In this document: positions 1-64,000 of the stretch, one piece after another
Position numbering within the stretch: position 1 is the first letter of the stretch
How the letters are laid out: each line of letters begins with the position of its first letter
From: Rhynchopus sp. YZ270_cl-10
Taxonomy: Eukaryota
Length of the DNA stretch: 64,000 bases
Direction of reading: 5' to 3'
Assembly: GCA_964035575.1 (NCBI GenBank)
Contig: OZ037837.1
Coordinates: forward strand, 558,001-622,000
Made by a program: the position numbers and the translations under genes
The notes under the pieces: generated by a model
Database searches by the model: none
What the model was told of the DNA's origin: nothing
Seen by the model: only the letters and a program-made list of their open reading frames with translations

Positions 1-275
1 TGGAAGGGTTTTAGAAGGCGGTAGTGGGTGCGGCAGCAGGAATCAAGAGAGATTCTTTGAAATGCTTCCGCGAGCAGTGTCGGGTGAGGGGCTTGAAAGC
101 TGATGACACAAAGTCGGGTCATTTGCAAAGGATGAAGAAGGAGGATGGCATCAAGGATTCTGACGAAAGCGAAGCCGAAAAGGCTGAAGAGACTACAGAG
201 GGTGATGAGGATGGAGAGAGCGACTCATCGGAGCCATCTGTTCCGCATCAGCCTAGACTAGGCTTAGTCTTATGA
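1..275 (+). other. Possible 3' remnant of an ORF with a SAP-like motif and an acidic tail
   Basis: LKCFREQCRVRGLKADDTKSGHLQRM loosely resembles the SAP consensus and is followed by a D/E-rich tail; at the window edge and opposite in strand to the other genes. Confidence 0.25.
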
Positions 276-1023
276 ATGTCATGTGTAGCTTGCTTCTTAA
301 ATGCTGTTATTTATGCATTATTTGCATGTGATGCCTTCAGAGAAGAAATAGCACAACACGAGGAGGACTTCTATGCATGATCAGTTGAAAGCACTACTTG
401 CCACGTTGGAGGCAGCGCGACGCAGGGGGAAGTGGCAGTGGAGCAGTGGAAATGAGAGAAAAAGGGGAGCTTTTTTATTGAGTATTTGAACGAGTATTGA
501 ACAGAAAAATCAAAAACACACTAAAACACTACGGTGGTGTGGCTGAAACACTTTTTTATTTGGGGGGGGGGGGGGGGGGGCTCTGAGGAGGCAAAGTGAC
601 CCTCCGAGAGCCTTGTCGGCCTTTGAATAATAGTCACTAGTTTCGTTATTTACTGTTCAACGCAAAGCAGGAAACAGACGCAACAACATGAGGTGGTGCA
701 AACAGTACACGACAGCACACAACAGTGGTTGTCAAAGGTAGGTGCCTTCTGGGAACACAAGCAGGAGGAAAGGCTACGTGGTGCCACACACGGCATGCAC
801 ACCTGGGGTTAGAGGTACTCGCGCCTTCCCACGCCATTGACGGTAGTTGTGTTTCACGTGTGCAAAAGCCACTGCGGAACGGTGCGGTCTCCATTGCCAA
901 CCCACCACAACGAGAGACATGTGCTATCTATCTTTGCGTATCTTCCCGCTTGGAGTTACACAGGCAAGGTGCAGGAAAAGGGAAGCAAAAGTAGATGGGC
1001 ACCTTTCCGTTGTGGAAGTGGGT

Positions 1024-2127
1024 TCAAGACAGTTGTGTCGTGTCGACAACATTCACACCGTCATCCCCTCCGTACATCACCACACCACCACAGCTGCTGA
1101 TTGCAATACCGTAAGAAGAATGGCTCTCGCTTGCACGACACGGCAGTTCCCTCTGTTCCCCTGTTGAGATGGACCACACGCACAAAGACTCTGAATCGGG
1201 CGCGTAGACAGCAACAATGTCGTCGGACACAGCCATGTCAGTCCAGAAGTTTTCAGAGTCATCTTCAAATACACGTTCACCTGTTTCAATGTCCCAGACG
1301 AGTACGCAGTCTGGGCCACACCCTGCAATGAAACGCTGGTTTGGTGTCAGTGCTATATAAGCACTGCGAGTAGGGAACGTAAGGCCAAGCACCTCGACCC
1401 CTGTCGTGTAGTCCCATACGGTGAGTAGGTTGCTGTTCTTCCCAAACATCGCCACCCTGTCGCCTGCCACAAGCATGACGTACTCGCACTGCACAATGTG
1501 GTCCCATTCATGCACAACAACGCCTGTTGCAATGTCCCACACCTGCAAACCCTTGCTGCCACACGACAACAGCTTTGTTCCACAAGGTGACCATGCCGTG
1601 GTCCTCGTCTCATCACCATCTGGAAGTTCTTCTAAAGAGTGCTCCAGTGCACCTGTCCTCACGTCATGAACTTCAGCACACTGCGTGTCCTCGTTGACAC
1701 ATGAGATCCACTCACTGCACGGTGAGAAGGCTGGGTTGCTATTATGCTGGCACCGGAAGTGGCACTGACGCTCATGTGTTTCTGTGTCGAAGATGGACAG
1801 ACCCTCCTCACGCCACATCACTGCAAGGTACCTATCACACGGGGAGAGTGTGAGCGAGAATGTATCATCCACACGTGGTATCACCCCAGGAGTGATGTTG
1901 GCTCCAGTGCAGTACAGCTCAACGGCACACCCCTCATCCATCACCGTATCGCAGATGCGCAAGTCGTCGTTCCCGATGTCGCCACCGCCTCTCATCCGCA
2001 CACCAACATGCCGAGCACGTGGCACGCCAAGCTCCGCAACAAGCTTACCCTTCACCTGTGCAAGAGTGTCGCTCCCGTCCACTTCTATCACACAGCTTGC
2101 AGACTCGAAGTGTCCTGTGATGTCCAT
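1024..2127 (-). CDS. Ubiquitin-like (UBL) domain + WD40 beta-propeller protein, copy 1 (367 aa)
   Basis: Start MDITGHFES is shared by all copies; beta-grasp-like N-terminus (VIEVDGSDTLAQVKGKL...DLRICDTVMDEGCAVELY) then WD40 blades (AFSPC, LQVWDIATG, VLVWDIETG). Confidence 0.85.
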   Translation of the reverse strand: MDITGHFESASCVIEVDGSDTLAQVKGKLVAELGVPRARHVGVRMRGGGDIGNDDLRICDTVMDEGCAVELYCTGANITPGVIPRVDDTFSLTLSPCDRYLAVMWREEGLSIFDTETHERQCHFRCQHNSNPAFSPCSEWISCVNEDTQCAEVHDVRTGALEHSLEELPDGDETRTTAWSPCGTKLLSCGSKGLQVWDIATGVVVHEWDHIVQCEYVMLVAGDRVAMFGKNSNLLTVWDYTTGVEVLGLTFPTRSAYIALTPNQRFIAGCGPDCVLVWDIETGERVFEDDSENFWTDMAVSDDIVAVYAPDSESLCVWSISTGEQRELPCRASESHSSYGIAISSCGGVVMYGGDDGVNVVDTTQLS

Positions 2128-2266
2128 GTTCAGGGGGGGTAACTCTGTTCTGTGGGGTATGGTGTGTGGGAGGGCAGAGAAGACGGGTGGGGTGGTGTTT
2201 GTGAAGGAAACGAGATGTGCTGTCATTTTCAAAAAATACTAGAGAACACACAAGTTCAATCAAAGT

Positions 2267-2539
2267 GTCACAAGGTGCCAGGTTCTATGATAAGCACGGA
2301 ACCACCCTGCACCTGTTTGTCATATTGTTTCCCGTGCAATACATGGATAAACGTTTCGCACTCAAAACTAGGGATTTTTGATAAAAATTATCAAAATGCA
2401 AAAACCAGCGCGTGTGGAGGAAAAAAGGAGAGAACTATATTTATTCCGATTCGAAGTGATGCTTATGTTTTGGGTACGGGGCGGAGAATAAATTCTGTTT
2501 CGATAAAAGAAACGCGAGCTTATTGTTTTCTCTTGCTCA
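2267..2539. mobile_element. Non-autonomous derivative (termini B+A only) of the YR retrotransposon at 54593-61717
   Basis: 2267-2374 matches repeat B (cacaaggtgcc.ggttctatgataagcacggaaccaccctgcacctgtttgtcatat...aaactaggga); 2375-2539 is a diverged match to repeat A (...ttttgggtacggggcggagaataaa..ctgt.tcgataaaagaaacgc...cttg.tca). Confidence 0.8.
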
Positions 2540-3059
2540 GATGTGGTACTAAAAAAACAATAGAGATAACTACTTGGATACCCTGAAAGTGACCAAACAA
2601 TAGGCCCAGGGCGAAATGCAACAATAACATCATTGATAATAGGAGGGACTTTATTTTACAATCTGTTTTTTGACTGCACCTAGCTCTCGAAGGCAAGAGG
2701 CAAGAACATGAGGTGGTGCACACACGCACAGTACATCACAGCGCACAACAGTCGTGGTGAGGATGTTGTCAAGCAGGTACCTTCTCGGAACACAAGCAGG
2801 AGGAAAGGCTACGTGGTGCCACACACGGCATGCACACCTGGGGTTAGAGGTACTCACGCCTTCCCACGCCATTGACGGTAGTTGTGATTCACGTGTGTAA
2901 AAGACACAGCGGGACGTTGCGGTCTCCATTGCCAACCCACCCACAACGAGAGACATGTGCTATCTATCTTTGCGTATCTTCCCGCTTGGAGTTACACAGG
3001 CAAGGTGCAGGAAAAGGGAAGCAAAAGTAAATGGGCACCTTGCCGTTGTGGAAGTGGGT

Positions 3060-4160
3060 TCACGACAGTTGTGTGGTGTCGACAACATTCACACCGTCAT
3101 CCCCTCCGTACATCACCACACCACCACAGCTGCTGATTGCAACACCGTAAGAAGGATTGCTCTCGCTTGCACGAAACGGCAGTTCCCTCTGTTCCCCTGT
3201 TGAGATGGACCACACGCACAAAGACTCCGTACCGGGCGCGTAGACAGCAACAATGTCGTTCGACACAGCCATGTCAGTCCAGTAGGATGCTGTGTCATCT
3301 TCAAATACACGTTCACCTGTTTCAATGTCCCAGACGAGCACACAGTCTGGGCCACACGCTGCAATGAAACGCTGGTTAGGTGTCAGTGCTATGTAACAGA
3401 TGGGAAAAGAAGGGAACGTAAGTACAAGCACCTCGACCCCAGTCGTGTAGTCCCATACGGTGAGTAGGTTACTGTTCTCCCCAAACATCGCCACCCTGTC
3501 GCCTGCCACAAGCATAACGCACTCGCACTGCACAATGTGGTCCCATTCATGCACAACAACGCCTGTTGCAATGTCCCACACCTGCAAACCCTTGCTGCAG
3601 CACGACAACAGCTTTGTTCCACAAGGTGACCATGCCGTGGTCTTCCTCTCATCACCTTCATCTCCAAAAGAGTGCTCCAGTGCACCTGTCCTCACGTCAT
3701 GAACTTCAGCACACTGTGTGTCCTCATTGACACATGAGATCCACACACTGCACGGTGAGAAGGCTGGGTTGCTAGTATAGTCGCAAAGGAAGTGGCACTG
3801 ACGCTCATGTGTTGCTGTGTCGAAGATGGACAGACCCTCCTCTTGCCACATCACTGCAAGGTACCTGTCACACGGGGAGAGTGTGAGCGAGAATGTGTTG
3901 TCAGAACGTGGTATCACCCCAGGAGTGATGTTGGCACCAGTGCAGTACAGCTCAACGGCACACCCCTCATCCATCACCGTATCGCAGATGCGCAAGTCGT
4001 CGTTCCCGATGTCGCCACCGCCTCTCATCCGCACACCAACATGCCGAGCACGTGGCACACCAAGCTCCGCAACAAGCTTACCCTTCACCTGTGCAAGAGT
4101 GTCGCTCCCGTCCACTTCTATCACACAGCTTGCAGACTCGAAGTGTCCTGTGATGTCCAT
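3060..4160 (-). CDS. UBL + WD40 protein, copy 2 (366 aa)
   Basis: Intact paralog of copy 1 with the same UBL sequence. Confidence 0.85.
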   Translation of the reverse strand: MDITGHFESASCVIEVDGSDTLAQVKGKLVAELGVPRARHVGVRMRGGGDIGNDDLRICDTVMDEGCAVELYCTGANITPGVIPRSDNTFSLTLSPCDRYLAVMWQEEGLSIFDTATHERQCHFLCDYTSNPAFSPCSVWISCVNEDTQCAEVHDVRTGALEHSFGDEGDERKTTAWSPCGTKLLSCCSKGLQVWDIATGVVVHEWDHIVQCECVMLVAGDRVAMFGENSNLLTVWDYTTGVEVLVLTFPSFPICYIALTPNQRFIAACGPDCVLVWDIETGERVFEDDTASYWTDMAVSNDIVAVYAPGTESLCVWSISTGEQRELPFRASESNPSYGVAISSCGGVVMYGGDDGVNVVDTTQLS

Positions 4161-4449
4161 GTTCAGGGGGGTAACTCTGTTCTGTGGGGTATGGTGTGTG
4201 GGGAAGGCAGAGAAAACGGGAAAAAAGAGAACGGGGAGGGGGAGACACAGACGCGCAACTTTTCAGGAGGGTCTCTAGAGGATTTTGTAAAATGCTACGT
4301 GTTGACTAAAAAAGCAGTAGAGACCCTTTACTCCTTGGAGATACCCTGAAAGTGTCAAAACAATAGGCCCAGGACGAAATGCAACAATAACATCATTGAT
4401 AACAGGAGGGCGTTCAGGACAACAGCTAATGTGACCGCAATCGTGCACT

Positions 4450-5535
4450 TCATGACAGGTGTGAGATGTCAACAATCTCAACACCCGTGCCCCCTGCGTA
4501 TATCAGCACGTCAGTGCAGCTACTGATGGCGATACCGAAGTGGCACTCAACAACGTCACGGTGCAAGATCTTCTCAGATGTGGAGATGGACCAGAGACAC
4601 AACATTTTACCAGAAGAGTAAGCAGCAACAACGTCGTTCGACACAGCAACATCAGTCCACATGGTTTCTGAGACGTTTTCAAATATGCTTTCACCTGTTT
4701 CAATGTTCCATACACGCACACATTTGCCGCAACACGCTGCAATGAAACGCTGGTCTGGTGACAGTGCCAGATACGCAACATCAGAAGGGCATGTCATAAC
4801 ACGCACCTCGACCCCTGTCGTGTAGTCCCATACGGTGAGTAGGTTGCTGCTCTCCCCAAACATCGCCACCCTGTCGCCTGCCACAACCATAACGTAGCCT
4901 TCAACAATGTGGTCCCATTCATGCACAACAACGCCTGTTGCAATGTCCCACACCTGCAAACCCTTGCTGCCACACGACAACAGCTTTGTTCCACAAGGTG
5001 ACCATGCCGTGGTCTTCCTCTCATCACCTTCATCTCCAAAAGAGTGCTCCAGTGCACCTGTCCTCACTTCATGAACTTCAGCACACTCCATGTTCTGCTT
5101 GACACACGAGATCCACGCACTGCACGGTGAGAAGACTGGGGAATAATACACTTCTGCAGGGAAGCGGCTCAGAAGGTTATGTGTTTCTGTGTCGAAGATG
5201 GACACACCGTTATCGCGATCCATCACTGCAAGGTACCTGTCACACGGGGAGAGTGTGAGGAAGCAAGTCTCCTCCGTACCGTGTGGTATCACCCCAGGAG
5301 TGATGTTGGCTCCAGTGCAGTACAGCTCAACGGCACACCCCTCATCCATCACCGTATCGCAGATGCGCAAGTCGTCGTTCCCGATGTCGCCACCGCCTCT
5401 CATCCGCACACCAACATGCCGAGCACGTGGCACGCCAAGCTCCGCAACAAGCTTACCCTTCACCTGTGCAAGAGTGTCGCTCCCGTCCACTTCTATCACA
5501 CAGCTTGCAGACTCGAAGTGTCCTGTGATGTCCAT
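4450..5535 (-). CDS. UBL + WD40 protein, copy 3 (361 aa, most divergent propeller)
   Basis: Same UBL; first and last blades diverged. Confidence 0.85.
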   Translation of the reverse strand: MDITGHFESASCVIEVDGSDTLAQVKGKLVAELGVPRARHVGVRMRGGGDIGNDDLRICDTVMDEGCAVELYCTGANITPGVIPHGTEETCFLTLSPCDRYLAVMDRDNGVSIFDTETHNLLSRFPAEVYYSPVFSPCSAWISCVKQNMECAEVHEVRTGALEHSFGDEGDERKTTAWSPCGTKLLSCGSKGLQVWDIATGVVVHEWDHIVEGYVMVVAGDRVAMFGESSNLLTVWDYTTGVEVRVMTCPSDVAYLALSPDQRFIAACCGKCVRVWNIETGESIFENVSETMWTDVAVSNDVVAAYSSGKMLCLWSISTSEKILHRDVVECHFGIAISSCTDVLIYAGGTGVEIVDISHLS

Positions 5536-5896
5536 GTTCAGGGGGGTAACTCTGTTCTGTGAGGTATGGTGTGTGGTGTGGTGTGGAGGGTTGTGCAAGA
5601 ATGTCTTCAAGCACTGGGTTCTTCACGCGGTTGCCATTCATATGAAAACAATGGAGGTGGAGTGGTGGGTTCTGGTAGACATCATTGGTGGGAAGGTCCA
5701 CATTGTTGCACACGAAGATGAAAGCTTCGTGCGTGGGGTAGGAGTACGGGTGTGCCTTAAGGGGTGCTCTCGGATGCGGTGGTGAACAATTGTGTGATTT
5801 CGCTATTTTTTATTTTACAATCTGTTTTTTAACTCTCGCAGGCAAGGTGCAGGAAAAGGGAAGCAAAAGTAGATTGGCAGCGTTGTGGAAGTGGGT

Positions 5897-7000
5897 TCAA
5901 GCCAGTTGTGTGGTGTCGACAATATTCACACCGTCATCCCCTCCGTACATCACCACACCACCACAGCTGCTGATTGCAATACCGTAAGAATCGTGGCTCT
6001 CGCTTGCACGACACGGCAGTTCCCTCTGTTCCCCTGTTGAGATGGACCACACGCACAAAGACCCCGTATCGGGCGCGTAGACAGCAACAATGTCGTTCGA
6101 CACAGCCACGTCAGTCCAGAAGTTTTCCGAGTCATCTTCAAATACACGTTCACCTGTTTCAATGTCCCAGACGAGCACACAGTCTTCGTCACACCCTGCA
6201 ATGAAACGCTGGTTAGGTGTCAGTGCTATGTAACAGATAGAAGAAATGAACGTAACTACAAGCACCTCGACCCCAGTCGTGTAGTCCCATACGGTGAGTA
6301 GGTTGCTGCTCTTCCCAAGCATCGCCACCCTGTCGCCTGCCACAAGCATGACGTCCTCGCACTCCACAATGTGCTCCCATTCATGCACAACAACGCCTGT
6401 TGCAATGTCCCACACCTGCAAACCCTTGCTGCAGCACGACAACAGCTTTGTTCCACAAGGTGACCATGCCGTGGTCCTCCTCTCATCACCATCTGGAAGT
6501 TCTTCTCCAAAGGAGTGCTCCAGTGCACCTGTCCTCACGTCGTGAACTTCAGCACACTGCGTGTCCTCGTTGACACATGAGATCCACGCACTGCACGGTG
6601 AGAAGGCTGGAGAATAATACACTTTTGCAGGGAAGCGGCTCAGAAGTTCATGTGTTGCTGTGTCGAAGATGGACAGACGCTCACGCCACATCACTGCAAG
6701 GTACCTGTCACACGGGGAGAGTGTGAGCGAGCGTGTGTTATCCACACGTGGTATCACCCCAGGAGTGATGTTGGCTCCAGTGCAGTACAGCTCAACGGCA
6801 CATCCCTCATCCATCTCCGTGTCGCAGATGCGCAAGTCGCCGTTCCCGATGTCGCCACCGCCTCTCATCCGCACACCAACATGCCGATCACGTGGCACGC
6901 CAAGCTCCGCAACAAGCTTCCCCTTCACCTGTGCAAGAGTGTCGCTCCCGTCCACTTCTATCACACAGCTTGCAGACTCGAAGTGTCCTGTGATGTCCAT
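5897..7000 (-). CDS. UBL + WD40 protein, copy 4 (367 aa)
   Basis: Intact paralog; mosaic of copy-1-like and copy-3-like segments. Confidence 0.85.
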   Translation of the reverse strand: MDITGHFESASCVIEVDGSDTLAQVKGKLVAELGVPRDRHVGVRMRGGGDIGNGDLRICDTEMDEGCAVELYCTGANITPGVIPRVDNTRSLTLSPCDRYLAVMWRERLSIFDTATHELLSRFPAKVYYSPAFSPCSAWISCVNEDTQCAEVHDVRTGALEHSFGEELPDGDERRTTAWSPCGTKLLSCCSKGLQVWDIATGVVVHEWEHIVECEDVMLVAGDRVAMLGKSSNLLTVWDYTTGVEVLVVTFISSICYIALTPNQRFIAGCDEDCVLVWDIETGERVFEDDSENFWTDVAVSNDIVAVYAPDTGSLCVWSISTGEQRELPCRASESHDSYGIAISSCGGVVMYGGDDGVNIVDTTQLA

Positions 7001-7463
7001 GTTCAGGGGGGTGACTCTGTTCTGTGGGGTATGGTGTATGATGTGCTGTGTAGGGTTGTGCAAGGTGATATCGCTATTCTCTATTTTACACCTGTTTTTT
7101 CAATGCAACTAGCTCTCGCAGGCAAGAGGCAAGAACATGAGGTGGTGCACACACGCACAGTACACCACAGCGCACAACAGTAGTGGTGAGGATGTTGTCA
7201 AGCAGGTACCTTCTCGGAACACAAGCAGGAGGAAAGGCTACGTGGTGCCACACACGGCATGCACACCTGGGGTTAGAGGTACTAGTTGTGCTTCACGTGC
7301 GCAAAAGACACAACGAAACGGTGCGGTCTCCATTGCCAACACACCTACAACAAGAGACATGTGCTATCTATCTCTGCGTATCTTCCCGCTTGGAGTTACA
7401 CAGGCAAGGTGCAGGAAAAGGGAAGCAAAAGTAGATGGGCACCTTTCCGTTGTGGAAGTGGGT

Positions 7464-8533
7464 TCAAGACAGTTGTGTGGTGTCGACAATATTCACACCA
7501 CGAATACTTGCTCTCCCTTGCACTACAAGGCAGTTGCCTCTGTTCACCTGTTGAGATGGACCACACGCACAAAGACTGCGTACCGGGCGCGTAGACAGCA
7601 ACAATGTCGTTCGACACAGCCATGTCAATCCAGTAGTATTCCGTGTCATCTTCAAATACACGTTCACCTGTTTCAATGTCCCAGACGAGCACACAGTCTG
7701 GGCCACACGCTGCAATGAAACGCTGGTTAGGTGTCAGTGCTATATAACATACGGAAGAAGAGGACGAAAGTACAAGCACCTCGACCCCTGTCGTGTAGTC
7801 CCATACGGTGAGTAGGTTGCTGTTCATCCCAAACATCGCCACCCTGTCGCCTGCCACAAGCATAACGCACTCGCACTGCACAATGTGGTCCCATTCATGC
7901 ACAACAACGCCTGTTGCAATGTCCCACACCTGCAAACCCTTGCTGCAGCACGATAACAGCTTTGTTCCACAAGGTGACCATGCCGTGGTCCTCCTCTCAT
8001 CACTACCAGGTAGTTCTTCTGCAAAGCGCGCTCCAGTGTACAGAGCGCTCCAGTGCACCTGTCCTCACGTCATGAACTTCAGCACACAGTGTGTCCTCGT
8101 TGACACACGAAATCCACGCACTGCACGGTGAGAAGGCTGGGCTGCTAGTATGGTGGCAAGGGAAGTGGCACTGACGCTCATGTGTTGCTGTGTCGAAGAT
8201 GGACAGACCCTCCTCACGCCACATCACTGCAAGGTACCTGTCACACGGGGAGAGTGTGAGCAACAATGTGTTATCCACACGTGGTATCACCCCAGGAGTG
8301 ATGTTGGCTCCAGTGCAGTATAGCTCAACGGCACACCCCTCATCCATCACCGTGTCGCAGATGCGCAAGTCGTCGTTCCCGATGTCGCCACCGCCTCTCA
8401 TCCGCACACCAACATGCCGAGCACGTGGCACACCAAGCTCCGCAACAAGCTTCCCCTTCACCTGTGCAAGAGTGTCGCTCCCGTCCACTTCTATCACACA
8501 GCTTGCAGACTCGAAGTGTCCTGTGATGTCCAT
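7464..8533 (-). pseudogene. UBL + WD40 copy 5, frameshifted
   Basis: Homology is split over ORFs 8003..8608, 7396..8058 and 7464..7715; a short duplication (gcgctccagtg twice, ~8028-8055) shifts the frame and a deletion near 7500 removes part of the last blade. Confidence 0.8.
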
Positions 8534-9217
8534 GTTCAGGGGGGTGACTCTGTTCTGTGAGGTATGGTGTGTGGTGTGGTGTGGAGGGTTGCGCAAGAAT
8601 GTCTTCAAGCACTGGGTTCTTCACGCGGTTGCCATTCATATGAAAACAATGGAGGTGGAGTGGTGGGTTCTGGTGGACATCATTGGTGGGAAGGTCCACA
8701 TTGTTGCACACGAAGACGAAAGCTTCGTGCGTGGGGTAGGAGTACGGGTGTGCCTTAAGGGGTGCTCTCGGATGCGGTGGTGAACAATTGTGTGATTTCG
8801 CTATTTTTTATTTTACAATCTGTTTTTTTAACTGCGCCTAGCTCTCGCAGGCAAGAGGCAAGAACATGAGGTGGTGCACACACGCACAGTACACCACAGC
8901 GCACAACAGTAGTGGTGAGGATGTTGTCAAGCAGGTACCTTCTCGGAACACAAGCAGGAGGAAAGGCTACGTGGTGCCACACACGGCATGCACACCTGGG
9001 GTTAGAGGTACTCACGCCTTCCCACGCCATTGACGGTAGTTGTGATTCACGTGTGTAAAAGACACAGCGGGACGTTGCGGTCTCCATTGCCAACACACCC
9101 ACAACGAGAGACATGTGCTATCTATCTTTGCGTATCTTCCCGCTTGGAGTTACACAGGCAAGGTGCAGGAAAAGGGAAGCAAAAGTAGATGGGCACCTTT
9201 CCGTTGTGGAAGTGGGT

Positions 9218-10312
9218 TCAAGCCAGTTGTATGGTGTCGACAATATGCACACCGTCATCCCCTCCGTACATCACCACACCACCACAACTGCTGATTGCAA
9301 CACCGTAAGAAGAATGGCTCTCGCTTGCACGAAACGGCAGTTCCCACTGTTCCCCTGTTGAGATGGACCACACGCACAAAGACCCCGTACCGGGCGCGTA
9401 GACAGCAACAATGTCGTCGGACACAGCCATGTCCGTCCAGTAGTATTCCGTGTGATCTTCAAATACACGTTCACCTGTTTCAATATCCCAGACAAATATG
9501 CAGTCTGGGTCGCACGTTGCAATGAAACGCTGGTTTGGTGCCCCTGCAATAATACATATGGAAGAAGAGGACGAAAGTACAAGCACCTCGACCCCTGTCG
9601 TGTAGTCCCATACGGTGAGTAGGTTGCTGTCATGCCCAAACATCGCCACCCTGTCGCCTGCCACAAGCATAACGTCTTTGCACTCCACAATGTGGTCCCA
9701 TTCATGCACAACAACGCCTGTTGTAATGTCCCACACCTGCAAACCCTTGCTGCCACACGACAACAGCTTTGTTCCACAAGGTGACCATGCCGTGGTACGC
9801 GTCCCATCACCCTGAGTTCGAAAAGAGTGCAGTGCACCTGTCCTCACGTCATGAACTTCAGCACACTGCGTGTCCTCGTTGACACATGAGATCCACGCAC
9901 TGCACGGTGAGAAGGCTGGGTTACTAGTATGGTGGCAAGGGAAGTTGCACTGACGCTCATGTGTTGCTGTGTCGAAGATGGACAGACCCTCCTCACGCCA
10001 CATCACTGCAAGGTACCTGTCACACGGGGAGAGTGTGAGCGAGAATGTATCATCCACACGTGGTATCACCCCAGGAGTGATGTTGGCTCCAGTGCAGTAC
10101 AGCTCAACGGCACATCCCTCATCCATCTCCGTGTCGCAGATGCGCAAGTCGTCGTTCCCGATGTCGCCACCGCCTCTCATCCGCACACCAACATGCCGAG
10201 CACGTGGCACGCCAAGCTCCGCAACAAGCTTCCCCTTCACCTGTGCAAGAGTGTCGCTCCCGTCCACTTCTATCACACAGCTTGCAGACTCGAAGTGTCC
10301 TGTGATGTCCAT
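9218..10312 (-). CDS. UBL + WD40 protein, copy 6 (364 aa)
   Basis: Intact paralog. Confidence 0.85.
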   Translation of the reverse strand: MDITGHFESASCVIEVDGSDTLAQVKGKLVAELGVPRARHVGVRMRGGGDIGNDDLRICDTEMDEGCAVELYCTGANITPGVIPRVDDTFSLTLSPCDRYLAVMWREEGLSIFDTATHERQCNFPCHHTSNPAFSPCSAWISCVNEDTQCAEVHDVRTGALHSFRTQGDGTRTTAWSPCGTKLLSCGSKGLQVWDITTGVVVHEWDHIVECKDVMLVAGDRVAMFGHDSNLLTVWDYTTGVEVLVLSSSSSICIIAGAPNQRFIATCDPDCIFVWDIETGERVFEDHTEYYWTDMAVSDDIVAVYAPGTGSLCVWSISTGEQWELPFRASESHSSYGVAISSCGGVVMYGGDDGVHIVDTIQLA

Positions 10313-10746
10313 GTTCAGGGGGGTGACTCTGTTCTGTGGGGTATGGTGTGTGGTGTTGATATCAGTTTCCTGAAGGTAATTCGTGCTAATCAAATCAAGG
10401 CCGCACTTACAAAGTTTAGCCACAAACTACGCCCCCCTGCCTACTATCAGGTATCGCCAAGCCTGTGTTTATGGCGGTATGACGATGTTTTGTCTGAGAT
10501 TCCAACTTTCGGAAAATCAGTTTTCTGAAAACGGGGGTGGGAAAAAATCGCGAATAGAAAACAAAAATGGGGGCGATATTGAAAAAGTTGGAACGCTTCC
10601 TCACCCAGACAACACTCTTGGGTGTACATTCTTTTTTTCTATCCCCCAAAACGACAGAAATGGAAAAAAAAAAGAGAAAAACCCCTTTGCATGAAGTACA
10701 GAAATGAGGTGAGTGAACAATAGAATTTGTTCGAATAATAAAAAAA

Positions 10747-11025
10747 GAAAAGCAAAAGGAGTAGCTGCTGAGGGTTAAGAGAACAACAACTACTGAGAAC
10801 ACCGATCACTCGGCAACATAGATTTAAACAGCGAAGACACAAAACGAATAATAAAAATAGAATCTGACTTCGAAATGTGAATAAAAACAAAACAAAACAA
10901 AACATTGAAACCGCACTCCTACTTTTCCTTTTTGTGTTTACCCGCCCCAGAAACAATAAAGACAATAAAGACAAAAGGGAGAGGTTGTGGTGAAACGCAC
11001 ACACCTCGACCTGTCGGTGAAGTGT
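10747..11025. repeat. Dispersed repeat containing part of a ~185 bp MITE-like unit; second copy at 11138-11213 + 12049-12330, inverted copy at 19010-19202, fragments near 39578-39615 and 62200-62258
   Basis: Shared string tgaaaccgcactcctacttttcctttttgtgttt...gagaggttgtggtgaaacgcacacacct; the 19021-19202 copy has imperfect terminal inverted repeats aaattgaacaccgtacccct / aggagtgtggtttcaattt. Confidence 0.75.
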
Positions 11026-11213
11026 GGCTTGTAGAGCACAGACATGGGATGGAGAGGGGGCTGCCTATGTGGGGGAGAGGTGAAAAGGGGTACAAAAGGA
11101 AACAATATCATTTCTTTGTACATTGCACGTCCCTGAAAGAAAAGCAAAAGGAGTAGCTGCTGAGGGTTAAGACAACAACAACTACTGAGAACACCGATCA
11201 CTCGGCAACATAT

Positions 11214-12048
11214 GGACTCGTCCGGAAACCCCTCTGGTAAGATTCATCCTTTTGGGTATTTTTGGGTTTTTTTGATGATGTCCCCCACAAAAAGTGCATC
11301 TAGGTGATATTCTGATATGAAAATAGGTTTTTGGGGGGGTCTGAGGCTATATTTTCGCTTTTTAATCAGATTTTCAGCCTTTTATTGTCGTTCTTCTGGA
11401 TCTCTTCTCTCTTTCTCTTAATCCTGCCATGCCGCCTTGACAAGGTTTCATTGACCTCTGTCAAATCTACTGGATCAATGCCAGGGACTTTTGCTTTGCG
11501 GGTCACCTTGGATGTGGAGACTCCATAGTAAATACAGGTTCCCTCCATGTCAGAGTACACGCTGAAATGACACGACTGTTGCTCGGGTAGCAGTACACAG
11601 AAGAAAAGAGATTGATGGAAAGAAGGGTGCACTGATACGTATGAGTACGAGGGAATGAGATAACAAAGGCCTCTGTGTGGGGAAGCTCGCGCAGGGCACC
11701 GACAATGACCCCTACGGTAAGGATCTCCTGACAACAAGAATCATCAGAGAGATGGTTCGAAACGACACCAAGTGTGCGTCGCACCCATTCTTACCGTGTT
11801 TCTCGACAAAAAAGTGAACTTCACTGCTGTCATTGCCACGTTTATGAAATGTCCAAAAATACGTAAAAAAATATAAGTAAAAAGGGGGGGAGCGGAAATA
11901 AACAAAATAAATGAACAAAATATGCCCTCTGGGGTGGTAGGTATATGGCGGGTATCAAAAAATTGGGTTGTTTGGGTGTTTTGAGCAGAAAAACCTCAAA
12001 AAACCCCCAAAAGGATGAATCTTACCAGGAGGGTTTCCGGACGGACCC
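11214..12048. mobile_element. Non-autonomous TIR DNA transposon, ~50 bp TIRs, ATAT (or TA) target duplication
   Basis: ggactcgtccggaaacccctctggtaagattcatccttttggg ... cccaaaaggatgaatcttaccaggaggggtttccggacggaccc; it interrupts a repeat whose empty site is visible at 10806-10840. Confidence 0.85.
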
Positions 12049-13257
12049 ATATATTAAAAAGCGAAGACACGAAACGAATAATAAAAATAGAATCTGACTT
12101 CGAAATGTGAATAAAAACAAAACAAAACATTGAAACCGCACTCCTACTTTTCCTTTTTGTGTTTACCCGCCCCAGAAACAATAAAGACAATAAAGACAAA
12201 AAGGAGAGGTTGTGGTGAAACGCACACACCTGTCGGTGAATGTGGCTCTACTCCAACCCGCCCCGGATCAGAAAAATGGAAAAAAAGGATGGGAGTAGGG
12301 TACGGTGTTCAATTTCCTCTTAGCAGTGCAGAATCATGCACAAAAAGAAACAACCTTTTTCGTTTATCGTTCTGCACATTTTGTTGTGTTTTTCGCTTCA
12401 TCAGAAGGTAAAACAAAATACTGAGGGCAGAACAACTTTTTATTTTGGTTCTCGTTATTTGGGGATCCCAAAATCGTGCGCGCGTGCGCAAATAATAAGT
12501 TCTTTCACTGAAAATAAGTTTTTTGAAAACTTGGTTGTATTGGTGTGTAGCCACCCTAGAGTGTGCCCCACTATGGGGTGGCTACACGCTAAAGTTTCGC
12601 TAAAAGTTTTTTTTGACGAAGTTTTTTCAGGAACAATGAGGGGTTGGCAGGCCTGAGGGGTTGGGTTGGTTACAGGGATTAAATTTTCACGACTTTTCTT
12701 CGGTACAGTTTTGCACATGCTTTTTCGGGGCCCATCTCTAAAAGGGTCACACAGGGCATACCTAACTCAGTAGTCCCCTGGCCCGGCCCCGTCCGGATGC
12801 TGAAAACATGAAAGTGCTCAAAAACACCGGCATTTGCATTTTCGGAATCCGTCCGTTGTGTGATGGGGTCAATTTGCCGAAATGGACAAGTTCTTGGTTT
12901 TGGTCAAAATCCATGTAAAGAGGGCCAAGTAAATACCACAACCCAGATTTTCTCACCCTGATGCTGAAAACCTGAAAATGCCCGAAAACACCGGCATTTG
13001 CATTTCCGGAATCCGCCCGTTCTGTGGTGGGGGATATACAGAAAAATGGACACAATGTCAGTGACAAAATTTTCACAAAATATGAACCCATACCCAAATG
13101 GGTAAAGGCAGCCAAACTTCTTGAGCTTACCTGTCTTACGGTCGTCATCCCCTTGTACTCTACAGTACCCCGTCCCCCTTGTACTGGTCAAAACTTATTC
13201 TCCAAAAACTTATTTTTTCCCCAAATCTTAAAAAAACCCTCAATCTCCAAACAAACA

Positions 13258-14005
13258 CCACACCGACTCTGGCGTCTCCTACACTCACGTGCCCGTGAAG
13301 GGTACAAACTCCACCTGCACTACATCCCCTCCCACGTGGGGGTGCTAGGCAATGAGGCAGCCGACAAGCTCGCTAGCCGTGCGAACGGCAGCCCTGCGAA
13401 CCACGAGCGGATCAGCCTTGCGAGCATCCGCGCGTGCGTGAAGCGCGTGCCCTCAGCCGTGAGCCCACACCGGCTGAGAACAGCATCTACTCCTACAAGA
13501 GTGGATCCACCACCGCCCTGCACCGACCTGCGCTGCGTACACCGCACCTCACGCGGCTGGGTGCGACGACCATCCGCAACCTCCGAGTGGAACGCCACCC
13601 ACTCGTCTACAACAAGCTGCACCCGGACAGGACGGCGTACTGCCCACGTTGCTCCGAAGAGGCTTCGCTCCGCCACATCTTCTCCCGGTGCAGCAACCCC
13701 GCAACCCCACGCTCCAGCCTCCCTACAACGAACCTGGGGCAGCTGATGCAGCGCCATGAGGCAGACGTGCTCCGCTTCCTTTGCGAGGCTGGATATCTGG
13801 ACGATGAAATTGAATCACTCATGCGCCATTGAGTCACTGATGTGACACCGGCGTGATGACTTTTTAAACCTACCTTATCAAAATAAGAGACAATTTTTAA
13901 AAAAAAAAAAAAACAAAAAAAAAAAAAAAAAAAAACAGAAACAGAAACAGAAACAGAAACAAAAACAAAAAACAAAAACAAAAAAAAAAAAAAACAAAAA
14001 AAAAA
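13258..14005 (+). mobile_element. 5'-truncated non-LTR retrotransposon (ingi/I-like): RNase H C-terminus, CCHC knuckle, poly(A) tail
   Basis: LHYIPSHVGVLGNEAADKLA (RNase H), frameshift, CPRCSEEASLRHIFSRC knuckle, stop at 13832, A-rich tail 13899-14005. Confidence 0.85.
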
Positions 14006-14030
14006 CCCAAATTTTTTAGCTTTTTTCTTT

Positions 14031-14295
14031 GAGGGCATGTCCCCTTTTGTCGTCAGCCCAGAGTCAGTAGGCTCTGCCACACCTTGGGGAGAGGTGTGCG
14101 GACTGTGTCTCCAAGAGGAAAAGGGAAGCTGTCCCCCCTGCCCCGTCGCAGTGTGGAACCCCGCTAAGTAGCACAACAACAAAACTAAGCAAGAGGCAGT
14201 ACCAGTGGCGCGGCTACCAATAACTACCGCGTAGTCAGCGTCACGCCTACCATGGTAGGTTACAGTGAAAAAAAAAAAAAAAAAAAAAAAAAAAA
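14031..14295 (+). mobile_element. Short structured, poly(A)-tailed SINE-like retroposon
   Basis: ~235 nt GC-richer body with several hairpins, followed by a run of ~27 A. Confidence 0.45.
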
Positions 14296-14842
14296 CAAGT
14301 AATTGCTATCGGAAAAAAAACGGGGTGTGATGTGGAACTCCATCCTGTAGAAATAATCTACAACACGCCCAGCATTCTGCTCTTCTGCAGCAGGTATGCT
14401 AACGCTCTTCGTGCGCTGCCAGACCCACTGGGACGCCAGCATCTGAAACGTTCAAGAAGGGGCTGTCCTCTTCGTCCAGCACCATCTGCTCGATAGCGTT
14501 GTTGGACGTCAGCTCGGCAGGCTCCGCGTGTTCCAGCTCGTTTTTGTCCACAGGCTCCCCACATTGTCGTCGTCGTTGGAGCAGTGCGGAAGGAACACAG
14601 AATGCACAGACTACAACACATCGATCACACCAGGCACATCAGCACCACCCAGCAAATCGCCAGGATGCTACGGTGGTTTCGAAAATCGCGCGGAGTTTTC
14701 CACAGCACACCCCGCTTTTTTCTTAGCAATTACTTGTCCTTGTTGTTATTGTTGTTTTCAACCACCTTCCTTCAACCCTTGCAGGGATCAGTTGTTATTT
14801 TTTTCGCGAAAACATGAAATTACACATTTCAAGAGAACAAAT

Positions 14843-15640
14843 TAAAAAGGGTCCTTATTTGCATTTTTGGGATTCACCCGTGCAGTGGTGGGGTCAATCT
14901 CGAAAATTGGACAATTTTTTGACCACTTAAATTTTGAGAAATATGAGCCCGGTTGCTTATACGTGGGGCCCATTTTCGGCTAAAATTTTCCTCAAAATCT
15001 GGTTTTGTAAAATTGACCCTTTACTCCCCCCCCACATCGATTTCAATACTATACCTTACTTCACCTACGGTTGCCCTTACAGGGGGGGGGTGAAGGAAGG
15101 TAAGTTGAAAAAAGGGTCCTTATTTGCATTTTTGGGATTCACCCGTGCAGTGGTGGGGTCAATCTCGAAAATTGGACAATTTTTTGACCACTTAAATTTT
15201 GAGAAATATGAGCCCGGTTGCTTATACGTGGGGCCCATTTTCGGCTAAAATTTTCCTCAAAATCTGGTTTTGTAAAATTGACCCTTTACTCCCCCCCCAC
15301 ATCGATTTCAATACTATACCTTACTTCACCTACGGTTGCCCTTACAGGGGGGGGGTGAAGGAAGGTAAGTTGATAAAAAGGGTCCTTATTTGCATTTTTG
15401 GGATTCACCCGTGCAGTGGTGGGGTCAATCTCGAAAATTGGACAATTTTTTGACCACTTAAATTTTGAGAAATATGAGCCCGGTTGCTTATACGTGGGGC
15501 CCATTTTCGGCTAAAATTTTCCTCAAAATCTGGTTTTGTAAAATTGACCCTTTACTCCCCCCCCACATCGATTTCAATACTATACCTTACTTCACCTACG
15601 GTTGCCCTTACAGGGGGGGTGAAGGAAGGTAAGTTGAAAA
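14843..15640. repeat. Three near-identical tandem ~265 bp units
   Basis: Units begin aaaaagggtccttatttgcatttttgggattcacccg at ~14843, ~15108 and ~15375; related motifs at 12830-13095, 28199-28345, 28580-28710 and 30395-30620. Confidence 0.9.
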
Positions 15641-15798
15641 GGTGCGCGCGCAAACGAGAACCAAAATATAAAGTTGTTCTGCCCTGAACGAAAAACAATT
15701 TGCAGGCACCTTCCGTCGATTCTATTTCCTCTGACACTGGCCAATGCTTTTGAACACGTAGAACCCTCCCTTTTCGATTTATTCTTCTTTTGAGAGAT

Positions 15799-16381
15799 TT
15801 ATTTCGTGAACGCATCCATCAGCGGCTCGATGTCTATATCGAGCATACGGTCTATGATGCACTGTGGAGGTGAGATAAGGCGTGTTGAACGGAATGCAAC
15901 GTGCGGTTGGTGTTGTGCAGTAGCATACCTTGGACGCGCTCTCCTTCTCGTCATAGTTCTCCACTAACGACCACGAGGAGGCACGTAGCTCCCCATCGAC
16001 ACAGACGACTTTCAATTGGATGCCGTTGCTCTGGGTTGTGGCGGACTTCACGATGCCCACTTCGCGCCTCTTTACGGGTCTAGCACGGCGGCGCACACGC
16101 AAAAGGTCTCCAATGGAACACCTAGGTTGAATGTAGTACAGCTCAACGGCACACCCCTCATCCATCACAGTGTCGCAGATGCGCAAGTCGTCGTTCCCGA
16201 TGTCGCCACCGCCTCTCATCCGCACACCAACATGCGGATCACGTGGCACGCGAAGCTCCGCAAGCCGAGCAAGTAGCACGCGAAACTTCACAACAAGCTT
16301 CTCCTTCACCTGTGCAAGAGTGTCGCTCCCGTCCACTGCTATCACACAGCTTGCAGAATAGAAGTATCCTGTGATGTCCAT
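15799..16381 (-). CDS. UBL fused to an SH3-like beta-barrel (~171 aa; exons 16381-15929 and 15861-15799)
   Basis: UBL and 5' flank match the UBL-WD40 genes up to AVELY, then unrelated CSIGDLLRVRR..EVGIVKS..LKVVCVDG (SH3/KOW-like pattern); predicted 67 nt GT-AG intron gives ...ASK|CIIDRMLDIDIEPLMDAFTK*. The unspliced alternative ends at 15779. Confidence 0.65.
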
Positions 16382-16974
16382 GTTCAGGGTAACTCTGTTA
16401 TGTGAGGTATGGTGTGTGGTGTGTTGTGGAGGGTTGCGCAAGAATGTCTTCAAGCACTGGGTTCTTCACGCGGTTGCCATTCATATGAAAACAATGGAGG
16501 TGGAGTGGTGGGTTCTGGTGGACATCATTGGTGGGAAGGTCCACATCGTTGCACACGAAGATGAAAGCTTCGTGCGTGGGGTGGTAGGAGTACGGGTGTG
16601 CCTTAAGGGGTGCTCTCGGATGCGGTGTTGAACAATTGTGTGATTTCGCTATTTTTCTTTTGTTTTTACAGCAACACAACAAACATAGGTGGGGTAACAA
16701 CTAAGGTGCATTTTGGAATTTCCAAAGATGTTTACCCCACCGGTGTTTTTGTTAACTGTATTTTGCAATCTGTCTTTTTCTCTGGTTCCGTTCTTCAACA
16801 CACCAAGTTCCCGCAGGCAAGAAATACGCAAGAACATTGGTGCAGAGCACATCCCGACATTCAGGATTATGCGGCTTGCAACGAACACCGGAAGGGGAAT
16901 TGAGGGTACAAAGCAAAAAAGCAGGTGAAATGGGGATGCTTTGGGGCGCTCCAAACACTGCCTGCAGGACGTTG

Positions 16975-18093
16975 TCACTGCGAATGCATACACCTCTTGC
17001 ATGCTTCGTTGAAACCTTCGTCTTCGTCTCTGCTCCTCTTGGGACGTGTCTCCATTACACAGTCACCCAGGCTGCTGCGCTTCAGAGCGCTTGACACAGC
17101 ATCGCTGCAGCCAGAGACGAAGACGCTTTTAACATTCCCACACCCCGACAGCACGCCCCTCCCAAGCGTCTGCACACTGCGCAACGGCGAGAGATCGATC
17201 GCCGAAAGACCCACACAGCCACACAAGAAGTTCTCCCCAAGCTCCTTTACCCCCCCAAACGAAGACAAATTGACGGTTGTTAAACTTCTGCAGCTGTCAA
17301 GAAAATTGGAACCTACGTACGTTACGCTTGCTTCTGGAAGGTCTATCGCTGAGAGGCTGCTGCATTCACGAGCGAAGTATCCTCCTATATGCGTGACCCC
17401 GCCAAGTGAAGACAGATCAATCGAAGTTAAGCTGCTGCAGCCTTGAAGAAAGTGGACATCAATGTGTGTGATGGTGTCGAGCGATGAAAAGTCGACTGCG
17501 GACAACTTGGTGCACCCTCCCAGGAAGCAGCGCCCGATGTATGTGAGGCTATGGAGTGCGGACAAATTGACTTCGGTCAGGCTGCTGCATCCGCTGAGGA
17601 AGCAGCTCTCAATGCGCGCAACGTTGTAAAGGGACGAGAGGTCGATCTCAGTCAGGCTGCTGCAGCCACTCAAGAAGTTGCTTTCGATGTGCGTGACAAC
17701 CGACACACCCGATAAATCAAGTCGCGTCAACGTTTCATGCAATAAGAACCCTCTCGGAATCACAGTCGCCACCTCCGCCTGCAGAAGCAAACACGCCACC
17801 TCAGGATCACTCACACTCTCCAGCCTCTGTAAGGTGATGTCGGTCTCGCCCAACGCACGAAGCTCTGCGATGGCCTCGGATTTCTTTGTTCTCGTCAATG
17901 CAACAGTGTCGCCAGAACTCAGCTGCGTCATGTCCGCTCCTTCGTCCATCACCTTCCCTCCAAACCTGATCCTGAAGCTCTCTTCGGGCAACCCCACTGC
18001 AGCTGCTGCATTCCTGCGTAAGTCTGCGGTTGTGTCATCCACACCCACCTCAATAACGTATGTCTTGTCGGAAAATGTCACATTCAGATCCAT
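16975..18093 (-). CDS. UBL + 24-aa BspA-like leucine-rich repeat protein (372 aa)
   Basis: MDLNVTFSDKTYVIEVGVDDT...FRIRFGGKVMDEG (UBL), a helical cap, then repeats of the form LTxIDLSxLxxVTxIxxxFLxGCSS; C-terminal RPKRSR. The ORF extension upstream of 18093 is read-through of an antisense gene fragment. Confidence 0.85.
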   Translation of the reverse strand: MDLNVTFSDKTYVIEVGVDDTTADLRRNAAAAVGLPEESFRIRFGGKVMDEGADMTQLSSGDTVALTRTKKSEAIAELRALGETDITLQRLESVSDPEVACLLLQAEVATVIPRGFLLHETLTRLDLSGVSVVTHIESNFLSGCSSLTEIDLSSLYNVARIESCFLSGCSSLTEVNLSALHSLTYIGRCFLGGCTKLSAVDFSSLDTITHIDVHFLQGCSSLTSIDLSSLGGVTHIGGYFARECSSLSAIDLPEASVTYVGSNFLDSCRSLTTVNLSSFGGVKELGENFLCGCVGLSAIDLSPLRSVQTLGRGVLSGCGNVKSVFVSGCSDAVSSALKRSSLGDCVMETRPKRSRDEDEGFNEACKRCMHSQ

Positions 18094-18209
18094 ATTCGCG
18101 TTGTTTCGTGTTTTTTTCTCTGTTTGATTTGATTTTTGAAAAATTGAAAAATTGATGACCACCTCGCTTTTTTCTCGTGTGAACTCCACGCATTTTTTGT
18201 TTGTGATTG

Positions 18210-18395
18210 TATATGCTACCCGGCTGAGGGGGAGACAGCGGGGTTTGTATTGGCACTTCACTCGGCGAACAGCGACGCCGTGCTGTGGTCGACGGAGGCG
18301 ACACTTGGCCCAAACGAGACGTTTGTTGGCACGCCAAGCACAGTGTACGCAGAGAAGATGTATTTCCATGCGAGCCCCATATCGGGGCAGACAAC
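18210..18395 (+). pseudogene. Inverted fragment of a paralog of the membrane-protein gene at 31879-36191
   Basis: Translates EGETAGFVLALHSANSDAVLWSTEATLGPNETFVGTPSTVYAEKMYFHASPISG versus AGETAEFMVMLHSHDTDAVLWWVPLSLGPNETFEGTLNTVYEENMYFRASPLTG. Confidence 0.8.
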
Positions 18396-19208
18396 ATCAA
18401 CGTAGCAGTGTGGACGTGCGGAGGGATGAGGTTGGGTTTTGAGTTTTGGGTGATGAAAAAAAAGAGCCATTTCGTTTAGTTCGTGTTGCCTTCGTATTTT
18501 TTTTTTTTTTTGCTTTCTTTGAAAACTTTGGCTGTTTAAGTATAGACACCCGAAGACGAGCTACACAATATTTTTCTTCTTTTTTTCTTTTTTTCTTTTT
18601 TCTCGTTTACACAAAAAGGAAAAACGCGCCCTTTTTTTCTCCAAAAAACAACAATCAAATAGTAAAGAACAGATCGCCCGAAACGCTAAAAGAAAAAGCA
18701 ATAATTTGACTTTGGTATTGCGTGATTCCCCGCTATGTCGCCACCTTCGGGTGTTTTTTTGGGTAAAATCACGAACACCATTAATTTGTGTTATTGTTTT
18801 GTTTGGCGCTCTCTGTTGGAAGGTACAAGGGGAGAAAATGAAAAAATAGATCGCAATTTGGGTTTTGCCTAGCTAACATTGGGGATTGAAGCAGGGCTCG
18901 TAAGTGGGGATATATGAGTTGGGGAAAGGAGAAGAAAGAAAAAAAGTTAAGTTACCTGAATGTCCAACAACATTACTGCAGTCACATTTTATTATGATTG
19001 CAATGCAATGCTAAAAAAGGAAATTGAACACCGTACCCCTTCCTTTTTCTATTCTGGGGCGGGATGGAGTAGTGACACACTTCACCAACAAGTCGAGGTG
19101 TGTGCGCTTCACCACAACTTCTCCCTTTTGTCGTTATTGATTTATTGTTTGCGGGGGTGGGAAAATCATAAAAAGGAAAAGTAGGAGTGTGGTTTCAATT
19201 TTACATCT

Positions 19209-19805
19209 GGGTCGATTTCAAAAACCCCCCCCCCCAAAAGTTCTTTTTTGTCTTTTTCATGATATAGGCAGTTTTTTTGCAGTCTGAGGTCCGGAACCGC
19301 CCCAAAAACGATTTTCTGGGAGGTTTTGGGAGGTTTTGGGGCGAAATGGACCTTTTTTGACCATTTTTATGGTATTTTTAGGCTGTTTTTGGCCCTTCTT
19401 CTTACACAGCCTATTGGGGGTCAAAATAGCTATTTTTGACCAAAAAACATCAAATAAGCACCAAGAAAAGTGCCAAATGTGCCCAAAACAGGTCGGATTG
19501 GGCTCACAGCCCATTTTTGGGATATATTTGGCCAACGGAGGCCTCCTGGCGTCAAATAAATTGTGTTTTTTGGTCAAAAATAGCTATTTTGACCCCCAAT
19601 AGGCTGTGTAAGAAGAAGGGCCAAAAACAGCCTAAAAATACCATAAAAATGGTCAAAAAAGGTCCATTTCGCCCCAAAACCTCCCAAAACCTCCCAGAAA
19701 ATCGTTTTTGGGGCGGTTCCGGACCTCAGACTGCAAAAAAACTGCCTATATCATGAAAAAGACAAAAAAGAACTTTTGGGGGGGGGGGGGTTTTGAAATC
19801 GACCC
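19209..19805. mobile_element. Foldback element 1: ~240 bp near-perfect inverted arms, ~114 bp spacer, ATCT flanking duplication
   Basis: atct|gggtcgatttc ... gaaatcgaccc|atct; arms 19209-19449 and 19564-19805. Confidence 0.9.
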
Positions 19806-21857
19806 ATCTGTACAAAAAGGGAAAGGCAATGATACTGCGACGGTGTCAATAGCTATCTTCAGGAAAAACGGGAAACGAAAAAAAGGGGGGAGACTTTGCT
19901 GTGCGCTCCACTAAAATGAAAGTCCTGAAGTACAGATGATAATTTGTGGGAAGGGAGGAGCACAAAAAAAAAATGAGGGTGAAAACAGCTAGAGCGACCG
20001 TGGCATGTCCCTGCGTTTTTCCTTATGAAAAGTTACAGTACGATGAGTTCAAGGTTGTCTCAGTAACCATAAAGGGGGGTAATTGTACAAAAAAAAAAAA
20101 AAAAAACAAGATTCGGTTTTTGTGCGCAATTTTTTTTTGTATACAACAGACGAAGCGGTACGCGTACGGTTGTAAAGAAATAATACAGACCGAAATGTTT
20201 GGGCGTCTTCGGTTCGAATGATTGGAATTGTGTGTGTAGTTCAGACATAAATACTGGCTCTTCTATCTTGTTCTTTTATTCATTGTTTTCCTTTCATTGC
20301 CCTTTGCTTGTGCTCCCCGACTCCAATTCAACCAACACTTACAGAGGGGGGTCAAAAAGTTATTAGCGTTTTTCATTTAAAAAAAAAAAAAAAAAAGAAA
20401 GAAGGAAAAGAGATAATTGGCGTTATTGTTGTTATTGGGATTTACAGTCTCACATTGTCTTTTTCGTTCGTTGTTCTATTTAGACACGTTGGGCCTAATG
20501 CGCCTGCACTGTTCGATGCTAGTATGTAAGCACAGAGCACCTAGGGTCTGACTATTACGCGCAGTACCGTCGAGGGACGTACTGTTGCAACGAACTTCAC
20601 ACCATTTCTCCGACTGTTTAGGTAGCCGCTTACATACAGCTCACAGGCGTCGCATCTGGGCAGTTTTTCACGTGGCGTTCGCCCTCACTCTTTGTCTTCC
20701 GACTCAGCAGCCATGGCGCGGGTCGTTTTACGAATTTTGAGGGAATAAGCTACAGTTTTGTTGAATTGAATTGGAGAAGGGGATGCGTCCAATGAAAATC
20801 ACGTCGTGTAGAAGAGTTCAAGAATGTAGGTTTTATTATTTTTTGCGAATTTTTTGTGTTGCGTGTGTCATTTTTGGTGCCTCATTCGCAAATTATTGAT
20901 TTGTGAGAGGTGAAAAAAGAATTTTAACATATGCAATCAATAAATTGATAGCATAGGTATAGGGATCAACAAAAATGTTCCCAACTTTCTTTTTATGTGG
21001 TATGTTCTGCAAAACGTAAAACAGAGAAAAGTAAAAAGGTGAAAAAGAAGAAACATTGAGGGGGAAACCAAGTTGAAAATGTTTTTGTTTATGTTTTGGA
21101 AAAATGAAGAGGGAGAGAGAGAGGAGAAATATTTTGTAACAATGAACATAAGCCTCGACCTTTGCTTAGTCACCTTAAAAAGAGCCTGGGGAGGGGAGGG
21201 GGGGAAACGAAAATGGTAATTTATTTTATAGAGTGAGTCTTTCAATGAACGAAATCCATACAACGTTGGTGCTCGAACGTTTTCCCATTTTTTTTTATTT
21301 TTTTTGCTATTATTTTTTTTTCTCTCGAAATAGTTGCATTGCATGCAGGACAACCCGAGGATGTGGTCTACCTACTAAGACAAAACACTTTTTACGTTTT
21401 TCCCCCCTTTTTTGTTTTTATTTTTTTTGAAAAAATTCATTGGATCGTAGACACAGGGGATGAGGGGATGAGCTCCACTACTTTTGCTTTTACATCAAAC
21501 ACACCAAACACACAAATCACGAAATAAACCACGTCTGTTGCGTTGCTATTGAAAGCCGCAAACTGCAATACACACTTTCCGTCCTCCCCTCCTCCCTCCC
21601 CCTCCCCTCGTAACACACCAGAAGACACACAAGTCTACCCCTCACCCTCCACCCTCCCTGTCTTTCCCTAACTCTCTCTCTCTCTCTCTCTGTTCGTTCG
21701 GCACATTTGCAGTTTCAATTATTTTTTCTGAGTTCTTTTTGTGTCCTTTTGAGACCAACCGTTGTCACTAATGAGCGTTCTTTTGTTGTTTTTTTGTACA
21801 AAAAAAAATGAAAAAAAACGAAACATTACACCAGCCTCAAGGTTGTGTTTTGGGTTA

Positions 21858-22362
21858 CTGGGGGGGGCCGAATAGTAGACCCCGGGTCCACTATTAGGCG
21901 AACCGACGGGTATAAATCGGGGGTCTCAGAAAAAAAAAATTTTTTTTCCAAGTTGAATAGTAGACCCCCCCTAAATAGTAGACCCCCCCAAAAATTTTTT
22001 TCTGTATTTTTACTAAATCCCTCCTGTCGATGAGGCTGATAGGGTGTGTCAAAATATACTGATTTTTGCTTCTTTGGAAAGATTTGTCACAAAATCTATC
22101 CAAAGAAAGAAAAATCAATTTGAAATTTGTAGTTGATCCCCTCTAAAATTTTTCCGTGACTTCCGCAAAAAGTCAAAAAAAACGAAAACCTGGGGGGGGG
22201 TCCACTATTCAACGGAAAAAAAAATTTTCCCCCAGAATTTCTCAGGGGGGGTCCACTATTCAAAGGAAAAAAAATTTAAAAAAACCCAGAATTCCCAGGG
22301 GGGGTCTACTATTCAAGGGGGGTCTACTATTCAGGGGGGGTCCACTATTCGGCCCCCCCCAG
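21858..22362. mobile_element. MITE with TA target duplication and repeated subterminal GGGGTCYACTATT motifs
   Basis: ta|ctggggggggccgaatagtagacccc ... ggggtccactattcggcccccccag|ta. Confidence 0.85.
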
Positions 22363-22425
22363 TAAAACTAAAATTAGAAATTTTAAATTGTGAAACCCTC
22401 ATCCCGCACCCTCTGTCTCTCCTCT

Positions 22426-25264
22426 TCAGAGCAAAGTAATCCCCAGGTCGAGGGAGCCGCTGACGGGGTCTTTCGCCTTGATGGGCTTGACTGTGTGGCT
22501 TGCTTTGTATTCTACGCCTTTCTTGAGCTTTGGCATGAGGGATACAAAGTTCAGATCAACCCGCCCCATGTTGTCCTTCCCGACAATGTCCTTATCGAAA
22601 ATGCTGACGCGGAGCACATCGGAGGTCGGTACCAGGAATGCGAACTGCTCCTCCCAGACCGGGTCGAGGGTTTCGGGAATGACTTTGGTGACTTTCTTTT
22701 GTGGGTTTGGGTGGCTTGCTTGGACTTTTCCTGCCTTGACTTCGCGGAGCTTGATCTCACAGAATGGATCGGAGAGACCGTTGCTGTCCATCGACACGAG
22801 ACCTTTCCCGCGGATGACACGCAGGTTTATTTTCACTGAATCTGCCTGCGTCGGTGCCGGGGAAGATCCACTGATTTTGACGGCCTTGCCCTCCTTCCGG
22901 GTTGCATTCTGCTTTACTCTGACAGCAGCCTCGGTGAGGGTCTTTTCGTTGATCTCCTTCTTCGCACCCTTGAAGGTTGCATGAGTCCCAACCTTCTCCA
23001 TAACAGAGCCGTTGGTAGTGAACTGCCCCTTAATCTGATACTTCGCCTTCGTGACCGAATATTTAGTCGGAAAGAACTGCTTCGATGGGTCATCCATCCA
23101 CAGCTTCTCCCCAGCGGTCGGAGTATGGAAAGTGATTTCAAAGCTGTGACAGTCCTCAACAAGCATTGTGTAGACCACGCTCTTGTCAAGCCCCTTTTCC
23201 TTCGCCTGGCTGACGAAGTAGTACGATTTGTCCGGAACCAGTTTCATTTCCTTGTAAATGTCGCGGCTGTTGAGGGAGCGCTGTGCTGCAGGCTTCAACG
23301 GTGTGCTGCCTGCAGCGACCGGGCCTTCGTAGACAAACATATTAAGGTGGTCCAACTTCGCGTCTTTGTGACCAGGCTCCACCCCGCGAGGGTCCTTCTG
23401 GTGGACAGCGAACCAACAGCGGAGAGGTTTCTTGACCTGGACCTTGAGCATAATATCGGAGACTGATTGGTTGTAGTTTCCTGCAACGTGGATTTGGTCC
23501 CAGGTACCGTGGGTGTAGCACATATAGACGTTGTTGAACCACTGCTGCACGTCAGACCACTCCATCCAGAAGGAGCCGTCCGAGACGTCGTTCACGTAGC
23601 CGCACTCCTTCTTGAGCTCGGAGGTCCACGACTTTGCGTCCGTGTCGGACCACTTGCCGTTCCACTCCTTCTCGTTACCCCAGGGGTTGCGGATGAGGCA
23701 GAGCTTGTGTTTGTTCTTCTTCGTCTCGATGACAGTGATCAGAGAGTAGCAATGCTCGCAGATGAGTCCCACCTTGCCGTATTTGTCCCACAGAGCCCTG
23801 AGTGGAAAAGAAAGTGTGTGTTTTGTTAAAAAGGTTAGATTCATAAAAGGTGAATTTGGGGTGTTTGATAGGGGTTTGTCTATTGTTGGAATAAAAAATG
23901 TTGGTTGGTGTGGCCGACGGCCCCAAAATGGCAGAAAATAGCACAAAATAGCACCCCTTCAGCCACAGGGGGGTCGGGCTAATATTGGTAGAACGTTTGC
24001 TGGAGGAGTGGGAGGAGGAGGAGGAGGAGGGGTGGTGGGGGACGCCATACTTCTCTGACGCACTGACCTGGTCTTCTGGGATGCCCATCAGGTTCTTCCC
24101 CGGTGTTCCGAGTACTTGAAGGAAGTCCTGTGGTGAGTGGTGATATGGTCGCAGTCCTCGGTCATGCATGCAACGACCAAAACAATAGGTTATAAGAACC
24201 TAAGCTCTCCTTGGTCATAGAAGCTAACCTCAAGCAAAGAGTTAACAGCGGAAATTTTTTGGAAAAAAAAAAAAGAAAAGTTGCTACAAAATACACACCC
24301 TCTTGTCGTTGTCGAGGAGCTGTTCCCACATATCAGATTTGAGTTCCTTCATCTCCGCAGGGCATCCTGTCAGGTCTGCCAGGGCACGGTGACAGGCACC
24401 GGTTTGGATGGCCCCGTACGAGCCGTGCAGCTTTGCGTAGGCCTTCTCCACAAGCGACACCCAGAGCTCGTTGGGCTCCTCGCGGTTGCGTGAGTATGCG
24501 GGCTTCGACCCTGAGCAGGGGAAGAAGTCGTCCACGATCACCGTCTGCCACCACCCATTCTTGCACAACGTGATCTTATAGCACCCCAGGTCCACATCCT
24601 GGCCCTCGTCAAACAGCGATCTGACGAGCCATTCAAACTCCGCAACAGAGGCTAAGGCGCCCATCAGATAGCAGTCTGCCAGTGCACCTTGGTCAATGTC
24701 ACCGGGTTCAATCTTATCAACGAAGAGGGTGGGCACGTGGCCGCTTCCCTTCAGATAGACGGAGGGGCGCTTCCAAGGGAAGAGGGTAAGGTTCCGTTTC
24801 ATCCAGGAGGGTTTGGTGCTGCTGTCGCGCGGCGGGAAGGTCAGGTCCACGAACATCACCCCAGCCTCGGCGCAGGCATCGGCCACGGCGGCAGCGGTGA
24901 CCTTCTCAAGCCCCTTTTTCTGGAGCAGTTCCTTCACAAATTTGAGGTCCTTCTCGGATTCGCCCTTAGCGTCGGAAGACTGCTTCTCCTTCCAGGCTTT
25001 ATCAGGTTCACCACAGCCGTGGCTTTTAGACATCCCGGTCCACGTCCCCTTCACGAATTTCGCAGACTCTCCAGGGTAAACATTGACAGAGTATTTCCCA
25101 TCCTTTTCGATAGTCGTGCCAAGCTTTGTGACAGCTCCGCCCTTAAACCCGTATGTGCATTTGTACATCTTGTCGCGAAGTGCATTGTGGAAGGTGATCT
25201 CTTTGGCCCCGCTGCTTTCGCGTTCTTCGAGCGTCAGACCGGGTTTGACTTCGGTTTTACCCAT
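22426..25264 (-). CDS. Calpain-family cysteine peptidase: DUF1935-like N-domain, CysPc, domain III-like region, C-terminal C2; exons 25264-24299, 24127-24051, 23797-22426
   Basis: QGALADCYL (Cys), EHCYSL (His), RNPWG (Asn); VYPGESAKFVKG; C2 motifs DSNGLSDPFC, TLDPVWEEQF, DKDIVGKDNMG; two GT-AG introns join the frames (DKR|DFLQVLGTPGKN...SEK|ALWDKY). Confidence 0.92.
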
Positions 25265-25907
25265 TTTATTTTTTGCTTTTCTCCTGAAAGAATTAAAGTG
25301 AGTTGATTCTTTTAAAGTGGCGAGAAGAAAAGATGTCCTTTTTTTTTTTTTGAAAACTTTTTTTTTTTGAAAATCTAGAAAAAACGAGGGGGTCAAATAA
25401 TACAAAATTGGGTTGAGTTATAGACAGGAATATATCTTGTCACTGCTTTTTTGAAGGGGGGATCGAAAGATCGTTTGTATGTTGAAAAATTGGCTGGTTC
25501 TCTCTGTATTGATTTGGCTTTTGTTTTTTTTGTCGAAAAAAGCATTTTAGTTAGTGAAGGGGGGGGACGTGACGAGGCTGTTGTATGCAGTATTCGCCGC
25601 CAGCTCCGCTAGCGAAACCGGCTGCGGCACAGCGTACTTATCTATGGTGAGGATGGTACACGATAGGGCGTACTTCCCACTCGGGCATCACAAAGACCTG
25701 CACCGCACGCAACCCAAGCCCTTCCCTAGCACTATGCTTGTACACCAAGACATGAGTTTTTCCCCCAGAATACAAAAGAACACAGACGAAAAAGATGGGT
25801 TGTGAGGGGGGTGGTGGGCAAGAAGGTTGGGTATGGAGAGGGGGAAGGGGGAATCTACTTTCAATCCTTTAATACTGAAGATCATCAACAGGATGAAGAG
25901 TGCAGTC

Positions 25908-25984
25908 GATGATTGCAATTATTCTTCCTTGAAATGAGGAATGCCTAGTAGGCGCAAGTCATCAGCTTGCACTGATTACGTCCC
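25908..25984 (+). pseudogene. 18S rRNA fragment (3' region)
   Basis: gattgcaattatt...gaggaatgcctagtaggcgcaagtcatcagcttgcactgattacgtccc matches a conserved SSU rRNA segment; flanks are not rRNA. Confidence 0.85.
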
Positions 25985-26486
25985 GCAGTCAAGAGGGATT
26001 TGCTCTTCTGCACGACAGTGAAGCAAATGAATTGACTTTGTGGTTCCACCGTTGTATGCCCAATGAAGCCACAAGCAAAACCACAAGTCAAGTCATTTAG
26101 TATAATTTTACTTCACCGTCGTGTGTATATCACAATCGTCACGCCTGAAAATGAATTCTCTTTTATATTTTTTTTTCGCTTTTTTTAAAAAATTTCCGCT
26201 GAAACACGATAACAACGCGGGATTTTCTCCGCCTCAAAAAAAAAAAGAAAAAATAACACTTGCCAGGTGAATTTTCCTGCACAGTGTACTACACATCTAA
26301 AAAATATACCAATAATAATATATGACTCTATACATTTAACACATTCCACACAACACTACAGAACTTATGGGGAGTTCCGTTGACTCATTTTTTTTGTTTT
26401 TTCCCTTTTCAAAAAAAAGATGCTTTTTTGAAACCTTGGTTGTATTAGTGTAGCCACCCTAGAGTGTGCTCCACTACACCTTTTTT

Positions 26487-26660
26487 TGTTTGGAAAGCGT
26501 TGCCCCTCACCTACATTATTTTTTTGTTTCTCACCTCCGCTCCTTTGCCGATGTATATGCACCCTTACCACCCCCAACTCCATTTGAACACATTGAGTGG
26601 TGTTACCCTGACACCCTTCTGCTACTCTACGCGAGACCCGCATGGTGACCTAGGAGATGG
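26487..26660 (-). pseudogene. Diverged duplicate of the 3' end of the 26745..27728 gene
   Basis: GKGAYTSAKERR* versus GKGAFTSAMERR*, plus homologous 3' UTR; internal stop and indels. Confidence 0.75.
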
Positions 26661-26744
26661 ATGCGATCAACAAACAACAAATAAAAGGGGTATTTCATTT
26701 TTTTTTTTGGCGTTGCCCCCTCTCACCCACATTTTTTTTTTCTC

Positions 26745-27728
26745 TCACCTCCGCTCCATTGCTGAGGTAAATGCACCCTTCCCACCCCCATTCCGTTTGA
26801 ACACATTGATAGTGGTGGTTCCTGACGGCCTTCCCGTTGGAGATGCAAGACGCGCATGGTGACCAAGAGGAGATCCTACGTTTACACCATTGTGCACACG
26901 CTGGCCGTACTTTGCCCCACCCCCATGAGGAGGAGTTGCGGATGGACTGACAGGAACCCATGCCTGCTGGTGCTCCCCTTCTCTTTCATCATAGCGGTTT
27001 ACGTCTTCCTGCAATCTGCGTCCTGTTGCAAGAACGTTCGGAGGGGATGCGTGGTTTCCCCCTTGCTTCGCGGCTTTGAGCAGGTATTCGCTCTGGTCTA
27101 AGGCATGCTTGAGCTCTTCAACACGGTTCTGCAGATCGACCATTTCTATGACGTAAGAATCTTTCTGTTTGTTGAGCGCAGAACGCAGTTCGGTGACTTC
27201 TTTGTCCTTATCGTCAAGCATCCTCCGGGTAACCTCCTCGACGCGAGCGGAGGTTGTGTTGTACTCTAAGGCTCCGTTGTCTTCGAAGTATAAAGTGGTT
27301 TCGCGGACAAAGACGTTTTCTTGAATTGGCTGCTTTTCTTCGAGCTCGTAGGTGGGGATGGAGTTGTAGGGGTCGTTGGGGCGGAAGACGGCGGGGATGA
27401 CGCGCGCGAAGTCGACCGGGAGAAGCATTTCGAGGAGGATGTCGTACTGTGTGGTGTTGCTGCGGGTGAGCTCGCCCATCTCGCTGTCGAAGATGTTGAA
27501 CGATGTGACCCTGCTGATGGCTACGCAGCGGTTCACGGCGTTATCCATCTCCGCCAAATAGGTTGCTCTATCCGCAAGAACTATGAGACGCTTCCGTCTT
27601 GCCGTTTGAGGGGACGCCTGCAGCTCACGCTCCTGCGCCTGAAAAAAGTGCAGGCAATGCTGATTGCACACACCCGAAGTAAGATAGTCAACCTGCACAC
27701 TGTTTCTCTGCCCTTGAACGAACGCCAT
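26745..27728 (-). CDS. Hypothetical protein (globular, possibly PH-like N-domain; coiled coil; low-complexity tail), 327 aa
   Basis: Long ATG-initiated ORF after an A-rich leader; heptads KEVTELRSALNKQKD..LQNRVEELKHALD. Confidence 0.8.
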   Translation of the reverse strand: MAFVQGQRNSVQVDYLTSGVCNQHCLHFFQAQERELQASPQTARRKRLIVLADRATYLAEMDNAVNRCVAISRVTSFNIFDSEMGELTRSNTTQYDILLEMLLPVDFARVIPAVFRPNDPYNSIPTYELEEKQPIQENVFVRETTLYFEDNGALEYNTTSARVEEVTRRMLDDKDKEVTELRSALNKQKDSYVIEMVDLQNRVEELKHALDQSEYLLKAAKQGGNHASPPNVLATGRRLQEDVNRYDEREGEHQQAWVPVSPSATPPHGGGAKYGQRVHNGVNVGSPLGHHARLASPTGRPSGTTTINVFKRNGGGKGAFTSAMERR

Positions 27729-27937
27729 TTTTTAAAAGAGAGTAAAATATCTGCAAAATGAGTGTTGTGTAGAGTTCATGGAGTGCACAAAGGGGTGTGG
27801 GATACAATTGAGGAAATAAATGTGAGGTACCTACCTACCCCCGTGTATATGTCCGGACCCATTTTGATGTGTATCTGTCCGGCACTTTTCTGAAAAATTT
27901 CCGGACATATACAACAAACAACGAATACATAAATTTA

Positions 27938-30900
27938 GGCTAGTTGACGTCACGGACATTCGGGTATGGGAGGATTTGGGAGGGTATGGGACAGTATGGG
28001 ACTGCATGGGACAGTGTGGGAGGGTATGGGACAGTGTGGGAGGGTTTGGGAGGGTATGGGACAGTATGGGACGGTATGGGAGTGGTATGCAGGCTTCGCG
28101 CTAACTTTTGGAAAAAAATCTGAAAAATCGTCTTTCGGGACCAAAAAAACGCACCTCAAATAGTTGTGCGTCAGGGGGTGAAAAAACAGTGTTTTGTGGC
28201 ATTTCCGAGCCAATCCCGCGTTGTGGTGGGGCATATTCGGGAAAATGGACAAAATTTTAGTGACTTAAATTTTCACAAAATGTGAACCCATACTCTTAAA
28301 CAAGGGGCATTTTCAGGTCTGAAAACCCAAATTCAGATGGAATTGTGGTGTTTTGACTGGGAACAGGTACCCAACTTTTGTCTTTTTATTTTTCCCTTTT
28401 TTCTGCTTTCTTTTGATTGCACGAGCCGATTGCTCTCCACGGTGGGGTCACATGTGTGCGCAAAAACACTCTAAAGTACTCTGAACGATGAGATTCCTCT
28501 GGTTTTAGTAAGGAAACCCCTGTTTGCAAAAAGTGCGTAAATTTCCTGTGGCTTTCTCCCGCCAAGAGGTCGTTTTGTTGCATTTCCGAACCAATCCCGG
28601 ATTGTGGTGGGGGATGTACGGAAAAATGGACAAAAATGCAGCGACTTAAAATTTGACAAAACATGAGCCCATACTCGTAAACAAGGGTTATTTTCAGGTC
28701 TGAAAACCCAACGTACTGAAGAAGCTATCGGTAACGTAGTGATGGCGGTGGGGTTTCAGTGACCACAGAGAAGAGTGAGAAAACCCAGGACGGTTATGGC
28801 CTCGGAGGGGGTGTGCCCCATGGCGTCCTAATCAATCTTTATCCGTGAGGGAGGGGGGATCATCCTCAGGGGGGATGTGGAGTCGTACTCAAAATAAAAT
28901 GAACTGTACATAAGTACATCGTGTTTAAACATAAAGGAGGGTAGGAACAGGTAGGTATATTGGGTCGCTTTTTTAACCCCCCCCCTCAAAAGTTCCACGG
29001 CCATTTTTTCGGGTTCTACACCATTTGAGCCCCGACAGGTGCCCATAACCCCCCTGGAATCGGTTTTGAGCGACTTTTGGCGGTGTTCTGAGGCAAAATA
29101 ACACTTTTTTTGCTATTTTCAGGCTATTTTTGGCCATTTTCAGGCTATTTTGGCCTATATTCACTGTATGACCGGGTTTTCGGGTTTTATGAGGTTTGAG
29201 CACCAACAGGTGCCACGAAACACCCCAGTACCGGTTTTGTGGGCCTCCTGTGGGGTTTTGGGGGTGAAATATACCTTTTACTCTATGTTCTGGGCCATAT
29301 TGGGGTGTTTTTTGGCCATGTAGGCCTGGTATGTGCCCTACAGTGCATAAGCCAAATTTGGGTATTTTGAGGGGTAGAGGGTCACGGCGGTGCGTTCATG
29401 ACTCGGTGGCGGCGATGCTTATTGCTCGCTGTTCTGGCCCTATTTCCCCAATTTCACCCCTTCCCGACCCTTTTCTGATGAAGATCTTTGGCGTGCTCGG
29501 TCCTGTCGCAAATGTTCTTTGTGAACGTTCTTCATAAAATAGGGGAGTGTCAGGGGGGTCAAAATAGCTATTTTTGACCAAAAAAAACACCTATAAACAC
29601 CAAGAAACGTGTCAAATATGCCCGAAACAGGTCGGAATCGGTTCACAGCCCATTTTTGGGGTATATTTGGGTCAAAGGAGGCCTCCTGGCGTCAAAAAAA
29701 GCGTGATTTTTTGGTCAAAAATAGCTATTTTGACCCCCCTGACACTCCCCTATTTTATGAAGAACGTTCACAAAGAACATTTGCGACAGGACCGAGCACG
29801 CCAAAGATCTTCATCAGAAAAGGGTCGGGAAGGGGTGAAATTGGGGAAATAGGGCCAGAACAGCGAGCAATAAGCATCGCCGCCACCGAGTCATGAACGC
29901 ACCGCCGTGACCCTCTACCCCTCAAAATACCCAAATTTGGCTTATGCACTGTAGGGCACATACCAGGCCTACATGGCCAAAAAACACCCCAATATGGCCC
30001 AGAACATAGAGTAAAAGGTATATTTCACCCCCAAAACCCCACAGGAGGCCCACAAAACCGGTACTGGGGTGTTTCGTGGCACCTGTTGGTGCTCAAACCT
30101 CATAAAACCCGAAAACCCGGTCATACAGTGAATATAGGCCAAAACAGGCCAAAATAGCCTGAAAATGGCCAAAAATAGCCTGAAAATAGCAAAAAAAGTG
30201 TTATTTTGCCTCAGAACACCGCCAAAAGTCGCTCAAAACCGATTCCAGGGGGGTTCTGGGCACCTGTCGGGGCTCAAATGGTGTAGAACCCGAAAAAATG
30301 GCCGTGGAACTTTTGAGGGGGGGGGTTAAAAAAGCGACCCAATATAAAATCGCCTCAGGGGCCCCAAAAACGGGTGACCCAAAACACAGTTTTTTGGCAT
30401 TTCCGGAATCCGTCCAGAAAGTGGTGGGGTCGATGTCGAAAATTGGACAATTTTTTGACCACTTAAATTTTTGAAAATATGAGACCAGTCACTAATAGCT
30501 GGGGCCCATTTTCGGCCAAAAAATGCTGCTGAAAAAAATTTTCAGGTGAAAATTTTTCAGCTCCAAAACACACCGCGATTGGCATTTCCGGAATCTGTCC
30601 GCGCTGTGGTGGGGTCAATTTGCCGTCGTCCAGCTGCAAATTCACAAATTATGGCCTTTCCGTATACCTCAAACCCAGACCGGCCCGGTTTGCAGTTCTC
30701 GTGTACAATTCGCACGCAAAAGAGAGCAACTCCCACACCGATTAGGGGGACGGTACGGGACGGTATGGGACGGTATGGGACAGTGTGGGAGGGTATGGGA
30801 GTGGTATGGGAGGTACGGGAAGGTATGGGAGGGTATGAGACGGTATGGGGGGATTTGGGAGCGTTCGAGGGCGGTACGGGATGGTACGGAACAGGATTTC

Positions 30901-30939
30901 CCAGAAAATTCCTAAACCGACCCGTGGCGTCAACTAGCC
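27938..30939. mobile_element. TIR element (18 bp TIRs, TA flanks) with an internal 10 bp minisatellite, split by nested insertions
   Basis: ta|ggctagttgacgtcacgg ... ccgtggcgtcaactagcc|ta; (gggacggtat)-type arrays at 27963-28088 and 30745-30890 in the same orientation. Confidence 0.75.
28962..30340. mobile_element. Foldback element 2: ~625 bp near-perfect inverted arms, ~120 bp spacer
   Basis: gggtcgcttttttaacccc ... ggggttaaaaaagcgaccc; mirrored ORFs 29331..29537(+) and 29755..29961(-) are identical; the only arm differences seen are one substitution and a ~10 bp indel. Confidence 0.92.
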
Positions 30940-31878
30940 TAAATAAAGAAGGGAAGTATTTCATTTCTTTTTTTGACATTTTTTTGAAAATACGAGCGAA
31001 TATAAAAAAAAATAAACACACCCCTGCTCTTTCCATAGTTGGTCCTGCCGACTGGCAGGTTCCGAGCTCCTATGGCATGGAAGCAGGAGGGGGGCCGGCG
31101 GGGGAGGGGTTCCGCTTAGCCCCACAGCCTGAGCACAGTGAGTGCACAAATATCAGAAAACGCGTAAGGTGCTGAGAACAGGGCATCGAATCACTGCCAC
31201 ATGTATATTATTACATGACACTGTGTGACATTATTTCATTGTATTATCATGTTTCAATAATACAAACCCCGTTGTCAGTGTTCTTTCCTCAAAAACTCTC
31301 TTCACCAAAAAAAAAAAGGTGTCGGTTCTGTGGTATCACTCACCCACACCGTTGCTTCTTCTTTCCCTGCGACTGCAGGAAAAGTTTGCGAACATCGCAA
31401 CCAGGTATGGGACTTTTAAAACAACAATATGGCAAATAACGCTACGTCAATAATCACACGAAATATACGGAACAAAAACCTCCTCACGAAGAGAGTGCTA
31501 ACACATGCACACGTAAGTGATGAAAAACAATATGCTTTACACACCTGAAGTATGCCACCACAGGTTGTGTCAGGATCGACCTGCCCACTACCAACGACCT
31601 AACCGTCGTACCTCGACGCACTACACCCCACTTAGACTTAAGGGGGGCTACACGGCTACACATCGGCGAGTGTCAAGCACGTAACCTACCTACTACCATA
31701 AGAGAAAAAAACCTCGCGTGGTCGAACCGACGTCGCACTCTACAACCGACGTGACCCAAGAGCATGTCGAATGCGCCTGCACACAGAAGGAAGTGGAAGG
31801 GGCGACTCAAGTGAAACCCTCGTATGTTCCACGGAGACGAGGAATAATTTCGTTTCCAGTGCACTGTGTTGTGTCCTT

Positions 31879-34800
31879 TCATTGGGCCACCGCCAAGCTC
31901 TCCACGACGTCAAGGGCAAAGGAGTATGAGAATGCCTCCTCCAGTTCCTGTCCTGCTGCCTCCTGCTCTGCGTGCTGGTGATGTGTGTGTGTCCTGGTCT
32001 TCCGAGTCCGTGCCAAGAAGATGATGCCTGCAACCACCACCGCACAACACCCAACAATAACCCAAACAAACACAGGCACACCGGAGCTCGACCCATCCTG
32101 AGGTACAGGTGAAGGTGCTGCAGACCCACCGTCCCACTGCAAGCTGCACGGCGCAGTGCAGGTTGCAACAACCGCACTCCCCTTCAGACAGGGCACCACA
32201 AGCACTATCGGCCCCTCGGCGTTGCTTGCCACATGTGCACTTAGGTCTGCACCCAGTGCTGTCACAGACCCCAACGTCGCCGTCACACTCACGTTCGCGT
32301 CAACGTCGCAGAGCAACGCGCCTGAGAAGTCTTTGCTCACAGAGCTGTACGACCCTTGCAGCGTCATGTTCGTCTGTGTCGCGTTCAGTGCCTTCGCCAC
32401 CGAGAGTGTGGGCGTCACCTTCGCACCCTGACCATCCTCAGGCACCAGCACCGAGTGTATGCTCATTGTGTGCTCGAGCTCCATCCGTCCTGTTCCCCCC
32501 GTCAGCGGGCTTGCACGAAAATACATGTTTTCTTCGTACACTGTGTTCAGTGTGCCCTCAAACGTCTCGTTTGGGCCAAGTGACAGTGGCACCCACCACA
32601 GCACAGCGTCCGTGTCGTGTGAGTGAAGCATCACCATGAACTCCGCTGTCTCCCCTGCACCGCGTGTCAGTGTAAAGCTCTGCAGGTACGCTGTGTGCGT
32701 CTGTGCAAGGTCCCCCTGGGAAAGCTTGAACAGTGACAGCAGGTCTAGCGTGATTGTGTTCTGCAGGCTGTGTGGCGGAGGGTGGGTTCGGAAGTTCATT
32801 TAAGTTTAGCTTTGTGTACTTTCAATGCAGAACAAACAAACATACCTATGCAGGTTGAAATCAAGCCTGCCCTGCACTACTGCAGAGAGGAAGACTGTCC
32901 CTGACAGCGGTGGTGCCGGGACAGGAGGCAACAGCGGTGCTACCGACACAACGCTGCTGGATGGTACCTGCGTCGGGTCCACCCATGAGAACACAGCGTC
33001 CAGACTGGAGGACACCCACAGGGCACTGCCACGCAGACAGCGCGTCGTGAAGACAGTCTCGTGGCCTGGGTGATCGAACACGAACGCCGTCATGTTAGAG
33101 GACAGCACGCGCAGCCACCCCGCAAAGGGGTGCACCGTGAAGGTGATCTCGCTCTCTGCCGCCCCGCAGTCCAGCATCATGGTGCTCTGTATATGGTAGT
33201 CGCTGCTCTTGCCGTTCATGGGCAGGCGTGGGAGGTCACCAAACGCATCTCTGTTCAGCTCCAACCGTGCAACGTCGGCCTCAGGCAAACCAGGCTCGGG
33301 TGTCAACCTTGTGTACAAGAGCATCTTCCCTTCGAAATCTGTTCCACTGCTGGCATCAGAGCTGAACATCACTGTGAACGCCCTCGCATTGACAACCTGG
33401 GTGGCGTGGGAGAAGATAGGGGACAATGTGGCAGTGTGGCCTGGTTCAAGACTGACCCACTCCTGCAGGACCTGCTCCAGGTTGCCCCCTGCCTCCTTCG
33501 CAACCACTGACACAGAAAAATACGCACGTTCACCACCATCATCAGCACGTGAGAGTGTGAGCGCGTGGAACGAAAACAACTGACCGGGTACTTCCTCCGC
33601 CAAGAAGCCTTGTTCCATGTCGAACAAGGACCTGCAAGAGTGGTGTGTGGTGTGTGTGTGTGTGTGGTGGGTGGGGAGCAATACATACCCTTCGGGATAA
33701 GCGACGCGGATGTTGCCTACGATGATTTGAGTCACTGCGACAGGAGGTGCCATAGTTGTCGGGGAAGGTGTTGGCGGCGCAGCTGTCGGCACTGCTGTTG
33801 GGACAGCCGTTGGTACGCGTGTTGATGGTGCAGAGGTTGCAGGTGATGGTGTCGGTGGAACTGCTGTTGGGACAGCCGTTGGTACGAGTGTTGGTGGTGC
33901 AGAGGTTGGAGGCGATGGTGTTGGTGGTACATCTGTCGTCGGAATGTTGGTCGCCGGTGCATCAGTCGGTGGAAGTGTTGGTGACGCTGTTGCGGGTGCA
34001 GGGGTGGAGAAGAGCTCAAAGACCTCCATGTAACCAAGGTTGCCTGCGTCGAAGTACGCACGCCAGCCGTAGCCGTAGCCTTGGCTTGCGAAGAGCTTCA
34101 TGGCGCCGGTCTGCAGCTGGTGGGCGAACACTACCTGGGGGTTGCGGAGGTCGCTCAGGTCCCAGCCGTACACTTTGTTGGTCATCATGGTGGTCGCATA
34201 TACCACCGTACCTAGGACGGTTATATCGTAGATACTTGCTCCTAACAGACGGTGCATGTACACCACGTCAACGCCATCCTCCCACGACGCGCCAGACCGG
34301 GCAAGCACGACCATATGATCCCACCAGGTTTTGACCACAGCGCCTGCAAGCCCATCACCGACCGCCTCCAGAGACACAAAACGGAGCCCCAGGAACTGCG
34401 AATGGATGAGCACCGGGTTCATGAAATCGGAGATGTTGTAAATCTCAAAGTCGATGCCACCGTATGACGTATAATACGAAATGAACATCACATCGCCGCT
34501 AATTGCGTGGACACTCGACGCCCCCGGCAGGGTGAGTAAGGTGGCATTCTCCCCGGTCGTAATATCGACCCACACCAGGATTCCAGGACCATCCGTTACG
34601 ACCCTCCTGTTGAACATCAGGTACATACCGTCCCCGTGCACGGAGGTAGCACGCTGAGGGTACCAGAGTGAGGCATTGAACGCCAGACGAAAATCTTCAG
34701 AGCACGACACCTCATCCAGCCCGCTGAATATCGAGTACTGCCCGCCACCAATGAACGCCAAAATCCGTGTACTATCGTAATAGAAAACGTTGCTGGGGGT

Positions 34801-36191
34801 ATAGATGTTGCCCATGTTGCAGGCCTTTGGGAAGGTGGGGTTCGTTGGGTCGCTGTCATTCATGAGGTACAGTTGGCCGCCTTGGAAGAGGAGGGTTGGG
34901 AGGCTGCGGTCTTGGTGATCACGTACGTAGTCGTGAGATACTAAGGGGATGACCGTGGACGTGATGTTCGTGATGGGGTAAGGTGCGAGAGGTGTCATCG
35001 ACTGCGGCGGTGTTGTAGGCTCTGCCGTGGGGCTGGCTGTCGGTGAGGTAGTTGCGTGGTGTGTTGGTGGTGTAGCAGGTGCTGACGTGGCAGGCACAGC
35101 GGTGACAGGTGTCTGTGTTGGTGGTGTACCTGTTGCCGGCACGTAGAACTGCCAGGAGAATTGTGAGGCTTGCTCAGACACGACGAAGATCTGCTTGCCC
35201 TTCGCACAAGGCACATCCATCCAGATGCCGAAGTTCTTGTTGCTTGCGGAAAACCCGTAAAACGCCGTCTCAGCGCCTGTGTGGTCGTGGATCGTGACAA
35301 AGCCTGGCTCGTAGTCCTTCAGAAAAAACCTCATCTTCCCGTACTCTGTGCATGTGATAACACCTGCGTATGTCTCTGCACTGGATGAGAGCTCACCGTT
35401 CATGCCCCACGTCGTGTCGACACCATCGTAGCTGCCTGCAGCGATGTGCTGTGTGACTGCGTCTGGCGACAGTGCAGGTGTCAGCAGTTCGGGCACGCCA
35501 TTGTTCGGGACAAACGTTAATCCCACGGACATGGTGGAGATAAAGATATCCTGAACACTCCCTGTCAGCTTCACACACAGGTCGTCACCACTCTCCCACG
35601 CAGTACGGTTAAACGGCACACCCGTCACCTCCACAGTCATCCATTCCCATGCCACGATGTTCACATCCTCCGAGAACAGTGTTGGTGTATTCGACCCACA
35701 CCCCTGTGTGATGGACAGCGTCACATTGGCATCTTCTTGAGCCCAGATGGTCAGACTGGCGATAGACACAACGTAGTTGTCCATCACATCACCCTCAAGC
35801 AGGCTGATGGCAGAGCCCACACCAGCAGAAAGACCTCCAGACCTGTGGTGGTGTTGTGTGTGGCACTATGTTCCTCATTCCAAGTACACAAAGATGCGTA
35901 ATACTGTGCTTCACTCTGTGTGCAAATGTGGCAAAAGGTTCACAACCCTCTGGTTGTTGTATTTCCTCTTCCTCGACACGATGTGTTTTACTACAAAAGA
36001 TGTTAAAGCGCACAGATCTGTGTTTTGCATCTTGACATTGTTCTGAAGTGGAAGAGGGCCACATACCCGACTGTGACACGCGCCTGTGTCCTCTGCATCT
36101 CGTGCACCGTGCTGGCCAGTGAAGCCTCTGCCAGAAGAGACAGCAGCACAAAGGCTGTGGTGTGCTTCCCCCGCCGACATGTTGTTGACAT
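31879..36191 (-). CDS. Large type I membrane/surface protein (~1317 aa): signal peptide, repeated beta-rich domains, LVIVD-like propeller, two P/T mucin-like linkers, TM helix; exons 36191-36067, 35842-33689, 33631-32846, 32767-31879
   Basis: MSTTCRRGKHTTAFVLLSLLAEASLAS signal; three GTATGT...AG introns (224, 57 and 78 nt) keep one frame (3954 nt); IYNISDFMNPVL and WDLSDLRNPQVV; TM VFVWVIVGCCAVVVAGIIFLA followed by RTRK. Confidence 0.85.
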
Positions 36192-36683
36192 TGTGGTACC
36201 TGGGTGGTGTGGTGTGGTCGTGTGGGCATGAACATCCTTGGTCATATGGGTACAGCGCGGACGGATTCCAAAAACCCCACACACTAGCTTCGCCAGGTCT
36301 TTCGCGCGCGAAGCGCGCCGGGGGGGTATTTCCCTTTTTTTGGGGGTAGTACCCAGGTGCCCCCCAAAAAAAAACCCCCCCCAGAAACCGGGGGTCCTAC
36401 ACTCACTCACATCAGAATTTTTTGCTACTCAAAATCTCAATTTCCCATACAAAAATGCTCGCATCCAGAAGGAAAACGCTCGAAGGAAAAAGGAAGCATG
36501 CATCATGGCGAAAGAAAAAGTATCGTACCGTGCGCCTGCGGCGCAATATTACTATCTCTTTGCTATAGTTTGGCTGTAAATGTGCGATTTAAGCGTGATT
36601 TTTGAAATGTTGCGTACCGTGGCTTCTGTCCTGGAGTGGATAGAAAAACTACCAGAACAAATATCCTTCAGAACAAACGGTCT

Positions 36684-37742
36684 CTACAGGACGAGAAACT
36701 CTGTTGAAAGCGCCGAGCCAAGAATGAACACCTTGGTGGAACATGACGACACGGCAATGCCACGAAAGGCCCCATGCGAGCCCGACCGCTTCACTACATC
36801 TCTTGTGGCCACGTCGACCTGGACAATATCCCAGTCCCCACCGCACACGAGACACCTGCCACATGGACTGAAGGCCAACGCTCCGGACGGCAGAGACTCG
36901 GGTATGGCCTCGAAGCGATCTTCACCTCTGCGCATTATAAGTACAACAGCAATGCCTGCCACTGCCACCTTGTGTCCACAAGGCGACAGGGCGATAGCGG
37001 TTATGGGAACAATAGAGTCCGCACTCCAGAGCTTTGTGTTCGGCTCGACCTCGTACACAACACACTCATAGGTTGTGCACAGTGCGAGGTACTTCCCGTT
37101 AGGCGAGGAGGACACACCGCTGCACTCACCCTCTACGGTAAACTGCCGTGTCAGCTGCAGGTCGTCCAGCGTGTACAGGTTCACACCGTTTAGATGCCGT
37201 GATACCAGGTATTTTTCGTTCGTGGTGACCTCGAGAGACGTCTCGTGGGTGCGGTTGCGCACTTTCCCATTCATATCTACCTGTGTAAGGCCGCAGATGC
37301 CTTCTGAGAAGTATGCCCATTGCGCGAATGGTGAGAGAGCGATGGAACGGCGTTTGCAGTTTGGGTTGAGGACTCTGACAGTCTCGAAGGTCTCTGTGTT
37401 GATGAGGTGCACGCCGTTGTTGAGAGGCAGCATGCAGACACCACCGTCGGCAGAGATCGCAAAGGTCCGACACGGCCCCCCGAGCGGGTACTGATGCGGG
37501 CAGAGCACGTTCACCTCCCGTTGACACAGATACACTTCGCCATCGAACGGCGTATCCCTCAAGGCACTCTTATCATCCAAAGCCACCTTCTCCCCTTCTG
37601 TACACACACAAACCTGCAGTGTCCTGCTCTGGACGTTGAACGCCTCGCACGCAACCTCCTTCACAGCACCGACAGTAGCATCGCAGGGGGTCTCCACCAT
37701 CTGAGAAGCACCCGTCGCGTCCAGAATGCAATGGACATCCAT
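36684..37742 (-). CDS. Divergent UBL + WD40 protein (352 aa)
   Basis: MDVHCILDATGASQMVETPCDATVGAVKEVACEAF...LDDKSALRDT (UBL), then ALSPCG / AFSPCG / AVSSCS blades. Confidence 0.8.
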   Translation of the reverse strand: MDVHCILDATGASQMVETPCDATVGAVKEVACEAFNVQSRTLQVCVCTEGEKVALDDKSALRDTPFDGEVYLCQREVNVLCPHQYPLGGPCRTFAISADGGVCMLPLNNGVHLINTETFETVRVLNPNCKRRSIALSPFAQWAYFSEGICGLTQVDMNGKVRNRTHETSLEVTTNEKYLVSRHLNGVNLYTLDDLQLTRQFTVEGECSGVSSSPNGKYLALCTTYECVVYEVEPNTKLWSADSIVPITAIALSPCGHKVAVAGIAVVLIMRRGEDRFEAIPESLPSGALAFSPCGRCLVCGGDWDIVQVDVATRDVVKRSGSHGAFRGIAVSSCSTKVFILGSALSTEFLVL

Positions 37743-39151
37743 CAGTGCAGAATGGCGCTGTGATGTGATGTGGATGTGTGATATGGGGAAATTGATAATG
37801 AGGAGAGAAAGAAGAAGAAACGAAGCATATTTTTGTCCTTTTGGTAAAGTGATAGCAGAGTGCACGCAATCAACCCCAACAGGCTAGACTTTTTTTGTCG
37901 TAACGTTTTGTATTGACGCTTTGAAAATGAAATACCCCGGGGTTTTTGAAAATAAAAGAAAGTAGAAATTTAAATCTGTTTGTGTCACAAAAGAACGCTG
38001 GAAAAAAGAAAGGTGAGAATTATTACGCATCCACTTCCCTTATGGATAAAGAAAAACAAAGACGAAAAAGGGGGTTTGGGGGGGGGGGGGGCCCCGGGGG
38101 GGGGGAGAGTTTAATTACACGGCGGGGTCCGCACACCCCGAGGGTCCGTAAAACGGCATGTTAGGAGGGTCCCTCTTTACGGAGTGTCATTACGTACCCT
38201 AGGGTACGTAATTACGTACCCTAGGGTCCGTAATTACGGAGCCTCCCAGGGAAAGGGACTCTCGAAAAATTTTTTTTGCCCCCGTTTAGGGCTAATTTCG
38301 ACGATTTGAGGCCATTAAAAGCAAAATTTGGCACTTTTGAGCATCTGTGGGGGTCTAAAACGCAGTTTAGAGTACCACAATTTTTAGTGGGTTTTACCGA
38401 AAACAAGTCAATTTTTGGTCCGAAAAAAAAATTTTTTTGACATCACAAAATTGCCCTTGGTGGGACTATGTGTGTGTTTGGTCCGTGTGTGTGGGCGAAA
38501 AATGCAAATATAGCTATTTTTAACTTTCACACACAATTTTAACGGGTTTTACCTGTGTACCTGTGTACAGCTTATTTGTTGTGAAAGACATCTTCCACCA
38601 TGCATTGAGGAGGGTAAGACAGTGTTCGCAGTTTCTACTTGATAGCATTACAACATTTAACTTCTCCACGGGGGTCTTGGGCCGTTCACTCGGTTATACC
38701 TTGACCAGCGGAAGAGGCCTTTTTGGTCTCTAGAATATCCGGTATTCCCGAACGGAGGCGCACTTTGTGTGTTACTACGACCTGGCAATTTCCAGCAGTA
38801 GGTTAAGTAATCTTTCTTGTAAATTGTTGGATCATTATCTCCTCAGTGCATGAATGCCCCACGTGACTGGACACTTTTGTGTTTGTCATGTGGAGCTGTG
38901 GTTGCTTTTTCACGACTTTTTTCCTTGTACACCAGTGTATCGTGTACCGGGGTACTGGGCCGAAAATACACCAGTACCCAGGTGCCTGGGTGCCCAGACA
39001 CACCACTGTACCCAGAATCCAGTCTCCCACCCAGAAAACCTACTCATACACCAGAAAAGTGAAAATAGCTACTCGACCAGAAAAGTAGCTGGGAAAAGTT
39101 CAGAAAAAGCCAGAAAATTTCAACAAAATGCATTTTTAGGTTCTCGAAGAC

Positions 39152-39283
39152 ACTGGGTACTGGGTACTGGGTACTGGGTACTGGGTACTGGGTACTGGGT
39201 ACTGGGTACTGGGTACTGGGTACTGGGTACTGGGTACTGGGTACTGGGTACTGGGTACTGGGTACTGGGTACTGGGTACTGGG
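39152..39283. repeat. Perfect (ACTGGGT)n heptamer array, ~19 units
   Basis: Read directly from the sequence. Confidence 0.95.
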
Positions 39284-40782
39284 CACCCAGAGAAAGCACC
39301 TTAAAAGCAGCGAAGGCGCAGGTTACGGGGAAGACAAGGTATGTAATTATGTTTAACTTTCAGTTACTAGTGAAGATTGAACAAAAAAATGCCGCATGTT
39401 TCAACTTGTTCGTGTTTTCAACTCGAAATAAACGCGTAATGTTCACACTATTAAATAGCTATTTTTTTACGCACCAATCATTTTGTGTCACCTCATGACA
39501 TGAAGGAGGAAATAGAAACAAAGCATTTTGAACACACTTGCGGTTCTGGGGACGAACCGCTCTGCAGAGCCACTCCTCAGGTCGAGGTGTGTGCGTTTCA
39601 CCACAACCTCTCCCATGGGTTTTATCGTGTGATGAGTGTTACGTTTCTATTTGGTTCCACAGGCGCTCGTTACCTGCTTCACATAATTCACCTCGCTTCA
39701 CTCGAACCATTTGTGCAGCAGGTCACTCTCTCGACCTGTAGCGTGGAAAAAATCTATCTTATTTCACGGCAATAAATAGCCTTTTTTATTAACCTCACCT
39801 TTCCCGACTACTACGTTTGTATACCATAACTTAATCACACCCCACATTTACACTTATCACAGGATCGTGAAGTCTGAACTGCACCCGCGATTGCGATGAG
39901 AAGCTTCACCGCGGTCCGACATTCAACAACTCAAAATCTACCCGCATCAATCTATTCTGAGTTTGCGGACGAAGATCTGGGTGGAGGGGGGTGGGTACAC
40001 TTAGTCAGTCACTGCTATAGCCATTAACCAAGGGAGCATAGCTAGTGCAAGAAATTCGACTTTGGAAACCTTCCGGAAAGTCTGTCCTCTGCTTGCGGAG
40101 GACTAGACACAAGAAAATATTGCGTTCCCCCAGAAAACCAGTGCACAATTTACACTCCTTGTGGGTGGTCTTGTTGCCTTTTTGGTCAACAGTAATTTTG
40201 GCCCAGGCATGCTCTTGAAGCATGACAATTTAGTGTGTATGGGGCAGGGTGTTGTTTTGTTCTGAATTCTCTTTGTTATAACATCTAAGTCAATCGCGGG
40301 TGGTGGTTTGTGTAGCGTGAGGCACTCTTTTTAGCAAACTTCCTGCGGCTGCTAAAGTGTTATTTCTTCGGATTTAACAACGTACAGCGTAACATAGTGG
40401 ATTAGCCTGGTCGACACAACCTTTGATAGCTATGGGATAACCAACCCCCTTCAACCCCTTGTGGGTTCACTGAACAAGCCCTAGTGGTAGTTAAACGCGA
40501 TTGACATTTACATTCCTAAAGATGAAAGAACAAGACAACACTTCTGTACCCGCGCATCAAAATTGTGGAAAACTTTGCACCCCAAACACCCTCAACAACG
40601 CCCGCCAAAAGGCGCCCCTTGTTGCTGGGACTTGGTTCTCATTGATACACTGCACAGCAGGCATTCCTCTGAGTCCAACGCAGTTTGGCCTGTCTGCAGC
40701 GTTGCACCGAAGGTGCACGAAGACAGGGTCTGGTGGTAAATTTTGCGTCTCGCATTCCCTAAGGGAAGTTTAAAAACTCTTG

Positions 40783-41107
40783 AGCTCGGTTTGTTGTCAA
40801 AGACATATTCCACCATGTATTGAGGAGGGTAAGACAGTGTTCGCAGTTTGTACTTGATAGCATTACAACATTTAACTTCTCCACGGGGGTCTTGGGCCGT
40901 TCACTCGGTTATACCTTGACTACCGGAAGATATTCTTGAGGCCTTTTTGGTCTCTAGAATATCCGGTCTTCCCGAACGGAGGCACACTTTGTGTGTTACT
41001 ACGACCTGGCAACTCCAGCAGTAGGTTAAGTAATCTTTCTTGTAAATTGTTGGATCATTATCTCCTCAGTGCATGGTGGAAGACGTCTTTGACAACTAAC
41101 CGAGCTC
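40783..41107. mobile_element. ~325 bp MITE with ~45 bp imperfect TIRs; truncated second copy at 38575-38851
   Basis: gagctcggtttgttgtcaaagacatattccaccatgtattgaggag ... ctcctcagtgcatggtggaagacgtctttgacaactaaccgagctc. Confidence 0.8.
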
Positions 41108-41536
41108 ACGACTTTTTTCGGTATGTAACTTGGGATAGGCCCACATGATCATGGTCTATCATGTGGTACCTGTGTACCACTCGGTTTGCTCCCAGGGCTT
41201 TTCGACCAGCAGTCACACATCCAAACAGTGATTTCCCACCTTAGACCACGTAATTACGTACCCTAGGGTCCGTAATTACGGACCCTAGGGTACGTAATTA
41301 CGGACCCTAGGGTCCGTAATTACGGACCCGGGTCCGCACTTGAGGGTCCGTAATGAGGGTCCGTAAAATTTACGGACCCTCGGGTGTGTGGACCCCGCCG
41401 TGTATTACCTACTCACAGGGTGCCATTACCATCGTTGATAGAGCACAGGTCTTGATGTAAGATGTTTGACCCACAGCCAACGCTATGACATTACGCCATC
41501 ACGAAAAACCGTGGTACCTTACAACCTGAGCTCTGG

Positions 41537-41601
41537 ATCCAACTACGAGCTTTTTAACAGCAGCAGCATTAATATACGCTATTGGTGCTGGAATTACCGC
41601 G
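41537..41601 (-). pseudogene. 18S rRNA fragment (530-loop-equivalent region leading into V4)
   Basis: Reverse complement CGCGGTAATTCCAGCACCAATAGCGTATATTAATGCTGCTGCTGTTAAAAAGCTCGTAGTTGGAT. Confidence 0.9.
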
Positions 41602-42984
41602 AACGTATCCCCACACTCAGTCACATATCATCCAAAATCTCGCTAGCCGTATACTTTTTCATATTTTTCACTCAGAAATGTGAGATGCATATTTTTTATC
41701 GTCCGACACCGGAATTGAACGTTTCGAAACCGCGCTTTCAAAAGAAATAAAAATCTCAAAAAAATAAAAAAAATATTTTTTCTGAAATGGCCGTGTCAGT
41801 TTTTTCTCGTTTTCTTATCGGTGACTCAAGAAATAAAGTGTCAACAAACGCCCAAAAAAATTAGCTTGTATGCATTTCCGGACTCCGCCCAATAAAATAA
41901 AAAAAAAATCGAAAACTTTAGTGGAGTTAAAGTTACATAAAAACCAGACCATGGCTTTAGGTACTAATACAAGGCAAATTGCTTAGCAAAACGGGCCGAG
42001 TTCCACACAAAATACTAGTGACAGTCAAAAAATTTTCGCGAGACGAAACCGGCGTTATTTGAATGATATTATGAACCCTCGTTCCAAAGAAAAAAAAATC
42101 GAAAACTTTCTTGAAGTTGCGTCAAGGTGAAACATCTTGGTCATTAGAAGGAAAACCCGGGAAATCCTTAAGGAAATGGGTGTGGTAAGGGAAACCTTAA
42201 GGAACCTACTGAAAACCGCCCCCCTCACGATTTTTCTTCAGAATACCACAGGTGCGTAAAAAAAATCGTCCGACCCCGGAATTGAACGCTTTTACACCCG
42301 ATATTTCAAAATAAATAAAAATCGAAAAAAAAAATTGGGCTAATAATTTCCAGGATGTTTGCGGGCACGCCCGCAAGCGTTTGCGACACCGAGGGTGTAA
42401 TTTTCCCCCCCGAAAATGCGCTTGTATGAATTTCCGGAGCGATCTGAAAAAATTCCGGGGTCGGACAATTTTTTTAGCGAAAAATGGATAACCTAAAAAC
42501 CAGACCAAAATCGGGCTTTTCTATACGGCTGGGCAGATTTTGGATGATATGCTTTTTTTATTTTTTATTTTTTTGATAAATTGTTGGAGTAGTGTAGTTG
42601 CCTCGGTTGTGTTGCCACAGTTGTGCAATCTCCACTGTTTTTGAAAATCACCAAACGCTGCACAACAATGAACGAAAAATTGACAATTGTCCTGATGTGT
42701 ATGTAATGTGTGTTTATTCAGCACATTTTTTTTATGAAACAAAGAAACGTTTGTCGAGACGAACCTAAGCCTCCGTGCATCAGTATTTCCACACACCCAG
42801 CCAACCCTCTCAAATCCTCCCAATTGTATCTTATCCAACTCATCCCAACAAACCCCACCACCTCACTCTGTCACTCCCTCCCAAAAAGACAAACCCCCTT
42901 TTGTGGTTCACTCCTTCTTTTCTTCCCTTCCCACCCTTTTTGCTAGTGTCGTCGTTCTCAACAGCAGCAACAGCAATGGTGTTA

Positions 42985-44463
42985 TCAGGCGATGGCGCAG
43001 TCTTTCCTTGTGTGTTCAGGAAGACTCGTGAGTACAGCATTGCTGCACTTCTCCCTTCCACGCAAGGTCTTTAATGCTGGGCACTCATCCAAGAACCCGC
43101 GTCCGATCTTGGTGACACCTTGCAATCCACTCAGATCAACTGTCTTCAATGATGTGCACCTGCGGAAGAACCCGTTCCCAATCGAGGTGACAGCTTGTAA
43201 TGCACTCAGATCGACAGTCGTCAATGATGTGCACTCGTAGAGGAACCCGTTCCCAACCTTGGTGACAGCTTGTAATCCACTCAAATCAACTGTTGACAAT
43301 GATGTGCACTGAAAGAGGAACCCGTGACCAATCGAGGTGACACCTTGTAATCCAGTCAGATCAACAGTCTTCAATGATGTGCAGCCATTAAGAAAGTCAT
43401 TCCCAATCGCAACCAAAGCAGATGCGTAACTGATGTCAATGCACGTCACCGTATTTTTTGAGAAGAAGTCGTCTGGAATCGCAGTCGCAGCTCCCGCCTG
43501 GAGGAGCAAGCAAGCCAGCTTCGGATCACTGCGTTGATCAGTCACCTGCTTCAACCTTTCCGATGTAAGTGTCATCTCACCCAACGCACGAAGTGCAACA
43601 ATGGCATCCTGCACACTCACCTGCACAACAAGCGCCCACTTCTGTGTTAGGGCATCGTGCACGTTCGAAACAGGCAGCTTCAGGGAAAACGTTGTGTGTG
43701 GGTCTGCAGCACCCACAAGGCGGTGGCGGTCTCCACTCGCTGCCATGCTGTTGATGTTCCGCACAACGGCCTGCGACTCTGTGACCGCACGCAACACCTG
43801 GTCGTCCCCAAGCTGGCACACCGCCTCGCACTCAGCAATCATGTGTCCTGCCTTCGCAACAAACGTCTTCAGTGCACACACCTCCCCTTCACGACTGAGT
43901 GCCTGTGTGAGGAAGCTCCGTGCCACCTCCTCCTCACACACGACTTCGCTGCGCGACACATCCTCACGCATCACGAGGTGTCCGACGCGTGTCTGCAGGA
44001 GAAGGTCTTTGTACTTGTCCTCTGTGTGTGGGAGTGCCTCAAGCGCACGGCACTTCTCCTCTGCAGCAGTCCGCTGTGCTGTCAGGTCTGCCACGTGTGA
44101 GTGGAGGGTTTCACGCTGGCGTTTTATGTAGTCCGTGATGTCAACTGTCTCATGTGCGGCATGTGTTTCGCACTTGTCACAGCGCATGCAGATCAACGCG
44201 TCTCCACACGCAGGGTGCACACAAATGAGGCACAGCTCTTGGCCTGGGTGATGTGCACACTTCGACGACGTCCCGTACGGAGTCACAGAAGCGCGATGTG
44301 CCTCGCGGTCACGTGCCCTCAAGGATGAGTGGAACACTTCGAAGCACGCAGACTTGTCGCAGAAGAACAGCTCCGTGCAGTTCCCACACTGCAGCTGTGC
44401 AGGCACGTCACAGTTCTCACAGTTGGGCCTCAGTGGTGCGGTGGGCTGCGTGTCACACCCCAT
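42985..44463 (-). CDS. TRIM-like protein without a RING: B-box1, B-box2, coiled coil, helical cap, 24-aa LRRs (492 aa)
   Basis: CENC..CGNC..FFCDKSACFEVFH..H; CAHHPGQELCLIC..C..LICMRC..H..H; coiled coil; LxTVDLSGLQxVTxIGxGFLxxCTS repeats. Confidence 0.85.
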   Translation of the reverse strand: MGCDTQPTAPLRPNCENCDVPAQLQCGNCTELFFCDKSACFEVFHSSLRARDREAHRASVTPYGTSSKCAHHPGQELCLICVHPACGDALICMRCDKCETHAAHETVDITDYIKRQRETLHSHVADLTAQRTAAEEKCRALEALPHTEDKYKDLLLQTRVGHLVMREDVSRSEVVCEEEVARSFLTQALSREGEVCALKTFVAKAGHMIAECEAVCQLGDDQVLRAVTESQAVVRNINSMAASGDRHRLVGAADPHTTFSLKLPVSNVHDALTQKWALVVQVSVQDAIVALRALGEMTLTSERLKQVTDQRSDPKLACLLLQAGAATAIPDDFFSKNTVTCIDISYASALVAIGNDFLNGCTSLKTVDLTGLQGVTSIGHGFLFQCTSLSTVDLSGLQAVTKVGNGFLYECTSLTTVDLSALQAVTSIGNGFFRRCTSLKTVDLSGLQGVTKIGRGFLDECPALKTLRGREKCSNAVLTSLPEHTRKDCAIA

Positions 44464-46442
44464 GTTGTGTGTTTCGAAGAGGTGGGAGGGTGCAGGGGTG
44501 TCTGGAAGGGGTTGGGTGGGTGGCATGGGATGGAAACAGAGTGGAGAAAAAAACACAAACAAATGTCAGGAGTGAGAGGCTGTGTGGGGAATCGTTGTTA
44601 AAGCTTCTGCACCACTCGTCACCGAAGCAGAACACACTGAAGAGTATTGTATTGAAATGATTTTGACGCATATCGTCCTGAACTCAAGAAGTAGCTTTTA
44701 TTGTAATATTTTAGGCGGTCGAAAGTGGAATCTGACCCCATGTCCAGGCTATGGAAATGACCAATGAAGCCATTGCAGTAGGAATTTTGCACTCATTTTG
44801 ACCATCAGACGTAAAGTACTGCCTATTTTCCACACAAAACCCTATAATTGACACGTCCATTTTTAGGTCAAAAATACTCCATTTCTCAGCGCAAAGTGAC
44901 CCCATCACAGCACAGGATCCGGAGCACCGAAACAAAGAAAAACTTTCTTGTGGATTTTTTTGGTTGCAAAAATTGATGGGAAATTATTTTTTTGGTTACT
45001 GTGACCAAAATTTGGGACACCGTAGAGTATTTAACAAACAGAGGAACAACGGGACACATCACACTTACCATGTACAGATGCAGCGCGAAACATGTACAGG
45101 GAGAGGAGGGGGCGGGAAGCAAAAAAAAAAGTCGAAACTCGCTTCCTGGCGGACGGTCAGTATTTGACCAGAAGGCAGTCGCAGAGCACGAAAGAGAGGG
45201 GGAAACAAGCAGGGGGAGGGGATACACAGATGCGCAAATTTTCATGAGGGTCGAGCATTTTTGTCAAATACGATACGGATACTAGAAAGAAATTGAAGAG
45301 AAGAAATACGATGACTCATCTGAACATACGTATGGTACGCAGGGACAGAAAAGGTTTGAAACAAACAATGTTCACTCCATGAAAGCAAAACAGGGAAGCA
45401 GGAATACTTCCCTGCAGTAGTGTAGGATGCCACTACGATACAAACACACCACCTGGCTGGTCTCTGCTGCTTCCCCTGCTGACCACGAGAACAACATTTT
45501 ATTATACTGAGTCGTCAGAATGCAAATGGCTAATAGCTGACAGTGATCAGAAAAAGAAGAAAGCAAAAAAAAAAGTGAAGTTATTAATGCAGGCACCTCC
45601 GACTGACCCACGTACGATGCCAGCCATCCGGATGAAAGCACAAGTACCCTGCGGCCAACAACAGAAGATGTAAAAAGGAAACCTAATGACTGGCCCGTAC
45701 CGTAAGAGAACGAGGGCGGTTCACAACCGCTCGACAGCCGGCGGCCCACCTTCCGTTGAAGAGTTGTGAGCTTACAGGTACTGCAGTTCGCTGCACCCAA
45801 CGCTTGATGCACGATAGTCTACACAAGAGAGCAGAAACCCAAAAACACAAAAAGGGGTGGGCGGGGGGGTCACAACATCTCTCTCTTGGCGCCCCATGCT
45901 GTACCGACAGTTGGGCCTCACCCTTTCTCTTAGGGATATACATGGACGTCCTTACAGGCAGCACACCGTAACCCAAAGGCGTGGCAGAGAGACTCCGTAG
46001 AGCGACTCTGGCCTGACCGCTGGCCATTTATGCTCCGGGTGCGAGCACCCATCATAGCATAGGGGGGCCAGCCTGACCCAGCATTTATATACCCTCCCAG
46101 GGTGAACTTGCATAAAAGAGGGCAGGGGCGTTTAGACCCTGAGGACTAGGGGAAGTCCCGCATACCCCAACAGAAAGACAAAGGCTATGCACTGGTGATA
46201 TAGGAGAGGCAGGGTTGCTGAAAAACAAAAAGACCCTGAAGGCACAAAAACGCCCCGCATACCCCTCCTCGCCTCCTGTTTTGTAATCTCTCAGGTAGGA
46301 GACATCGGTTCGAGCGGTCAACACCTTCATAGAGTTTCTGGAGGAACGGACCCCCGGATGCAATTTAAGGTCCAGCCCAGGACCAAAAAAAAAAAGGGGC
46401 ATAAATTTGCGATGTGGTCTGTCCGCGATGGTGTGAACAGTA

Positions 46443-47657
46443 TCAGGGGTGAGCAGGACACCTTGGAGTCGTGTTGTCCCCACCGCACGACGCAGCTGTG
46501 TCTGGGCAGCACCAGAACTCGGTGTTGAAGAAGTGGCAACACTTCTCCGCAGTCTTGCACAGCCAGCTTGGTGCGTACTGTGTCCTGCAGCAGTGCTCCG
46601 TGGTCGTGTTGTACGGCTTAGGAGAGTCCTCTGTTCCGTCAGGCATACAGCACGCAAAGTCCTTCGGAATGCAGCCACAGTGTGCATCGCACTGGTGTGT
46701 GTCCATGTCGCACGTCTGGTGTTTCGGGTTGTCTGCCACAGGCGTGGAGTGGCAGCACGTATGGTTCCCTGCCGCAGGCATGCAGCCACACGCGTCGCCG
46801 CAGGTCTCGAGGCCACTCTTGCAAACAGTATTCTTGCAGCAGAATTCGTCGGCATCCCTGCACCCGCATGTGTCGCAGAGTTGCACCGCAGGGCAGAACG
46901 TGGCGGTCTTGTCGCAGCACACAGTACTGGTGTCGGCCTTCTTGTGGCAGCCACACTCTGTGCAGTCCTCCGTTGCCACGTCGCACTTTGCTTGTTTCTG
47001 GTTCTTGAACGCGGCTGCCGACGGCCATGGACAGCAGGCAGCACCCTCAGGCATGCAGCCACACGTTTCACTGCACTTCTTTGAGGCGCTGCAGTGCGAC
47101 AGTGTCTGGATGTTGCCAACCAAAGGGCTTCCGTGGACGTTCGGGCAGCAAACCTCGCTCGGTGTGTTCCCCATGCAGCCACACGCGGCGTCGCAGTGCT
47201 GTGCTGAGTTGTTGCACAGATCGATCTTATGCCATGCGCTGAGGTGTGTTGGGCTTGCGGCAGGGCCGGACGACTCACAGCAGGTCTCGTTGTGCGGCCA
47301 GAAGCAGGCGGGCATATCCTCTGGTGCAGCCTTAGCGATGCAGCACGCCTGGCCTGCCTGGCAGTTGCCTGGTGACGTCGCTGTGCAGGTCACGTACGGT
47401 GTCGGCAGACACCCGCCCTTGGTCGAATGCATGGCACAGTGTTGTGTAGTCTTGTTGCAGAGATCGTTCCTGGGTGGGTCGTCTGAAGGCTGTACGTGGC
47501 AGCACTGTTCCAGAGTGGTGTTGAAGCAGCGGTACCCACCTGCGAATGGGCCACCGTCACTGCAGCAGGAAAGGCCTTTCGCAGCACAGTCCTTCGTGTC
47601 GCCTGCTGTGCACTCCAAGAGACCCACCACAACAGCAGTGAGGACGCTTGCGAACAT
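46443..47657 (-). CDS. Secreted cysteine-rich (CC-repeat) protein, 404 aa
   Basis: Signal MFASVLTAVVVGLLECTAG; many CxxxCGCxxxxxxCC units. Confidence 0.85.
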   Translation of the reverse strand: MFASVLTAVVVGLLECTAGDTKDCAAKGLSCCSDGGPFAGGYRCFNTTLEQCCHVQPSDDPPRNDLCNKTTQHCAMHSTKGGCLPTPYVTCTATSPGNCQAGQACCIAKAAPEDMPACFWPHNETCCESSGPAASPTHLSAWHKIDLCNNSAQHCDAACGCMGNTPSEVCCPNVHGSPLVGNIQTLSHCSASKKCSETCGCMPEGAACCPWPSAAAFKNQKQAKCDVATEDCTECGCHKKADTSTVCCDKTATFCPAVQLCDTCGCRDADEFCCKNTVCKSGLETCGDACGCMPAAGNHTCCHSTPVADNPKHQTCDMDTHQCDAHCGCIPKDFACCMPDGTEDSPKPYNTTTEHCCRTQYAPSWLCKTAEKCCHFFNTEFWCCPDTAASCGGDNTTPRCPAHP

Positions 47658-47894
47658 CTTCAAGACCACAACAGAAAAGTGGAACAGAAAGGAATCTCTG
47701 TGGAATGGTGAGGTGGGGGAGGGAGTAGGGGCACAACGTAACTAGCCATGTCCATGACAGGTGATATCACAGGTGGCATTAGTAACATGAATATTACTCC
47801 GGTAGTGGGACTTCCTCCCATGCCTGCCAAGGGGGATGAAAGGGCGTGAAGCAAAAAGTCTTGACTATCCTAGAACACAAGGGTGAACAAAACA

Positions 47895-48527
47895 CTAGAG
47901 ACTATCCCTCCCCCCTCCCTTACTTACATAAAAAGTCGCTTCCATCTCCTCCTCCAGCACTGCCAGGACCGGCGGGGCGTACTGCTTCGCATTCGCAGAG
48001 CGTTGCGCTTCTCTGTCGCGCACTGTGCCTGCACCAGGAGCGGTTGCCTCCTGCATTTCGGTTACAAGCACGGGGAGCGCACCGTCAGATGCCCTCCCAC
48101 GCCTTCGCTCTACTCCGACGACCGCACCCCAGCACACACACACCAGGAGGTACTGTCCCTCGGGGAGGAGCACGAAATGAAGGATAAATGCTGTAGCCGC
48201 TTCTGAATGCATCTCAGGACGCCCTAAGGCGATCAGCACGAGAGGGAGAACCAGACCCAATGGGAGAATCACTGCCGCCCAGAGCACGTGCCCAGCAGAA
48301 CAACACCTCGCACGGCATGTGGCCCACCCTTGCGCAACGCACAGTGCACCCTGCGTGCACAGTCCCACCACGTTCAGTGCAAGCCCTGATATGGCCACGG
48401 CTGGCAGGCTCCCTCCCCACCACACCAGAGCGCACAACGACGTTACTGCCAGGCCGACACACACCGCAAAGTGAAGAATCAAAACACCAGGCGAAGCAAT
48501 GCGCAGAGAGGACGATGCTGGCTCCAT
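47895..48527 (-). CDS. Hypothetical multi-pass membrane protein, 210 aa
   Basis: About four hydrophobic segments followed by a charged tail. Confidence 0.65.
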   Translation of the reverse strand: MEPASSSLRIASPGVLILHFAVCVGLAVTSLCALVWWGGSLPAVAISGLALNVVGLCTQGALCVAQGWATCRARCCSAGHVLWAAVILPLGLVLPLVLIALGRPEMHSEAATAFILHFVLLPEGQYLLVCVCWGAVVGVERRRGRASDGALPVLVTEMQEATAPGAGTVRDREAQRSANAKQYAPPVLAVLEEEMEATFYVSKGGGRDSL

Positions 48528-48915
48528 TGTGAATGGGGTGAAGAGAGGGATCAATGGTCCATTGCTTCAATGTGTATTTCTATGGGGATGGGGATGTGGT
48601 GAAAATGTTATAAGAAGGGATGGATGCGATCAAACAACAACTAATAGAGAAGTGACGCATTTCACTACTTTATGAAAACTATGACAACGTCCCCGCACAC
48701 TTCATTTTTTTGTTATTTTTTTGCGCTTACCACACACCCATTCTCATCGATAGCAGATGGACACAAAGCGGAGGGGTAACTCATTTCTATAGAGATTTTA
48801 CCCTTTTTAAGTCACCCCCTCCAGCTGTGGTAGCCTTTCCTGCTCTGTTTCCTGCAGTGCTTGCGGGAGGAGTAGTCTGTGAGGGGGTGTGCGTCGTGCA
48901 TTCTTCGAGACCGCC

Positions 48916-49881
48916 TCACACTGCACGCACCGTGAGCCCTCTTTCGAGCCACCCCCAATGTCTCTGGGAGGGTGCGGGGAGGGGCACGCCATTCGCCGCA
49001 CGCTCTGTTTCTGCACGCACAGCGTCAAATGCCTCAATACTACCACTACGCGACGCAGCACGCCCTAAGGATTCCAACAGCCGCTGGTGTGAAGCGGAAC
49101 CGTCGCCGCTCTCACCTTGCTTTTCGAAGAAGATCTGCGACGCGAGGTCATACGAGCATGCAGTCCCTGCTGCATCAATCAGGGCGAGACGCACCTCTAC
49201 ACTCCACATCAGCGTGCCACCGTTTTGTCCACATATCCTCCAGAGACGTTCTACAGCAGCCGCAGAGGTTAACAACGCTGCGAGACGCACCACCGTTGCC
49301 ACATTGAGGATCACCCACCTTAGGTGAATCCATTCGAATACTACACCAAGGATGAGGCCTTCCGGGATGGACGCACCCTTTAAGGCAACGAGAAGGGCAT
49401 GGCAGGAAGCACTTTGCAGAACACAACGCTGCTCACTGAGGAAACACATGAGGGTGCTGAAGGCGTCGCCTTTAGGGATACGCTCTACGTGGCGGATGGC
49501 GTGCGCGATTGAGACAAAGACAGCATCAGGGACGGAAACGTCAATATCATGAGAAGCTTCTCGAACGAACGAAATAGACGCAGAAAAGCTTCTACAATCG
49601 ACCGCAAGAAAGCGTGCTATAATCGCAACACTGTGCGTGCTATGACGCCAGCCATATGCACTGCGTACTCGGTCCACCTCATCCAGCAACCTCAAGCCCT
49701 GATGTTGTCTGTCAGATTCAGACGCACACAGCACCCCAGAACGTCGTGCGCGGGACATAGTGTTGAGGAGATGGCGGCAGAACTCTGCGCCGTCTTCGTC
49801 GCACCCAGTATGAACGAAACGTATTGAGACGGAAACCCGCATGGGAGGTGGCATGCGCCTGAGAAGTGAGGATGGAAGCAT
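48916..49881 (-). CDS. Hypothetical helical-repeat, possibly degenerate PPR, protein
   Basis: SCHALLVALKGA and ALIDAAGTACSYDLASQIF resemble PPR helices; R/S/L-rich N-terminus. Product call is tentative. Confidence 0.6.
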   Translation of the reverse strand: MLPSSLLRRMPPPMRVSVSIRFVHTGCDEDGAEFCRHLLNTMSRARRSGVLCASESDRQHQGLRLLDEVDRVRSAYGWRHSTHSVAIIARFLAVDCRSFSASISFVREASHDIDVSVPDAVFVSIAHAIRHVERIPKGDAFSTLMCFLSEQRCVLQSASCHALLVALKGASIPEGLILGVVFEWIHLRWVILNVATVVRLAALLTSAAAVERLWRICGQNGGTLMWSVEVRLALIDAAGTACSYDLASQIFFEKQGESGDGSASHQRLLESLGRAASRSGSIEAFDAVRAETERAANGVPLPAPSQRHWGWLERGLTVRAV

Positions 49882-50101
49882 TGTGTCCACGAGGATGTGC
49901 ACCGCCTTTTGTGTTCACATCCGGAGGAGGGGAGAGGGCGGAGGGGAGGGGGGAAGTGTGCTGCAGGGGTGTAGGGGTGTGGTGGCTCTTCCGTTTGAGT
50001 AGGGAGAGCTTTGGGGTCCGGCTCTCTTAGTGATCTCGCCCGATCACCTATTCACAAAAATATTTCCCACCAAAAGTATTTGTCCTAATACAAAACCGTC
50101 T

Positions 50102-50614
50102 GGGGTGATCAGGGGTAGTATTCTGCTACGAAATTCGCAAAACCCGGAATGCGAATCGCAAAAAATCGCAATGCGATTTTTTGCGATTCGCGATTCGAAT
50201 TTTTCGCTTTTTTTTTTTTTGTTGTTCTGTAACCTCTCTCTATTTTACGGCAGGTGTGACCGGTTGAGGTGATACTTCCGGACTGAGGAAGGGCATTCTT
50301 TTACTTTTTTATTTTCTGTGTGTTTGTTTTCTTGTTGTAGTCTTTATTGGTGAAGGGGCTTGGCCGACGACACTGTGAACCTCTTTGGTTCATAGCTGTT
50401 AACGACGTCTGGTCCTACCTAGCTGTACACTCTAATTCTAAAAATAAAATAAAACCAATAGGCAAAGGGGAGGGGGGAGGCTAAAAGCCAAACAAAAGTA
50501 AAGAATAAAAAAGAAAAACTCAAGTGCTCTGGGACGGCGCCTGTTCCTGCTGTTTTTTTTCCGATTTTTCCTGGTTTGCGAATTTCGTATCAGAATACTA
50601 CCCCTGATCACCCC
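50102..50614. mobile_element. MITE with ~40 bp TIRs
   Basis: ggggtgatcaggggtagtattctgctacgaaattcgcaaa ... tttgcgaatttcgtatcagaatactacccctgatcacccc; TSD not evident. Confidence 0.8.
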
Positions 50615-50753
50615 ATAAACGACAAGATTAGTGGAGACCGTCTCTCTATTGTTTACCAACAGCAGGGTTTTGTATACGGTGTGTGGTGGAATGGCTGATA
50701 TATTTCCCCCTGCACGACGCATGGTTGGTCAGGAAGTCAACTGCAAAGGAAAA

Positions 50754-53408
50754 TTAACCCATTCCCATAATAACATCGCGATAATATTTTGCCGATCCCA
50801 AAGGTAGTTGAAGACCCTCCGAAGGCAACTCAGTACACATGTCTCCAACGAAGTCCTCAATATCAGCCCCTGCATCAATAAGCACCTCCACCACATCTGC
50901 ATGTTTTTCCTGCACAGCAACGTGCAACGCAGTGCAGTTCGTGCTCTCTTGGTGATTCAGGTCCACCTCCGGCAAGGCCACAAGATAGCGCACAGTATCG
51001 GTGTGTCCATGATGCGCTGCAAAGATAAGACACGTGTTTCTTTCGTCATCTGTGGCACGTACATCCGCACCTGCTTTGATCAACATCTTCACAGTTGTGA
51101 GTTCTCCAGAAATGCTAGCCACGAGCAAAGGCGAGCGTCCTTCATCATTCTTTGTCTCAATATCAGCTCCTGCATCAATAAGCACCTCCACCACATCTGC
51201 ATGTTTTTCCTGCACAGCAACGTGCAACGCAGTGCAGTTCGTGCTCTCTTGGTGATTCAGGTCCACCTCCGGCAAAGACACAAGATAGCGCACAGTATCG
51301 GTGTGTCCAAAATACGCTGCAAGGATAAGACACGTGTTTCTTTCGTCGTCTGTGGCACGTACATCCGCACCTGCTTTGACCAACTTCGTCACAGTTGTGA
51401 GTGCTCCTAAAAGGCTAGGCATGTGCAAAGGCGAGCCTCCTTCATCATTCTTTGTCTCAATGTCTGCCCCTGCATCAATGAGCACCTCCACCACATCTGC
51501 ATGTTTTACCTGCACAGCAACGTGCAACGCAGTGCAGTTCGTGCTGTCTTGGTGATTCAGGTCCACCTCCGGCAAGGCCACAAGATAGCGCACAGTATCG
51601 GTGTGTCCATGATGCGCTGCAAAGATAAGACACGTGTCTCTTTCGGCGTCTGTGGCACGCACATCCGCACCTGCTTTGATCAACATCTTCACAGTTGTGA
51701 GTTCTCCAGAAATGCTAGCCACGAGCAGAGGCGAGCGTCCTTCATCATTCTTTGTCTCAATATCAGCTCCTGCATCAATAAGCACCTCCACCACGTCTGC
51801 ATGTTTTTCCTGCACAGCAAAGTGCAACGCAGTGCAGTTCGTGCTCTCTTGGTGATTCAGGTCCACCTCCGGCAAGGTCACAAGATAGCGCACAGTATCG
51901 GTGTGTCCAAAATACGCTGCAAGGATAAGACACGTGTTTCTTTCGTCGTCTGTGGCACGTACATCCGCACCTGCTTTGACCAACATCTTCACAGTTGTGA
52001 GTTCTCCAGAAATGCTAGCCACGAGCAGAGGCGAGCGTACTTCATCATTTTTTGTCTCGATGTCTGCCCCTGCATTAATGAGCACCTCCACCACATCTGC
52101 ATGTTTTACCTGCACAGCAACGTGCAACGCAGTGCAGTTCGTGCTCTCTTGGTGATTCAGGTCCACCTCCGGCAAAGACACAAGATAGCGCACAGTATCG
52201 GTGTGTCCATGATGCGCTGCAAAGATAAGACACGTGTTTCTTTTGGCGTCTGTGGCACGTACATCCGCACCTGCTTCGACCAACATCTTCACAGTTGTGA
52301 GTTCTCCAGAAATGCTAGCCACGAGCAGAGGCGAGCGTACTTCATCATTCTTTGTCTCAATGTCAGCCCCTGCATCAATGAGCACCTCCACCACGTCTGC
52401 ATGCTTTTCCTGCACAGCAACGTGCAACGCAGTGCAGTTCGTGCTCTCTTGGTGATTCAGGTCCACCTCCGGCAAGCCCACAAGATAGCGCACAGTATCG
52501 GTGTGTCCAAAATCCGCTGCAAAGATAAGACACGTGTTTCTTTTGGCGTCTGTGGCACGTACATCCGCACCTGCTTTGACCAACTTCGTCACAGTTGTGA
52601 GTGCTCCTAAAAGGCTAGCCATGTGCAAAGGCGAGCCTCCTTCATCATTCTTTGTCTCAATGTCAGCCCCTGCATCAATAAGCACCTCCACCACGTCTGC
52701 ATGTTTTTCCTGCACAGCAAAGTGCAACGCAGTGCAGTTGTTGCTGTCTTGGTGATTCAGGTCCACCTCCGGCAAGCCCACAAGATAGCGCACAGTATCG
52801 ATGTGTCCAAAATACGCTGCAAAGATAAGACACGTGGCTCTTTTGGCGTCTGTGGCACGTACATCCGCACCTGCTTTGACCAACATCTTCACAGTTGTGA
52901 GTGCTCCTGAACGGCTAGCCAATTGCAAAGGCGAACGCCCGTTGTCGTTCTTTGTCTCAGTGTCTGCCCCTGCACCGATGAATACCTGACACACTGCAGG
53001 GTCCTCCCACATGGCTGGACATAGGTGCGACGTCTGACCTGCACTGTCCTCGGAGCCGTGTGGGACAAACGCAACGTTACTGCAGACTGACTTCCAATGC
53101 TGCAAGAGGACCTCCGTGCACGCAGCGTGGTCTGCGTGGACACACTCACTCAGCAAGATGCCAAACCCCAACTGCGTTGTCTCAACATACGGAAGAAGCA
53201 ATGTCAGGCATTCATCGTGGTTCCCTCTGCATGCCTCGTGCACAGCATCAAAGGTAACTGTTTTGCTGTCTGGGGAGAGCTTCTCGAGTGCTGCCCGCAC
53301 GGCAGCGGTGTCGCCGTTCTTGACAGCCTCCAGCAGGTCCTTGTCAGAAAGCTTTCTTCTTTTTGGTGGGTTCTGGTTTGGTGTGCTGTCTGCGTGCCGC
53401 TTCGACAT
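50754..53408 (-). CDS. Ankyrin-repeat protein with seven 100-aa (three-ANK, 300 bp) super-repeats and an N-terminal NLS-like motif, 884 aa
   Basis: SPLxxAS / TCLIxAAxxGH / TALHxAV triplets with an exact 300 nt period; PPKRRK. Confidence 0.92.
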   Translation of the reverse strand: MSKRHADSTPNQNPPKRRKLSDKDLLEAVKNGDTAAVRAALEKLSPDSKTVTFDAVHEACRGNHDECLTLLLPYVETTQLGFGILLSECVHADHAACTEVLLQHWKSVCSNVAFVPHGSEDSAGQTSHLCPAMWEDPAVCQVFIGAGADTETKNDNGRSPLQLASRSGALTTVKMLVKAGADVRATDAKRATCLIFAAYFGHIDTVRYLVGLPEVDLNHQDSNNCTALHFAVQEKHADVVEVLIDAGADIETKNDEGGSPLHMASLLGALTTVTKLVKAGADVRATDAKRNTCLIFAADFGHTDTVRYLVGLPEVDLNHQESTNCTALHVAVQEKHADVVEVLIDAGADIETKNDEVRSPLLVASISGELTTVKMLVEAGADVRATDAKRNTCLIFAAHHGHTDTVRYLVSLPEVDLNHQESTNCTALHVAVQVKHADVVEVLINAGADIETKNDEVRSPLLVASISGELTTVKMLVKAGADVRATDDERNTCLILAAYFGHTDTVRYLVTLPEVDLNHQESTNCTALHFAVQEKHADVVEVLIDAGADIETKNDEGRSPLLVASISGELTTVKMLIKAGADVRATDAERDTCLIFAAHHGHTDTVRYLVALPEVDLNHQDSTNCTALHVAVQVKHADVVEVLIDAGADIETKNDEGGSPLHMPSLLGALTTVTKLVKAGADVRATDDERNTCLILAAYFGHTDTVRYLVSLPEVDLNHQESTNCTALHVAVQEKHADVVEVLIDAGADIETKNDEGRSPLLVASISGELTTVKMLIKAGADVRATDDERNTCLIFAAHHGHTDTVRYLVALPEVDLNHQESTNCTALHVAVQEKHADVVEVLIDAGADIEDFVGDMCTELPSEGLQLPLGSAKYYRDVIMGMG

Positions 53409-55100
53409 GGTGCTGTGTGTATTGCTGTGAGGTTGATGATGCTTTGTGTAAAATGCGAGGTTGCGGGGATGGAGGGAAGGATCTACAAAAGAAGCTCACC
53501 CAGGGTGCAACACACCCAAAGCTATGTACAGTACTCCTACCAGGGCCTGTCCTTGTGTAACGTTCTGTGTCTAATAATGCACTAACACACAGGGTGTGCT
53601 CAAAAGACTCAAGACGAAGGATCTTCACCCTTCAATAAACTGCGCACACTTTGTTAATTTCACATTATTTCTTGCTCTCTAAGTCTCGAATACTACCAGC
53701 ATCACCTTCTGCTACCAGAACAACATGTGGCATCCGTTCTAACACCTCGCACCCAAACACCCGGAGGCATGGCACCAAACCTGAAAGCACTTGTCGCCCT
53801 TGGCAGTACAGTGTTACCCTGCCCCTTTCGCACCACGTTGTTCACAAAAGCTGTCGAACAGACATAGCACCTCCATCTCTCCGAAGGTGAGCTTGCGACC
53901 CGATCATCATGGAAGGGCTCTCTGCTGTGCGAAAGGGTTCGTTGCGGTCATGCGACACCCAGCCGCAGATGGCTGAGATGCCGCCTTTCCCCGAGAGTTT
54001 GGCGGTGTTCTGTCCCCTAAAGAACACCGCCCTCAGGAGGCACATCAACATACAGCTCCCTCCCGACTGCCCCCCTCTCTGTGTCACGACGTGGGTTGTG
54101 GGAAAAGCGGAACATTCTGCAAACCAAATATAAAGAAACATAAGCAAAATGATGGCTATCCTGACAATTTTCCCGGTGGGCGAGGGAGAAGGTGGATATG
54201 GGATGAAAAAAGGGGTGCGTTTTTAAACTTTTTTTTTTCACTCAGATAGCCACGTGCCGCTGAAGGCGATCGCATGCTAATACAGAACGTACGTATGTAC
54301 GGGTTGCTGGTTGGCTAAGGGATAAAAAATGTCGCCATTCTTAAAGGCATGTATGTGGCTCGCAGGAACTAAAGGGTTAAAAATTCAAAAAAAAAGTGCT
54401 CAGACAATCACAGAAGTGTCCAAACCCCCTCTTTTGTAGATAAGTGGCAACGATGAAACAAAGAAAAAACAGAAAAAAGAAAACTCTTTATAAACAGTGA
54501 AAAACATAAAGAGGGCCCGTACAGCAAAAAAGTTACGGAAAAACCAGTTCGTAGCACACTACTGGCAGAGCACTCATCCTACAGGGAGGGAGTTTTATTT
54601 TTCCTTCCTTCAAAACTTCACACACAACGCTTTTTGGTTTTTGGAAGACACACAAGGTGCCGGGTTCTATGATAAGCACGGAACCACCCTGCACCTGTTT
54701 GTCATATATATTGTTTCCCGTGCAATACATGGGGAAACGTTTCGCGTCGAAACTAGGGAAACAATGACAACACAGGTAACAGGGGTTTTTAAATTTGAGA
54801 CGTTTGCATAAACTACTGATATATGACCAAAGACAAGAGAAACGTAAGAAGAGCAGCACGCCGGTTGGCTGTGTACTGACAGAGCTAAAAGAGGCATGTA
54901 TTCATGCTCCCAAGGGAGGTATCAGAGAAACGTCATAAGAAACACCACATCGAGGTGGCAAAAATATCGTAAGACAAAGACACATGACCGCATTCAGTGC
55001 CGACCACAAGATCACTTCCCAGGACGGGCCAGATCAACATTAAATCTTACGTCAAGCACTACAGGTACAAAATCATGTGTCTACAGGCAGCAGAAGAGAT

Positions 55101-56605
55101 ACCCATGCGAGAAGCCACAAGAACTCTAACCCTGGAATCACCCGGGATCATCAAGAACTCAGCTCAAGCAGGGATACCCAGTATACACTCATCCGCATGC
55201 ATGTAACAGGAAAGTAGGACAGAGCAAATAGACACAAAAAACATCCGAGCGTAAATACACAGTAATGCAGGCGACCACAGAGCTCTACCCCTGGAGAGAC
55301 AAGCCCATATGGAGCTCAGTCTCCTATCACCCGGGATCAACAAGCCTACAAGTGGCATCGAGAACTCTAGCCCTGGAAAGACGAGCCCATACGGCACTCC
55401 GTCTCTTTATCACCCGGGATCAACAAGATCTCTACGCAAGCAGAACCAACCCATGCGAGAAGCCACAAGAACTCTACCCCTGGAATCACCCGGGATCCTC
55501 AAGAACTCTGCTCAAGCAGGGTTACCCAGTATACACTCATCCGCATTCATGTAACAGGAAAGAAAAGAGATAAGCAAGTAGACACAAAACACATCCGAGC
55601 GTAAATACACAGTAATGCAGGCGACCACAGAGCTCTACCCCTGGAGAGACAAGCCCATATGGAGCTCAGTCTCCTATCACCCGGGATCAACAAGCCTACA
55701 AGTGGCATCGAGAACTCTAGCCCTGGAAAGACGAGCCCATACGGCACTCCGTCTCTTTATCACCCGGGATCAACAAGATCTCTACGCAAGCAGAACCAAC
55801 CCATGCGAGAAGCCACAAGAACTCTACCCCTGGAATCACCCGGGATCCTCAAGAACTCTGCTCAAGCAGGGTTACCCAGTATACACTCATCCGCATTCAT
55901 GTAACAGGAAAGTAAGACAGAGCAAATGGACACAAGAAACATCCGAGCATAAATACACAGTAATGCAGGCGACCACAGAGCTCTACCCCTGGAGAGACAA
56001 GCCCATATGGAGCTCAGTCTCCTATCACCCGGGATCAACAAGCCTACAAGTGGCATCGAGAACTCTAGCCCTGGAAAGACGAGCCCATACGGCACTCAGT
56101 CTCTTTATCACCCGGGATCAACAAGATCTCTACGCAAGCAGAACCAACCCATGCGAGAAGCCACAAGAACTCTAGCCCTGGAATCACCCGGGATCCTCAA
56201 GAACTCTGCTCAGGCAGGGTTACCCAGTATACACTCGTCCGAATACATGTACCAGGAAAGAAAAGAGATACGCGAATAGACACAAAAAAACATCCGAGCA
56301 TAAATACACAGTAATGCAGGCGACCACAGAGCTCTACCCCTGGAGAGACAAGCCCATATGGAGCTCAGTCTCCTATCACCCGGGATCAACAAGCCTACAA
56401 GTGGCATCGAGAACTCTAGCCCTGGAAAGACGAGCCCCTACGGCACTCCGTCTCTTTATCACCCGGGATCAACAAGATCTCTACGCAAGCAGAACCAACC
56501 CATGCGAGAAGCCACAAGAACTCTAACCCTGGAATCACCCGGGATCATCAAGAACTCAGCTCAAGCAGGGTTACCCAGTATTAGCTCATCCGCTTTCGTG
56601 CAACA
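55101..56605. repeat. ~4.3 tandem units of 348-351 bp inside the retroelement, each with three related sub-motifs
   Basis: acccatgcgagaagccacaagaactct at 55101, 55449, 55799, 56147 and 56498. Confidence 0.92.
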
Positions 56606-57380
56606 GGAAGAAACAAAACAGTGTGCCAGTAGCAACAGAGAGAAACACCATGTAAAACATGCACGCAAGGGAAAACAGACAATGCGCGAGCAGCACAGAG
56701 AAAGAGCTAAACAAGCAATCAAGCCAATAAGGCACAACTTTATGAAGAAAAAGCAGGGAGTGGAGGGAGGGAAAGCTTTTTGATAAAAGTTAATGAAACA
56801 CAAAAACCAAGCGCGTGTGGAAGAAAAAAGAAAAGAAAATATTTTTTCTGATTCAAAGTGGTGTTTACGTTTTGGGTACGGGGCGGAGAATAAAATCTGT
56901 TCGATAAAAGAAACGCAAGCTTTTTTGTTTTATCTTGTTCATTTTATTTTTCCTTCCTTCAAAACTTCACACACAACGCTTTTTGGTTTTTGGAAGACAC
57001 ACAAGGTGCCGGGTTCTATGATAAGCACGGAACCACCCTGCACCTGTTTGTCATATATATTGTTTCCCGTGCAATACATGGGGAAACGTTTCGCGTCGAA
57101 ACTAGGGACATAAACAACTACCCCCCCCTCATTTTCACCCATCTCCGTAGCCCCAGTGACCACAGGCGGGACACCAGCATAGGCAAGGGATGGACGATAC
57201 GCGCGACAGACGCAAAAAGAAGAAAACAACAACAACAACAAGAAAAAACACCCGAGAGATGAGAGACCGCCAGGGCTATCTCACCTGCCACAGAGTGCCG
57301 TCAATAAAATCAAAAAACACAAGTAAAAGCAATAAAAACGCAGACATCACAACATCAAAAACTCACACGCAAGCACCGGC

Positions 57381-60350
57381 TCATCGCGTGTCCAGGTCCG
57401 CCACCATCAGCTTCGTCCCGACCAGGTGCGTGGTGAACCTTCTCCGAAGACTTATGCCTGACATCAGTCTTGCCATCAGCTGGTCCTCCTGAGGGTGGGG
57501 CGACGAACCTTTGCGGTGGCGTGACTCCGCAGTGGAATTGTCATGAAAACAATCCAATCCATACCCTCGCGGGGCAACAGAGTCAGCCACAGCCATGGCG
57601 ATGAGGGCGGTCACCAGCTCCCTCCTGCGAATAGGCGTGGGTGGGCGGCACGTCAGCAGGAGAGCATCCCACGTCCAGTCCACACGTGCCTTCACCTTCC
57701 GTGCCACAGGGTCCAGCAAGACAACAGACGCACCCACGTCGCTGGCATCAGACCATATGTGCCACGCAGGCGCATCTGCCAGAACACGCCGGGGACGACA
57801 CGCCGCCAGCCACTTCTCAGCACGGCGAAACTCCGCTAGCAAGGAGCCCGTCAAGGTAACCGACCTGTCCCACTCTTTCGCCGTAGTGCAGTGGCGGCTT
57901 AGCTGCCGAGAGAGGCGGCACATCAGGGTGAACCCAGCGATCGGCGTGCGCATGACCAAGTGCGCCCATCTGTAGCACCCAATGTGGTGGGCCACCGCTC
58001 TGCAGGTGAGAGTCCGGGGCGTAGGCGACGCCAGCAGCTTACTCCTCCAGTCCTCGTCCAGCGCCAACGTCTTCGCCGACATGTCCAGCTGGACACCAAT
58101 GAACACCGCGCAGTGTGTGGGGTCCACCCGCTTCTCCTCCCTCACCACGCAGTTCGCGTCACGCAACGTCGCATCGAAAGCCTGTCGTCGCTGCTCCACC
58201 TCCGCCAGTGTCTGACCTGCAATGCAGACATCGTCATATATCGCAAGGGACACTGAAAGGAGGTTAGCTCGCTGTAGCATCCCCAGTGTGGCCAGCTGCG
58301 CGACAGAGGGAGCCCTGCTGATCCCCGGGACCGCCACCCGGAAGCAGAAATACCCTTCTGTGGTCCTGATCCCCAGCTTGGTCTGCAGATCGGGGCCGAC
58401 AGGGATCTGGAAAAAATATCCCAGAAAGTCGACACAGCAGAAGAAGTTGTGCTGGAGCACGAAACGCTCGAGGTCGGAGAGTTGTGGGGTGAGCGGAGGG
58501 AGCACCGGCTTTGACCTCTTGTCAAACTCCCTCCCATCGACCAGAAGGCGCGCCAGGCCGTTCTTCTTGCCAATCTTGAAGGTGGGGAGGGTGATGTGCG
58601 GCCTGCCCACAGCTACGCGCAGGATGCCCTTCTTCACCAAGCTGGCGAGGTCCGCACAGGTGAGCGAGGAGGAGGTCTGGCACTGTTTGCGGGTGGTCGT
58701 ATGCAGCATGGGCTCGTTCACATAGTCCCTCAGGAGCGTACGTTCCCACTCGTTCAGCCCTTCCTCCACTACAGATAGGTTCAGGCGGCTGTCCGGGAGC
58801 ACATCCAATGCCGCATCGCAACCCTTCGACGGACCACGGGCCACACCAACCGCATACACCGAGGCCGCACATTCCCCAATCATGCGCTCGTGCCTGCGGA
58901 GCGAGTCAGCCACATCGGAGCCCGAGCTCAGGTGCAGGAGGTGGCCTTCCGGATCTTCCACAAAACAAGTCTCACTGTCCTCCGACAGGTCGCAGCCCTG
59001 CCACGCCGCATCGATCTCCTGCGCCAGCACACGCACATGTGTCGCCACCACTGCCACAATGTCGTAGTCCCACTCAAGCAGAGGGTGGGACGTCTCCAAT
59101 GATCGCGCATACTCCGGACACCAGTCGGACACACGGTACCGTTCCGTCAGTCGGAGCGCCCCGACGCTCTCCAGCTCTGGGGTATCGGGCGGTGCAGCAT
59201 CGCCGATGTGCGCTCCAGGGACAGGAAGTCGGGAGTGATGCACCCCCAGAGGTATCGGCGGAGCGTGTCGACCTCCTTGTGGCGTGCCACCACCAGCATA
59301 TCCCCCCACGTGGCCCCCATCATCGCCAAGTGCTGCAAGGCCCCTCTCTTCCAGGAGTGGTCGCGATATTCGGGGAAGTGCAGAGAGGTCTCCCGTCCCA
59401 GGTTGCGGATGTCTGACACACTGAACGCCATCCCGCGTAGCTTCCACCGGCGGATGGCAGGGAACATATGCTCGGGGAGGGTGTATAGCAGCTCGGCTGG
59501 GTCCCCTCGTAGCCTGGCCTCCTTCACCGTCCACCACCTTATCGCAATGGTGCCCGTGCCCACCCTGCCTGCTTCTGGGAGCACGACGTCTGATGGGAGT
59601 ATAGCACGCAGGTCTGCCATGCGCAGCGCACCCGTCCACGCCAACGCCACGGCCGCACACAGAACACTGTTTCCCTCTCGCCAGAGACGCTTCCAAGTCT
59701 GCTGCATGCAGGTGTAGGGCAGGGGTGGCGCGTGAGTGGGGGTTTCCCGTCGTTCCAGGCGAGTGCGCACCAGCCCCTTGCGGGTCTCCCTCAGCACACT
59801 GTCCGGCACTTCCAGCACCCGAGCCAGCACGTTCACGTACCGCTCCAGCGCCGACGTCGTCATCGCCAGGGAGAAAGGTCGCCCACGTTGCCCCGGCGCT
59901 CGCACCAGCAGCCTCTCCTTCTCCTCCGCGCTCATCCGATCCGACAACATTGCGGCGGCGAACGCCCGTAGGCGCAAAGGGTGCGGCATCTGCCCGAGTC
60001 CGCAGGCGCGCGTGTACATTTCGTACTTCCGCACGATGCTGCGCGTCTGCGCCTTCGTCGCGGCACACGTCGCTCGCGCCTCCAGCCCCGCCACCGAGTC
60101 CTCCCATCGTGGTCACTGCTTCTGGTGTTCGAACGGGCAAGGATGCTTGAGGCACGCAAGCCCCTTCAGGAACCGGTGGCAGGCCTTCCCCTCCGGCTTC
60201 TTCGGGGCAGTCTTCGGTGTGGGCTTCGGGGTCTGGGCCGGCCTCGGGGTCGCTCTGCCTGTCGATTTTCTGGGAAAGTGCGTGGTGTTGTGCGTGGCCC
60301 CATTCGACTTTCCCGTAGGCCGAAAATCCACCTCGAACCTCCTGCGGGCG
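57381..60350 (-). CDS. Pol: reverse transcriptase + RNase H; open frame overlaps the whole YR ORF, true start uncertain
   Basis: VDFLGYFFQI, PGISRAPSVAQ, IYDDVCI, FIGVQLD (RT); WSDASDVGA, RRELVTA, HDNSTA, MVADLDTR (RNase H). Frame is open from the TGA at 60351-60353; the first ATG is at ~60108. Confidence 0.88.
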   Translation of the reverse strand, partial: RPQEVRGGFSAYGKVEWGHAQHHALSQKIDRQSDPEAGPDPEAHTEDCPEEAGGEGLPPVPEGACVPQASLPVRTPEAVTTMGGLGGGAGGASDVCRDEGADAQHRAEVRNVHARLRTRADAAPFAPTGVRRRNVVGSDERGGEGEAAGASAGATWATFLPGDDDVGAGAVRERAGSGAGSAGQCAEGDPQGAGAHSPGTTGNPHSRATPALHLHAADLEASLARGKQCSVCGRGVGVDGCAAHGRPACYTPIRRRAPRSRQGGHGHHCDKVVDGEGGQATRGPSRAAIHPPRAYVPCHPPVEATRDGVQCVRHPQPGTGDLSALPRISRPLLEERGLAALGDDGGHVGGYAGGGTPQGGRHAPPIPLGVHHSRLPVPGAHIGDAAPPDTPELESVGALRLTERYRVSDWCPEYARSLETSHPLLEWDYDIVAVVATHVRVLAQEIDAAWQGCDLSEDSETCFVEDPEGHLLHLSSGSDVADSLRRHERMIGECAASVYAVGVARGPSKGCDAALDVLPDSRLNLSVVEEGLNEWERTLLRDYVNEPMLHTTTRKQCQTSSSLTCADLASLVKKGILRVAVGRPHITLPTFKIGKKNGLARLLVDGREFDKRSKPVLPPLTPQLSDLERFVLQHNFFCCVDFLGYFFQIPVGPDLQTKLGIRTTEGYFCFRVAVPGISRAPSVAQLATLGMLQRANLLSVSLAIYDDVCIAGQTLAEVEQRRQAFDATLRDANCVVREEKRVDPTHCAVFIGVQLDMSAKTLALDEDWRSKLLASPTPRTLTCRAVAHHIGCYRWAHLVMRTPIAGFTLMCRLSRQLSRHCTTAKEWDRSVTLTGSLLAEFRRAEKWLAACRPRRVLADAPAWHIWSDASDVGASVVLLDPVARKVKARVDWTWDALLLTCRPPTPIRRRELVTALIAMAVADSVAPRGYGLDCFHDNSTAESRHRKGSSPHPQEDQLMARLMSGISLRRRFTTHLVGTKLMVADLDTR
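59147..60112 (-). CDS. Tyrosine recombinase, in frame with gag after a single TGA
   Basis: GALRMADL (R), TVKE (K), HSWKRGA (H..R), ARHK..TLRRYL (H, Y). Confidence 0.9.
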   Translation of the reverse strand, partial: PRWEDSVAGLEARATCAATKAQTRSIVRKYEMYTRACGLGQMPHPLRLRAFAAAMLSDRMSAEEKERLLVRAPGQRGRPFSLAMTTSALERYVNVLARVLEVPDSVLRETRKGLVRTRLERRETPTHAPPLPYTCMQQTWKRLWREGNSVLCAAVALAWTGALRMADLRAILPSDVVLPEAGRVGTGTIAIRWWTVKEARLRGDPAELLYTLPEHMFPAIRRWKLRGMAFSVSDIRNLGRETSLHFPEYRDHSWKRGALQHLAMMGATWGDMLVVARHKEVDTLRRYLWGCITPDFLSLERTSAMLHRPIPQSWRASGRSD

Positions 60351-61504
60351 TCACGCAGGGCGCGAGGAAGATTATTCGACTCGAGCTGCCTGCGCATGTG
60401 TTCGGCCGCCCCCGGGGACCTCGTGGTGTAGGTGGCACGGAGGGCCTCCAGTTCAGCCATGTGCCCCCTCATGCGGCGGAGCCATTCGGTCAGCGCTGCG
60501 GGGTTCTGGTTCCGGAAGATCCAAAAGTTTCGGATGGTCAGAAAAGTCCTGTCGCGTTTCTCCTGAAGCCCGTGGTTGCCCAGAAACGCGTACATGTCCG
60601 TCCTAGCACGGAGTACCCGCTCAAACTCCGCAAACCAGGACTCGTCAAACGTCTCAGGCCACCTGGACACTTCAGTGTAGCACCGAATGTCTGCACCTTC
60701 CTCCTCCTGGTCGTCGTCGGCAGAAGACTGCGTCACAGGGCCCTTCGGTGCGGAGAGCGGCGCGTAATCCGATAAGACCGTCATGGCTTCGGCTTGCTTG
60801 TCGCAGTTGGCGAGCAAACGAGACACCTCTTCAGGCATGCGGTCAAAGAAAAAGTCCCCGTGCTCCTCCGTGTACGCCACGTACAAGGCGTCCGCAGCCG
60901 CCGTTGTCAGCAATGGGAAAATGTCACACGGCGGGTCTCTGCGTCTCTTCCCAGCCAGCTTCGGCGTCGGCGGGACATCAGGCGTCTTGCCCTGCGCGGG
61001 GAGCTGCGGAGGAAGACGCGCCAGCACGGCCGCCGTCACGGCCTCCACCATCTCGGACAACGTCGCAGGGCTTTCGGGGGACGCACGCGGAGACGGTTTC
61101 GCAGCACGCGTCGCAGCCTTCGTCGCCGGCTTCACCACAGGTGGCTTTGTCGTCTGCGTATTCGGTTCCTCCGTCAGGTCGTCGTCGTCGTCAACATCTG
61201 CACCGTTACCCGGCACGTCATCAACGGGGTCCCCTTCATTATCATCCCCATAGTCCCACGCCTCGTACCCGCTCTGATCCCACCCCCCGCGACCCTCCAT
61301 TCCTTCATCCTGGAGGTCGTAACAATATTGTTGGTGGTCGGCGGGCGGGTCTCGCGCCGCCAAAGATGACATTGCCCGATCCAGCTTCTTCTCCATCCGC
61401 GCCTCGCGCTCCTCCAGGTCCGCCCTCTGATCCTCCGCCTGCCTCTTCATGTCTCGCAGAGCCGCAAGGAGCTGCGCCTTCGTGCGGGTGTCCGTGGCAG
61501 GCAT
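60113..61504 (-). CDS. Gag-like ORF1 with an N-terminal coiled coil and a C-terminal CCCH zinc finger (463 aa)
   Basis: MPATDTRTK start just inside repeat A1; CHRFLKGLACLKHPCPFEH. Confidence 0.82.
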   Translation of the reverse strand: MPATDTRTKAQLLAALRDMKRQAEDQRADLEEREARMEKKLDRAMSSLAARDPPADHQQYCYDLQDEGMEGRGGWDQSGYEAWDYGDDNEGDPVDDVPGNGADVDDDDDLTEEPNTQTTKPPVVKPATKAATRAAKPSPRASPESPATLSEMVEAVTAAVLARLPPQLPAQGKTPDVPPTPKLAGKRRRDPPCDIFPLLTTAAADALYVAYTEEHGDFFFDRMPEEVSRLLANCDKQAEAMTVLSDYAPLSAPKGPVTQSSADDDQEEEGADIRCYTEVSRWPETFDESWFAEFERVLRARTDMYAFLGNHGLQEKRDRTFLTIRNFWIFRNQNPAALTEWLRRMRGHMAELEALRATYTTRSPGAAEHMRRQLESNNLPRALRDARRRFEVDFRPTGKSNGATHNTTHFPRKSTGRATPRPAQTPKPTPKTAPKKPEGKACHRFLKGLACLKHPCPFEHQKQ

Positions 61505-61717
61505 AATGAGAGAGAAAGAAGAGAAGAAAAAGAGGGAAAAGAACGGTAAAGCTTTTTGATAAAAGTTAATGAAACACAAAAACCAAGCGCGTGTGGAAGA
61601 AAAAAGAAAAGAAAATATTTTTTCTGATTCAAAGTGGTGTTTACGTTTTGGGTACGGGGCGGAGAATAAAATCTGTTCGATAAAAGAAACGCAAGCTTTT
61701 TTGTTTTATCTTGTTCA

Positions 61718-62130
61718 GAAAAAAGTGATTTGGCAACCCACTTAGCAGCAGATTTGATCAAATCAAGGGGGGCAGTGGGGACCTCAATCCGTCGTCTTTT
61801 GGGAGAAGGATCCGTAGAGCAGGGGACAGTGACAGACGAAGACGTAGATGTCGACGCACTAATAGACACTATTACCGGACCTAGCAGATCCATCTCGTCA
61901 CGTTTACGCTTGGAAGGCGCGCGTGCCAGTGCACGAGTGAAATGAGGGGAGTCCGAACGACGCGTAGTAGCAACGGGGGGACGGGGGTCAGGGGACATCG
62001 AGCGAGTGGTATCAGTGGTGTTTTTAATCAAAACATCGTCAAACCAAGTGACCTCATCTCGACTTGTTCTAGTTAACAATCTAGAGGATGTAGGTGTTGC
62101 CGGAGATGTAGGTGACAAAATGGGGGGCAT
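61718..62130 (-). pseudogene. S/T/P-rich ORF with basic NLS-like motifs, interrupted by the YR element
   Basis: MPPILSPTS...KRKR...PKRRR...KSLFS; joining 61718 to 54592 continues SLPVG*. Confidence 0.4.
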
Positions 62131-62366
62131 GGTAGGGGGAGACAATGGTGAATCCGAGGGTGATGTGTACACACTACGTGGCGTGACAGAAGCATTGTAT
62201 TGTTTTCGGGGGTGGGGGAAAAACATAAAAAGGAAAAGTAGGGTGCGGTTTCAATTTTGTCCTAAAAATACCCTTTTGTACTGTTGTGTTTGTGAGTCTC
62301 TGGTCGGGTGTTAAGGAAGCTGTACACAAGTATGGCGGAACTTAAGGAGAATGTTCCGGCATTGTT

Positions 62367-64000
62367 CTAGCGCTCAGTGTCTGCCCCAGCATCAATGAGC
62401 ACCTGCACCACGTCTGCATGTTTTTCCTGCACAGCAAAGTGCAACGCAGTGTAATTACCGCAGTCTTGCTGATTCAGGTCCACCTCCGGCAAAGACACAA
62501 GATAGCGCACAGTATCGGTGTGTCCAAAATATGTTGCAAGGGTAAGACACGTGACTCTTTTGGCGTCTGTGGCACGTACATCCGCACCTGCTTCGACCAA
62601 CATCTTCATAGTTGTGAGTTCTCCAGAAATGCTAGCCACGTGCAAAGGCGAGCGTCCTTCATCATTCTTTGTCTCAATGTCAGCCCCTGCATCAATGAGC
62701 ACCTCCACCACGTCTGCATGTTTTCTCTTCACAGCAATGTGCAACGCAGTGCAATTCGTACTCTCTTGGTGATTCAGGTCCACCTCCGGCAAACACACAA
62801 GATAGCGCACAGTATCGGTGTGTCCAAAATACGCTGCAAAGAGAAGACATGTCTCTCTTTCTGCGTCTGTGGCACGTACATCCGCACCTGCTTTGACCAA
62901 CATCTTCACAGTTGTGAGTTCTCCAGAAATGCTAGCCACGTGCAGAGGCGAGCGTCCTTCATCATTCTTTGTCTCAATGTCTGCCCCTGCATCAATGAGC
63001 ACCTGCACCACGTCTGCATGTTTTTCTTCCACAGCAACGTGCAACGCAGTGTCGTTCTCGCAGTCTTGGTGGTCCAGGTCCACCTCCGGCAAAGACACAA
63101 GATAGCGCACAGTATCGGTGCGTCCAACATGCGCTGCAAGGATAAGACACGTGGCTCTTCCGTCGTCTGTGGCACGTACATCCGCACCTGCTTCGACCAA
63201 CTTCGTCATGGCTGTGAGTGCTCCAGACATGCTACCCACGAACAGAGGCGAGCGTCCTACATGACTCTTTGTCTCAATGTCTGCCCCTGCATCAATGAGC
63301 ACCTGCACCACGTCTGCATATTCTCTTTCCACAGCAACGTGCAACGCAGTGTATTTACTGCTGTCTTGGTGGTCCAGGTCCACCTCCGGCAAGCCAGCAA
63401 GATAGCGCACAGTATCGGTGTGTCCAAAATCCGCTGCAAAGATAAGACACGTGACTCTTTTGGCGTCTGTGGCACGTACATCCGCACCTGCTTCGACCAA
63501 CATCTTTACAGTTGTGAGTGCTCCTGAACGGCTAGCCAATTGCAAAGGCGAACACCCTTTGTTTCTGTTCTTTGTCTCGATGTCTGCCCCTGCACCGATG
63601 AACACTTGACACACTGCAGGGTCCTCCCACATGGCTGGACATAGGTACAACGTCTGACCTGCACTGTCTTCGGAGTGCCCGTGTGGGACAAACGTGACGT
63701 TGCTGCAGACTGACTTCCAATGCTGCAAGAGGACCTCCGTGCACGCAGTGTGGTCTGCGTGGACACACTCACTCAGCAAGATCCCAAACCCCATCTGCGT
63801 TGTCTCAACATACGGAAGAAGCAGTGTCAGGCATTCATCGTGGTTCCCTCTGCATGCCTCGTGCACAGCATCAAAGACAACTGTTTTGCTGCCTGGGGAG
63901 AGCTTCTCGAGTGCTGCCCGCACGGCAGCGGTGTTGCCGTTCCTGACAGCCTTCAACAGGACGTCCTTGTCAGAAATATTTCTTCCTTTTGGTGGGTTCT
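62367..64000 (-). CDS. Ankyrin super-repeat protein, paralog of 50754..53408; start lies just beyond the window; four 300 bp units
   Basis: N-domain nearly identical to the paralog; ends abruptly at AGADTER*. Confidence 0.88.
   Translation of the reverse strand, partial: NPPKGRNISDKDVLLKAVRNGNTAAVRAALEKLSPGSKTVVFDAVHEACRGNHDECLTLLLPYVETTQMGFGILLSECVHADHTACTEVLLQHWKSVCSNVTFVPHGHSEDSAGQTLYLCPAMWEDPAVCQVFIGAGADIETKNRNKGCSPLQLASRSGALTTVKMLVEAGADVRATDAKRVTCLIFAADFGHTDTVRYLAGLPEVDLDHQDSSKYTALHVAVEREYADVVQVLIDAGADIETKSHVGRSPLFVGSMSGALTAMTKLVEAGADVRATDDGRATCLILAAHVGRTDTVRYLVSLPEVDLDHQDCENDTALHVAVEEKHADVVQVLIDAGADIETKNDEGRSPLHVASISGELTTVKMLVKAGADVRATDAERETCLLFAAYFGHTDTVRYLVCLPEVDLNHQESTNCTALHIAVKRKHADVVEVLIDAGADIETKNDEGRSPLHVASISGELTTMKMLVEAGADVRATDAKRVTCLTLATYFGHTDTVRYLVSLPEVDLNQQDCGNYTALHFAVQEKHADVVQVLIDAGADTER

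What the first reader, a model, noticed from the sequence alone, without database searches (positions are those of the whole stretch)
1024..44463. Candidate modular UBL-receptor system: a ubiquitin-like module combined with WD40, LRR and SH3-like recognition domains
Seen: nine genes start with a UBL that has no cleavable C-terminal GG. It is followed by a WD40 propeller (7 genes), an LRR (1) or an SH3-like barrel (1). The LRR cap AIAELRALGETDIT..DPEVACLLLQAEVATVIP recurs as AIVALRALGEMTLT..DPKLACLLLQAGAATAIP behind a B-box/coiled-coil instead of a UBL (42985-44463). N-terminal effector modules and C-terminal binding modules are therefore shuffled. Known: integral UBLs can dock on the proteasome, p97 or E3 complexes, and TRIM, LRR and WD40 proteins act as sensors. 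Inference: an expanded, diversifying adaptor repertoire that delivers foreign (viral or endosymbiont) proteins for degradation, i.e. a possible protist intracellular immune system.
Basis: partly seen in the sequence, partly recalled or inferred. Interest (0 to 1): 0.85.

Follow-up and report, generated by a model that had tools for sequence, protein, structure and literature searches.

The report
Hypervariable ubiquitin-like receptor gene families
Two gene families of a single-celled eukaryote, each with over 260 distinct sequences, join a conserved ubiquitin-like domain to a predicted binding surface that differs from copy to copy, and likely form a receptor repertoire that recognises foreign proteins inside the cell.

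Summary
The observation largely holds, and the families are far larger than this window shows. The window has seven UBL-WD40 genes (six tandem copies, one a pseudogene, plus one divergent gene), one UBL-LRR gene, one UBL chimera and one B-box/coiled-coil-LRR gene. Searches found 262 UBL-WD40 and 279 cap-LRR relatives, apparently from the same, likely diplonemid, organism.

In the WD40 family the UBL is 93% conserved and the propeller 70%; 48 of 49 hypervariable sites lie at the top-face loops. LRR variation forms a Tyr/Ser/Gly-rich stripe, and most LRR proteins end in a bipartite NLS. Paralogs exchange loop tracts. The LRR-gene UBL folds as a beta-grasp (rmsd 1.7 A to ubiquitin); the WD40-gene UBL is less firmly shown.

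Verdict: a real, fast-diversifying repertoire of intracellular recognition adaptors, resembling F-box/MATH-BTB expansions but with a UBL as the constant module. Interest 0.72.

The parts
1024..2127 (-). W1: UBL (aa 1-72) + 7-bladed WD40 propeller, 367 aa
   Evidence: model; Foldseek WD40 hits
3060..4160 (-). W2: UBL-WD40, 366 aa, 90% identical to W1
4450..5535 (-). W3: UBL-WD40, 361 aa; UBL DNA identical to W1, whole protein 72%
5897..7000 (-). W4: UBL-WD40, 367 aa; shares a loop tract (codons 121-132) with W3
7464..8533 (-). W5: UBL-WD40 pseudogene (19-nt insertion near 8020-8039, 53-nt deletion near 7499)
   Evidence: lesions bridged by contigs of run X2
9218..10312 (-). W6: UBL-WD40, 364 aa
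15779..16381 (-). S: W-type UBL with a 10-aa insertion fused to an unrelated 118-aa tail of no assigned fold; 16132-16656 is a 90%-identical copy of the 5' end of W3/W5
   Evidence: junction bridged by a run X4 contig 15703-16183; no fold evidence
16975..18093 (-). L: UBL (aa 1-69), three-helix cap (70-105), BspA/TpLRR solenoid, bipartite-NLS-like tail, 372 aa
   Evidence: tail pattern
36684..37742 (-). W7: divergent, weakly supported UBL + WD40, 352 aa
42985..44463 (-). B: zinc finger (B-box 1/MYND-like), B-box 2, coiled coil, cap (from 43605), BspA LRR, CaaX-like end, 492 aa; no UBL and no RING seen

Best explanation
These genes belong to two greatly expanded families of proteins without signal peptides, in which a conserved ubiquitin-like domain is joined to a hypervariable predicted binding face (WD40 top loops or an LRR side stripe), and they likely act as intracellular receptors that catch foreign proteins and would hand them, through the ubiquitin-like domain, to one conserved host machine, most likely of the ubiquitin-proteasome system.

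Shown: the architecture, family size, one-face variability, conserved UBL, loop exchange between paralogs, pseudogenes, NLS-like tails on the LRR family, and loss of Ile44.

Inferred: that the variable face binds ligands; that the ligands are foreign (endosymbiont effectors, viruses, mobile elements); that LRR members work in the nucleus and WD40 members in the cytosol; and that the UBL docks on degradation or unfolding machinery through a non-canonical surface. In the L family the conserved surface is the helix and the C-terminal half.
For: Size: 262 hits among 2607 candidates for W1 and 279 among 299 for the LRR cap, each a separate 90% cluster. All 120 W hits listed carry the UBL; 115 of 122 LRR proteins do.

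Constant versus variable: W UBL 93% and propeller 70% mean pairwise identity; 80 positions at 1.5 bits or more, none in the UBL. With loops defined from the model, top loops average 1.93 bits and bottom loops 0.32 (p 2e-17); 48 of 49 sites over 2 bits lie within 2 residues of a top loop, a zone holding 134 of 282 positions.

LRR: 422 of 427 repeats are distinct, with four stripe positions at 3.0-3.7 bits; two of them are 15% Tyr and 29% aromatic against 3% and 12% by codon count.

DNA of 5 intact paralogs: UBL pN/pS 0.2, on few changes; M2a vs M1a p 2.5e-6, omega 2.9 at 28% of sites, with 24 of 109 top-face and 6 of 189 other codons flagged; conversion tracts.

Against: No binding partner, target or transcript was shown.

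The Ile44-equivalent is Arg in W1, S and L, Ser in 86% of the L family and Cys in W7; Val70 is Thr or Tyr.

Region-averaged omega of top-face codons is 0.67-0.84, under 1. Synonymous change is raised there too (4-fold sites 0.129 vs 0.067), and the site test within the top face alone is not significant (p 0.10). The whole-gene test can be inflated by recombination and by uneven synonymous rates.

W hypervariable sites are polar (Asp, Asn, Glu, Lys) and only 3.8% Tyr. WD40 top loops tolerate change more than bottom turns in general (recalled). In L the cap helix follows the last UBL strand directly, leaving no free tail of the kind midnolin lays near the Rpn11 active site. The organism and its parasites are inferred.
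Confidence: 0.5

Rival explanations
1. The same adaptor repertoire aimed at self or selfish targets: mobile-element products, mating or self/non-self determinants, or stage-specific host proteins, rather than infecting microbes.
For: Every sequence feature of a variable receptor fits equally well. The window holds a retroelement, an RNase H fragment and palindromic elements. NLS-like tails in 83 of 122 LRR proteins point to the nucleus. Fungal WD40 receptors with hypervariable faces serve allorecognition (PMC12222747 passages).
Against: Hundreds of near-unique binding faces and a pseudogene inside an array suit a moving external target better than a fixed set of host substrates (inference).
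Confidence: 0.2
2. A largely neutral expansion: tandem copies are homogenised by gene conversion in the UBL and framework, while surface loops drift, and most copies do little.
For: Top-face omega under 1, with raised synonymous change. W1 and W3 have identical UBL DNA, which is conversion rather than selection. One of six tandem copies is broken; 7 of 122 LRR proteins lack the UBL and 39 of 122 lack the tail pattern. S may be a dead chimera.
Against: Variation sits on one face in two unrelated folds. Second-codon-position divergence at the top face (0.212) exceeds 4-fold-site divergence there (0.129) and elsewhere (0.067). The LRR stripe is Tyr-rich.
Confidence: 0.12
3. The UBL is not a degradation handle but a signalling or oligomerising module, or a handle for an AAA-ATPase such as midasin, so ligand binding triggers remodelling or a signal.
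For: Ile44 is lost. UBL-WD40 is the architecture of Rsa4 and Ytm1, whose UBL binds the MIDAS domain of Rea1 (PMC6920918 passages; Rsa4 4wjs is rank 7). In B a B-box/coiled coil, an oligomerising unit in TRIM5 (recalled), stands where the UBL would be.
Against: No NLE-domain Pfam hit. The Rsa4 match has 15% identity and rmsd 11 A, among many generic WD40 hits.
Confidence: 0.1
4. One reading: canonical shuttles whose UBL binds Rpn1, Rpn10 or Rpn13 as Rad23 and Dsk2 do.
For: The L UBL overlays Dsk2 UBL and ubiquitin (Z 11.5-11.8, rmsd 1.3-1.5 A). Position 8 stays hydrophobic (Phe 70%, Trp 11%, Leu 8%) and the His68 position is Ile or Val.
Against: Ile44 is replaced by Arg, Ser or Cys and Val70 by Thr or Tyr. 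The role of this patch is recalled knowledge.
Confidence: 0.08

Closest known systems
Nematode and plant F-box and MATH-BTB adaptor expansions (PMC4334554 passage citing its ref. 41; that paper itself not read)
   Same: Large birth-death families with a conserved N-terminal docking module and a variable C-terminal binding module, proposed to remove foreign proteins.
   Different: No F-box or BTB domain was found here; the constant module is a UBL, and no cullin link is shown.
Midnolin (10.1101/2025.02.22.639686 passages)
   Same: N-terminal integral UBL, then a substrate-binding domain, then a C-terminal NLS; the L family has this order.
   Different: The binding domain is a BspA-type LRR, not Catch; hundreds of variable paralogs; no linker between UBL and cap; Rpn11 or Rpn1 binding untested.
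Rsa4/NLE1 and Ytm1/WDR12 (PMC6920918 passages)
   Same: UBL followed by a WD40 propeller.
   Different: Conserved ribosome-assembly factors, against a 260-plus hypervariable family; no NLE Pfam hit; 15% identity to Rsa4.
Highly variable plant NLRs (PMC8226289 passages) and fungal HNWD receptors (PMC12222747 passages)
   Same: Periodic entropy spikes on one face of an LRR or WD40 sensor, with recombination among copies. The W family has 80 sites at 1.5 bits or more against their threshold of 10 (paralogs here, near-alleles there).
   Different: No NACHT or NB-ARC ATPase and no TIR or HET domain; LRR variation lies on the IGxxFLxxC side stripe, not the concave sheet.
Trichomonas BspA-like family (PMC2843621 passages)
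   Same: A huge protist expansion of TpLRR proteins (911 entries there).
   Different: Described as candidate surface proteins; 'ubiquitin' occurs 0 times in that paper's main text. Here the proteins start with a UBL and end in an NLS-like tail.
TRIM5 and fish finTRIMs (PDB match; PMC2657112 seen as a search listing only)
   Same: Gene B has B-boxes, a coiled coil and a C-terminal binding domain.
   Different: No RING seen; LRR instead of B30.2; one gene seen so far.

Membership tests
Integral UBL-domain proteins | beta-grasp fold | tested here: met
   L. W-type only by weak sequence and profile matches and a low-confidence model; W7 weaker still.
Integral UBL-domain proteins | no C-terminal GG for processing | tested here: met
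   GG in 1 of 120 and 0 of 114
Rad23/Dsk2-type proteasome shuttles | Leu8-Ile44-Val70 hydrophobic patch (recalled) | tested here: not met
   Ile44 is Arg, Ser or Cys; Val70 is Thr or Tyr
Rad23/Dsk2-type proteasome shuttles | UBA domain | tested here: inconclusive
   The cap is three helices but has no Pfam or PDB sequence hit and overlays LRR N-caps; it was not folded alone.
Rad23/Dsk2-type proteasome shuttles | binding to Rpn1, Rpn10 or Rpn13 | not testable with these tools
   No proteasome subunit of this organism was available (no genome)
Midnolin-type ubiquitin-independent adaptors | UBL, substrate domain, C-terminal NLS in that order | tested here: met
   NLS pattern in 83 of 122 LRR proteins; pattern only, localisation not tested
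Midnolin-type ubiquitin-independent adaptors | Catch domain | tested here: not met
   The substrate domain is a TpLRR solenoid
Midnolin-type ubiquitin-independent adaptors | UBL bound by Rpn11 and NLS helix bound by Rpn1 | not testable with these tools
   Partner sequences not available
Rsa4/NLE1, Ytm1/WDR12 | NLE/MIDO-type UBL with the MIDAS-binding glutamate | tested here: inconclusive
   No NLE Pfam hit; the glutamate was not mapped
Rsa4/NLE1, Ytm1/WDR12 | conserved low-copy gene | tested here: not met
   262 hits, hypervariable
F-box/BTB cullin adaptors | F-box or BTB domain | tested here: not met
   None in Pfam scans; the N-terminal domain is a UBL
TRIM proteins (gene B) | B-box and coiled coil | tested here: met
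   TRIM5 5va4 E 7e-5, MID2 E 0.008
TRIM proteins (gene B) | N-terminal RING | tested here: not met
   The first finger matches ANCHR-like B-box (E 0.006) and MYND weakly, not RING. An upstream exon is not excluded.
BspA/TpLRR proteins | TpLRR solenoid | tested here: met
   Pfam LRR_5 E 1.6e-24 and 1.4e-15; TpLRR 6mlx Z 20.3, rmsd 2.7 A over 194 residues
Immune receptors under diversifying selection | dN/dS above 1 at binding-face sites | tested here: inconclusive
   Whole propeller p 2.5e-6, top face alone p 0.10, averaged omega under 1; five sequences only
Immune receptors under diversifying selection | expression and binding of foreign ligands | not testable with these tools
   No RNA holder listed; the laid runs cover intergenic DNA

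The most novel reading that the evidence does not exclude
A protist innate immune system of 500 or more germline-encoded, antibody-like receptors, nuclear (UBL-LRR-NLS) and cytosolic (UBL-WD40), diversified by loop-swapping gene conversion, that carry their own ubiquitin-like tag and deliver endosymbiont or viral proteins straight to the proteasome without ubiquitination: a midnolin-like route turned into a repertoire.
Probability: 0.2. Interest if true: 0.92.

Novelty: new variant of a known kind. Interest (0 to 1): 0.72.

Why it matters
How free-living protists recognise intracellular bacteria and viruses is poorly known. These families show the sequence hallmarks of direct-binding immune receptors in two unrelated folds, coupled to a constant module, a UBL, that my literature searches did not find described in this role. 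The constant UBL is a single bait that would reveal the downstream machine, and the mapped variable faces say where specificity lies, so the question can be tested directly. If the UBL reaches the proteasome, it bears on the question left open in the midnolin preprint of whether other UBL proteins deliver cargo without ubiquitin, and it would offer natural programmable degraders.

Tried and rejected
No whole genome is held, so there is no genome-wide census and no DNA for paralogs outside the window.

Expression: no RNA holder listed. The runs laid cover intergenic DNA, so expression is untested; summed depths were not used as copy numbers.

Relatives elsewhere: none of the LRR family in viral contigs (39 pattern matches, 0 confirmed) or metagenome contigs (597, 0); none of the WD40 family in viral contigs (20, 0). 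The W-type UBL against 1.84 billion representatives gave 88 hits: 8 of the same family, 79 with ubiquitin-like domains and 1 unrelated repeat protein. The L-type UBL alone gave only 3 hits, although the cap search later showed over 100 such UBLs, so that word-based search is insensitive and absence elsewhere is not shown.

SH3 call for S: no hit; no homologs and no model.

Cap as a UBA domain: no sequence support; a complex prediction with ubiquitin was not run. A UBX-type FPR loop (motif recalled) is absent from the UBL alignments.

The Atlas look-up for L gave no answer. A first LRR regex failed and was redone. Loops chosen by entropy were circular and were replaced by model-defined loops. 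Blade-to-blade distance correlations across 120 proteins are low and fall with distance (0.12 to 0.00; random column groups 0.15-0.17), which fits recombination but also a star-like, query-biased sample. Earlier-finding look-ups returned nothing.
Full report
Setting. All recognisable genes in the 64 kb lie on the minus strand, most without introns, while the calpain gene has GT-AG introns. One-strand clusters with canonical introns are described for Diplonema papillatum (PMC10161547 passages), so I infer a diplonemid-like euglenozoan; no call names the organism. No whole genome is held.

Observation. W1-W6 form a tandem array at 1024-10312. W5 carries a 19-nt insertion and a 53-nt deletion, both bridged without mismatch by single contigs of run X2. 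W7 is a distant UBL-WD40 gene. L is UBL, cap, BspA-type LRR; B is zinc finger, B-box 2, coiled coil, cap, LRR. The cap match between L and B scores 113 against a shuffle maximum of 48 in 1000. The L model (pLDDT 93) has a beta-grasp at 1-69 that matches ubiquitin (TM 0.79, rmsd 1.7 A; Z 11.5-11.9 to ubiquitin, Dsk2 and BAG1 UBLs). The W1 model has a confident seven-bladed propeller but a low-confidence N-domain, whose UBL identity rests on Pfam E 0.013, ubiquitin-dominated PDB hits and hhalign P=50%. W7's UBL is weaker. S is a recent chimera: 16132-16656 copies the 5' end of W3/W5 at 90%, the junction is bridged by a contig, and its tail has no database match. GG follows the UBL in 1 of 120 and 0 of 114 relatives.

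Family size. W1 finds 262 proteins among 2607 candidates; the best 120 were listed and analysed. They are 68-100% identical, unnamed, each on one contig, with about 30 different contig lengths and about 43 sharing one length (hand count). All 120 have the UBL. The cap finds 279 among 299 candidates. Of 122 examined (those 120 listed plus two), 115 have a UBL before the cap, 7 have only short N-termini, and none has a B-box; the 159 weaker hits, where B-like genes would fall, were not listed. At least four contig lengths occur in both lists, including the window's own. That both families come from one organism is an inference, and haplotype duplicates could inflate the counts. No relatives were confirmed in viral or metagenome contigs, and the W-type UBL had no close relative outside the family among 50% representatives.

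Where the variation lies. In the 120 W proteins the UBL is 93% and the propeller 70% identical. With loops defined from the model, top-face loops average 1.93 bits and bottom loops 0.32 (p 2e-17); 48 of 49 sites over 2 bits lie within two residues of a top loop (134 of 282 positions qualify), and 29 of 40 variable-gap columns are there. Individual loops have 57 to 116 distinct sequences in 120 proteins. In the LRR family 422 of 427 perfect 25-residue repeats (from 118 proteins) are distinct; the concave LTxLDL strand is conserved and the IGxxFLxxC stripe reaches 3.0-3.7 bits, with 15% Tyr and 29% aromatics at two positions. The L UBL is itself more variable (72% mean identity), mostly in the first two strands. 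A bipartite NLS pattern (consensus recalled) ends 83 of 122. The window proteins start with the UBL or zinc finger and show no N-terminal hydrophobic stretch.

How it diversifies. Among five intact paralogs, W3 and W4 share 14 informative sites at codons 121-132, W2 and W3 differ at one base over codons 151-210, and W1 and W3 have identical UBL DNA: patchwork gene conversion. Selection is only partly shown. The top-face tree is 3.5 times longer than the rest, but averaged omega is 0.67-0.84 and synonymous change is doubled there. A site model over the propeller favours a class with omega 2.9 (p 2.5e-6; 24 of 109 top, 6 of 189 other codons), but within the top face alone p is 0.10, and within the rest 0.03. 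Recombination and uneven synonymous rates can inflate such tests.

Shuffling. W, L and W7 UBLs are three distant lineages (hhalign W vs L P=40-42%). Within the LRR family UBL distance tracks LRR and tail distance (rho 0.65-0.66, 89 proteins). The cap overlays helical N-caps of bacterial LRR proteins. Swaps occur (S, B, and P0165 with a coiled coil ahead of its UBL) but are the exception.

Mechanism. The anatomy says constant docking module plus variable binding face; that is the F-box/MATH-BTB pattern (PMC4334554 passage), and the entropy pattern is that of direct-binding NLRs (PMC8226289 passages) and fungal WD40 sensors (PMC12222747 passages). Diplonemid endosymbionts carry secretion systems and effectors (10.1101/719211 passages), a plausible driver if the taxon inference holds. 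The downstream step is open. The Ile44 patch used by canonical proteasome receptors (recalled) is lost: Arg, Ser or Cys at 44, Thr or Tyr at 70. Midnolin shows that a UBL-binder-NLS protein can reach the proteasome through Rpn11 and Rpn1 without ubiquitin (10.1101/2025.02.22.639686 passages), and L has that order, but no linker after the UBL; W has a conserved 8-residue linker. Rsa4 and Ytm1 show that a UBL-WD40 can instead be a handle for an AAA-ATPase (PMC6920918 passages). I put the recognition repertoire at about 0.8, the full defence-adaptor model at 0.5 and the direct ubiquitin-independent route at 0.2.

Novelty. Searches (open-access library only) found no report of expanded UBL-WD40 or UBL-LRR families. 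The D. papillatum genome paper has no main-text mention of ubiquitin, leucine-rich or WD40; its supplements were searched and the rows shown, at most two per term and file, name none. The parts and the evolutionary pattern are known; a UBL as the constant module of two hypervariable repertoires appears not to be. Verdict: real, new variant of a known kind, interest 0.72.

Noticed in passing
window 50754-53405 (-) and 62373-64000 (-): Two ankyrin-repeat genes built of near-identical 300-bp units (92% and 86% matches) with a few variable residues; the first has an NLS-like N-terminus. They could be a third variable-receptor family.
   Followed up: partly
window 42985-43000 (-); P0123: B and P0123 end in CaaX-like tetrapeptides (motif recalled) instead of the NLS-like tail, suggesting membrane-targeted variants.
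   Followed up: no
window about 15928 (-): A splice-donor-like site inside S; the last 49 codons may be intron and the gene may continue downstream.
   Followed up: no
window 22426-25417 (-): Calpain-C2 gene split by GT-AG introns with a small middle exon near 24068-24128.
   Followed up: partly
window 57381-62250 (-): Retroelement with overlapping gag-like (CCCH finger) and reverse-transcriptase ORFs, next to a 348-bp tandem array at 55101-56613.
   Followed up: no
window 28956-30346 and 19199-19815: Long palindromic elements (94% and 89% self-complementary); also an RNase H fragment at 12976-13746 (+) and a 265-bp tandem array at 14844-15640.
   Followed up: no
window 46443-47741 (-) and 31879-35865 (-): A cysteine-rich, probably secreted protein and a large proline/threonine-rich membrane-anchored protein, neither with a meaningful Pfam family.
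   Followed up: no
P0165, P0172: P0165 has a long coiled-coil-like region ahead of UBL-cap-LRR. P0172 has an insertion between UBL and cap whose end recurs in three UBL-less relatives.
   Followed up: no

Follow-up and report, generated by a model that had tools for sequence, protein, structure and literature searches.

Candidate frameshift and readthrough signals at the gag end of a VIPER-like tyrosine-recombinase retrotransposon

How does a retrotransposon express two enzymes when one of them follows a stop codon in the gag frame and the other is overprinted on the same DNA in a different frame? The question is raised by an element on the minus strand of the window (the whole 64,000-nucleotide stretch of DNA analysed), whose features are collected in Table 1. 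The element, probably from a marine protist of the diplonemid group, is an intact VIPER-like tyrosine-recombinase (YR) retrotransposon: its ORFs come in the expected order (gag-like, YR, RT/RNase H), its split direct repeats are arranged as in VIPER-like elements, with A1 at the 5' end and B1-A2-B2 at the 3' end, and its YR and RT/RNase H ORFs overlap, which the passages of PMC12278014 available to us describe as a feature of VIPER-like YR retrotransposons. Between VIPER, TATE and a sister clade, the likeness in motifs, as judged by eye, is to VIPER, and there is a profile match (probability 98%) to P0203, a protein with a VIPER-type motif. DIRS-like traits are absent, in that the terminal repeats are direct and Pol stops after the RNase H-like motifs. 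The gag-like protein is 29-30% identical to gag proteins of D. papillatum in an alignment and has no Pfam family above cut-off; the YR is 40-47% identical to D. papillatum proteins, again with no YR family found in Pfam; and the Pol core is 41-44% identical to eight relatives.

Table 1. Features of the element, in window coordinates
Feature	Position	Strand	Remark
Split direct repeat A1 (element 5' end)	61545..61717	-	173 bp, 99.4% identical to A2
36-nt pyrimidine tract 5' of gag ATG	61508..61543	-	longest pyrimidine run in 57381-61717
gag-like ORF, 463 aa	60113..61504	-	ATG 61504, TGA 60115-60113
Last Pol-frame stop (TGA) ahead of open overlap	60351..60353	-	
Candidate -1 shift site G GAU UUU, gag phase	60323..60329	-	
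Predicted stimulatory hairpin, 8 nt after shift site	60272..60314	-	-15.4 kcal/mol
C-terminal CCCH-type motif of Gag	60125..60181	-	same motif in P0055, P0228, P0230, P0231
gag stop TGA then C; candidate readthrough site	60113..60115	-	unchanged in 4/4 runs
Tyrosine recombinase ORF in gag frame, 321 codons	59147..60112	-	first ATG at 60019, residue 32
Only Pol-frame ATG in overlap; rival start	60105..60107	-	
Overprinted Pol-frame linker, 391 codons	59150..60323	-	50% Gly/Ala/Pro/Arg
Conserved Pol core: RT (YDD) and RNase H-like motifs	57381..59150	-	RVT_1 E=2e-5, under the curated cut-off
Split direct repeat B1	56942..57108	-	167 bp, 100% identical to B2
Split direct repeat A2	56769..56941	-	counterpart of A1
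Tandem array, 348-bp unit, 4.3 copies, between A2 and B2	55101..56613	.	
Split direct repeat B2 (element 3' end)	54593..54759	-	counterpart of B1

Contig depth in run X1 (533-574 over the element, about 90-140 over neighbouring pieces), which is not a copy number, suggests several near-identical copies. Because the copies of the family are near-identical and P0027 is identical to the window copy, they are not independent of one another. Pattern scans for DNA of diplonemid relatives confirmed no locus in viral contigs (0/78), metagenomes (0/223 and 0/163) or prokaryote genomes (0/207), and Rfam gives 0 matches within 54000-62400. The long pyrimidine tract ahead of the gag ATG is likely, from its sequence, a trans-splicing signal.

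We begin with the stop codon. The end of gag reads CAG TGA CCA CGA TGG on the minus strand, just as the sequence-only reading had it. Contigs from four of four sequencing runs span this TGA, with no other letter among those listed (in run X6 the gag/YR junction is uncovered), and all four full-overlap Pol-frame proteins of the element's family begin at an NTG that overlaps it; the TGA is therefore not an error private to the window copy. That all four full-length gag types of D. papillatum end in K-N-x-stop speaks for recoding; on the other side, TGA accounts for five of the nine stops among host ORFs in the window, and P0002 has a Met at the position of the window's gag stop. One could still imagine a disabling mutation in a once-fused ORF, spread by a non-autonomous copy, given that all copies of the element are near-identical and that single-ORF TATE copies exist in the published material available to us. 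This account is largely refuted and we give it very little credence: a copy at 96% identity retains the stop, the YR protein downstream is under purifying selection, stand-alone gags of D. papillatum finish near the same motif, and the stop position recurs in the five VIPER families considered below.

Now we consider the overprinted frame. As had been proposed, Pol lies in the -1 frame relative to gag and opens right after the last Pol-frame TGA; it stays open to 57381, over 989 codons. In the 400 codons that span the end of gag and the whole YR there are 0 stops, where 6.2 are expected by synonymous-codon permutation (probability of none, P0=0.0003), 6.7 by codon shuffling (P0 0.00065) and 13.0 when codon usage is taken from the parts without overlap (none-stop case in 0 of 20,000). 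The 79 overlapped gag codons, taken alone, give P0=0.008-0.009, or 0.018 by run length. The overlap is thus open beyond chance, including these 79 gag codons upstream of the sole Pol-frame ATG. The hydrophobic fraction of the linker is 0.16, against 0.32 in the Pol core, its amino acids differ between element copies, and its composition makes it likely to be disordered. Eight single-base differences between copies change the overlap protein; seven of these can be silent in YR, with 34-39% expected (P 0.003-0.007), and hence the overlap seems to be held open rather than conserved in sequence.

Heptamers of the form X XXY YYZ are known to promote -1 frameshifting. The sequence-only reading had pointed to two slippery-type heptamers in gag phase, and it was right about their phase and about their position just after the Pol-frame stop; the gag stop itself lies about 70 codons further on. 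They are the only two good in-phase heptamers in the open part of gag, both within its first 40 nt, and the 384 closed gag codons hold two of the same class. The first, G GAU UUU, is 8 codons into the open Pol frame and 8 nt ahead of an 8-bp stem. Strictly, it is no X XXY YYZ heptamer, yet it is a known viral -1 site, that of pea enation mosaic umbravirus (PEMV), according to the part of PMC5009743 available to us. The arms of the predicted hairpin are 60314-60307 and 60279-60272, and a perfect stem of at least 8 bp at the same spacing is found at only 4 of 765 codon positions. This spacing falls within the 5-9 nt expected between an in-phase heptamer and the structure of a -1 signal, although the heptamer is non-canonical and the z of the predicted structure modest (-1.5 and -1.6; by window, -2.7 at 50 nt, -1.1 at 70 nt and 0.0 at 90 nt, so that significance is lost in longer windows). 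The second heptamer, G GGA AAG (60314-60308), fits X XXY YYZ only with Z=G. It pairs with ACTTTCCC at 60279-60272 and no stable structure follows it (z +0.45, +0.08, +0.84), and we do not favour it as a shift site; it is probably the 5' arm of the putative stimulatory stem instead. A canonical G GGA AAC inside YR (59675) is not conserved in the alignment, is followed by no stable structure (z +0.3 to +1.8) and is likely there by chance.

Are such signals found in relatives? The kinetoplastid comparison was read by eye, not computed, from those published VIPER and TATE sequences that were available to us; the VIPER junctions covered come from five families, with L. pyrrhocoris, T. theileri and A. 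deanei among those outside. In all five, gag ends in TGA and is followed by an in-frame YR (supplement of PMC6681497), and four of the five carry an in-phase A AAA AAC or G GGA AAC 8-18 codons before the stop, the background for in-phase canonical heptamers being 0.033 per 15 codons. (The C. fasciculata chr21 copy at 76128, with frames disturbed at homopolymer runs, is counted for the stop and scored as a miss for the heptamer.) In two families a GC stem follows the heptamer after a 6-nt spacer (PMC6681497). From gag stop to first YR ATG, the VIPER families hold 214 codons and no stop (P about 0.0004); in T. cruzi VIPER the YR ATG comes immediately after the gag stop. The ORF table of PMC6681497, which contains off-by-one positions, gives ORF1 at 1-1341, ORF2 from 1342 and ORF3 from 1218 for T. 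cruzi VIPER, and in 6 of its 15 tabulated copies ORF2 begins within ORF1, which puts YR outside the gag frame.

Taken together, a frame already open ahead of every Pol ATG, a known shift site and, spaced from it, a stem at the beginning of the open stretch, and canonical heptamers at the gag end of relatives support a -1 frameshift to the overprinted Pol, which we consider quite probable. Two other routes to Pol have to be weighed against it. Without any frameshift, Pol could start at or just past the gag stop by termination-reinitiation or trans-splicing, with YR made by readthrough or from a separate start. The Pol-frame ATG that this would use had been placed near 60108; it exists, at 60107-60105, 5 nt past the gag stop, and the Pol-frame codon overlapping the gag stop is ATG or GTG (GTG being the other possible start) in six of six cases (the window and the five VIPER families, by eye). 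We nevertheless find this unlikely, since it leaves unexplained the 79 further open codons upstream (P 0.008-0.018), the heptamer and stem where the open frame begins, and the canonical heptamers of relatives. Alternatively, stop-start coupling at the YR stop (through CUG here and ATGA in relatives) could start Pol, the overlap then being either a leftover or a side effect of codon bias. Conservation of Pol does set in at the YR stop, T-ending codons are scarce in YR (7.8%), P0021 begins with Met at the YR stop, an ATG overlaps that stop in at least one D. papillatum family, and the Pol-frame peptide of P0050, given an ATGA overlap, matches the YR tail at 11 of 11 positions (null 0 of 2,000). 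But the overlap remains significant for YR alone under its own codon usage (P0=0.009), CTG occupies this place in the window, and four of the six Met starts there come from ENA gene calls in which GTG, too, is written as Met (P0016) and so demonstrate no ATG, for which reason the Met starts count for less as a sign of conserved ATGA coupling. This second route seems improbable.

The expression of YR is harder to decide. The YR continues in the gag frame with no ATG ahead of its N-terminal helices, in agreement with the original proposal: the first ATG falls inside a predicted helix (residues 20-36; pLDDT of the block 89-91), and in the model a start there would cut this core helix. Cre and XerA, the top fold matches, align from residue 18-19, although the matches are weak (Foldseek E 0.002-0.01, Z 8.7, rmsd 13.9 over 237 residues); the recombinase residues R...H-x-x-R...H...Y are conserved in the YR alignment. 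The segment upstream of the first ATG is conserved in P0001, P0002, P0067 and P0074, of which the first and third have no Met ahead of it and the other two have an upstream YR ATG of their own. It is important to note that, because Pol is -1 to both gag and YR, YR is in the gag frame automatically, and the shared frame alone is no evidence for readthrough.

A UGA followed by C is a leaky stop context. Readthrough is plausible because the stop is kept, the first ATG would cut the YR fold, and post-stop spacers in the relatives covered are open for up to 121 codons. It is open to doubt because the C is unconserved (the base is A in five of five kinetoplastid VIPER families), the sequence 3' of the window's UGA holds no significant structure (z +0.95, -0.06, -1.06), YR has an ATG of its own in several relatives, and YR is outside the gag frame in 6 of the 15 tabulated VIPER copies. 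From these sequence features, we regard readthrough to YR as an even call. The competing account keeps the frameshift to Pol, dispenses with readthrough and has YR started separately, by internal spliced-leader trans-splicing, reinitiation past the gag stop or a non-AUG codon. The YR ATG ahead of the conserved first helix in five of five kinetoplastid VIPER families (as covered here), the corresponding ATGs of P0002 and P0074, and the missing 3' stimulator all speak for it; mRNAs of D. papillatum are trans-spliced (PMC10161547, in the part available), and upstream of three AG sites at 60123-60117, 14 of 20 nucleotides are pyrimidines. Set against this are the cut in the predicted core helix, the open spacers of relatives, and the lack of any pyrimidine run of at least 10 close to either the YR start or the ATG of the Pol frame. 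We judge a separate YR start to be on the unlikely side, but a serious contender.

The original claim that one RNA yields Gag, Gag-YR and Gag-Pol is therefore well supported in its frameshift half and about balanced in its readthrough half. Our joint reading, to which we assign a probability of roughly 0.5, is that a single RNA of this VIPER-like element gives three proteins from the gag start through two recoding events. The sequence itself establishes the frames, an overlap open beyond chance, the motifs, the retained stop and selection on the YR protein; both recoding events, the RNA structure and the host we infer from it. The majority of ribosomes would terminate at the UGA, with Gag as their product. 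A fraction, held up by the hairpin downstream, would slip by -1 at G GAU UUU and follow the overprinted frame through the rest of gag and the whole YR as far as RT/RNase H; this Gag-Pol product of about 1,374 aa would lack the CCCH motif and carry the low-complexity linker (391 aa). Of the ribosomes that stay in frame, some would read through the UGA to make a Gag-YR of 785 aa.

Retroviruses and plant viruses use gag-pol frameshifting or readthrough. The signal types proposed here are the same, down to the PEMV site, but one gag ORF would branch both ways, to two enzymes on the same DNA. As far as the published sequences were available to us, VIPER (kinetoplastid, order DIRS; PMC6681497) shares the gag-YR-RT/RNase H order with YR overlapped by ORF3, the split repeats A1...B1-A2-B2, the YR motif HSxKRGALxH and, in the five families compared, the TGA followed by an in-frame YR. 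The window element differs in belonging to a diplonemid-type clade, in its RT motif (YDD versus W/Y-I/L-DN), in its Gag motif (CCCH versus CCHC), in its candidate shift site (G GAU UUU, 70 codons ahead of the stop, versus A AAA AAC or G GGA AAC near the stop), and in a 2-kb spacer between A2 and B2. With the TATE sequences available (Leishmania braziliensis, Crithidia mellificae) it shares YR, split repeats and, where gag ends, a slippery heptamer, as well as, for L. braziliensis, a Pol frame -1 to YR; unlike it, both three-ORF TATE copies examined by eye end gag in A AAA AAC TAA, and ORF2 of L. braziliensis is in the -1 frame, much longer, and has further heptamers before the YR domain. By eye, the latter resembles a pair of -1 shifts in succession, not a shift plus readthrough. 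Half of 28 DIRS1-like elements also have long YR/pol overlaps, with no expression mechanism given in the passages of PMC3266345 available to us; those elements differ in their inverted repeats, internal complementary region and methyltransferase.

The YR/Pol overlap is already published for VIPER and TATE. We found no proposal of recoding for elements of this type in the literature searched, and the passages searched do not address how RT and recombinase are expressed from overlapped, often ATG-less ORFs. The element and its published relatives offer a concrete, testable answer, consisting of named heptamers, stems and one stop codon. More broadly, and tentatively, as we place this a little short of even, VIPER-like elements across Euglenozoa may share a branching switch at the gag end, with a -1 shift to Pol and UGA readthrough (in TATE, a first -1 shift) to YR. 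If true, the overprinted frame would be a throw-away linker that tunnels through the recombinase gene to RT, and selection to keep this translational tunnel open would explain the long YR/pol overlap. Gene models that span the gag/YR junction with introns would probably be wrong, the signals would serve as natural cassettes for frameshifting and readthrough in euglenozoans, and nuclear RNAs of trypanosomatids and diplonemids would carry an undescribed form of programmed recoding.

The minus strand of the window carries a complete tyrosine-recombinase retrotransposon, which has the structure of the VIPER-like group and whose named close relatives are all diplonemid (Diplonema papillatum, Rhynchopus humris and Lacrimia lanifica), which makes a diplonemid host likely. 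Pol agrees with eight relatives at 41-44% in alignment, its RVT_1 match lying below threshold, and the best structural matches of the tyrosine recombinase (YR) model are XerA and Cre, with weak scores.

Layout of the element in window coordinates
Feature	Position	Strand	Remark
Repeat A1	61717-61545	minus	
gag	61504-60113	minus	
YR	60112-59147	minus	gag frame after one TGA
Pol frame	60350 to 57381	minus	open
B1, A2, 348-bp tandem array, B2	in this order, downstream of Pol frame		3' part of the element

The array between A2 and B2 (55101-56613) has 4.3 copies with 95% matches. A degenerate solo copy at 2269-2541, with repeats A and B directly joined (85-91% identity), resembles SIRE of T. cruzi (A2+B2). 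Repeats A and B have tens to hundreds of times the depth of the element body, which suggests a high-copy non-autonomous derivative. The same runs contain two further YR families, about 85% alike over 59259-59525, of which one has a depth similar to the element's. Four letters of the window copy (58258, 58506, 59138 and 59876) disagree with the main contigs of sequencing runs X1, X3 and X4. A pair of paralogous ankyrin-type genes containing 300-bp repeats (50754-53495 and 62367-63998) flanks the element, and positions 1-10,500 hold tandem beta-propeller-like genes, both labels being judged from reading translations. A stop-free Ser/Pro/Thr-rich frame of 267 codons (61447-62250), with no Pfam family above cut-off and another copy about 88% alike, enters repeat A1 from upstream.

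The sequence-only reading had proposed UGA readthrough from gag into YR and a -1 frameshift into Pol; its coordinates for the junction are correct apart from the only Pol-frame ATG, which is at 60107 and not near 60108. The open overlap and the layout of the junction are real. Over 400 codons the -1 frame has no stop, where three nulls expect 6.2-13.0 (P0 0.0003, 0.00065 and 0 of 20,000, respectively), and across the 384 codons of gag before them the same frame has 19 stops. Ahead of that ATG the overlap includes 79 codons of gag, and these too are unexpectedly open (P 0.008-0.018), which points to entry into the Pol frame from inside gag. The overlap peptide is 50% Gly/Ala/Pro/Arg and, with one two-base change excluded, 7 of the 8 single-base copy differences that alter it can be silent in YR (34-39% expected; P 0.003-0.007), which suggests that the overlapping frame is maintained as an open linker and that sequence constraint falls on YR.

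Expression of Pol would then resemble the -1 frameshift of retroviruses, a reading to which we assign a probability of about 0.75. We counted gag-phase heptamers that re-pair perfectly in the A site on AAA/UUU and have no more than one mismatch in the P site: two fall in the open part of gag, both within 40 nt of its start, and another two in the closed part of 384 codons. Eight nucleotides after G GAU UUU (60329-60323) comes a perfect 8-bp stem, with the second heptamer, G GGA AAG (60314-60308), as its 5' arm; of the 765 codon positions of gag and YR, four have such a stem at this spacing. The stem's folding z is -2.7, -1.1 and 0.0 over 50, 70 and 90 nt (-1.5 and -1.6 in a separate computation). 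G as the Z base is poor for slippery heptamers in eukaryotes. A -1 slip at G GAU UUU, a heptamer that serves as the shift site of the pea enation mosaic umbravirus (PMC5009743), would give a product of 394 Gag residues followed by 980 Pol-frame residues.

For UGA readthrough into YR the odds look even, and for the two events together even or slightly worse. The gag TGA is unchanged in the contigs of 4/4 runs and is implied by 4/4 full-overlap Pol-frame proteins of the element's family, one of them on a contig whose gag is 96% identical to the window's. These copies are close kin, and the related protein P0027 has no differences from the window copy, so an error is ruled out and deep conservation is not demonstrated. 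The first YR ATG is residue 32, within a predicted helix (20-36), and the alignment of Cre and XerA begins at residue 18-19. The segment before this ATG is conserved in four relatives; among the gene models seen, P0001 and P0067 have no Met ahead of it, and P0002 and P0074 do. No significant structure was found 3' of the UGA. Long pyrimidine tracts occur only before gag, and three AG sites just before its stop have 14/20 pyrimidines upstream.

Several points weigh against the proposal. TGA is frequent locally anyway (5/9 host ORFs), and if Pol is -1 to both gag and YR, their sharing of a frame follows automatically. In all five VIPER families read by eye from the parts covered, the base after UGA is A and a YR ATG precedes the first conserved helix. 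In the part of PMC6681497 consulted, 15 VIPER copies are tabulated and 6 of them have an ORF2 that starts within ORF1, so either the in-frame layout is not universal in VIPER or those copies are damaged. Part of the clade may use stop-start coupling, as an ATG overlaps the stop of YR in one family of D. papillatum (its protein P0050 fits a YR tail at 11/11 positions) and an assembled R. humris transcript contains both YR and Pol, the latter starting with Met.

The frameshift and readthrough reading can also be set beside kinetoplastid junctions, read by eye, not computed, from the supplementary sequences of PMC6681497 (for VIPER, the first three of six file parts and passages on each of the six T. 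cruzi entries; for TATE, the first two of four parts). In these parts, gag ends in TGA with YR following in frame in 5/5 distinct VIPER families (one each from T. cruzi and B. saltans and three from C. fasciculata). Stop-free spacers of 0, 7, 35, 51 and 121 codons, totalling 214, separate the gag stop from the first YR ATG (P about 0.0004, taking the stop rate of the window). Four of the five have an in-phase A AAA AAC or G GGA AAC that stands 8-18 codons ahead of the stop; against a background of about 0.033 per 15 codons the computed probability is 6e-6, which makes the case look somewhat stronger than it is because one site lies a little outside the 15-codon window. T. cruzi and one C. fasciculata family continue with a 6-nt spacer and a GC-rich stem of 10 or 8 bp, and heptamer and stop are retained in 6/6 T. 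cruzi entries. Independently of this reading, the paper's table, as far as seen, places T. cruzi ORF1 end, ORF2 start and ORF3 start at 1341, 1342 and 1218. Both three-ORF TATE copies in the parts covered end gag in A AAA AAC TAA, and the table lists a third copy as one ORF. In the portion of MOESM11 consulted, L. braziliensis TATE has T TTA AAC and A AAA AAC in the phase of ORF2, immediately ahead of the YR domain, and ORF3 in the -1 frame, making a second frameshift likely on sequence grounds.

The YR/RT overlap itself is stated for VIPER and TATE in the parts seen of PMC6681497 and PMC12278014, and for DIRS1-like elements in those of PMC3266345. Within the same portions, PMC6681497 does not mention readthrough, stop codon or translation, and PMC12278014 lacks frameshift, readthrough and slippery; the first 300,000 of 449,034 characters of PMC5009743 do not mention DIRS, VIPER or tyrosine recombinase. 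The parts consulted of PMC7192593, PMC8547959, PMC3783388 and PMC10161547 hold no recoding proposal for YR retrotransposons, nor did the open literature searched; non-open works, e.g. Lorenzi 2006, may contain one.

In D. papillatum, 4/4 full-length gag types end in K-N-x-stop at the protein level, which would fit an A AAA AAC-type heptamer. In several of its gene models (P0007, P0022, P0056, P0065, P0212 and others), gag is fused to YR and YR to Pol, and both the CCCH motif and the stop are missing; the introns that make these joins are likely false, placed across recoding junctions. The proposed recoding mechanism seems to extend across the family.
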